From: an uncultured Planctomycetia bacterium | GTDB lineage: Bacteria; Omnitrophota; Gorgyraeia; Tantalellales; Tantalellaceae | DNA: 38,695 bases | NCBI GenBank assembly: GCA_964482475.1 | Contig: CAYZXR010000003.1 | Coordinates: 1 to 38,695 of the forward strand | Reading direction: 5' to 3' | Shown here: in pieces, positions 1-38,695 of the stretch | How the letters are laid out: every line of letters starts with the position of its first letter | Numbering within the stretch: position 1 is the first letter of the stretch | Made by a program: the position numbers and the translations under genes | Notes under the pieces: model-generated | What the model was told of the DNA's origin: nothing | Databases searched by the model: none | The model's input: the letters and a program-made list of their open reading frames with translations, nothing else

Positions 1-55
1 TGTTTTTTTTAATATAGTAACCCCATTTGAATAATTAATATCCTCCTGGATAAAA
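1..55 (-). repeat. Window-edge fragment of a second, 5'-truncated copy of the 198..1163 methyltransferase gene
   Basis: nt 1-55 are base-for-base identical to nt 660-714 inside the methyltransferase CDS. Identity ends just before the RAYT-element terminal repeat (TACCAGAC...) starts at nt 57. Confidence 0.8.
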
Positions 56-56
56 A

Positions 57-155
57 TACCAGACGCTTTATGTAACACTATACATTAAAATAAGTTACAA
101 AACAAATCCGGGTATCCCTTTTCTTCGAGGAGTTCACCTGCCAAATCTTTTGAGT
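57..155 (-). mobile_element. Remnant of a RAYT-type element: terminal repeat plus the last ~20 transposase codons, inactivated
   Basis: 57-114 aligns with the terminal repeat at 25254-25311 (TACCAGAC...TTACAAAACAAATCCGGGTA). The minus-strand reading gives ..GR*TPRRKGIPGFVL* versus ..GRWLPRRKGIPGFVL* in the intact copy (TGG to TGA). Confidence 0.75.
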
Positions 156-197
156 AATTGCGAACCGTCCACAGTCGTTTAACGGGACGATGGGATG

Positions 198-1163
198 TTA
201 TTCCTTCCTTAAATAGAATCCCGCTTGGTCGCCATCACCGATCTGATTTAATCTATCAGCTTCTTTTTGAAAAGATCTTATTACTTTGTTTGAAAAAAAG
301 GCTTTTGCGTCACCTTCTGTATCTTTCAAAGAGATACCCCTCTGGTATAACTCACTTCCATAAAATTGAAAATCTCCCGAATCGTATTTTATATCAGGGA
401 TTGTAAGGTTCGCATTTTTTGCAAGAATTTCAATACTACGTACAGTATGCAAATAGAGATGTCTTGGAGCATCCAGCTGTACCCAGCAATTACCATATTT
501 TCTGTACGCATGGCTTGAAGCAAGTGGAACTCGGATCAAGGCTACCCCCCTATCAGTCAAAATTCTAGACAAAGATTTCATCACCTCTTGAGGGTTTTTC
601 ATGTGTTCAAAAGAATGATGCATCATTATAAAATCAAATTTTTCATCAATTTCTGATAATGTTTTTTTTAATATAGTAACCCCATTTGAATAATTAATAT
701 CCTCCTGGATAAAAGGGTCGATACCAACAAGTCTATTATTAAGAAATCCTTCCTCTCGGAGTTTTAACAGTAGGCCGCCTGATCCGCATCCAACATCTAA
801 AATGCTTGATGTTAACTCTACCCCGCCACATTTCAGCCATCCGAATATTGGCTTGGGTTTATAAAATAAATTTATAAACCCACCCAGTAGATTTTTTTTA
901 GACGAAAAATTCCAATTTGCTCTTAGTCCTTTAATATATTTTTTTACAGGCTTAAGTTTCTTTATATTCTCCTTTTTGAGAGAATAATAATCTTCTTTTG
1001 GATAGTACCTTCCCATGTTCGCGGGGATATCTTTTAGCTGTAGACATCCGCAATTGCTACACTGGAAATATTCAAAATCTTCTTTTATTCCCAGCATCAT
1101 TTCCCTTGCAATTAACGAAGTATTATCCGTTGTATTGCCACAAACCCCACACTTGTACTGCAT
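198..1163 (-). CDS. Class I SAM-dependent methyltransferase with N-terminal CxxC..CxxC zinc ribbon
   Basis: 321-aa ORF. CGVCG..CSNCGC zinc-ribbon pattern, SAM motif I ILDVGCGSGG, and a DAPRHL motif shared with the 1786..2625 paralog. AGGAGG lies 7 nt upstream of the ATG. Confidence 0.85.
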   Translation of the reverse strand: MQYKCGVCGNTTDNTSLIAREMMLGIKEDFEYFQCSNCGCLQLKDIPANMGRYYPKEDYYSLKKENIKKLKPVKKYIKGLRANWNFSSKKNLLGGFINLFYKPKPIFGWLKCGGVELTSSILDVGCGSGGLLLKLREEGFLNNRLVGIDPFIQEDINYSNGVTILKKTLSEIDEKFDFIMMHHSFEHMKNPQEVMKSLSRILTDRGVALIRVPLASSHAYRKYGNCWVQLDAPRHLYLHTVRSIEILAKNANLTIPDIKYDSGDFQFYGSELYQRGISLKDTEGDAKAFFSNKVIRSFQKEADRLNQIGDGDQAGFYLRKE

Positions 1164-1185
1164 ATAACTTCCTCCTGCTTTAAGA

Positions 1186-1440
1186 TACCAGACGCTTTAT
1201 GCAACCTATTATACCACATACAATTACAAAAGAAATATGTACACCTTTATCAGATCTTCTTCGTCATGAAATATTTCCAATCGCCTATTCGTCGATTCCA
1301 GATATGGTAGACCAAGTTTCCCATCAATTGATGCCTTCTAGCATAGTACGGCATAAAAAAACCTCCTTTTAGTTATTTGTCTCCTATATCATTAGAGACA
1401 CCAAAAAGAGGCTCATTCTTCCCCCCAATTATATAATTTA
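1186..1440 (-). mobile_element. Internally deleted, decayed RAYT element (MITE-like derivative)
   Basis: 1186-1245 resembles the terminal repeat (TACCAGACGCTTTATGCAAC...TTACAAAAG). 1250-1354 is homologous to the first ~30 transposase codons. 1355-1430 matches the leader of the intact copy (AAAGGAGG..., AGACACCAAAAAGAGGC at about 1396-1412 versus about 26008-26024). The opposite terminal repeat is missing. Confidence 0.7.
1250..1354 (-). pseudogene. N-terminal remnant of a RAYT transposase gene (34 codons)
   Basis: Translates as MPYYARRHQLMGNLVYHIWNRR... versus MPTKARQHQLQDNICYHIINRGNRR... for the intact 25292..25966 gene, then terminates. Confidence 0.7.
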
Positions 1441-1650
1441 AATATTTCTTTCACAACTCCTTGTATCATAGAGGGTTACACAAAGTGTCTTGCTTAGTTC
1501 ACATAGGTGCTTGTTTTTGACGAAAAAATTTTTTTCGAGTTGAATTTTAACCTGCGCCTGTTTTTCTAATGTTTCTGCATGGGAAGAGATACTACCAAAA
1601 GCTATTACGGAAGAGGTTGTTCGTATTGCTAACAGTAGTTTTGTTCTCAT
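1438..1650 (-). CDS. Hypothetical small protein with signal-peptide-like N-terminus (doubtful)
   Basis: 70-aa ORF with GGAG about 8 nt upstream. Its first ~48 codons coincide with the 145-bp repeat. The second repeat copy has TAG in place of the ATG, and the differences are mostly non-synonymous. Confidence 0.25.
   Translation of the reverse strand: MRTKLLLAIRTTSSVIAFGSISSHAETLEKQAQVKIQLEKNFFVKNKHLCELSKTLCVTLYDTRSCERNI
1504..1648. repeat. Left copy of a ~145-bp direct repeat bracketing the lipid cluster
   Basis: Aligns in the same orientation with 24359-24503 (TAGGTGCTTGTTTTTGACGAAAAAA...AACCTGCGCCTGTTTTT...ATGTTTCTGCATGG...GTATTGCTAACAGTA..TTTGTTCTC). Roughly 80% identity by eye. Confidence 0.85.
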
Positions 1651-1785
1651 GGAGGCTTCTCCAGTGTGGCTACCCTATTAGGACTCGAATAGGGCTAACC
1701 CAGAAGACTACAAGTGATCAAACTACAGAGGCAGAAACGGAATTGAGAAAAGGACAGTAGTAAAACTATAAAAAAATACCAAATT

Positions 1786-2625
1786 TCATATTTTTATCCT
1801 TTTTCTCGCTATCGTTGTTTTACTTACCCCCGGCAATAAGTACCTATTAAAAGTGAGTAGATGTAGAAAGGTTGCCAGCATGCCGAATGCGCACGAAGTG
1901 AATCTTTCTATTAAAGGCCTGGGGTAGGTCATTCCCCCGATATACGTACGAATAGTGTCAAATCCGATTTTTTCAAGCAAACGTTTGAGCGTTTGCGGCG
2001 AAAAATCCGTAAGATGTGATGGTGCATCGTACAATTTGTTAGGGATATTGAATGCTTTTAGCAGTGTAACGATTGGTGTGGTGTGCGGAACTCTTATGAG
2101 CAGGATACCTGAGGGTTTTAATATTCGGTAAACCTCTTTCAGATATCGGGCGGGGTTTGGGAGGTGTTCCAAGACATAGAACATTGTAATTATATCGAAC
2201 TCGTTGTCTTGATACGTTTTTTCGAATAATATCGAATTCGAGACGGACAGACCTTTGTTCTTAGCATATTGAACAGCCTGTTTGGAGAGATCTATCCCGT
2301 AGGTGTCCCATCCGGTATCCGAAGCAGCTTCTAGGAAAAACCCGTGAGCACAACCGATATCCAGCAGTTTTCCCCGTTTTTCCGTTTTGTTGATAATCTT
2401 CAATGATTCCCGAAAGACCCCGGACATCATTTTTCCCCATTCGGTGATATTGTCGGAGCTTTCTGGAAGATAATTCTGGTAGTGTTCTTCCAGAAAGTTT
2501 TCGCTAGGTTGAGGGTTTACATAAACAAGTCCACAGACATTACATTGGACGATGTTCCAGTCACCCTCTTTTTTTATGAGCCGAGTATCATCACTGTTGC
2601 AGATTTGGCACTTGATCTGTTCCAT
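1786..2625 (-). CDS. Class I SAM-dependent methyltransferase with N-terminal zinc ribbon (last gene of the cluster)
   Basis: 279 aa. CQIC..CNVCG, motif I LLDIGCAHGFF, FDIITMFYVLEHL, and DAPSHL. Paralogous in layout to 198..1163. Confidence 0.85.
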   Translation of the reverse strand: MEQIKCQICNSDDTRLIKKEGDWNIVQCNVCGLVYVNPQPSENFLEEHYQNYLPESSDNITEWGKMMSGVFRESLKIINKTEKRGKLLDIGCAHGFFLEAASDTGWDTYGIDLSKQAVQYAKNKGLSVSNSILFEKTYQDNEFDIITMFYVLEHLPNPARYLKEVYRILKPSGILLIRVPHTTPIVTLLKAFNIPNKLYDAPSHLTDFSPQTLKRLLEKIGFDTIRTYIGGMTYPRPLIERFTSCAFGMLATFLHLLTFNRYLLPGVSKTTIARKRIKI

Positions 2626-2630
2626 ATGGT

Positions 2631-3230
2631 CTATGTCAGATCCTCTATTTCAGAAACAACATCATTCTGGAAGTGTACGATCATTTCCCCAGTACCTTTG
2701 TTTTTGTTATAATACCATTGATTACTATCCATAACTTGATCAAAAGTATAATACCAGGCTTTTTGACCTGGTCCGATCCATGCCGGGCAGCCTCGGATTA
2801 TGTACACCTCATCTTTAGTCATACCCAGGCTGGGAACCATGCCTACAAACCGCCCCTTTGTTTTTTTATTCAGACCCTCTATTTGTAAACTTGCCACATC
2901 TTCCACAAAATATTTGTCATAATCACTTGAGCGAACTTCTAGTTTATACTTTCTTTCACCTCCAGGTAGATTAAACTTAATGTATTTTGTTCCTGCTCCT
3001 ATTATTACTACCTCTGTGCCAGCCGGAATACGTTGTCCTACGTTTGTCATATTATGAAAATAAATGGTTGAACCATTTGCTTTCAAATTTGATCGGGTAT
3101 ATGCCGTTTGTCCCACAAGCGCTTTCGTGTCAGATGCCAGAGAGTTTTTGTTACAAAGTCCAAAAACGAACGCTACACACAAAAATGCCGTAATAATTTT
3201 TTTCACTTTAACTCCTTTTTTGAAAAACAT
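2631..3230 (-). CDS. Secreted protein, paralog A, with BamE (SmpA/OmlA)-like C-terminal pattern
   Basis: 199 aa with an N-terminal hydrophobic signal. Shares Y..R.NLK..G..IYFHNM...IP.GT.V.I...YK...KYFV...GCPA.IG.G.K.W...WYYN...MIV.F.ND.VS.I with the next gene. Its ATG overlaps the upstream stop (TAATG). Confidence 0.6.
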   Translation of the reverse strand: MFFKKGVKVKKIITAFLCVAFVFGLCNKNSLASDTKALVGQTAYTRSNLKANGSTIYFHNMTNVGQRIPAGTEVVIIGAGTKYIKFNLPGGERKYKLEVRSSDYDKYFVEDVASLQIEGLNKKTKGRFVGMVPSLGMTKDEVYIIRGCPAWIGPGQKAWYYTFDQVMDSNQWYYNKNKGTGEMIVHFQNDVVSEIEDLT

Positions 3231-3802
3231 TATCGGTTCGTGATGTTTGAGACTTTATCATTTTTGAAGTTTACTATCATCTCTCTTCTGCGAGTATCCA
3301 GGTTGTAATACCAGGTGTTGCTTGCCATAAGCTCTTCAAGCGTTTTACCCCAGCTTTTTTCCCCGATACCAATGTAAGCAGGACATCCTTTAGACACAAA
3401 AACTTCGTTTTTAGGCATGCCCTCATAAATCTCCATGTCCTTTATGGCCGTTTTTGCCTTATCCCTCATGTCCTGCAGACCGATTTCATTTTTATTGTTT
3501 ACGAAATACTTACTATAAACATTACAGAGATCTGTTATCTTATAAGTTTTCTCACTGCCCTCTATTCTAAAACTAATAGTTTTTCCACTTGTCCCTTTTA
3601 TTGTCACAGGAGTACCCACAGGTATAATACCTCCCTCCTTACTCATGTTATGAAAATACACTATCCTACCCTTGTACTTTAAATTTGTACGCGTGATAAA
3701 CTTCTCGCCCTTAATGGGTGCGCCCTCAGCGGCAAAAGAAACATTTGAAAAAACGAACAAAGCACATAACAAACAAGTCATTACTGAAACAAATTTCTTC
3801 AT
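3230..3802 (-). CDS. Secreted protein, paralog B of 2631..3230
   Basis: 190 aa. Signal peptide ending SFA-AE. AGGAGG upstream of the ATG. Same conserved blocks as paralog A. Confidence 0.6.
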   Translation of the reverse strand: MKKFVSVMTCLLCALFVFSNVSFAAEGAPIKGEKFITRTNLKYKGRIVYFHNMSKEGGIIPVGTPVTIKGTSGKTISFRIEGSEKTYKITDLCNVYSKYFVNNKNEIGLQDMRDKAKTAIKDMEIYEGMPKNEVFVSKGCPAYIGIGEKSWGKTLEELMASNTWYYNLDTRRREMIVNFKNDKVSNITNR

Positions 3803-3837
3803 AATCTACCTCCTATTGATTTGTCCATAAAAGTTCT

Positions 3838-4356
3838 CTAACTTCGCATCTCGTTCATAATTTCTTTATCTGTCAGGATTTTTTCATTTGTGCGATAAAT
3901 TACTCCTCCTAATGCACGGCCAATAGTCCAGGCAGAAGCCTCATTAACTTTTATTTCTTTTGACCACGAATTGTCCGGTGTTGACAACAAAACAGTTATG
4001 TACATTCTTACGACAGCAAAACCTTGCACCGACCTCAAATTAGATATTTTTACCAGTAGTTCATTAGGACTTGTGGGGGATATTTCAACGCCTCTGTCTT
4101 GAAGTTCTTCTGACAGTTCATCAATCAAAAATTGTGTCCATTCATTAAGGTCCGCGGCCAAGCCGCTATAGAAACTAAGTGGTGTTGCATCAGGTTGGTT
4201 GTTGATAAGATTGACAGAGTAATCTTCAGGAAAGGGACCTACAAGATCGGTAGGAAGCTTCATTCCTGAACCGGGATGTAAAGTTGTGACACATCCCGAC
4301 AAGGCAATAACTGCAATACAAAGGATGATTGTCCTTAGCATGATAGATCTGAACAT
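3838..4356 (-). CDS. Lipoprotein of unknown function
   Basis: 172 aa. Signal peptide with lipobox ALSGC. AAGGAG upstream of the ATG. Confidence 0.65.
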   Translation of the reverse strand: MFRSIMLRTIILCIAVIALSGCVTTLHPGSGMKLPTDLVGPFPEDYSVNLINNQPDATPLSFYSGLAADLNEWTQFLIDELSEELQDRGVEISPTSPNELLVKISNLRSVQGFAVVRMYITVLLSTPDNSWSKEIKVNEASAWTIGRALGGVIYRTNEKILTDKEIMNEMRS

Positions 4357-4374
4357 GACTACTGCTCCTTTTTG

Positions 4375-4821
4375 TTAGGTTTTCCTCGAAAGGGCAAACT
4401 CCCCTTTTGCGACTGTTGTTTCGCCCACTTTGCTTTCAACGGAAACTTTTACCATATTCCCATATGATGCTATTACATTAGCTGTAGATTGCACTTCTTG
4501 TCCAGGGAACACAGGGGCTTTGAATTTCATATCCATGACACGCGACAGGTAAAACACCGCAGAATTCTCTTTAGATTTTTTTTCACTCGTTAAAGTGCTT
4601 GATGTGGCAATGCCTGCAGTTTGAGCCATGCTCTCTATAAGCAATACACCCGGAACTATTGGGTTCCCGGGAAAATGGCCTTTGAAATATTCTTCTTTTT
4701 CGTCAAATATTTTTGAGGTAGTCACACTGTTCTCATCTGCTTGTAAGATTTTATCTACAAATACAAACGGAGGCCTGTGTGGTAACAAATCTGCTATGTC
4801 AAATTTTGTCAGATCATTCAT
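4375..4821 (-). CDS. fabZ: 3-hydroxyacyl-ACP dehydratase, FabZ/FabA hot-dog family
   Basis: HRPPFVFVDKI and GHFPGNPIVPGVLLIESMAQ motifs. I place the start at the internal ATG 4821 (MNDLTKF...), which overlaps the ACP stop as ATGAATGA. The longer ORF to 4884 would overlap the ACP gene by 71 nt. Confidence 0.85.
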   Translation of the reverse strand: MNDLTKFDIADLLPHRPPFVFVDKILQADENSVTTSKIFDEKEEYFKGHFPGNPIVPGVLLIESMAQTAGIATSSTLTSEKKSKENSAVFYLSRVMDMKFKAPVFPGQEVQSTANVIASYGNMVKVSVESKVGETTVAKGEFALSRKT

Positions 4822-5083
4822 TTTCTTGCTGTTTTTCCCTAATATAATTGACCATGCTATCAACTGAAACAAGTACTTTTGCACCTACTCCCGCATCGGG
4901 GATCCTTACCTTGAATCTTTTTTCCAACGCGACAACCAGCTCCAGCGCGTCTATAGAATCCAGACCTAAACCTTCCCCAAAAATCTTATCATCATTTTTT
5001 ATTTCTTCCGGCGCAATCTTTAATCTCAAATCTTGTACCAGCATTACCTTTACTTCTTCGTAAAGTTTTTGACTTTGTTCCAT
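4814..5083 (-). CDS. Acyl carrier protein
   Basis: 89 aa. Phosphopantetheine site LGLDSIDALELV. AAGGAG upstream of the ATG. Confidence 0.9.
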   Translation of the reverse strand: MEQSQKLYEEVKVMLVQDLRLKIAPEEIKNDDKIFGEGLGLDSIDALELVVALEKRFKVRIPDAGVGAKVLVSVDSMVNYIREKQQENE

Positions 5084-5143
5084 ATTTACGGTGCTCCTTT
5101 CTATGAGTTTCGAACTAACATTTGAAGATATTATTATACCTCA

Positions 5144-5806
5144 TTATTGTTCCTTTGTGCTTCTATATTGTAACTTTTTTATAACAAAAGGTATTGTTCC
5201 CAGTGCAAACATGAGTAAAAGAGACAGCTTGAATCCCCAGCTATGCGGAAAGAAAATTCTGCTTCCAAAATACGTATATAACAAACTCATAGGAATGAGT
5301 GCTATCAAGCTTGATAAATAAAAATCTCTGAATTTCATTTGTGAGCATCCTGCCCAATAACTTACCAGATCCCAAGGCACATTAAAAAACCGCATACTTA
5401 AGACTGTGTTTTTGCCGTATAGTTTAATCCAATTGTCTAATTTTTGTGTCGATTTCCATGAACCGCATAAACGCTGTAGAGTCTCCTTTCCTGCCCATCT
5501 AGCGAAATAGAAACCTACACAGGTAGAAAAGGCTCCACCTATTACAACATATACCGTTCCCCAGACAGGGCCGAATAGCACTCCCGCTACGATTGAGAGT
5601 CCCAGTGTTGGTATGAAAAAAAGAAGCGGTCGAAAGCTGCAAATTAAAATGAAACAAACGGGAGCGACCGTTCCATATCGGGTGATGAATTCGGCAATTA
5701 CATCCGGGTTGAAGACCTTGTAGTATTTTATGCCTATAAATAACAAGACCACAATTACTAAAGATTTCATTAAAACAGATATTTTCAGATGCTTAAATAG
5801 GTTCAT
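5144..5806 (-). CDS. DedA / TVP38-TMEM64 family integral membrane protein
   Basis: 220 aa, multi-TM. VAGVLFGPVWGTVYVVIGGAFSTCVGFYFARWAGKE is typical of the family. Confidence 0.7.
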   Translation of the reverse strand: MNLFKHLKISVLMKSLVIVVLLFIGIKYYKVFNPDVIAEFITRYGTVAPVCFILICSFRPLLFFIPTLGLSIVAGVLFGPVWGTVYVVIGGAFSTCVGFYFARWAGKETLQRLCGSWKSTQKLDNWIKLYGKNTVLSMRFFNVPWDLVSYWAGCSQMKFRDFYLSSLIALIPMSLLYTYFGSRIFFPHSWGFKLSLLLMFALGTIPFVIKKLQYRSTKEQ

Positions 5807-5808
5807 TT

Positions 5809-7245
5809 CTACAAAATCACCATCTTTTTATTCGTTATTGACGAAACTGTTTTTAAAGCGGAAATGGCGACTGGAAGCATCCCTCCGCCAAAACCTGCCC
5901 AGTGTCCAACCACGTGAAAATTATTCATAATCTTACAGAGAACAGGAAGATTCATATAGAACCCTGCTTTTTGACTCCATCCATATGCAGCACCGTTAGA
6001 GTTGCCCGTGTATCTTAAGAAAGTCCCCGCATCGGCAACGCGCCGTAGAGTTATGCACTCTGAAAACCCCGGGATGATTTTATTTACAGATTCTATCAAG
6101 CTATCCGCTATTCTGTTCTTATCAACTAGCGCCCTCTCTTCACACAAAGGGCAGTGAATAATAAACGTATGACATCCGCGGGGAGCAGTTGTAGAATCAC
6201 TAATGGAAGGGATGCTCAACCCATAAGAGATATTTTCGTTTATGTTCAGCATATCATCTGTTTCATATGACGGAAAATATCCAATGCTACTGGCAATTTT
6301 GTGTTCATCAAGATCTATCTTAGCGCCGATATACGCAATTACAAAAGAACCGGAGACTTCCATATCTTTTATTTTTACTGCTTTTTTCTCTTCTATCTCG
6401 TCGCTGTCGATCATAGTGTTTACAACCGTTTTTAAGTCGATGTCTGAAATAATATGTTTTGCCTGAAATTCTTCGCCGGTTTCTGTTTTAATACCTATGG
6501 CTATGCTTGCATTCGAAAGTATCTTTTTTACGGTTTTACCATAAAAGACTATGCCGGAATTTTTCTCAATAACCTTAACTAAAGCCTCTGCCAGATTTTG
6601 CAGTCCACCCTTTACTCTGAATGCCCCTCCCTCAAGATAATGCATCAAAGTGTTTACCGCCAGAATAGAAGAAACCTGAGATGAAGGTAATCCTAAAAAA
6701 TTACAATAAGACGAAAGTGCCGCCTTAAGTTTCTTGTCGGAGAGGTAATCATCCAAAATCGCCGCAAAAGGTTTCCCCAGCCAGTTATAATGCGCGCTGA
6801 TGCCGTTGTTTGTGCCGCTAAAAATAGAAGCTACTGATTGTTTGTATATATTCCCCATGAGGGAAAATAAAGAATTGATCCCTTCTATCTCTGACGGGAA
6901 TAGTTTGCTGAGAGTCTCCTTATATTCGGTGGTGCTCCCAGGGATATCTATTGTGAAGTTGGGGAAAATATTCCGTCTTATGGGTTCAAGAGGAATAAAA
7001 TCCAGTTGTGTTTCAATGTCTAGCTCTTTTAAAATACCCCGTATGATCTCTCCGTCCTTCATAGCGCCCATAGCATCAACAGCTACGTCGAATGTATGTC
7101 CTCCACTCTTGAATGAGGCACAAAGCCCTCCCGCGTAGTTCTCTTTTTCGAAAATAGCGACCCGATACCCTTCTTTGGAAAGAAGGGCAGCTGAGATCAA
7201 CCCTCCGAACCCGGCACCTATCACTATGACATCATACTTTTTCAT
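5809..7245 (-). CDS. FAD-dependent oxidoreductase, phytoene desaturase (CrtI)-like family
   Basis: 478 aa. N-terminal Rossmann motif DVIVIGAGFGGLISAALLSKEGYRVAIFEKENYAGG. Length and C-terminal GHW..GGG pattern fit the CrtI/RetSat-like family. Confidence 0.8.
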   Translation of the reverse strand: MKKYDVIVIGAGFGGLISAALLSKEGYRVAIFEKENYAGGLCASFKSGGHTFDVAVDAMGAMKDGEIIRGILKELDIETQLDFIPLEPIRRNIFPNFTIDIPGSTTEYKETLSKLFPSEIEGINSLFSLMGNIYKQSVASIFSGTNNGISAHYNWLGKPFAAILDDYLSDKKLKAALSSYCNFLGLPSSQVSSILAVNTLMHYLEGGAFRVKGGLQNLAEALVKVIEKNSGIVFYGKTVKKILSNASIAIGIKTETGEEFQAKHIISDIDLKTVVNTMIDSDEIEEKKAVKIKDMEVSGSFVIAYIGAKIDLDEHKIASSIGYFPSYETDDMLNINENISYGLSIPSISDSTTAPRGCHTFIIHCPLCEERALVDKNRIADSLIESVNKIIPGFSECITLRRVADAGTFLRYTGNSNGAAYGWSQKAGFYMNLPVLCKIMNNFHVVGHWAGFGGGMLPVAISALKTVSSITNKKMVIL

Positions 7246-7247
7246 CT

Positions 7248-7997
7248 TTAGGTGAGACCCCCGTCTATTGCCAATACAATCCCTGTAATGTAACTCGCTG
7301 CATCAGAAGCTAAAAATAGAACCCCACCTGAAATTTCTTCAGGCTTGCCGAAGCGTTTTAATGGAATCTTTTCTAGAAATGTCTCGCGTTTATCCGCCAG
7401 ATCTTTTACCATATCTGTTTCTATGAAACCGGGCGCGATTGTGTTTACTTGAATACCGTATGGTGCTAGCTCCAATGCTAAAGATTTCGTAAAACTTATC
7501 ATCCCTCCCTTTGAAGCGGAATAATTGGTTTGACCCGCGACTCCCTTTAAGGCACTGACAGAACTTATATTTATTATTTTGCCCGCACGTTGGCCGATCA
7601 TCATCCTGGAGACCCACTTACATATGTGATACAACCCCTTAAGATTAACATCCTGAACCAAATCCCAATCTTCTTCGCTCATCATTGCGAGATATACATC
7701 TCGCTTTAAACCGGCATTATTCACAAGAATATCAATGTGACCGTATTTTTCAGTAATTTCTGCCATCATCTTTTCAATGTCCTCTTTACTTCCTATGTCA
7801 GCACGCACTATCTCTATCTTGTGCCCCTGCTCCGTCAACTCTTCCTCCAAACTATGCGCCATTTTTTCACTTTTATTATAATTAGCTATAACTTGAGCAC
7901 CCGCTTGAGCGAAGGAAATAGCAAGAGCTCTTCCTATACCCCTACTGGCGCCCGTAATTAAAACAACTTTGTTTTCAAATTCTCCTATTCTTTTCAT
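7248..7997 (-). CDS. fabG: 3-oxoacyl-ACP reductase (SDR), FabG-like
   Basis: TGASRGIGRALA, NNAG and YSASKGG motifs. The start is moved to ATG 7997, which has AGGAGG upstream and overlaps the upstream stop as TGATG. Confidence 0.9.
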   Translation of the reverse strand: MKRIGEFENKVVLITGASRGIGRALAISFAQAGAQVIANYNKSEKMAHSLEEELTEQGHKIEIVRADIGSKEDIEKMMAEITEKYGHIDILVNNAGLKRDVYLAMMSEEDWDLVQDVNLKGLYHICKWVSRMMIGQRAGKIINISSVSALKGVAGQTNYSASKGGMISFTKSLALELAPYGIQVNTIAPGFIETDMVKDLADKRETFLEKIPLKRFGKPEEISGGVLFLASDAASYITGIVLAIDGGLT

Positions 7998-9373
7998 CAC
8001 TTGCCTCCTAAGTAGCCCCACAAAGGTCCATCATGATAGTATTTTCTCAAGATTTCATACATTTTGTCCGAACTTTTTATTCCCATTCCGGGAACAATAC
8101 ATTTAGGATTACCGCTCGCGAATTCTGAAACCTTTTTCAATAATGTATCGTGAGGAATATTTTTAGATAAATAAAAATGTGGTGTCAAAAGATCGTTTTC
8201 TTCAGAGATGATCTTTTCTTTGAGTGCCAGATTTTCCAGAGCGGTTCCGGGATAAATCCTTATTCCCACCATAGCTATAATCGCGTTACATTCCAGGCGT
8301 TCTATGTTATCAAACGCTTCCTGCAATGTTTCGATCGTTTCTCCCGGACCGCCGAACATAACATAATGAGCGTATTTTATTCCGGATTCTTTGCATAATT
8401 TTGAAGTTTTGAATACATCATCCAACGTAAAAGACTTTCCGAGTTGGGATAAAACCTTAGCAGACAGCGCGTCGGTTCCGAATTCGATGTTTTCGCAGCC
8501 TGATTTCTTCATAAGCTTTAACAAATCCTCGGTCATATTTAGCGGATTTGCGAAACAGCTCCATTTTGCGGTAAGTTTTTTCTTTATTATGCTTCGGCAG
8601 ATATCTTCCGCGTGGTCTGCCGGAAAATTAAAAATATTATCAACGAAGAAAAAATGGTTTATATTATATTTTTTGTGAGCCTGCTCTATTTCGTCAGCGA
8701 CAATTTCCGGGTCACGTAATCGGTATTTCTTACCTTCCAAAATCGGGTATGTGCAATAACTGCAACTAAATTGGCATCCGCGTTTGGTCTGGATGTTTCC
8801 CATGCCCCCGGAGGCAGAATAGAACTTATTATCTACCAAATCTCTATCAACAACATAATTGCTATTCTCTTCATGAGTTACTCTGTTTGTGTGTAGTTTG
8901 CCTTCTTTAACCCAGATTACGTTATCAATATTACTGAAATCTTTTTTGCCGAGTTCAATTGACCTAAGAAGTTCTGGTAGCGCGTTCTCTCCTGCGCCTA
9001 TAACGCCTATGTTGCAATTTAAGTGTTTCAGTAGTTTTTCCGGAAATATGGAAAAAGCTGAACCTCCTAAAATGACAGGAGCTTGTGATTGTTCGTGTAA
9101 ACTATCGATTGTTTTCTTGATATCAGTAAGATACGAAATTATTCCGGGATAACTGAGGTTGTCGATATTGCGGATCGAAGCACCTATTACATCAGGGGAA
9201 AACTCCGAAAAAGCTTTTTTGATAGTAGAAGCTATATCATAACTGGTACATAGGTCGACCATGCGTACTTCATGCTTTTCTCTTCGAAGGACTTCCGTCA
9301 AATACAGAATACCCAACGGTGCCACCGGATAAGGTTTTTGTTCCCTATTTACTGAAACTAATAAAATTTTCAT
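7997..9373 (-). CDS. B12-binding-domain (class B) radical SAM enzyme
   Basis: 458 aa. N-terminal MKILLVSVN...PLGILYL B12-binding-type domain and CX3CX2C motif KRGCQFSCSYCTY. ATGA overlap with the upstream gene. Confidence 0.85.
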   Translation of the reverse strand: MKILLVSVNREQKPYPVAPLGILYLTEVLRREKHEVRMVDLCTSYDIASTIKKAFSEFSPDVIGASIRNIDNLSYPGIISYLTDIKKTIDSLHEQSQAPVILGGSAFSIFPEKLLKHLNCNIGVIGAGENALPELLRSIELGKKDFSNIDNVIWVKEGKLHTNRVTHEENSNYVVDRDLVDNKFYSASGGMGNIQTKRGCQFSCSYCTYPILEGKKYRLRDPEIVADEIEQAHKKYNINHFFFVDNIFNFPADHAEDICRSIIKKKLTAKWSCFANPLNMTEDLLKLMKKSGCENIEFGTDALSAKVLSQLGKSFTLDDVFKTSKLCKESGIKYAHYVMFGGPGETIETLQEAFDNIERLECNAIIAMVGIRIYPGTALENLALKEKIISEENDLLTPHFYLSKNIPHDTLLKKVSEFASGNPKCIVPGMGIKSSDKMYEILRKYYHDGPLWGYLGGK

Positions 9374-10677
9374 TTAATCATCTTGGCAATTTTTCTTATT
9401 GTTAAATTAAACCCAATATTCATCGGCCAAACAAAAGATTTGAGCGCTGTTGTATTTTTTAACCGTCTAAACATGCTTTTTAATGAATATGCTCTTTTGT
9501 ATGCCCACAAGTACCCGTCTTTTAATTCTTTCTCTGTCATATTCTTTGGTTTGAATACGACATTAGATGTATCATAAAGCTCCCAATTGCAATGATGAAG
9601 CCGACCTTCTTCCTTGTATTGATCGTAAAATCTTGTTCCGGGATATGGGGTTAAAATGCCCAGATATATTCCCTCCAGTTTTGCTTTTTCCACGAATTCG
9701 ATACATTTCGCGAAAATGCTTGTATCATCCCCGTCAAATCCAAAAACAAAAGCTCCCATTATTCCCAGACCATAACTATGGATTTTCTCCACGGACTCTA
9801 GGTAATCGGAGACTTTATTAGCTTTTTTAGCGACATCCTTAAGGACATCATCAGACAATGATTCAAACCCTATAAGAAATCCCATGCAGCCACTATCGGC
9901 GGCCAGTTGCAATAGTTCATCGTCTTTGGCTACATTTATTGAAGCCTGTCCGAGCCAATTAAGTTTATACGGTTTAATTTTTTTGAATAGTTCTTTAGCA
10001 TGTTCTCTGTTACCGATAATGTTATCATCAACAAAGAATACGGTATTTTTAATACTGAATCTTCTTTTTGTTGTTTTAAAGGTCTTTATTTCATCAACAG
10101 CGTCATCAACGGGACGAAGTCTGTATTTTCCTCCAAAAAAACGGGTAACAGAACAAAAATGGCAACCAAAAGGACATCCTCTTGTCGTTTCGACAAACTC
10201 CACCGGTGCGCATTTTTCCTTGTTTACAAGATCTCTTCTAGGAGGTATCAGTTCTGTTAAATTCATAAATTCATCTGCTTGATATGTTTTCTGAAGTTTT
10301 CCGTTTTTCACATCTTCAAGCAGTAACGGCCAGATCTTTTCACCTTCACCTATGACAACGGAGTCCGCGTGTTCCAAAATCTCATTTGGAAGCGCACTGG
10401 CATGCATCCCGCCCATTACAACCTTTATCCCTTTTGTTCTGAATTCATCGGCAATCTGATAGGCCCGCGGAGCAAGAGGGGTCATAACTGTTATTCCGAC
10501 AAGGTCGTATTTTTCATCAAAATCAATTTTATCGACCCTTTCATCAATCAGTACAATTTCCACATCCTTTGGAGTATATGAAGCCAGAGTGATAAGACCT
10601 AGAAACGGGAGATTAAAGGCAAAAGATTTACCCAAAACATTGTTTGACGCAATCGGTAACACTAATAATATTTTCAT
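9370..10677 (-). CDS. B12-binding-domain (class B) radical SAM enzyme, second copy
   Basis: 435 aa. DLVGITVMTPLAPRAY..GIKVVMGG B12-type domain and CX3CX2C motif TRGCPFGCHFCS. ATGA overlap. Confidence 0.85.
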   Translation of the reverse strand: MKILLVLPIASNNVLGKSFAFNLPFLGLITLASYTPKDVEIVLIDERVDKIDFDEKYDLVGITVMTPLAPRAYQIADEFRTKGIKVVMGGMHASALPNEILEHADSVVIGEGEKIWPLLLEDVKNGKLQKTYQADEFMNLTELIPPRRDLVNKEKCAPVEFVETTRGCPFGCHFCSVTRFFGGKYRLRPVDDAVDEIKTFKTTKRRFSIKNTVFFVDDNIIGNREHAKELFKKIKPYKLNWLGQASINVAKDDELLQLAADSGCMGFLIGFESLSDDVLKDVAKKANKVSDYLESVEKIHSYGLGIMGAFVFGFDGDDTSIFAKCIEFVEKAKLEGIYLGILTPYPGTRFYDQYKEEGRLHHCNWELYDTSNVVFKPKNMTEKELKDGYLWAYKRAYSLKSMFRRLKNTTALKSFVWPMNIGFNLTIRKIAKMIK

Positions 10678-11711
10678 TTGTTAACCTTCCAGCATGTTGG
10701 ATCACTCGCGAGATAATCCCCGGTAAGTGCATATGCGGTTCCTCGACACCCATAACATTCATCGTTTAAATCGCATGTTTTGCACGGTCCTTTTATATTT
10801 TCTTTAATGTTGCACAGATCACGATGTACTTTGTTGTTTTTTAAAATATTCTTCAGTTTTTCTTCTCTGATGTTGCCCATTTTAATATCTATACCAACAC
10901 ATGGGAGAACATATCCTTGGGAGTTGATCAGACAGCTGTATAAATGTCTTTTGCAGGAAAACCCTGCGATGGGAGGATGCGGTTTCCAGTACAGGCCGTA
11001 TTCATCGGCGTCAATTTTCGCTAAAGTTTCAAAAATTTCCTGTGTTTCTTGTTTGGTGATTAAAAGATCCTCTCTGTTGGTCGCAAGGCCAACTCGTGTT
11101 AGGCATTCCATGTATGGCATAATTTCTCTTTCTCGCGCCCAGCGCCATATATTAGGGATATCTTCGATATTTTGTCGGCATATGACGCTTTCTATGCAAA
11201 GAATATGATTCTGGTCGGGATAACCCGCCTCAGAAAGGGATTCCATCCCTCTTTGCATTGAATCATACGATCCGCTGACTCCAGTAAGCCAGTCATAGAT
11301 TTCTGGATTTAAACTGTTATATTTCACGACTACCGTAAGATTGTTTTCATAGAAGAGTTGAGCTGTTTTTATGTCGATTAAAGTGGCGTTTGTAAATAGA
11401 ATATGGTCCATTTTTAACTTGTGTACATATTTCATAATGTCGATAAACTTAGAGTCTAGAAGCGGTTCCCCCGCGCCAAGATAAATTATCTTTCGAGCAC
11501 CCAATGCTTTAGCCTGGCTGATAATGTCATACATCTCTTCGATTTCAAGTTCATCTCTTTTTAGAAATTCGGCGCCTGAATAACAATAGACACATCTTAA
11601 ATTGCACCTACTGCCGAATTCAATTTCAAGTGACAAAAGAGCATCATTTTTGAGGTTTGTGTTTATCTCTTTGTCGCTGAATCCGAAGACATTTCTGAAA
11701 TTTTTAATCAT
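10674..11711 (-). CDS. Radical SAM enzyme with C-terminal SPASM-type Cys cluster
   Basis: CX3CX2C motif GSRCNLRCVYCY. C-terminal CLINSQGYVLPC ... CKTCDLNDECYGC ... C pattern. The start is uncertain: ATG 11711 (overlap ATGATTAA with the upstream stop), 11723, or the full ORF start 11813, which would overlap the ligase gene by 110 nt. Confidence 0.8.
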   Translation of the reverse strand: MIKNFRNVFGFSDKEINTNLKNDALLSLEIEFGSRCNLRCVYCYSGAEFLKRDELEIEEMYDIISQAKALGARKIIYLGAGEPLLDSKFIDIMKYVHKLKMDHILFTNATLIDIKTAQLFYENNLTVVVKYNSLNPEIYDWLTGVSGSYDSMQRGMESLSEAGYPDQNHILCIESVICRQNIEDIPNIWRWAREREIMPYMECLTRVGLATNREDLLITKQETQEIFETLAKIDADEYGLYWKPHPPIAGFSCKRHLYSCLINSQGYVLPCVGIDIKMGNIREEKLKNILKNNKVHRDLCNIKENIKGPCKTCDLNDECYGCRGTAYALTGDYLASDPTCWKVNK

Positions 11712-13017
11712 AATTTGCTCCATGTTGTCTGTTATCAATAAACATCCGTATTTTTCTTCTGTTTTCGCCGTTGGTTTGTAACCATTCAACTTCCTTGATA
11801 GATACCAACTCAACTTCCGGGGTAACTCGTGCGTGTGCTTCGATTTTTCTCAAAACTTCTTCCTTTATCCTTTTATGCTTTCGCTTGCAACCTATCTTAA
11901 CTACTATCTTGTCTGTATAGTTATCTCCAGTATATGCTTCTACAATATGGTTGTGTACTCCTTTGATGCTTAGCACAGCGTTTTCTATAGTTTTCGGGTA
12001 GAGTTTAACTCCTTTAAACTTCATCATTTGAGCTTTTCTGCCGAGGATTGGACCGATCCTGGAAGAATTACGGCCACATTTACATTTTCCTGTCAGTTTA
12101 AATGTTATATCCCCGGTTTTATAACGCAATAGCGGCATTCCTCTGCTTTGAAGTGTTGTAAGAACCAGTTCTCCGATCGTTCCATCCGGTACGGGATTGT
12201 CATCATCATCCAGGATCTCTGATATGATTAAATCAGGGTGTTCATGTCCACCGGTTTTTTCTTTACATTCACAGAAAGAAATTCCGCATTCACTGTTACC
12301 GTATGTTGAATATAAATCCACTGGCCATTTTTTAGATATAAGCGAACCCAGTCTATTTAAACTAAAATCCTCATTTCTAATGCTTTCACCAACCAGCAGA
12401 GCTTTTTTAATAGAACTCTTTCGGGGGTTGCCCCCTTCCCCTTCAATTGCATCAGCAAGCTTTAAAAGAAAAGAAGGAACAGTAACTATCCCCGTAGGGG
12501 TAAGTTGTTGTATAAGTTGCTCTTGTTTCTTCACATTACGCATTCCCGCCCGAAAAACAGTCGCTCCAAGCTGAGTTATCCCCAGATAATACGCCATTCC
12601 CGCCATAAATAAGTTGTCAAGTGTGACTGCTATATGAAATTTATCTTTTTTAGTCACACCGGCGCAATAAAAGCTCCGTTCCTCATTTAAGGCCAATCGA
12701 TTCAAATCCGACGCGGTAAGCGCAATGAACACCGCTTTACCAGTCGTGCCAGTAGTAGAAACTATTTCGACTATATCATCTACTCCATCGCAGAAAAACT
12801 TACGGTTATTTTTCTGTATCTGGTTTTTTGTTGTAATAGGCAGCTTTTGAATATCATTCAGATTCTTTATGCTTTTGACTAAAGAGGTCATTTTGCTCAA
12901 CCTCTTTTTATAAAAAGGTGAATGTTTCGTTACATATTTTATTGTTTCTTTGAGATATTCAACCTGGGCTTTTTCTATATGAGCCCTGCTTTTAAACTCC
13001 AGCTTTTTTGTGTCCAT
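11704..13017 (-). CDS. Adenylate-forming enzyme of the phenylacetate-CoA ligase (PaaK) / coenzyme F390 synthetase family
   Basis: 437 aa. P-loop-type motif VSTTGTTGKAVF, with the length and layout of the COG1541-type family. Confidence 0.75.
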   Translation of the reverse strand: MDTKKLEFKSRAHIEKAQVEYLKETIKYVTKHSPFYKKRLSKMTSLVKSIKNLNDIQKLPITTKNQIQKNNRKFFCDGVDDIVEIVSTTGTTGKAVFIALTASDLNRLALNEERSFYCAGVTKKDKFHIAVTLDNLFMAGMAYYLGITQLGATVFRAGMRNVKKQEQLIQQLTPTGIVTVPSFLLKLADAIEGEGGNPRKSSIKKALLVGESIRNEDFSLNRLGSLISKKWPVDLYSTYGNSECGISFCECKEKTGGHEHPDLIISEILDDDDNPVPDGTIGELVLTTLQSRGMPLLRYKTGDITFKLTGKCKCGRNSSRIGPILGRKAQMMKFKGVKLYPKTIENAVLSIKGVHNHIVEAYTGDNYTDKIVVKIGCKRKHKRIKEEVLRKIEAHARVTPEVELVSIKEVEWLQTNGENRRKIRMFIDNRQHGANYD

Positions 13018-13031
13018 CTTTTTTGTTGCTC

Positions 13032-14021
13032 CTATTTTTTCATCACGACAGATATATGACTTCCATAACTGTCTTCATTTACAAATAAAATTTCCGTGGG
13101 CACAATGTCCCCATAGCGCTCTTTCAAAACTTTATTGCCTTCTAAAAATGAATTTCCTAACATTATACCTAATACCCCGGAAGCGGAAAATGTATTTCCG
13201 AATATGGAGCCCAGATCAACATGCAGACCTGATTTATCCCCGATTTTCTCTTCATCATCTTCTATTGTGAAGCTTCGCCCAAAACTGCTGCCCTTGTTTA
13301 TAAGTACATGTCGAATCTCATCCTTTGAACCGTCGCTTTCCCTGAAGCCATGATAAGGTTGCTCTATTTTGGCGTACATGCTTTTCCCAGCAGTTTTCGT
13401 ATCTTCCGCTCTTTCAAGTACGACAGCAGCACAACATTCCTGGCGAAACCCGCAATTATTCAATTCGACATCAAAATCATCGCAAAAGAAATTAGTTCCC
13501 ATAATAATGACTACGTCTGTTTTTCCCAAGGCAAGAAGATCTCTGCCCGCTATCATTGCTTCAGACGCAGCTGTTACTCCATTAGAAAAAGTAATATTGG
13601 TTCCTTTTATCCCAAACAAAATAGATAAGCTGGCAGAGACAGCATTAGCGGCCGTATAGGGAAAGACTGAGGGGCTGGTAAGCTCTGGCTCGCTTTCTTT
13701 GAATATCTTAAAAAACCCTGATTTAAATTCTTCTATTTCGTATGAACTGCCGAATAAAATTGATACTCGGTCAGCGTTCTTTTCAGTTATCTCAATCTGT
13801 GCGGCTTTGAGAGCTTTTAGCAAAGTAAGAGCCGCAATCTTCTGAACACGGTACATTTCATAAGGACCTTTTTGCATGGTATCAATCTCTGTCTGAAACA
13901 TTGAAGGATCTATTTTCGGGGTAATCTCCTCACCCTTCAACATCGCGTCAAGCCAAGGGTTCAGTCCTTCACCTAAACTTGTAATGCAGCTTGATCCACT
14001 TATTACTATGTCCTGATTCAT
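13032..14021 (-). CDS. Ketosynthase-like protein lacking the catalytic Cys/His (chain-length-factor-like partner)
   Basis: 329 aa with thiolase-fold-like sequence. SNGVTAASEA sits where KS enzymes have ACxS. No HGTGT or GHxxGA motifs. Lies immediately downstream of a complete KS. Confidence 0.7.
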   Translation of the reverse strand: MNQDIVISGSSCITSLGEGLNPWLDAMLKGEEITPKIDPSMFQTEIDTMQKGPYEMYRVQKIAALTLLKALKAAQIEITEKNADRVSILFGSSYEIEEFKSGFFKIFKESEPELTSPSVFPYTAANAVSASLSILFGIKGTNITFSNGVTAASEAMIAGRDLLALGKTDVVIIMGTNFFCDDFDVELNNCGFRQECCAAVVLERAEDTKTAGKSMYAKIEQPYHGFRESDGSKDEIRHVLINKGSSFGRSFTIEDDEEKIGDKSGLHVDLGSIFGNTFSASGVLGIMLGNSFLEGNKVLKERYGDIVPTEILFVNEDSYGSHISVVMKK

Positions 14022-14026
14022 AATCT

Positions 14027-15235
14027 CTATTCTTCCTTGAAAATTAAAACGCTGTTCTGCCCGCCAAATCCGGCAGCTTGCACCATCGCCATATTAACCT
14101 TTGTTTCACAAGATCCTTCAGTTACATAATTCAAATCACAATCGATATCAGGCGTTTTGTAATTTATTGTCGCCGGAATGATGTTGTCTTTAATCGCTTT
14201 TATACAGCATATAGCACCCAAAACGGCTGACGCACCCATAGTGTGTCCAATCATGGATTTTATCGCGCTTATTTTAGGCGATTTCGAGTCTTCTCCAAAG
14301 GCCAGTTTTATTGCTTTTGTTTCCGCCAAGTCATTATGATGTGTGCCAGTTCCATGTGCGCAAATGTAATCAATATCCCGCGGTTGTACTCGGGCGTTAC
14401 TTATCGCTTCTGAAATGGCTCTTGCTAATCCTTTTCCCTCCGCATGGGGACGAACAAGGTGATATGCGTCAATAGTTGAGCTTTCTCCCGCCAGGGTGCA
14501 ATATATATCTGCATTACGCGCCAAAGCGTGCTTTTTCTCTTCCAGGACGAGAACACCCGCACCTTCTGAAACGGCTAACCCTGTACGGTTTTTATCAAAA
14601 GGCCGCACTTTTCCGTCTTTAGTGAGGGCGCCGATAGCACTAAATCCTCTAAACAAAAATTCACTTAATATTTCAACTCCGCCTGCTAACATAATATCCG
14701 CGCGACCGTTCCTGATCTCATTCGCGGCCAAGAGCACGGCGTCGCTGCTGGAGGAACAAGCTGTGTTTAGCGAAAAATTTGGACCTTTAAAATTAAATAA
14801 TTCCGCCACAAATCCCGGGACAGCCTGCATCGAAGATCCTTTTAGAAGTTTATGATCCTTTTTCTTGTCTGTGAAAAATGCCTTTTCCAGATATTGCTCT
14901 TCGAGATCGATACAGCCCAACACGCTTCCACAACAAATACCAACTCTACCGACATTCCCAAGTATTCCGGAATCTTCGACAATTTGCTTAACCGCTAAAG
15001 TAAACAGCTTGACTGCCCGGCTATGATCATCGGGTACCAACCCTTTTAGGTGTTTTTCAAGCCCAACCAGTTCACCGCCAACCTGGCATTCAAATCCTTT
15101 TACATCAATAGATTCGATAGCCTTAAGCCCGTTATCTCCGCGGCACAGGCCCTGCCAGAAAGCGTCAACTCCTCTTCCATTATCTAACGGAGTTACCGCG
15201 CTTATCCCTGTTACAACTATTGTTTTGTCGGCCAT
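14027..15235 (-). CDS. Beta-ketoacyl-ACP synthase (FabF/FabB family)
   Basis: 402 aa. Active-site motifs NTACSSSSDA, AHGTGT, GHTMGASA and GFGGQNS. Confidence 0.9.
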   Translation of the reverse strand: MADKTIVVTGISAVTPLDNGRGVDAFWQGLCRGDNGLKAIESIDVKGFECQVGGELVGLEKHLKGLVPDDHSRAVKLFTLAVKQIVEDSGILGNVGRVGICCGSVLGCIDLEEQYLEKAFFTDKKKDHKLLKGSSMQAVPGFVAELFNFKGPNFSLNTACSSSSDAVLLAANEIRNGRADIMLAGGVEILSEFLFRGFSAIGALTKDGKVRPFDKNRTGLAVSEGAGVLVLEEKKHALARNADIYCTLAGESSTIDAYHLVRPHAEGKGLARAISEAISNARVQPRDIDYICAHGTGTHHNDLAETKAIKLAFGEDSKSPKISAIKSMIGHTMGASAVLGAICCIKAIKDNIIPATINYKTPDIDCDLNYVTEGSCETKVNMAMVQAAGFGGQNSVLIFKEE

Positions 15236-16309
15236 TTATATAACCCTTTTTCTTTTCCAAAACTCCCTATATACCTTAAAATATAGAATTGAACCTATTT
15301 GACGCACTAAAGATCTTAACAATGATCTGTCACCTAGACATTTTTGACAATATGGATGAACAACCTTTAACTTGTCAAAACCGTGTATTACTTTTTGAAC
15401 TTCGTCTTTTTTTAATGCTTCGATTATCGATATGTCTTTGATGTTTCCGAAAGCTGTCTCTCCGTTATAATCCACACAGCAGAAACTTAAATCCCCATTC
15501 CACAACACACTGAAATGGTCTCGCAATCCGTGGCAATATCCTATTTTTGCTTTGCTTATTTGTTCATCACGTAACCCCGCATGCACCCAATCACCCATTA
15601 CACGTGCTTCCAATATGAATTTGTCGGTTAGCTTAACCTGGCTCCATCCTAGTACATTAAGTCTGAGTAGTTGCTTTTCGACATCTTGCCGATTCTTGAG
15701 CAGTTCTTCTTTAATTGCGGTGTCTTCTATTTTTTCGGTTATAATGTCTATCCACTGGCAAAAATATTCTTTCAATTCTTTATTGCTATCAATTACTTTT
15801 GTGTCACAACCCGGCATAAGAACTTTTCTGAATGGTGTTGTCAGAAAGGATAGCGCTACATGAGTTTTGCGGCTATTTTCTAATATCCTGGCAATTGAAG
15901 ATGATATTATAGTTTGGTATTCATTGAACATCATATTTGCTTTTCGCAGTTTGAAAGATTGCTTCTCCGGGGTCTGAGCCGAAAAAATGATATGGTCAAT
16001 ATTGCTTTCAGCCAGTTTCATGGTCTTTTCATTTGTCATCAACGAGCCGTTTGTGGTAAGACACACTCTTAATCCCTTGCTATGTATGTAGTTAATAGCT
16101 TCGGTAAGATATTCACATAAAAGCGGTTCTCCCATTACATGCAACAATATTGTACTGGTCAGTTGTTCTCTCGATATCTCATCTATTGCCTTCTTGAAGA
16201 GATCGAACTTCATATCTCCTCGTTCTCTGGACATTATTTCATCCGGACAGAACTGACACGCAAAGTTACATTTATTTGTTAATTCAACATGTATTCGTTC
16301 AAATTTCAC
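15236..16309 (-). CDS. Radical SAM enzyme with partial SPASM/twitch-like C-terminus
   Basis: 357 aa. CX3CX2C motif TNKCNFACQFCP. C-terminal WNGDLSFCC and YCQKC patterns. Its stop is directly abutted by the next ATG (TAAATG). Confidence 0.85.
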   Translation of the reverse strand: MKFERIHVELTNKCNFACQFCPDEIMSRERGDMKFDLFKKAIDEISREQLTSTILLHVMGEPLLCEYLTEAINYIHSKGLRVCLTTNGSLMTNEKTMKLAESNIDHIIFSAQTPEKQSFKLRKANMMFNEYQTIISSSIARILENSRKTHVALSFLTTPFRKVLMPGCDTKVIDSNKELKEYFCQWIDIITEKIEDTAIKEELLKNRQDVEKQLLRLNVLGWSQVKLTDKFILEARVMGDWVHAGLRDEQISKAKIGYCHGLRDHFSVLWNGDLSFCCVDYNGETAFGNIKDISIIEALKKDEVQKVIHGFDKLKVVHPYCQKCLGDRSLLRSLVRQIGSILYFKVYREFWKRKRVI

Positions 16310-17321
16310 TTTCGTAGCCTCCCAACAAAAGACTGCCTATCGATCCTAGCTTAGTAAAACTTTGTACCTGTATTTTACTCTGTTTTTCTTTGAATACCTT
16401 TAGAACAGCAAGAATTACTTTAAACGCTTCACCCGCTGTGAATGTGGACGCGAATTTATCCGAATAATCAATTACCGGGATTGTTTCCTTTGCCTTTTTT
16501 AAGATCATATCCATTCCCTGGCGGCATTCTTCGCTATCCCAGCACGATGTTATTATTTGTCCGGGGGTTTCCTCTTTCACTAGACCATTCAATATTTCTC
16601 GATAGCTTTCTATTTGAGAATAGTTCAGAGTATTAACTTCCATTTCTAAAAGTTGGGCATATGGTTTTGCGGATCTTTCTTTCACGGATCGCGAAGATTC
16701 AAGGACAATAACACCGCTCCCGCCAAAACTATCCGATATCTTCCTACTATCCCTTGAGCAATTGCGATAAGACTCGGCAAGAACATCGTTATAGACGTCT
16801 ACACCGCCCACTACGCAGACATCAATGACACCTTCGGTAATTAGTTCTCCGCCACACTTTATAGCCTGTAAAACAGCATTGTATCCGGTCAATGTTGTCA
16901 CGGGTCCGCAAATTTTGAATATGTTCCCTACATAACTTGCCATTGTATTCGGCAAAGAGTTGGAGAAAAGCAAAGGGCTAACCATATGCGCGTCTCCGAT
17001 GACCATCTCTTGATGATATTCCAATGTATACGCAAGCGGACCATGTGTAGTTGCCATCACCATGCCTGTCTTTTCAGGTGCGTATTTCTTCAGGTCTACG
17101 CCGGCGTCATCTATTGCCATTTTAGCGGCAACAGCCGCGAAGCAAGAGTTTTCATCCGCGCGGCGGAGCATTGTTGTGTCTATATAATCATCAAGACTAA
17201 AATCGGACATCTTCTTTTTGACTCCATCCGAACGATCGAAGAACTCTGTAAACTCAAGTTTCCCCGCGCCGAAGTCACCTATGCAGCCTACTCCTGTTAT
17301 GAAAACACTTTTACTTTTCAT
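16299..17321 (-). CDS. Ketosynthase-like protein lacking the catalytic Cys/His (second CLF-like partner)
   Basis: 340 aa. TGYNAVLQA at the position of the active-site Cys, and no HGTGT. 11-nt overlaps on both sides. Confidence 0.7.
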   Translation of the reverse strand: MKSKSVFITGVGCIGDFGAGKLEFTEFFDRSDGVKKKMSDFSLDDYIDTTMLRRADENSCFAAVAAKMAIDDAGVDLKKYAPEKTGMVMATTHGPLAYTLEYHQEMVIGDAHMVSPLLFSNSLPNTMASYVGNIFKICGPVTTLTGYNAVLQAIKCGGELITEGVIDVCVVGGVDVYNDVLAESYRNCSRDSRKISDSFGGSGVIVLESSRSVKERSAKPYAQLLEMEVNTLNYSQIESYREILNGLVKEETPGQIITSCWDSEECRQGMDMILKKAKETIPVIDYSDKFASTFTAGEAFKVILAVLKVFKEKQSKIQVQSFTKLGSIGSLLLGGYESEI

Positions 17322-18534
17322 CCAATTTCCTTAATATAACACTGCTATTTGATCCACCGAATCCGAACGAATTAGACAATACGGTTTTTATTTCTTTCTG
17401 TTCGGCCTTCTCTCCTACTATATTTAAGTTACAGTCCGGGTCAGGTGTTTCATAGTTTAGATTTCCTGGGACAATACTTCTATTAATCGCAATCAAAGAA
17501 AAAATCGCCTCGGCGGCGCCCGCGGCACCCAGCATATGTCCGGTCATGGGTTTTGTGGAGCTTACCGGTATTCTTCTGCCACCTTCACCTAAAGCGGAAA
17601 CAATCGCTGTTGATTCCATAGAATCATTGGCAAGCGTTCCCGTGCCATGCGCGTTAATATAGTCAATGTCTTCCGTTTTTATCCCAGTTGTTTCGGTAGC
17701 TGTTTTTATAGCCTCACTAGCTCCTTTTGCCTCGGGATCTGGACTTGTAAGGTGATACGCGTCTGACGTTTGACCAAATCCTATGATTTCCGCTAAGATA
17801 TGGGCTCCTCTTTCTCGTGCGTGATCCAGCTCTTCCACTACAAGAACACCTGCCCCTTCACCCAAAATTAATCCGCTTCTATTCTTATCAAACGGGCGGC
17901 ATTTTCCCGGTGTTATAAGCTGTAGTGAATTAAACCCGGCGTACGTAAACTCCGACATAACATCATATCCACCCGCAATAGCAAAGTTCTCATAACCGTT
18001 GCGTATCCTTCTGAAAGCAAGCCCCAGAGCGTTTGTCCCTGACGCACAGGCATTATTCAGAATAAGCGCTTCTCCCGCAAAATCAAATTTTTTGGCAATA
18101 TTCACAGCCTGATTACATGCAAGGTAATCTTTAAGAAATAGCGCTCTCTTTTTTTCATTTTGTTTTAATACATAATCCCTGTGAAACATCTGACCCTGTA
18201 ATGTTCCGCCCAATGTAGTTCCCAAATAAACAGGTGTTTTGGAAAACCGCAATTCATCTAAGTTTGCCGAAGCGGAGAAAAGAGCATCTTTACATGCGGT
18301 ATAAACAAGGTGCGTAGCTCTGTCCAGCCCGAGCTTTCCTTCTTCGTCAAGATCCATATCAATAAGGGAGTCTTGCACCACACCCCCATCTCCCGAAGCG
18401 AAGTTGTTTGTAGTAAAAGTTTTTATTTGGGACAATTTACTCTTTCCGTGAAGAAGTGAGTCGTACGTCGCATCAAGCCCTCTTCCCAGACTGGTTAATA
18501 TGCCCGCTCCTGTAATGACTACCCGCTTAATCAT
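17311..18534 (-). CDS. Beta-ketoacyl-ACP synthase (FabF/FabB family)
   Basis: 407 aa. Motifs NNACASGTNA, AHGTGT, GHMLGAAG and GFGGSNS. Start overlaps the upstream stop as ATGATTAA. Confidence 0.9.
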   Translation of the reverse strand: MIKRVVITGAGILTSLGRGLDATYDSLLHGKSKLSQIKTFTTNNFASGDGGVVQDSLIDMDLDEEGKLGLDRATHLVYTACKDALFSASANLDELRFSKTPVYLGTTLGGTLQGQMFHRDYVLKQNEKKRALFLKDYLACNQAVNIAKKFDFAGEALILNNACASGTNALGLAFRRIRNGYENFAIAGGYDVMSEFTYAGFNSLQLITPGKCRPFDKNRSGLILGEGAGVLVVEELDHARERGAHILAEIIGFGQTSDAYHLTSPDPEAKGASEAIKTATETTGIKTEDIDYINAHGTGTLANDSMESTAIVSALGEGGRRIPVSSTKPMTGHMLGAAGAAEAIFSLIAINRSIVPGNLNYETPDPDCNLNIVGEKAEQKEIKTVLSNSFGFGGSNSSVILRKLDEK

Positions 18535-19414
18535 CTTTCTTTTTCCAAAGGTTTGTAAAGTTATACCACTGGTCAGAATACTTCAATATGTACTGTTCAA
18601 AGATCCGGACTAATTTTTCAGTATTTTTCCGAATATCTTCCTCAGTATTATCGGTAAATTCCATTTCGACTATAGAATCAGCTATCGCTGTATACTTGCC
18701 CTGATCGTCCGATACAATAAAGGCGGGTATAATTGCCGCACCCGTGCTTTTGGCAAGTTGTACTGGTCCGATAGGGAAAAATGTTGGTTTTCCAAAAAAA
18801 TCGACTTTTACACCGCGCTGACCTTCATATCTGTCTATAAGCATTGCGACTATTTCGTTTCCCAGAAGAGCGTTTACGATATCAATAAAAAACAAAGAAT
18901 CTTTTTTAATGGTTATAGTTTTTATGTTTCGGGTTTTTCTGCTATTTTCCCGGATTTCAGCGACGCCTTTTATCTCATCCTGCGCGGTAATAACATTAAT
19001 GGGTATTCCCTTGTAACTAAAAAAGAGTCCCCCCAGCTCCCAATTGCCAAGATGTGCTGTTAAAAGGATGATTCCTTTTCCAGCGTTAAGCGCTTTACGA
19101 ATAACTTCTTCTCCTTGAAAAGAACTGAACCAATTCCCCAGCTTATCCATGTCTGCATGATTGAGTTTAGCCCAGTCGGCTATATATTCTCCGTAATTCA
19201 AAAAAATATTTTTTGTTGTCTTTTCTATTTTTTTGGGATCATTGTATATCTGAGCGAGGTTTTGTTTAACATTATCTCGAGCCTCTTTGAATAAATGGTA
19301 CCCCATAAGAGCACCCATTTTCGCCACGCCCCTGATAATACCTATCGGCAAAACTTTGGCAAGCTGAACGGCTGCTTTGTAGATATAATCTTTGTTCAAA
19401 AAATTTCTTTTCAT
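18527..19414 (-). CDS. LpxL/HtrB-type (lysophospholipid / lipid A biosynthesis) acyltransferase
   Basis: 295 aa. LLTAHLGNWELGG (HX4E catalytic box) and the overall layout of the Lip_A_acyltrans family. ATGA overlap. Confidence 0.8.
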   Translation of the reverse strand: MKRNFLNKDYIYKAAVQLAKVLPIGIIRGVAKMGALMGYHLFKEARDNVKQNLAQIYNDPKKIEKTTKNIFLNYGEYIADWAKLNHADMDKLGNWFSSFQGEEVIRKALNAGKGIILLTAHLGNWELGGLFFSYKGIPINVITAQDEIKGVAEIRENSRKTRNIKTITIKKDSLFFIDIVNALLGNEIVAMLIDRYEGQRGVKVDFFGKPTFFPIGPVQLAKSTGAAIIPAFIVSDDQGKYTAIADSIVEMEFTDNTEEDIRKNTEKLVRIFEQYILKYSDQWYNFTNLWKKKDD

Positions 19415-21741
19415 TTTTTTCTATCCATAATCATTAAAAATCCCGGCAAAACGAATAAAGACGCGAATAAACAAGCGCTTATCCCCACAACTGTAATTAT
19501 TCCTAACGAGATCAATCCATTATGTTTTGACAACATCAACGACCCAAATCCGACCATTGTAGTTAAAGATGTCAAGAGAACCGCTCGTCCTGTCTGTCGT
19601 ATCATAATACCTACATCTCTTTCATTATTCTCAAGGTACCGGTGCATCATATGAATACTGTCATCTATTCCCATTCCTAAAATAAGCGGAAACGCGATGA
19701 TGTTCATGTAATTAAACGTGACGTCAAAACTAACCATAAACGCGACGGTTACGCCAATACCGATCAGAAGCGGTACAATTGAAACAAGGACCAGTGAGGG
19801 TCTTCTGTAAATGCCAATTAAAACTGACAATAGTACAATCCCCACTAGTATCATAATATCCCTGACTTCTGTCTTAATCATCTTTTCCAGCGCTCCGAGC
19901 ATGAAACTGACGCCCGTAAGTTTTACTCCATCTGTATCGATAGCTAAAGATTCCCTTAAGGCCGCTATTTCGTCTTCTTCTACAATTCTTTTCTGAGGAT
20001 AGAGATACAAAACTGAATAATAATCTTTGTTCTCAGTCTCGATAAAAAATTTACTAAACAATATTTCCGGAAGAAATCGTTTTAATTCCGCATATGTGAC
20101 CTTTTCAGACGATTCTTCAGAACTCATGAGGAATAGTATGTCATCTTTCTTACCCGTAAGAAAATCGTATTCGTCCTGTTTTGTCTTGTCATTTTTCAGC
20201 TTTTGAAGAAGGATATCTATTCCGATTTCCGCATTTTTCTTCCCGGCTATCCTGCTTACCAATTGCCCTTTCTCTCCGGAAGAAGGAACATACTTAAAGA
20301 TGCTTTCATATCTTGTTATTGTGCCCGCATCCTTTAGATCTCGGATTTTAGGTGTAAGTTTTTCTAGAACCCTAACGTTTTTATCCGGATCTTTGTCTTT
20401 AGAATAAACCACTATCGGTTCATAGCAATTTCCGAACCTATCCAGAAGATCTTTTTGCAGTTTTATTGCCTGGTTTTCTTGAGAACTCATTGAGTCAAGA
20501 CCGTTATTGAATTGTGGCAGGCCGTATGTTGACAGTGCCCACAAACTGTATACAACTACTGCCATACAGCACAACCCAGCAATGCCTTTTCCATGTTTCT
20601 GTATTTTTTTTGCAAGATGATCAAGATTGAACAACCCCGTGCCGGATGTATCATTCTTCTTAACTATTTTTCCCCGCAAAATAAGAAGCGCCGGCAGGAT
20701 GAAGATCATTGTTATTAAACATACAATCACACCCGTTCCGATTAAGAACCCGAATTCTGATGCACCCCTGAAATTTGTAAGGAGCAGTGAATAAAACGCT
20801 AAGGATGTTGTAATGCAGCTAAAAAAGATGCTCTCACCCGTGGTAACGATTGTATTCTGTATGGCTTCAATAACACTCTTACCGTAAGATATCTCGAACG
20901 AATACCGATTATAAATATGGATGCCAAAATCTACCCCTAACCCGGCTAGAATAGCCGCGAAAGCAACAGTCAGCATATTTAAAGATCCTATGACAAAAAA
21001 CGCTATGGCCACCGTCCATATAACCGCCATAACTAGCGGTATGCTTATGAGGAAAATAGCATCTATTCTCTTGAATACCAGAGAAAAAATCAAAAGTATG
21101 GCTATAAAAGAAGCGACGACTGTTATTTTTAAATTTCTCTCCATATTTCTGGCTTCTTCCAGAGCAATAACGTATCCACCGGTATAATTAATGTTTAACT
21201 CTCTGAGTTCTTCGTTTTTATCCTTGGTCTGACGTTCAATATCTCGCACTTCCTTCATTATTTTGCCGGAAAACTCGATGTCCCCGGAAGGTTGCACTGG
21301 AAAAATGAACATCAGAAAAGCGTCTTTATTTGGAGATTGATACTGTATGTATTCCACGTCAAATTTGTCTTCAACACGCCGTGCGTTTTCATTAAAAGAG
21401 AGCTTTGGCAGCTTGTGATCAACCTTTCTAACTATGTCGGACTCTTTTAGTAGAAGCGAAAACTCATCCATAAATTTTCCGACTTGAACATCGCTATATG
21501 CTCCATTTTTTTCAATAACCACTATAAGATTGTTATTAAAATCAAACACTTCTGCGGCTTCATAAAAGTCATTCGCCACTTTGTTGTTTGAGGGAAGGAG
21601 GTGCATGATATTTGTATCTAATTGTATTTTCCATGCACATGTAACAGCAAGCGCGCTAATAAGGACAGCACCTATCAAAATTCCTATCCAGAATTTCGCG
21701 ATGAACTTCGCCACGGATTGTAGTATTCTTTTTTGAAGCAC
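19411..21741 (-). CDS. MMPL / RND-superfamily predicted lipid exporter
   Basis: 776 aa with two blocks of about 5-6 TM helices separated by large soluble loops. GTG start 4 nt after AAGGAGTAG. Confidence 0.85.
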   Translation of the reverse strand: MLQKRILQSVAKFIAKFWIGILIGAVLISALAVTCAWKIQLDTNIMHLLPSNNKVANDFYEAAEVFDFNNNLIVVIEKNGAYSDVQVGKFMDEFSLLLKESDIVRKVDHKLPKLSFNENARRVEDKFDVEYIQYQSPNKDAFLMFIFPVQPSGDIEFSGKIMKEVRDIERQTKDKNEELRELNINYTGGYVIALEEARNMERNLKITVVASFIAILLIFSLVFKRIDAIFLISIPLVMAVIWTVAIAFFVIGSLNMLTVAFAAILAGLGVDFGIHIYNRYSFEISYGKSVIEAIQNTIVTTGESIFFSCITTSLAFYSLLLTNFRGASEFGFLIGTGVIVCLITMIFILPALLILRGKIVKKNDTSGTGLFNLDHLAKKIQKHGKGIAGLCCMAVVVYSLWALSTYGLPQFNNGLDSMSSQENQAIKLQKDLLDRFGNCYEPIVVYSKDKDPDKNVRVLEKLTPKIRDLKDAGTITRYESIFKYVPSSGEKGQLVSRIAGKKNAEIGIDILLQKLKNDKTKQDEYDFLTGKKDDILFLMSSEESSEKVTYAELKRFLPEILFSKFFIETENKDYYSVLYLYPQKRIVEEDEIAALRESLAIDTDGVKLTGVSFMLGALEKMIKTEVRDIMILVGIVLLSVLIGIYRRPSLVLVSIVPLLIGIGVTVAFMVSFDVTFNYMNIIAFPLILGMGIDDSIHMMHRYLENNERDVGIMIRQTGRAVLLTSLTTMVGFGSLMLSKHNGLISLGIITVVGISACLFASLFVLPGFLMIMDRKK

Positions 21742-21742
21742 C

Positions 21743-22801
21743 CTACTCCTTTGCCTTTTTTCTTATCCATTCAACACAATTTGATATAGCCGTCCAGGGC
21801 CAATATAAGATTGTTATTCCGATGATTATCATAGAAAGAGCGTACCATCCAATAAATTTAGGTAAAGAAAACAACACACAGTAAGCTATCGTAAAGCTAA
21901 TAAAGGTTATGATGATTGAGATTACGTGTTCCTTGTGTATTTTAGGCTCTTTTGTCAATATGATGGTTGTTTTTTTGGATGACTGGAGACCCAAAACGTT
22001 CTCAACTGTTGTAAAACTAAAATGCTGAAAAAGTTGTTCCGCTTTAGTTGGCGCGACCTTGCAGTTGAAGTAATGCATAAATTTCCTATTGAGCGGTAGA
22101 TCTATCATAGGTTGTTGTTTGTCAAACTCCCAGGAATGAAGGTAGAGCATTACCGGCATTTTCCTTTTATTAAGGGTTTTAAAAAAGTGGAACACGTTAC
22201 AATACGGAACAACTCTCAGTGGCAGACCGCCCGAGAAAGGTACACGTTCAGCAAACATCCGAAATGTTGACAGTGGAAACTCCCATATCTTTCCATGTTT
22301 TGTTTCTATTTCTCCCGGAAGAACTCCAAATTTTTTTCCACTTAAATGACTAATTGGGTTCGCGCTGCTATCATATTCAAATCCATTTTTCTTTAATATA
22401 TCTAGTGCCCATCTGGTTTCTTCCCTAAGAGACCATTCGGGTGCGCGATATCCTCGCACCTTTTTTCCGGTTATAGCTTCTATAACATTTTTTGATCGTT
22501 TGAGATCCTCTTCAAAAACTTCAGGTGTCATATCAAATATGCGGCGATGAAAGTAACCATGGCTTGCAATTTCATGTCCCCTATCCGATATCTTCCTTAT
22601 AATATCAGGGTCTTTCTCTGCTATATATCCAACAACAAAAAAAGTTGCCGATATTTTATATTTATCCAGCAAAGTAAGAATCTTATCTACGTCTTCTTCC
22701 AAACGCGTAGAATATTTATCCCACTCATTCACCCAATTATCTTTTTCAATACCACAGATGTGATACCAATCTTCTAAATCCACAGAAATAGCGTTAACCA
22801 T
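21743..22801 (-). CDS. NodB-type polysaccharide deacetylase with C-terminal membrane anchor
   Basis: 352 aa. SVDLEDWYH, FFVVGYIAEK and GHEIASHGYFH motifs. The last ~65 aa form two hydrophobic helices. Confidence 0.8.
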   Translation of the reverse strand: MVNAISVDLEDWYHICGIEKDNWVNEWDKYSTRLEEDVDKILTLLDKYKISATFFVVGYIAEKDPDIIRKISDRGHEIASHGYFHRRIFDMTPEVFEEDLKRSKNVIEAITGKKVRGYRAPEWSLREETRWALDILKKNGFEYDSSANPISHLSGKKFGVLPGEIETKHGKIWEFPLSTFRMFAERVPFSGGLPLRVVPYCNVFHFFKTLNKRKMPVMLYLHSWEFDKQQPMIDLPLNRKFMHYFNCKVAPTKAEQLFQHFSFTTVENVLGLQSSKKTTIILTKEPKIHKEHVISIIITFISFTIAYCVLFSLPKFIGWYALSMIIIGITILYWPWTAISNCVEWIRKKAKE

Positions 22802-23960
22802 GGAAGCGTCTCATCTCCTCACTTGTGCAATAGTCTATCAATGACAACATCTTCCCTAAAACAGGAAGAGGGTCTGATAAAGAAAGAATCGCGTAATGCA
22901 TATCCTTCTCATGAAATTTAAAAAACTCCCAATCAATATTATGTTTTCTTATCATGCTGGAGGCAAAGCTCAATAAATCTCCCTGTATTAACCATCTCAG
23001 TTTTATTCCTTCCCTATAATCAAAAGCATCGTCCACGTCTCCTTTAAGAGCTAGCTGATGCAGCATAGCTGGGAAATTTATACCGGATTTAACCGCTAGA
23101 TGCAATGAACCCCATAACCTTGGGTTTATCTCCATAAGTTTAGGTATATTATCTCTCATATCGATCTTAAACTCGATGTTCGCTACCCCATACCATCCTA
23201 TAGATTCCAATATTTTCTCAGCCAGTGCTACCAACTCAGGGTATTTAACAGACACAGTATAAGTACTTACCCCTCCGGTTATTGGATACTGCCTTATTTT
23301 TTTATGCACAAAAGCTCCGCGCATCTTATTGTTTTTATTGAAGATAACCGATACCCCGTAATGTTCATCACCAGGAACGTACTCTTGGAGCAGAAAATCA
23401 CCGTATTTTTCGAATAGTCCTTCCTCAAGATGTTCAAAATCTTCGTTTTTGTGTATGTAGTGTATACCTCTGGCTCCGGTTCCAACGCGCGGTTTCAAAA
23501 CCAGAGGACATTGAAGACCATCTAGATTGTTTTTAATATCACTAAAGGATGACACACACCTCGTTTTAGGCACGGATACCTGTACCTTAGCAGCCTCTCT
23601 GAGTACTTGAAATTTGTCTCTAGCATATAAAATCTTCTCATAATCAGGAATAGCGACCTTGATAAATTGTTCCACTTTATCCTTATTCTTGGCTATTAAC
23701 AGTGTTGTTTCTTCCTCAGGGGTGATCAGTACATCGTATTTGTCCCTTTTGACAGTTTTTTCAAGCCAGGCAAGAAATTCCGCTGATTTTCGCCTAACTG
23801 AGGGGTAAACATACTTCCGACATGCATATCTTGAAAATAATGCCGGAGCAAGCGGCGTCCGCTCACCTGTACCTATTTTTAGGTCTTTATCCGCTAAAGC
23901 CCTAATCACAGCAAGTGTTTTACGCCAATATCCATCTGTTACAAAAACCTTGTTTGACAA
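22794..23960 (-). CDS. ATP-grasp carboxylate-amine ligase family protein
   Basis: 388 aa. PLVLKPRVGTGARGI, LLQEYVPGDE and ANIEFKID..KLMEINPRLWGS motifs. TTG start preceded by AGGTGA. Confidence 0.75.
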   Translation of the reverse strand: MSNKVFVTDGYWRKTLAVIRALADKDLKIGTGERTPLAPALFSRYACRKYVYPSVRRKSAEFLAWLEKTVKRDKYDVLITPEEETTLLIAKNKDKVEQFIKVAIPDYEKILYARDKFQVLREAAKVQVSVPKTRCVSSFSDIKNNLDGLQCPLVLKPRVGTGARGIHYIHKNEDFEHLEEGLFEKYGDFLLQEYVPGDEHYGVSVIFNKNNKMRGAFVHKKIRQYPITGGVSTYTVSVKYPELVALAEKILESIGWYGVANIEFKIDMRDNIPKLMEINPRLWGSLHLAVKSGINFPAMLHQLALKGDVDDAFDYREGIKLRWLIQGDLLSFASSMIRKHNIDWEFFKFHEKDMHYAILSLSDPLPVLGKMLSLIDYCTSEEMRRFHG

Positions 23961-23989
23961 ACTTTCACCTATTCTTATTGTTTGTGCAG

Positions 23990-24172
23990 TTAATGTTGGT
24001 TTGCCTGCTTTGACCGGATATACTTATCCACTTCCTCTTGGGCAATCCTGTACCCACCGCGCCGGCCTTCTTTGTAAGCATGAATCGTCTTATTGCGGAT
24101 GAGTTCTCTCACGTATTCTTCACTCACACGTAAGATATCAGCCACCTCTTTGGTAAGTAATATTTTTTCCAT
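23990..24172 (-). CDS. Excisionase/MerR-type helix-turn-helix DNA-binding protein
   Basis: LLTKEVADILRVSEEYVRELIRNKTIHAYKEGRRGGYRI fits the excisionase-family HTH pattern. I prefer the ATG at 24172 (AAGGTGG upstream) over the ORF start at 24196. Confidence 0.65.
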   Translation of the reverse strand: MEKILLTKEVADILRVSEEYVRELIRNKTIHAYKEGRRGGYRIAQEEVDKYIRSKQANQH

Positions 24173-24241
24173 GTTCCACCTTTCCCATTCTTTCATTGTA
24201 TGCAGTTTAATGCAATCTAATACATACTAATCGCAATGAAC

Positions 24242-24269
24242 ATTGTATTACAAATAGGCAGAAGGTCAA
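24242..24269 (-). promoter_or_regulatory. Candidate sigma70-type promoter for the HTH gene and possibly the cluster
   Basis: The minus strand reads TTGACC, a 16-nt spacer, then TACAAT, about 70 nt upstream of ATG 24172. A CAATGnnCATTG inverted repeat overlaps the -10. The host phylum is unknown, so this is tentative. Confidence 0.3.
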
Positions 24270-24358
24270 GAAAATATGAGGTATTGCAAAGTAGTTTGAG
24301 CTTTGGTTTTAAGGGATTGGATCTGTTTTAGCTGACTTGAAGTGAGATTCTTATCTTG

Positions 24359-24503
24359 TAGGTGCTTGTTTTTTGACGAAAAAAAATTTTCGTGTTGAGT
24401 ATTAACCTGCGCCTGTTTTTTTGATGTTTCTGCATGGATAGACATATTATCAGAAGCTATTACAGGAAAGGTTATTAGTATTGCTAACAGTATCTTTGTT
24501 CTC
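24359..24503. repeat. Right copy of the ~145-bp direct repeat bracketing the cluster
   Basis: Aligns with 1504-1648 in direct orientation. The position of the ATG of the small ORF in copy 1 reads TAG here. Confidence 0.85.
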
Positions 24504-24511
24504 TAGGCTAA

Positions 24512-24600
24512 AAGAAGGTTCCGCAAGCCGAAGGTTCCGCAAGCCGAAGTCGCCGCGAACCGTCCCTATTGTTTTTAATAAAGCATCTGGGATAACTAAT
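24512..24600. repeat. Short tandem and dispersed repeats shared with 26100-26412
   Basis: GAAGGTTCCGCAAGCC occurs twice in tandem and again at about 26375-26390. GCGAACCGTCCCTATTGTTT...CATCTGGG resembles 26124-26173, a partial RAYT terminal repeat. Confidence 0.7.
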
Positions 24601-24637
24601 TTTGGCTATGGCGAGGTCTGACCCCAATTATTGCCTT

Positions 24638-25243
24638 CTAGTCCATTTTAATTTCAGCCATCTCGTTTTCTGTCAGCATAATTAATTCTTCCGATGCACC
24701 TAAATTATTTAACACCCTTTTCCGGTATTCAAGCGCATTATATAAAGCTTTGCCTTTACACCACAACTCAAGAGGGATACGTTTAATTTTGGGATGTTCT
24801 ACTTTTAGTATTTTGTATGTGTAAATGTAAAATGCCCCTTGAGCCAAATAACTCGCGTAAAGGACAACGCTTTTGTCCAACAATTTTTTCCCTACGAGAA
24901 AATAAACACGATTTAATGAAAAGTGAACACGTATACCATTATGTTTCGGAATCAAATAGATAGAAGAAAAATAATTCAGGACATTTTTATATGCTTTAAA
25001 ATCATTGTTTTTCAATAATTCGATTGCTCTTTTTGTTATCTCAATAAAATCTTTGCTTCCCGTAATCAATACATCATCACAATAACCGTGTGACTTAAAA
25101 AGTCCACAGAATGTTATTTTCAAAAAATTTAACTTAGTAACCTTGTACTTAGTTTTTCCAACTTCTTTCATTGTTAATCCCACACTCCCTTCCCTACAAT
25201 TTCTCATCGACAAAGTTATGAAGGGGCTACCCCATAACTTCAT
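24638..25243 (-). CDS. Hypothetical protein (no recognisable motifs)
   Basis: 201-aa ORF. No clear RBS at 25243, and alternative ATGs exist at 25207 and 25171. It abuts the left terminal repeat of the RAYT element. Confidence 0.45.
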   Translation of the reverse strand: MKLWGSPFITLSMRNCREGSVGLTMKEVGKTKYKVTKLNFLKITFCGLFKSHGYCDDVLITGSKDFIEITKRAIELLKNNDFKAYKNVLNYFSSIYLIPKHNGIRVHFSLNRVYFLVGKKLLDKSVVLYASYLAQGAFYIYTYKILKVEHPKIKRIPLELWCKGKALYNALEYRKRVLNNLGASEELIMLTENEMAEIKMD

Positions 25244-25253
25244 TGTACCAGTA

Positions 25254-38695: not shown

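Follow-up and report, generated by a model that had tools for sequence, protein, structure and literature searches.

The 38.7-kb window (the whole stretch of DNA analysed) carries 22 genes that appear to form one operon, best classified from sequence as a variant of the kuste3335-3352-type cluster with four radical SAM (rSAM) enzymes. On balance, and with modest confidence, we favour the view that its genes specify a type II PKS/FAS line, ACP-dependent and similar to those for aryl polyenes, which makes a radical-tailored, envelope-anchored, exported unsaturated lipid. The operon is not evidence for ladderane synthesis. Families were assigned by Pfam and NCBIfam profile searches with the NCBIfam curated bit cutoffs as threshold; the genes, from first to last, are as follows.

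22794-23960, minus strand: ATP-grasp ligase, first gene (Pfam ATPgrasp_Ter 1.7e-15, ATP-grasp_3)
21743-22801, minus strand: polysaccharide deacetylase with DUF3473, kuste3351-type (Pfam)
19411-21741, minus strand: MMPL/HpnN-like RND lipid exporter (Pfam MMPL 1.6e-34)
18527-19414, minus strand: LpxL/HtrB-type (Lip_A_acyltrans) acyltransferase (Pfam PF03279 6.5e-38)
17311-18534, minus strand: ketosynthase KS2, kuste3349 position (Pfam; Cys-His-His intact in the active-site alignment)
16299-17321, minus strand: CLF2, CLF-like partner, 340 aa (Pfam ketoacyl-synt N-terminal only; Cys replaced by Tyr)
15236-16309, minus strand: SPASMa, SPASM/twitch rSAM, lineage-specific extra (Pfam Radical_SAM, SPASM)
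14027-15235, minus strand: ketosynthase KS1, kuste3346 position (Pfam; Cys-His-His intact in the alignment)
13032-14021, minus strand: CLF1, CLF-like partner, 329 aa (Cys replaced by Val in the motif SNGVT)
11704-13017, minus strand: PaaK/FlxY-type adenylate-forming ligase, putative starter activation (NCBIfam FlxY 481.5 bits, cutoff 520)
10674-11711, minus strand: SPASMb, SPASM rSAM, kuste3343 position (Pfam Radical_SAM, SPASM)
9370-10677, minus strand: B12b, B12-binding rSAM, lineage-specific extra (Pfam B12-binding, Radical_SAM, DUF4070)
7997-9373, minus strand: B12a, B12-binding rSAM, kuste3342 position (TIGR04072 413.9 bits, cutoff 360)
7248-7997, minus strand: FabG-type ketoreductase, KR (TIGR01830 306.8 bits, cutoff 297.75)
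5809-7245, minus strand: CrtI/carotenoid-isomerase-family flavoenzyme, PDH (Pfam Amino_oxidase)
5144-5806, minus strand: DedA/VTT-domain membrane protein (Pfam VTT_dom 5.6e-24; weak UptA-like match)
4814-5083, minus strand: acyl carrier protein, ACP (Pfam PP-binding; serine of GLDSID present)
4375-4821, minus strand: FabZ-type 3-hydroxyacyl-ACP dehydratase, DH (NF000582 FabZ 118.9 bits, cutoff 113)
3838-4356, minus strand: lipoprotein (lipobox LSGC)
3230-3802, minus strand: secreted paralog 2, C-terminal BamE-like domain, sub-threshold (signal peptide)
2631-3230, minus strand: secreted paralog 1, C-terminal BamE-like domain, sub-threshold (profile search)
1786-2625, minus strand: Zn-ribbon and class I SAM methyltransferase, kuste3338 position, last gene (Pfam Methyltransf_23 1.2e-26)

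An earlier note on this DNA had described a co-directional cluster of about 23 genes with gaps of 0-60 nt. Direction and close packing hold, but the ORFs within 1786-23960 number 22 (as does the note's own list), and the gaps at the 21 junctions, with realistic start codons applied, range from -11 to +60 nt. Each overlap motif that it listed was located at a junction: ATGA x3, TGATG (where the KR start was set), TAATG, TAAATG, ATGAATGA (the DH start) and ATGATTAA x2, whose ATG was taken as the SPASMb start. Gene order is identical in the independent contigs L001, L013, L002, L019 and L022. A same-strand run of 22 genes with such junctions and an order shared by independent contigs is far beyond chance, and on these grounds the genes are read, as the note had argued, as one operon and a single functional unit. 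The rSAM genes are co-inherited with the KS genes in related contigs, SPASMa being followed by KS1 without exception in 19 of them, and the four-rSAM block is kept in each related contig of sufficient length; they are not the separate unit that, by the note's own terms, would have refuted its reading. Positions 23961-24172 form a non-coding leader, and a promoter-like site at 24269-24242 (minus strand) did not score above chance.

The family content that had been listed was upheld throughout by Pfam, NCBIfam, motifs and the KS alignment. The 38.7-kb window also contains no FabD, FabH, enoyl reductase or thioesterase, as claimed, and no aromatic-starter gene (TAL, chorismate lyase). The enzymes are predicted to be catalytically competent: the KS triads are complete, CxxxCxxC occurs in all four rSAMs (CNFACQFC at residue 14 and five C-terminal Cys in SPASMa, CNLRCVYC and nine C-terminal Cys in SPASMb), and the ACP, KR (YSASK, TGASRGIG) and DH (HFPGNPIVPG, LIESMAQ) motifs are present, with Cys substitutions in the CLFs. 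Substrate assignments are weak because the ligase, the PDH (crtI_fam 131 bits, carotenoid isomerase 129 bits), the deacetylase (269.8 bits against the 276.2 of TIGR03006, the XrtA-system deacetylase) and the MMPL protein (HpnN-like 279 bits, ∼11 TM-like segments) all fall below their family cutoffs. The lipoprotein matches no Pfam or NCBIfam family; its homologs adjoin SPASMa in two related contigs (L023, L024).

The closest relatives are Candidatus Omnitrophota metagenome-assembled genomes (MAGs), including L001, with 70-84% identity and full synteny. Because of these values and the named Omnitrophota homologs, the host is assigned to the Omnitrophota, as an uncultivated member, and is not an anammox bacterium. 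Membership in the kuste3335-3352 type is indicated by the TIGR04072 score of B12a (the marker family of this type, labelled 'lipid biosynthesis B12-binding/radical SAM protein', also 'rSAM_ladder_B12') and by position-wise best matches to L003, L007 and L008. These Desulfobacterota/Nitrospirota-type loci, on which identities were measured, have the gene order of the Kuenenia list (PMC4790861 Table 2), from which the order of that locus was taken. Most window proteins are 43-54% identical to their counterparts there. Including L002, values are 42-51% for the methyltransferase, 43-51% for B12a and 48-56% for SPASMb; the deacetylase reaches 50-54% and KS2 48-51% (against the first KS) in the three loci. 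The ACP (47-60%) and ligase (44-57%) are likewise conserved in related loci. CLF2 is less so (36% to the L002 CLFb, 27-30% to the L003/L007 CLFa), and the PDH is 43-75% identical to Omnitrophota homologs and 33-36% to those of L003/L007/L008.

In the pathway that we propose, the line would make one or two unsaturated acyl chains. The FlxY/PaaK-type ligase would adenylate a carboxylic-acid starter, possibly aromatic, and load it onto the dedicated ACP. KS1-CLF1 and KS2-CLF2 heterodimers, with catalytic triads that the alignment shows present in the KSs and lost in the CLFs, would extend it with malonyl units supplied via a housekeeping FabD. FabG and FabZ would process each round, and since there is no enoyl reductase the chain would stay (poly)unsaturated. 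The CrtI/CrtISO-family flavoenzyme may isomerise, saturate or desaturate its double bonds. B12a is a candidate C-methylase because its next-best families are BzaD (248 bits), Trp 2-C-methyltransferase (160 bits) and PhpK (139 bits), the first two, its nearest characterised relatives, being sp2-carbon methylases. B12b and the two SPASM rSAMs might perform further O2-independent C-H functionalisation (methylation, dehydrogenation, C-C cross-linking or cyclisation); these roles are guesses, since none of the three reaches the cutoff of a curated NCBIfam family. The class I methyltransferase may add an O- or C-methyl group. The LpxL-type enzyme would transfer the chain from the ACP to a putative glyco-/phospholipid acceptor with a head group remodelled by the deacetylase and ATP-grasp ligase. 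Translocation would fall to DedA and the MMPL/HpnN-like pump, and the lipoprotein, together with the BamE-like pair in the periplasm, would carry the lipid on to the outer membrane. Envelope targeting is suggested by the lipobox, the signal peptides and the BamE-like matches, found in all four members of the secreted-paralog family (top E 2.8e-4); the window's two paralogs are 40% identical.

The aryl-polyene/flexirubin-like reading of the core (aryl-polyene-type in the earlier note) is supported by the FlxY (481 bits) and FlxB (265 bits) matches of ligase and KR, and by a flexirubin-type locus with counterparts of the ligase (40% identity), KR, ACP, KS, PDH, MMPL, acyltransferase and deacetylase. 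Like E. coli apeA-R, the Xenorhabdus APELs and Bacteroidota flx, the window combines the logic of a type II PKS without enoyl reductase (starter adenylated and loaded onto an ACP; KS/CLF, KR, DH) with a SAM methyltransferase, an acyltransferase to a lipid anchor, an RND/MMPL exporter and carrier proteins that are lipoproteins or periplasmic. In the aryl polyene (APE) precedent, two conjugated chains sit on a GalNAc-phosphate-glycerol anchor and are exported by an RND pump with Lol-like proteins (bioRxiv 10.1101/2020.12.19.423268; PMC8253772). The rSAM quartet is indeed foreign to such clusters, as had been claimed, but the CrtI-like flavoenzyme is not: it and the deacetylase also occur in the flexirubin-type locus, which leaves the rSAMs, ATP-grasp and DedA, all three lacking from APE/flexirubin loci, as the true additions. 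We consider it unlikely that the operon is a plain pigment cluster for an aryl polyene ester, with rSAMs merely replacing O2-/SAM-dependent ring methylation under anoxia. The near-cutoff ligase, the FlxB-like KR, the relation of B12a to aromatic C-methylases, the shared PDH-like oxidoreductase and deacetylase, and a full APE 'core' of KS, CLF, ACP, DH, KR and transporter (definition: bioRxiv 10.1101/2020.12.19.423268) would all fit. However, identities to the flexirubin-type locus (23-42%) are far under those to the kuste3335-3352-type loci, the DH matches ApeP-like proteins no better than E=0.009, and, unlike APE/flexirubin loci, the window has no TAL/UbiC, thioesterase, LolA/LolB or DUF3261 homolog, or second ACP. 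Methylation would not need four rSAMs, and an antioxidant pigment is hard to justify in permanently anoxic, dark habitats.

Somewhat more doubtful still is a role as the organism's principal source of membrane fatty acids or lipid A-like acyl chains, an O2-independent route by which ordinary membrane lipids, and no specialised envelope metabolite, would receive unsaturated, branched or mid-chain-methylated chains. Conservation of the block, with the PDH values given above, across deeply diverged Omnitrophota lineages is consistent with such a role, as are the LpxL-type acyltransferase, a FabG and FabZ over equivalog cutoffs, and lipid handling by DedA and MMPL; against it, the window lacks FabD, FabH, FabI and Acc, and Cys-less CLF partners with an adenylating starter ligase are PKS-like rather than FAS-like.

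The specialised, radical-tailored lipid that we favour must also be set against anammox Cluster I (kuste3603-3608: amxACP, amxFabZ, amxFabF2, amxFabFmut, PDH and B12 rSAM), the main ladderane candidate. Five of its six families have detectable counterparts in the operon, at family-level identities of 27-39% (FabZ 36%, KS1 38-39%, CLF1 27%, PDH 30%, B12b 34% in a 423-aa alignment with the Brocadia/Kuenenia enzyme), the PDH and rSAM pairs aligning full-length; the ACP has no BLAST match to amxACP. Both systems pair a KS with a Cys-less partner, and CLF1 shares the Cys-to-Val substitution and SNGVT motif of amxFabFmut, though it is ∼80 aa shorter. The top PDB matches of KS1 (9s5h_B, 288 bits, marginally over B. 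subtilis FabF at 268 bits) and CLF1 (9s5h_C, 1e-13) are chains of the amxFabF heterodimer, whereas KS2 matches B. subtilis FabF best, and both KSs fall outside the amxFabF2 clade (at least 64% identity, Brocadiales exclusively). The anammox rSAM, unlike B12a, is not a TIGR04072 member (88 bits). B12b, the best-conserved operon protein, belongs to a family of 2,483 representative clusters (E<=1e-30), of which >150 are nearer to it than the anammox enzyme is, 26 of these also being nearer than B12b to the anammox enzyme. That a non-anammox phylum makes genuine ladderanes (concatenated cyclobutanes) or a carbocyclic lipid close to them, with B12b isofunctional with kuste3608 and KS1-CLF1, PDH, FabZ and ACP in Cluster I roles, would suit the anoxic habitat but is very improbable given these distances, the absence of ladderanes from Desulfotalea, which has the syntenic cluster (PMC2649909), and the lack of any experimental tie between Cluster I itself and ladderanes (PMC10139942).

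The added set of rSAM, CrtI-like, methyltransferase and deacetylase genes does agree with the Kuenenia proposal to which the earlier note had pointed: the core is co-linear with kuste3335-3352-type loci, and B12a belongs to TIGR04072. The combination is not new: such clusters were described in 2009 in anammox bacteria and sulfate reducers, with Desulfotalea, Geobacter and Pelobacter as syntenic relatives (Rattray 2009, PMC2649909), and a 2023 paper reported antiSMASH 'ladderane' calls for Omnitrophota (PMC9902471). When the Kuenenia homologs were expressed in E. coli, no new fatty acids appeared, and neither of the two Kuenenia CrtI homologs was active as a phytoene desaturase (PMC4790861). 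Clusters of this type are also found in Desulfobacterota, Nitrospirota and Kiritimatiellia. Such a spread over phyla with no known ladderane production means that the cluster type does not point to ladderanes. To our knowledge, no member has an assigned product. The shared order runs from deacetylase, KS, CLF, KS, short CLF and PaaK-like ligase (204-213 bits to NCBIfam PaaK in the window) to SPASM rSAM, TIGR04072 B12 rSAM, FabG, ACP, FabZ and methyltransferase. PDH and MMPL are also common to both, at shifted positions, and ATP-grasp orthologs head L002 (51%), L007 and L008 (37%). The Omnitrophota version is distinguished by a second B12 rSAM (B12b beside B12a), a second SPASM rSAM (SPASMa, which separates the two KS-CLF pairs at a site that in relatives holds a UbiE-like methyltransferase or no gene) and an LpxL-type acyltransferase (43% to its L002 counterpart) in place of the GT2 of L003/L007/L008. 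It further adds DedA, the lipoprotein and the duplicated BamE-like proteins, and lacks ACPS. Among rSAM lipid tailoring enzymes, HpnP/HpnR hopanoid methylases, HpnJ, GDGT-MAS/Tes and the Jaw5 cyclopropanase offer a comparison; according to a review, rSAM-modified ketoacyl-derived lipids so far comprise only jawsamycin and the hypothetical ladderane case (PMC13459092). None of the four window rSAMs passes the cutoffs of those families (HpnJ 110-117 bits, HpnR 79-95 bits), but, like them, they are B12-binding and SPASM-type enzymes encoded beside lipid genes and presumably act without O2 on inert or conjugated carbon chains.

The operon comprises 22 consecutive open reading frames (ORFs) counted between 1786 and 23960 of the window, which is 38,695 bp long at ∼40% GC and carries all of its substantial ORFs on the minus strand. 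With each gene taken to begin at the earliest plausible start codon past the preceding stop, which removes the −110, −71, and −25 nt overlaps of the mechanical ORF list, the 21 junctions range from −11 to +60 nt. The translationally coupled cluster of about 23 genes described in the earlier note is therefore co-directional and closely spaced as claimed but counts 22 ORFs, and all the overlap motifs listed there are found at junctions (ATGA ×3, TGATG, TAATG, TAAATG, ATGAATGA, and ATGATTAA ×2). Ahead of the first gene lie 677 nt of non-coding sequence. A promoter scan found one promoter-like site in this leader (24269–24242), no better than shuffled expectation; a terminator scan of the window found no site above chance, and an Rfam search of the window found no riboswitch or other RNA. 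The operon genes discussed by position and the flanking features are:

198–1163, minus strand: second Zn-ribbon and class I SAM methyltransferase, with 26% identity to the last gene of the operon
2631–3802, minus strand: two paralogous secreted proteins
7997–9373, minus strand: B12a, a B12-binding radical SAM enzyme (rSAM)
9370–10677, minus strand: B12b, a second B12-binding rSAM
13032–14021, minus strand: CLF1, the Cys-less partner of ketosynthase KS1
25292–25966, minus strand: IS200/Y1-transposase-like gene (50 bits on the REP-associated tyrosine transposase model, under the cutoff of 80)
27028–38673, minus strand: giant secreted toxin-like protein of 3,881 aa, rich in RHS repeats (Pfam, 2.5e-81) and including an fn3-like stretch

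Spacers of 135 and 274 nt and a 70-aa ORF (1438–1650) separate the operon end from the methyltransferase at 198–1163, and the RHS-repeat ORF sits immediately upstream of the lipid operon region. Perfect 20-nt inverted repeats bracket the IS200/Y1-like gene (25292–25311 versus 26047–26066 and 26277–26296), a ∼65-nt segment near it is duplicated with copies 230 nt apart, and copies of a CCGAAGGTTCCGCAAGCCGAAG motif flank the region at 24512–24565 and 26373–26410.

Pfam and NCBIfam searches verified every gene family named in the earlier note, and its list of missing genes also holds: FabD, FabH, an enoyl reductase, and a thioesterase are absent throughout the window. By simple motif checks, the operon enzymes look functional. 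All four rSAMs retain an intact CxxxCxxC motif; two carry B12 domains, and two (SPASMa and SPASMb) have Cys-rich C-termini. The ACP serine, FabZ His/Glu, and KR Tyr/Lys are present, as are one lipobox and two signal peptides. In an active-site alignment both ketosynthases, KS1 and KS2, keep Cys-His-His, Lys, and Phe, while the Cys position is Val in CLF1 and Tyr in CLF2, the partner of KS2, and the histidines are missing from both. There is a KR and a DH without an ER, one dedicated ACP, and one adenylating ligase, which scores 481.5 bits on the FlxY model, below its cutoff of 520; the KR scores 265 bits on FlxB. The gene set further includes a flavoenzyme as well as proteins for membrane and export functions. 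The secreted paralogs form one small family with ORFs in related clusters (L002, 14572–15138; L007, 11432–12010), and all four members share sub-threshold BamE/DUF2845 C-terminal matches and an invariant GCP motif. A profile of this family found no match in the PDB, and the predicted structure of paralog 2 has a pLDDT of 36.

The four-rSAM block is conserved across related loci. With the SPASM rSAM as query, a scan that took one genome from each GTDB species turned up a single relative, a Black Sea contig from 750 m ('Candidatus Omnitrophota bacterium BS750m-G21', JADHWG010000026), with the same gene order, near-identical ORF lengths, and 70–84% amino-acid identity. Near-copies of window fragments (99–100% identical) occur in one ENA and one JGI metagenome. 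Used to scan metagenomes, a SPASMa alignment yielded 19 true relatives, 39–100% identical, and every sufficiently long contig carries KS1, CLF1, ligase, SPASMb, B12b, B12a, KR, PDH (the CrtI-like flavoenzyme), ACP, and FabZ downstream on the same strand. All four rSAMs are visible in five loci from two lineages that are only 32–67% identical to the window proteins. This fixed order and these five loci indicate that the quartet is a conserved, co-inherited part of the unit. The single unit proposed earlier thus includes the rSAMs, and we found no separate rSAM unit with an unrelated distribution. A RiPP locus built on the SPASM enzymes is out, as SPASMa and SPASMb are invariably embedded among KS, CLF, and ligase genes. 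Compared across six related loci (L001, L013, L002, L019, L022, and L025), B12b is the best-conserved operon protein, at 83–84% in the close group (67–80% for the others) and 61–67% in the distant group (32–60% for the others), which suggests unusually strong constraint on an enzyme without a curated family.

The operon belongs to a cluster type already known from the literature since 2009 and from a curated NCBI marker family, TIGR04072, an equivalog model ('rSAM_ladder_B12') named 'lipid biosynthesis B12-binding/radical SAM protein'. B12a scores 413.9 bits on this model against a curated cutoff of 360, and its ortholog in the deltaproteobacterial MAG locus L003 scores 410.7 bits. The family is very common in anaerobic bacteria, with thousands of homologs: 6,809 of 8,000 scored candidates reach E ≤ 1e-20, and the members that carry a name belong to Omnitrophota, Kiritimatiellia, Nitrospirota, Deltaproteobacteria, and Dissulfurispiraceae. 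We fetched the genomic context of five TIGR04072-type proteins. One gene order is common to L003, L007 (a Dissulfurispiraceae-type contig), and L008 (a contig of 973 kb): ATP-grasp, hypothetical, deacetylase, small ORF, KS, CLF, in some a UbiE-like MT, then KS, short CLF, ligase, SPASM rSAM, TIGR04072 rSAM, KR, and finally ACP, DH, ACPS, MT, MMPL, PDH, and GT2. The Kuenenia kuste3335-3352 list runs GT, PDH, MT, FabZ, ACP, FabG, two rSAMs, phenylacetyl-CoA ligase, unknown, FabF, MT, non-canonical FabF, FabF, ACP, and deacetylase-like (Javidpour et al. 2016, PMC4790861, Table 2); the shared order equals this list.

The window follows the same plan. It has two KS genes, each followed by a Cys-less homolog, together with KR-ACP-DH, MT, PDH, MMPL, and a DUF3473 deacetylase. 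Its order ligase-SPASMb-(B12b)-B12a is that of L003, L006, L007, and L008 save for the inserted B12b, and across related loci SPASMb is 48–56% and the ligase 44–57% identical. Local BLASTP against L003, L007, and L008 gives a position-by-position correspondence, and the operon is therefore a member of the kuste3335-3352-type cluster.

Table. Identity of window proteins to counterparts in kuste3335-3352-type loci (L003/L007/L008), in the Aureispira flexirubin-type locus, and in anammox Cluster I
KS1: L003/L007/L008, 41–43%; Cluster I (amxFabF2), 38–39%
KS2: L003/L007/L008, 48–51%
KSs: Aureispira, 31–34%
CLF1: Cluster I (amxFabFmut), 27% over 255 aa
Ligase: L003/L007/L008, 44–49%; Aureispira, 40%
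SPASMb: L003/L007/L008, 48–51%
B12a: L003/L007/L008, 43–45%
KR: L003/L007/L008, 47–50%; Aureispira, 42%
ACP: L003/L007/L008, 47–60%; Aureispira, 38%
FabZ: Cluster I, 36%
MT: L003/L007/L008, 42–46%
Deacetylase: L003/L007/L008, 51–54%; Aureispira, weak match
PDH: L003/L007/L008, 33–36%; Aureispira, 25%; Cluster I, 30%
ATP-grasp: L003/L007/L008, 37–42%
MMPL: Aureispira, 23%
Acyltransferase: Aureispira, 26%

The window differs from L003, L007, and L008 in an extra B12 rSAM (B12b) inserted between SPASMb and B12a, an extra SPASM rSAM (SPASMa) that separates the two KS-CLF pairs, and additional genes for DedA, a lipoprotein, and the two secreted proteins. Neither GT2 nor ACPS was found in the window by Pfam; an LpxL-type acyltransferase stands at the place of GT2. 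L008 itself holds a further B12-binding rSAM gene at 1–170 (469 aa, truncated where the locus ends), immediately upstream of its ATP-grasp gene, so the cluster type may have recruited such enzymes more than once.

The best-surviving alternative, a plain aryl-polyene (APE) pigment, is unlikely. The APE core as defined by Grammbitter et al. 2020 (bioRxiv 10.1101/2020.12.19.423268) of KS, CLF, ACP, DH, KR, and RND transporter is all in the window, but with one ACP and one DH. The DH reaches only E = 0.009 and 16 bits on an ApeP-like model (cutoff 27) and is FabZ by NF000582, so it is not of APE type (ApeI/ApeP). No family match in the window was found to a thioesterase (ApeK) or to LolA/LolB-like carriers (ApeL/ApeN); BamE-like secreted proteins are present instead. 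A tblastn search of the ligase against plasmids retrieved a flexirubin-type locus from Aureispira with TAL, FabG, KS, ACP, thioesterase, KS/CLF, deacetylase, LolA, an MMPL/LPLAT/MT fusion, an FAD oxidoreductase, and a ligase. The fusion (L010 1–3879, plasmid NZ_AP026868.1), annotated 'trifunctional MMPL transporter / lysophospholipid acyltransferase / SAM methyltransferase', joins three functions carried by separate genes in the window. The Aureispira locus has no counterpart of the window rSAMs, ATP-grasp, DedA, MT, or secreted paralogs, and its LolA and TE have no BLAST match in the window. The earlier note had counted the rSAMs and the CrtI-like enzyme as additions to an aryl-polyene core; the rSAMs do distinguish the operon, but the CrtI-like enzyme and the deacetylase do not, because the flexirubin-type locus has counterparts of both. 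A housekeeping membrane acyl pathway is also unlikely. An ordinary FASII operon is out on the CLF partners, the ligase, and the missing FabD/H/I.

Returning to the kuste3335-3352-type assignment, the earlier note had matched the operon to Kuenenia ladderane candidate genes in general. That match stands for kuste3335-3352, through TIGR04072 and synteny; the link to Cluster I (kuste3603-3608) is family-level only. The Cluster I loci L004 and L005 have the order ACP-FabZ-FabF2-FabFmut-PDH-B12 rSAM, and the window ACP has no BLASTP match to their ACPs at E ≤ 1e-3. The sequence of PDB 9s5h chain B, recovered from an alignment and used as a query, has Brocadiales as all of its best 120 matches (Brocadia, Jettenia, Kuenenia, and Scalindua, at least 64% identity), which identifies 9s5h as the amxFabF2/amxFabFmut heterodimer of Granatino et al. 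2026. KS1 and KS2, 37–39% identical to amxFabF2, fall outside this clade. A special alliance of KS1/CLF1 with the heterodimer is marginal only: the best PDB match of KS1 is 9s5h_B at 288 bits, with B. subtilis FabF at 268 bits, and KS2 prefers B. subtilis FabF. The only specific resemblance is the exact 'SNGVT' context of the Cys-to-Val change, shared by CLF1 and amxFabFmut; CLF1 (329 aa) is about 80 residues shorter than amxFabFmut (∼412 aa), and its C-terminal half is not recognised. No PDB match makes the operon MT a relative of the crystallised anammox MT.

The Cluster I rSAM pairs with B12b (34% over 423 aa, E 4e-76) and not with B12a (25%), and scores 88 bits on TIGR04072, so it is not a member of that family and B12a is out as its ortholog. 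These matches indicate that the operon unites both B12 rSAM lineages, which Kuenenia keeps in separate loci. B12b is nonetheless not a specific kuste3608 ortholog. At E ≤ 1e-30, an exhaustive search with B12b over 1.84 billion representatives gave 2,483 clusters. The top 150 score 310–446 bits versus ∼237 bits for the anammox enzyme, which is absent from those 150. Moreover, 26 of these 150 resemble the anammox enzyme more closely than B12b does (up to 39% identity), and B12b ranks 29th among the sequences compared with it. An anammox origin of the operon is likewise out: its closest syntenic relatives are Candidatus Omnitrophota MAGs and not Brocadiales, named CrtI-like homologs at 30–75% identity are nearly all 'Candidatus Omnitrophica' (a few Nitrospirota at ∼36%), named close B12a homologs are also mostly Omnitrophota, and no anammox protein is among the top matches of PDH or B12a. 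We assign the window to an Omnitrophota bacterium.

A true ladderane-type product is very improbable. Rattray et al. 2009 (PMC2649909) reported synteny of the kuste3335-3352 loci of Kuenenia with those of Desulfotalea psychrophila, Geobacter, and Pelobacter, and that Desulfotalea makes no ladderanes; no experiment ties Cluster I to ladderanes (PMC10139942; PMC13459092). Surveys of the antiSMASH type call such clusters 'ladderane', Omnitrophota MAGs included (PMC9902471). Expression of the Kuenenia version in E. coli gave no result (PMC4790861). A ladderane label is not warranted for the operon, which on present evidence does not make ladderane biosynthesis directly testable. We give equally little credence to the idea that it makes a carbocyclic ladderane-related lipid, with B12b and the Cluster I rSAM sharing C–C bond-forming (cyclising) chemistry on an ACP-bound unsaturated chain. 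If that were true, one operon would unite Cluster I and kuste3335-3352, which are split in anammox bacteria, and ladderane-type chemistry would reach beyond those bacteria.

For the kuste3335-3352-type operon as we read it, the ligase would start the chain, elongation would yield an unsaturated acyl-ACP, the flavoenzyme would adjust the chain, and the rSAMs would tailor it. For B12a, C-methylation is the probable reaction, because its nearest characterised relatives are BzaD, Trp 2-C-methyltransferase, and PhpK. The LpxL-type enzyme would move the chain onto an acceptor. The deacetylase and ATP-grasp enzyme may remodel the acceptor's head group, one resembling an amino sugar, and the finished lipid would then be exported. 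The presence of homologs of five of the six Cluster I families (plus an unrelated ACP) beside kuste3335-3352-type genes in one operon argues for one shared pathway.

Two features are new here: an Omnitrophota architecture in which four rSAMs are conserved, and the joint presence of the two B12 rSAM lineages in a single operon. Our literature searches found no paper describing this architecture, and nothing on TIGR04072 or the product of kuste3335-3352-type clusters. The operon places the TIGR04072-associated cluster type in a further phylum, and its strongly conserved second B12 rSAM stands out as an enzymology target. If identified, the product would establish a novel class of envelope lipids, polyketide-like and tailored by rSAMs independently of oxygen, and it could give an Omnitrophota biomarker for anoxic waters and groundwater. 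The value of the operon would lie in comparative material useful to specialists rather than in surprise. In the ape system, two conjugated chains are esterified to a GalNAc-phosphate-glycerol anchor, and export uses an RND pump, Lol-like carriers, and a lipoprotein (bioRxiv 10.1101/2020.12.19.423268; PMC8253772). This system offers a useful working model for the operon.

Follow-up and report, generated by a model that had tools for sequence, protein, structure and literature searches.

Two separate pairs of radical SAM enzymes in a probable 'ladderane-type' lipid cluster of an Omnitrophota bacterium

Gene content of the operon

The window considered here, a stretch of 38,695 nucleotides from an uncultured Omnitrophota bacterium (contig CAYZXR010000003.1), carries on its minus strand a single, tightly packed operon (approximately 1786-23960) holding four radical SAM genes, hereafter rSAM1 to rSAM4. 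Their partners are two KS/CLF pairs, a FlxY-like ligase, a ketoreductase (KR), an acyl carrier protein (ACP), a dehydratase (DH), a CrtI-like oxidoreductase, an LpxL-type acyltransferase and an MMPL exporter, so that the radical SAM genes are embedded, as previously described, in an acyl-ACP pathway of the type II FAS/PKS-like kind. All genes described below lie on the minus strand.

The first gene of the operon encodes an ATP-grasp ligase (22794-23960; Pfam ATPgrasp_Ter and ATP-grasp_3), whose orthologues adjoin a deacetylase gene in loci L004, L009, L010, L013 and L024, among others. Here too the next gene, by Pfam, encodes a NodB-type polysaccharide deacetylase with a DUF3473 domain (21743-22801), which scored 269.8 bits against NCBIfam TIGR03006 (cut-off 276.2) and occupies the position of Kuste3351 in Kuenenia. 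An HpnN-like MMPL/RND lipid exporter (19411-21741; Pfam MMPL, NCBIfam HpnN 279 bits, below cut-off) and an LpxL-type acyltransferase of the lipid A family (18527-19414; Pfam Lip_A_acyltrans, 131 bits) follow.

The two ketosynthases, A (17311-18534, identified by Pfam, with FabF-like PDB matches including 9s5h_B) and B (14027-15235), retain the catalytic Cys and both His, and the CLF-like partners A (16299-17321) and B (13032-14021; Pfam and alignment) lack these residues in the alignment, so the KS/CLF pairs are real. Partner A consists of the N-terminal KS domain only and matches PDB 6smo_C, a 371-aa chain likewise limited to the ketoacyl-synthase N-terminal domain. The adenylate-forming, FlxY/PaaK-like starter ligase (11704-13017) aligned over its full length with NCBIfam FlxY at 481.5 bits (cut-off 520); FlxY is a characterised 4-coumarate-CoA ligase, and the positional counterpart in Kuenenia, Kuste3344, is annotated 'phenylacetyl-CoA ligase'. 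No gene supplying an aromatic starter was found in the window.

Beyond the radical SAM genes lie a 3-oxoacyl-ACP reductase (FabG; 7248-8021; TIGR01830 306.8 bits, cut-off 297.75), a CrtI/phytoene-desaturase-like flavoenzyme (5809-7245; Pfam Amino_oxidase, NCBIfam crtI_fam 130.9 bits, below cut-off), a DedA/VTT-domain membrane protein (5144-5806; Pfam VTT_dom), an acyl carrier protein (4814-5083; Pfam PP-binding, with a visible DSI motif) and a FabZ-type 3-hydroxyacyl-ACP dehydratase (4375-4884; NF000582 118.9 bits, cut-off 113). The true start of the dehydratase is probably an internal ATG, and its orthologues have ApeP/ApeI-like Pfam matches. The operon ends with a predicted lipoprotein (3838-4356), whose signal peptide ends in LSGC and which had no match in Pfam or NCBIfam, two paralogous secreted proteins (2631-3802; 190 and 199 aa) whose C-termini weakly resemble BamE, and a class I SAM methyltransferase (1786-2625; Pfam Methyltransf_23). 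Orthologues of the latter (41-43% identity) were detected in L009 and L010, and Kuste3338 is its positional counterpart. Neither a glycosyltransferase gene in the window nor an enoyl reductase among the operon genes was found.

The four radical SAM enzymes

All four radical SAM open reading frames and their Pfam domains were confirmed. The CX3CX2C motif, previously noted for the two class B enzymes, occurs in each of the four and does not vary among their orthologues, and hence survives alignment. The assignment of the two adjacent genes rSAM1 (7997-9373, 458 aa) and rSAM2 (9370-10677, 435 aa) to class B also stands: every Pfam score was above its curated cut-off, in rSAM1 for Radical_SAM (81.2 bits) and B12-binding (55.8 bits), and in rSAM2 for Radical_SAM (67.8 bits), B12-binding (45.2 bits) and DUF4070 (25.3 bits). 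The two proteins share only 25% identity. rSAM1 passes the NCBIfam model TIGR04072, 'lipid biosynthesis B12-binding/radical SAM protein' (413.9 bits, cut-off 360), with BzaD as second-best match (248 bits), and its AF2 model (pLDDT 92.6) resembles TsrM (Foldseek, TMq 0.90). The equivalent of TsrM Arg69 is kept as an invariant R68, the cluster-capping Glu273 of TsrM is replaced by Ile and Glu236 by Tyr. Similarity of rSAM2 to known enzymes is distant, the best solved relative being MgmA (PDB 9ccb, 79 bits) and the top NCBIfam match HpnJ, whose identity was rejected at 117 bits against a cut-off of 577.6.

rSAM3 (10674-11711, 345 aa) is a radical SAM/SPASM protein with two auxiliary-cluster motifs (Pfam Radical_SAM 74.6 and SPASM 35.0 bits, both above curated cut-offs). 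Its longest open reading frame extends to a TTG at 11813, and the start was placed at the ATG at 11711 because the 345-aa orthologue in L004 matches; the junction at 11704-11711, checked base by base, reads ATGATTAA. Beyond the CX3CX2C motif it bears eight invariant C-terminal Cys (C253, C260, C271, C310-x2-C313-x5-C319-x2-C322 and C340), a full SPASM pattern that bears out its earlier classification. In rSAM4 (15236-16309, 357 aa, GTG start) the invariant C-terminal Cys are only five, C259-x12-G-x4-C277-C278 ... C321-x2-C324, in agreement with the 'partial SPASM/twitch' pattern first noticed; this twitch-like motif for a single auxiliary cluster is of the same type as in BtrN. Radical_SAM (55.0 bits) and SPASM (42.2 bits) exceed the curated Pfam cut-offs, and no NCBIfam model passes. 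A base-by-base check verified both the 11-nt overlap with CLF partner A (16299-16309) and the TAAATG at 15235/15236, by which rSAM4 abuts ketosynthase B; in this window rSAM4 is thus translationally coupled to both. Its AF2 model (pLDDT 91.4) returned BtrN, DesII and BlsE as top Foldseek matches, BtrN being the best PDB fold match (E 3e-12) at a distant level of similarity (TM 0.46/0.65). These nearest structural relatives modify aminocyclitols and sugars and are not cross-linkers, and the premise of the preliminary description that SPASM/twitch enzymes usually form crosslinks is too narrow.

The families to which it had pointed, namely HpnP/HpnR-type methylases, Tes/Mss-type lipid couplers and SPASM maturases, do not accommodate these proteins: no named family matched, and none of the four proved orthologous to Tes, to HpnP/R/J or to RiPP maturases. 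HpnR-type identity was rejected at 95 and 78.5 bits (NCBIfam cut-off 650), and GDGT-MAS/Tes identity at 20 bits confined to the N-terminus, with a Foldseek rank of 40th and TMq 0.34.

That the SPASM and twitch enzymes are maturases of RiPPs, proteins or cofactors merely neighbouring lipid genes appears highly improbable. The best, weak NCBIfam matches do name maturases (tungsten-cofactor oxidoreductase maturase 89 bits, AhbD/NirJ 118-122 bits, PqqE 94 bits), and homologues of rSAM4 also exist stand-alone, outside lipid clusters; however, the maturase scores fall short of the curated cut-offs by a factor of three to five, the rSAM4 forms linked to lipid clusters make up one clade separate from the stand-alone homologues, and rSAM3 always lies between the ligase and the B12 enzyme, whatever the phylum. 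Since all RiPP models scored far below cut-off and the genes overlap or abut, leaving neither intergenic space nor a small conserved open reading frame for an overlooked precursor, the radical SAM enzymes are not RiPP maturases.

Conservation of the cluster and of its radical SAM pairs

Gene order was compared over approximately 90 related loci. The closest genome is that of a Black Sea Candidatus Omnitrophota MAG (BS750m-G21), whose locus L004 is fully syntenic, with identical order for all 16 genes covered and an rSAM4 76% identical to that of the window, a similarity that itself points to an Omnitrophota origin. L004, L008, L014, L016 and L017 repeat the gene order of the window with proteins 46-84% identical, and the arrangement of the radical SAM genes is therefore not due to chance.

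The four radical SAM enzymes are two evolutionarily separate pairs. The core pair, rSAM3 with its full SPASM domain and the TsrM-like class B enzyme rSAM1, always comes directly after the ligase and ahead of KR-ACP-DH, and its orthologues (43-77% identity) occur in seven of the seven related loci reaching that part of the cluster. The ligase is immediately followed by an rSAM3 orthologue (48-76% identity) in L004, L008, L009, L010, L011, L014 and L017; L011, from Kiritimatiellia, is a two-rSAM cluster with orthologues of rSAM3 and rSAM1. The accessory pair consists of the BtrN-like twitch enzyme rSAM4 and the DUF4070-bearing rSAM2. The latter sits between the core-pair genes in this window, and in Nitrospirota-type clusters the two accessory genes are adjacent: ten loci of layout N (L013, L024, L026, L028, L031, L036, L037, L043, L066 and L072) show an rSAM4-like gene followed by an rSAM2-like one, with LpxL and, in most, a DedA/VTT gene adjoining the rSAM4-like gene upstream, and with ATP-grasp and deacetylase genes downstream. 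A homologue of the secreted proteins lies between the two in L013 and after the rSAM4-like gene in L021. The earlier remark that the fourth enzyme is wedged between the KS/CLF pairs holds for this window but not for Nitrospirota-type clusters, where it lies several genes from ACP, KR and DH; since its orthologue there adjoins rSAM2-like, LpxL, DedA, ATP-grasp and deacetylase genes, its placement between the KS/CLF pairs is a layout particular to the lineage.

The cluster type containing these enzymes is already known. 'Ladderane-type' clusters have been described since 2006-2009 (Kuenenia kuste3335-3352, Desulfotalea), and earlier work on Omnitrophota MAGs has described antiSMASH 'ladderane' clusters and their expression. 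The gene content and order of kuste3335-3352 match those of the window, as do Desulfotalea and Nitrospirota counterparts, and the order in L009 and L028, which lie on one contig, agrees with the published Kuenenia table; the assignment of Kuste3343 and Kuste3342 as counterparts draws on their place in the gene order and on what the TIGR04072 model is called, rather than on a comparison of sequences. Similarity extends to aryl-polyene and flexirubin clusters in the chain-building and export parts. We consider it probable, on balance, that the window operon is the Omnitrophota member of a lipid cluster widespread among anaerobes, its radical SAM genes being the core and accessory pairs.

A ladderane is not expected as its product. 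Were this a true ladderane cluster, Omnitrophota would be the second ladderane-producing lineage, and the Kuenenia gene order, the antiSMASH class and the TIGR04072 model name, which refers to ladderane, speak in that direction. Yet the same cluster type is carried by Desulfobacterota, Nitrospirota and Kiritimatiellia, and Desulfotalea has it without ladderanes (PMC2649909). Moreover, the ACP of the window has no counterpart of the consecutive-Phe motif known from amxACP, the dehydratase scores 79.6 bits to ordinary FabZ vs. 62-69 bits to amxFabZ-type PDB entries, and the window holds no homologue of AmxMT1, the Brocadia enzyme (PDB 8HD2) that the L009 methyltransferase matched at 389 bits. 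True ladderane synthesis is accordingly a very remote prospect here. Heterologous expression of the Kuenenia genes yielded no new lipid (PMC4790861).

Candidate pathway

Radical chemistry on lipids has long been proposed for this cluster type (PMC2649909, PMC13459092). In the pathway suggested by the gene content, the FlxY-like ligase would load a carboxylic-acid starter, possibly aromatic, and the two KS/CLF pairs with KR and DH, lacking a cluster-encoded enoyl reductase, would yield an unsaturated acyl-ACP. The core pair may modify the starter or the ACP-bound chain: methylation by class B enzymes is plausible, rSAM1 being most likely a cobalamin-dependent C-methylase with true radical chemistry, and rSAM3 might perform a redox, decarboxylation or C-C step requiring two auxiliary clusters.

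A broader reading has all four enzymes at work on the acyl chain, either while it grows or once it is complete, so that methyl branching, ring closure or tail-to-tail coupling would lead to a carbocyclic or membrane-spanning lipid; we regard this as rather unlikely. The four genes do belong to a single operon, coupled in translation, that also carries KS/CLF, ACP, KR and DH, the Omnitrophota layout (L004, L008, L014, L016, L017) always has rSAM4 before ketosynthase B, the conserved basic amphipathic helix at the rSAM4 C-terminus could bind membranes, and reviews have proposed radical SAM cyclisation or ligation for related anammox clusters. Against this, nothing beyond the radical SAM core detectably links the enzymes to Tes/GDGT-MAS, the proteins closest to rSAM4 in structure act on sugars and aminocyclitols, and the related cluster of Desulfotalea goes without ladderanes. 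In the ten layout N loci, which belong to other phyla, orthologues of rSAM4 and rSAM2 stand by LpxL, ATP-grasp and deacetylase genes, 5-8 genes from ACP, KR and DH, and in L013 the accessory module occurs without a KS gene in the 15.6 kb examined.

We tentatively favour, as the weakest step of the scheme, an accessory pair more likely acting on a polar, amino-sugar-like acceptor than on the chain; together with the deacetylase and the ATP-grasp enzyme it might remodel this acceptor rather than the hydrocarbon. In the hopanoid pathway HpnJ, a distant relative of rSAM2, works on the glucosamine head group after a deacetylase. The coupling of rSAM4 to CLF partner A and ketosynthase B, and the location of rSAM2 inside the core pair, fit chain chemistry equally well. 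The LpxL-type acyltransferase would join the chain to an envelope acceptor, and the MMPL pump, with the secreted proteins and lipoproteins, would export the product.

Four radical SAM genes in one operon

Transcription in the window runs almost wholly on the minus strand, where an operon extends from about 23960 down to 1786 with junctions that overlap or abut throughout. It opens with genes for an ATP-grasp ligase, a NodB/DUF3473 deacetylase, an MMPL (HpnN-like) exporter and an LpxL-type acyltransferase, and continues with KS_A, CLF_A, rSAM4, KS_B, CLF_B, an FlxY/PaaK-like ligase, rSAM3, rSAM2 and rSAM1 (KS, ketosynthase; CLF, its chain-length-factor-like partner; rSAM1 to rSAM4, the radical SAM enzymes). 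FabG, a CrtI-like flavoenzyme, a DedA/VTT protein, ACP and FabZ follow, and the last genes encode a lipoprotein, two secreted paralogues and a SAM methyltransferase. The operon has no enoyl reductase gene, and no Rfam match to a riboswitch or other control RNA was found anywhere in the window. Short metagenome contigs alone hold an exact copy of rSAM4. Among species-level genomes the nearest is a Candidatus Omnitrophota MAG from the Black Sea, through which the window is assigned to Omnitrophota; its rSAM4 is 76% identical and gene order is the same across all 16 genes covered.

The preliminary description had reported four radical SAM genes among the chain-building genes, and this finding is real and correctly described. 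The open reading frames lie at 7997-9373 (rSAM1), 9370-10677 (rSAM2), 10674-11813 (rSAM3, longest ORF) and 15236-16309 (rSAM4). For rSAM3 the start proposed at 11711 is right, as its ATG overlaps the stop codon of the upstream ligase (ATGATTAA) and the orthologue in the closest genome has 345 aa. Around rSAM4, the 11-nt overlap (16299-16309) and the TAAATG junction (15235/15236) were both recovered, and the term KS/CLF pairs is accurate, since the KS proteins have the Cys and both His residues and their partners do not.

All four enzymes exceed the Radical_SAM superfamily cut-off (PF04055, 55-81 bits vs. 29.5), and careful alignment brought no loss of the CX3CX2C motif, which is present in each protein and invariant in orthologues. 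In rSAM1 and rSAM2 an N-terminal, Rossmann-type B12-binding domain precedes the radical SAM domain (PF02310, 55.8 and 45.2 bits, respectively, vs. 32.1), and both are thus predicted class B (cobalamin-binding) enzymes. The Pfam SPASM model is passed by rSAM3 and rSAM4, a DUF4070 tail was recognized on rSAM2, and only rSAM1 passes a curated NCBIfam model. For all four, we infer every catalytic assignment.

Families of the four enzymes

rSAM1 matched the NCBIfam model TIGR04072, "lipid biosynthesis B12-binding/radical SAM protein", over its full length with 413.9 bits (cut-off 360). The second-best curated family was BzaD (248 bits vs. 450), and the curated TsrM model was not passed (160 bits vs. 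500). The family profile nonetheless aligned with both domains of TsrM (194 bits), and the AlphaFold model (pLDDT 92.6) superposed on it with a TMq of 0.90. TsrM is a tryptophan 2-C-methyltransferase and, like BzaD, a class B radical SAM Csp2-methylase. Both methylate sp2 carbons (PMC12931638). The lower-axial Arg69 of TsrM aligns with the invariant R68 of rSAM1, unlike Glu273, which caps the TsrM cluster and blocks SAM binding, and Glu236, whose positions are taken by Ile247 and the invariant Tyr209. With these two residues replaced, the cluster of rSAM1 is likely canonical, SAM-bound and radical-generating, and the enzyme is probably TsrM-shaped and performs canonical radical chemistry. A literature search for TIGR04072 found nothing, and these clues from alignment, suggestive of an enzyme that is TsrM-like in fold and not in cluster ligation, are new here. 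Five further Cys are conserved in rSAM1 and suggested an extra auxiliary Fe-S cluster; the idea was dropped, as TsrM shares C293 and C327 and lacks an auxiliary cluster.

rSAM2 is only 25% identical to rSAM1, is not a member of TIGR04072 (87.4 bits), and belongs to a large family with members of about 50% identity in Desulfobacterota and Nitrospirota. Its origin as a recent duplicate of rSAM1 was rejected on account of this low identity and separate family. The glutamine C-methylase MgmA (PDB 9ccb, 79 bits) and, weakly, HpnJ are its nearest characterised relatives. The HpnP/HpnR-type methylases put forward as references found no counterpart among the class B enzymes: HpnP is absent from the best 25 families of either enzyme, and the HpnR model gave 95 and 78.5 bits (cut-off 650). 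Matches to HpnJ were weak (110 and, for rSAM2, 117 bits vs. 577.6).

SPASM enzymes are recognized by seven Cys, CX9-15GX4C ... CX2CX5CX3C ... C, ligating two auxiliary clusters. rSAM3 has all seven (C253-x12-G-x4-C271, C310-x2-C313-x5-C319-x2-C322 and C340, invariant in eight of eight orthologues), with a last spacing of x2, not x3, and shows eight invariant C-terminal Cys. The predicted two-cluster pattern is complete and makes rSAM3 a full SPASM enzyme. AhbD, NirJ2 and PqqE, its best matches, all score far under their cut-offs. A maturase role for RiPPs or cofactors, which would contradict the lipid reading if close RiPP orthology went together with an overlooked precursor gene, is essentially excluded. 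The best RiPP-type models reach 30-104 bits against cut-offs of 265-850; gene junctions between 1786 and 23960 overlap or abut, and the flanking gap is free of conserved small ORFs.

The partial SPASM/twitch pattern noticed earlier in rSAM4 stands, with five C-terminal Cys (C259-x12-G-x4-C277-C278 ... C321-x2-C324) invariant in 34 family members. The CX5CX3C part and the final Cys of the seven-Cys pattern are absent, and the protein still scores 42 bits against the Pfam SPASM model. The pattern fits the BtrN-type twitch, an abridged SPASM domain with one fully Cys-ligated auxiliary cluster, although similarity is modest: BtrN is the best match both in sequence (50 bits, N-terminal 120 residues) and, for the AlphaFold model (pLDDT 91.4), in fold (E 3e-12, with TM-scores of only 0.46 and 0.65), followed in fold by DesII, BlsE and anSME. 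The auxiliary ligands of BtrN, arranged as C ... C ... CxxC, form the same kind of pattern. Unlike BtrN, a twitch-domain dehydrogenase of butirosin biosynthesis, rSAM4 has about 90-110 additional residues, an inserted helical region, a conserved basic amphipathic C-terminal helix and a fifth invariant Cys, and lies in a lipid rather than an aminoglycoside cluster.

Full-length homology to the lipid-coupling Tes/GDGT-MAS enzymes, also named in the preliminary description, with the extra cluster-binding regions of GDGT-MAS, was not found. rSAM4 matches 7tol with 20 bits (E 0.0026), a match confined to the N-terminal 105 residues, GDGT-MAS ranks 40th among its Foldseek matches (TMq 0.34), and rSAM1, rSAM2 and rSAM3 gave no GDGT-MAS match. 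The bacterial membrane-spanning lipid synthase Mss is delimited by matches to WP_129545148.1 or Tmari_0825 with E<=1e-50 (PMC13159169).

The rSAM4 family is modest in size and not rare. A word-based search returned only 98 matches; great rarity is ruled out by at least 585 relatives in a metagenome scan and 123 representative clusters (phmmer, E<=1e-30). In a neighbour-joining tree all cluster-linked rSAM4 proteins form one clade, apart from stand-alone homologues. The latter (33-37% identity, one from a Nitrospinaceae genome) lie outside lipid clusters, and in 22 loci (L005, L041, L044, L051, L052, L054, L056, L057, L068, L070, L073-L076, L078, L080, L081, L083, L086-L089) the gene directly follows that of a CmoA-like SAM methyltransferase; a LeuA-like gene usually lies upstream. 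This neighbourhood points to a different, housekeeping-type role for the stand-alone clade.

Gene layouts and related clusters

Ninety-three loci were collected and their ORFs compared with the proteins of the window, and one gene set was found in two layouts among the compared loci. Layout O (the window, L004 from the Black Sea MAG, L008, L014, L016 and L017) has the order rSAM4, KS_B, CLF_B, ligase, rSAM3, rSAM2, rSAM1, KR (FabG), CrtI-like enzyme, ACP and DH (FabZ). Layout N (L013, L024, L026, L028 + L009, L031, L036, L037, L043, L066 and L072) begins with a block of LpxL, DedA, an rSAM4-like gene (35-38% identity), a 190-aa secreted protein, an rSAM2-like gene (46-53%), ATP-grasp, sometimes a second rSAM2-like gene, and then the deacetylase. 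Its chain-building block comprises KS_A, CLF_A, an AmxMT1-like methyltransferase, KS_B, ligase, rSAM3, rSAM1, KR, ACP and DH, and a tail of PPTase, methyltransferase, MMPL, CrtI-like enzyme and glycosyltransferase closes it.

It follows from this comparison of gene content and order that all four radical SAM families are part of this cluster family across phyla, that rSAM3 and rSAM1 constitute an invariant adjacent pair after the ligase (the core pair), and that rSAM4 and rSAM2 constitute a second one (the accessory pair) travelling with the LpxL, DedA, ATP-grasp and deacetylase genes. The core pair holds even in L011, a Kiritimatiellia cluster with two radical SAM genes. The location of rSAM4 between the two KS/CLF pairs, stressed in the preliminary description, is true of the window; in light of layout N and of the rSAM4 tree it is a feature of the Omnitrophota layout and not of the enzyme family. 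Recognition of the two pairs is new here, as is the compact four-enzyme Omnitrophota layout without an AmxMT1-type methyltransferase. That rSAM4 replaces AmxMT1/Kuste3347, which occupies the same slot between KS pairs, was rejected because, in the layout N loci L024 and L028 + L009, the methyltransferase and an rSAM4 orthologue share a cluster.

Some relatives have five or more radical SAM genes. In L026, L036, L043, L066 and L072, all of layout N, a second rSAM2-like class B gene stands between ATP-grasp and deacetylase; L066 and L072 also have a distant third gene of this kind, encoded on the other strand.

The system in the window is not of a new kind. Compared by gene table, in families and order, it has the same design as Kuenenia stuttgartiensis kuste3335-3352, where 3351 is deacetylase-like, 3349/3348 are FabF and a non-canonical FabF, 3347 is a SAM methylase, 3346 a FabF, 3344 a phenylacetyl-CoA ligase, 3343/3342 SAM radical enzymes, 3341 FabG, 3340 ACP, 3339 FabZ, 3338 a methylase, 3336 a phytoene desaturase and 3335 a glycosyltransferase (PMC4790861, PMC2649909). 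The window accordingly holds what defines a "ladderane-type" FASII/PKS cluster: a run of ligase, radical SAM enzyme, B12 radical SAM enzyme and FabG, together with pairs of KS and non-canonical KS, ACP, FabZ, CrtI-like enzyme, SAM methyltransferase and deacetylase. A Dissulfurispiraceae contig (L009 + L028) presents the Kuenenia design in full. With the Kuenenia cluster and Desulfotalea psychrophila DP1853-1860 (Rattray 2009; Javidpour 2016) the window shares the relative order deacetylase, KS and non-canonical KS, ligase, two radical SAM enzymes, FabG, ACP, FabZ, SAM methyltransferase and phytoene-desaturase-like enzyme, and the NCBIfam model passed by rSAM1 was built for this family. Unlike them, it has four radical SAM genes within the chain-building block, an Omnitrophota host, no PPTase or glycosyltransferase of the kind present in L009 and L010, and no AmxMT1/Kuste3347-type methyltransferase. 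For the latter, tblastn with the L009 methyltransferase (389 bits to PDB 8HD2) as query gave no match in the window, L004 or L008. No Kuenenia protein was among the best 120 matches.

The cluster type is known and repeatedly annotated, and has stayed biochemically unsolved ever since the Kuenenia genome (2006-2009); no other candidate for ladderane chemistry ranks as high. For Omnitrophota MAGs of the Cariaco Basin, earlier work described antiSMASH "ladderane" clusters and found them expressed. True ladderane synthesis is, nonetheless, highly improbable for the window: the cluster type occurs in organisms without ladderanes, and the anammox-specific amxACP and amxFabZ features are absent. The consecutive-Phe (FF) motif of amxACP is missing from the window ACP sequence, and DH scores higher against ordinary FabZ (79.6 bits) than against amxFabZ-type entries (62-69 bits). 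By sequence, the window would thus fall outside the anammox "Cluster I" (amxACP, amxFabZ, amxFabF2/amxFabFmut).

Aryl-polyene (Ape) and flexirubin (Flx) clusters resemble the window in the KS with a short CLF-like partner of N-terminal domain only, the KR and FabZ/ApeP-like DH without an enoyl reductase, the FlxY-like starter ligase (481.5 bits), the LpxL-type acyltransferase, the MMPL exporter and the envelope lipoproteins. The FlxY and FlxB models themselves failed in the window (481.5 vs. 520 and 265.5 vs. 340 bits), which also has no tyrosine ammonia-lyase or other aromatic-starter gene. To our knowledge, Ape/Flx clusters are without radical SAM, CrtI-like, ATP-grasp and NodB-type deacetylase enzymes. 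Polyunsaturated hydrocarbons of the Desulfotalea kind are normally explained by the Ole/Pfa pathway. The proposal that they are the product of this cluster type (Rattray 2009, PMC2649909) was set aside for this reason.

Possible product and surroundings of the operon

Based on the families, synteny and pairing observed, the FlxY-like ligase (FlxY is a characterised 4-coumarate-CoA ligase) would load a starter acid, and the two KS/CLF pairs, working with KR and DH but lacking an enoyl reductase, would give an unsaturated acyl-ACP as in aryl-polyene systems. The core pair may tailor starter or chain, rSAM1 by cobalamin-dependent C-methylation and rSAM3 by a redox, decarboxylation or C-C step using its two auxiliary clusters. 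The LpxL-type enzyme would then move the chain onto an envelope acceptor, and the MMPL pump, secreted proteins and lipoproteins would deliver the product outward.

For the accessory pair we lean, tentatively, towards a role with deacetylase and ATP-grasp on a polar, amino-sugar-like acceptor, because of the genes flanking the pair in layout N, the carbohydrates and aminocyclitols that rSAM4 relatives modify, and the precedent of HpnI/HpnK/HpnJ. As in that hopanoid head-group route, class B radical SAM chemistry goes in the window with a deacetylase and an HpnN-like RND exporter; unlike it, the window has no hopanoid genes, no family-level match to HpnJ and a deacetylase of NodB/DUF3473 type, and the likeness is one of analogy only. 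The step is weak, since in the window both genes are embedded among the chain-building genes and there is no glycosyltransferase. From that same placement the preliminary description had all four enzymes acting on the acyl chain, which we consider rather unlikely; the split into core and accessory pair narrows which enzymes suit chain chemistry.

Joined with an acceptor role for the accessory pair, a wider reading appears possible, if doubtful as a whole: the cluster family, hosted by Omnitrophota, Nitrospirota, Desulfobacterota, Kiritimatiellia and anammox Planctomycetota, would make an undescribed envelope-lipid class specific to anaerobes. An aryl- or polyene-type acyl chain would be built on ACP, tailored by the SPASM enzyme and the TsrM-like but truly radical B12 enzyme, and joined to an amino-sugar- or cyclitol-like head group remodelled by the BtrN-like twitch and HpnJ/MgmA-like B12 enzymes. 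If this is true, aryl-polyene pigments would have an oxygen-independent counterpart whose synthesis includes four radical steps. The window itself is a compact single-operon version of the cluster, holding all four radical SAM families. Radical SAM modification of fatty-acid-type lipids has so far been proposed only for ladderanes and the product of the jawsamycin enzyme Jaw5 (PMC13459092, 2026 review). As the family is widespread outside anammox bacteria and similar clusters occur in cultivable Desulfotalea, Geobacter and Pelobacter (Rattray et al., PMC2649909), genetics is possible outside the anammox group.

Within the operon, the two paralogous secreted proteins (2631-3802, minus strand; 190 and 199 aa) have a weakly BamE-like C-terminus. 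Homologues lie between the rSAM4-like and rSAM2-like genes in L013 (3687-4274) and after the rSAM4-like gene in L021 (from about 11036), hence this protein may be a fixed partner of the accessory pair. The ligase (11704-13017) reached 180.6 bits against the "DVU_1553 family AMP-dependent CoA ligase" model (cut-off 300), and the methyltransferase (1786-2625) weakly matched the "DVU_1556 family methyltransferase" model, which may point to a related Desulfovibrio gene set curated separately.

The following features flank the operon. A second class I SAM methyltransferase (198-1163, minus strand; Methyltransf_23, 84 bits) lies downstream across a 620-bp gap and may or may not belong to it. Immediately upstream of its first gene, a 68-aa ORF (23990-24196, minus strand) with an excisionase/MerR-like helix-turn-helix may represent a regulator or what is left of a mobile element. 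An IS200-like Y1 transposase gene (25292-25966, minus strand; Y1_Tnp, 53 bits) separates the operon from a giant ORF of at least 3881 aa (27028-38673, minus strand) with 11 RHS-repeat stretches; giant surface or toxin-like proteins of this sort would be in keeping with an Omnitrophota origin. Its N-terminus carries an array of 201-nt (67-aa) tandem repeats (37820-38695) that extends to the end of the window, and the gene probably runs on past this point. In the non-coding stretch a 38-nt direct repeat occurs at 24512-24565 and 26373-26410 (1.8 kb apart, 92% identity), and two others, of 34 and 65 nt, each occur two or three times at 26039-26336; together they may constitute a small repeat element.
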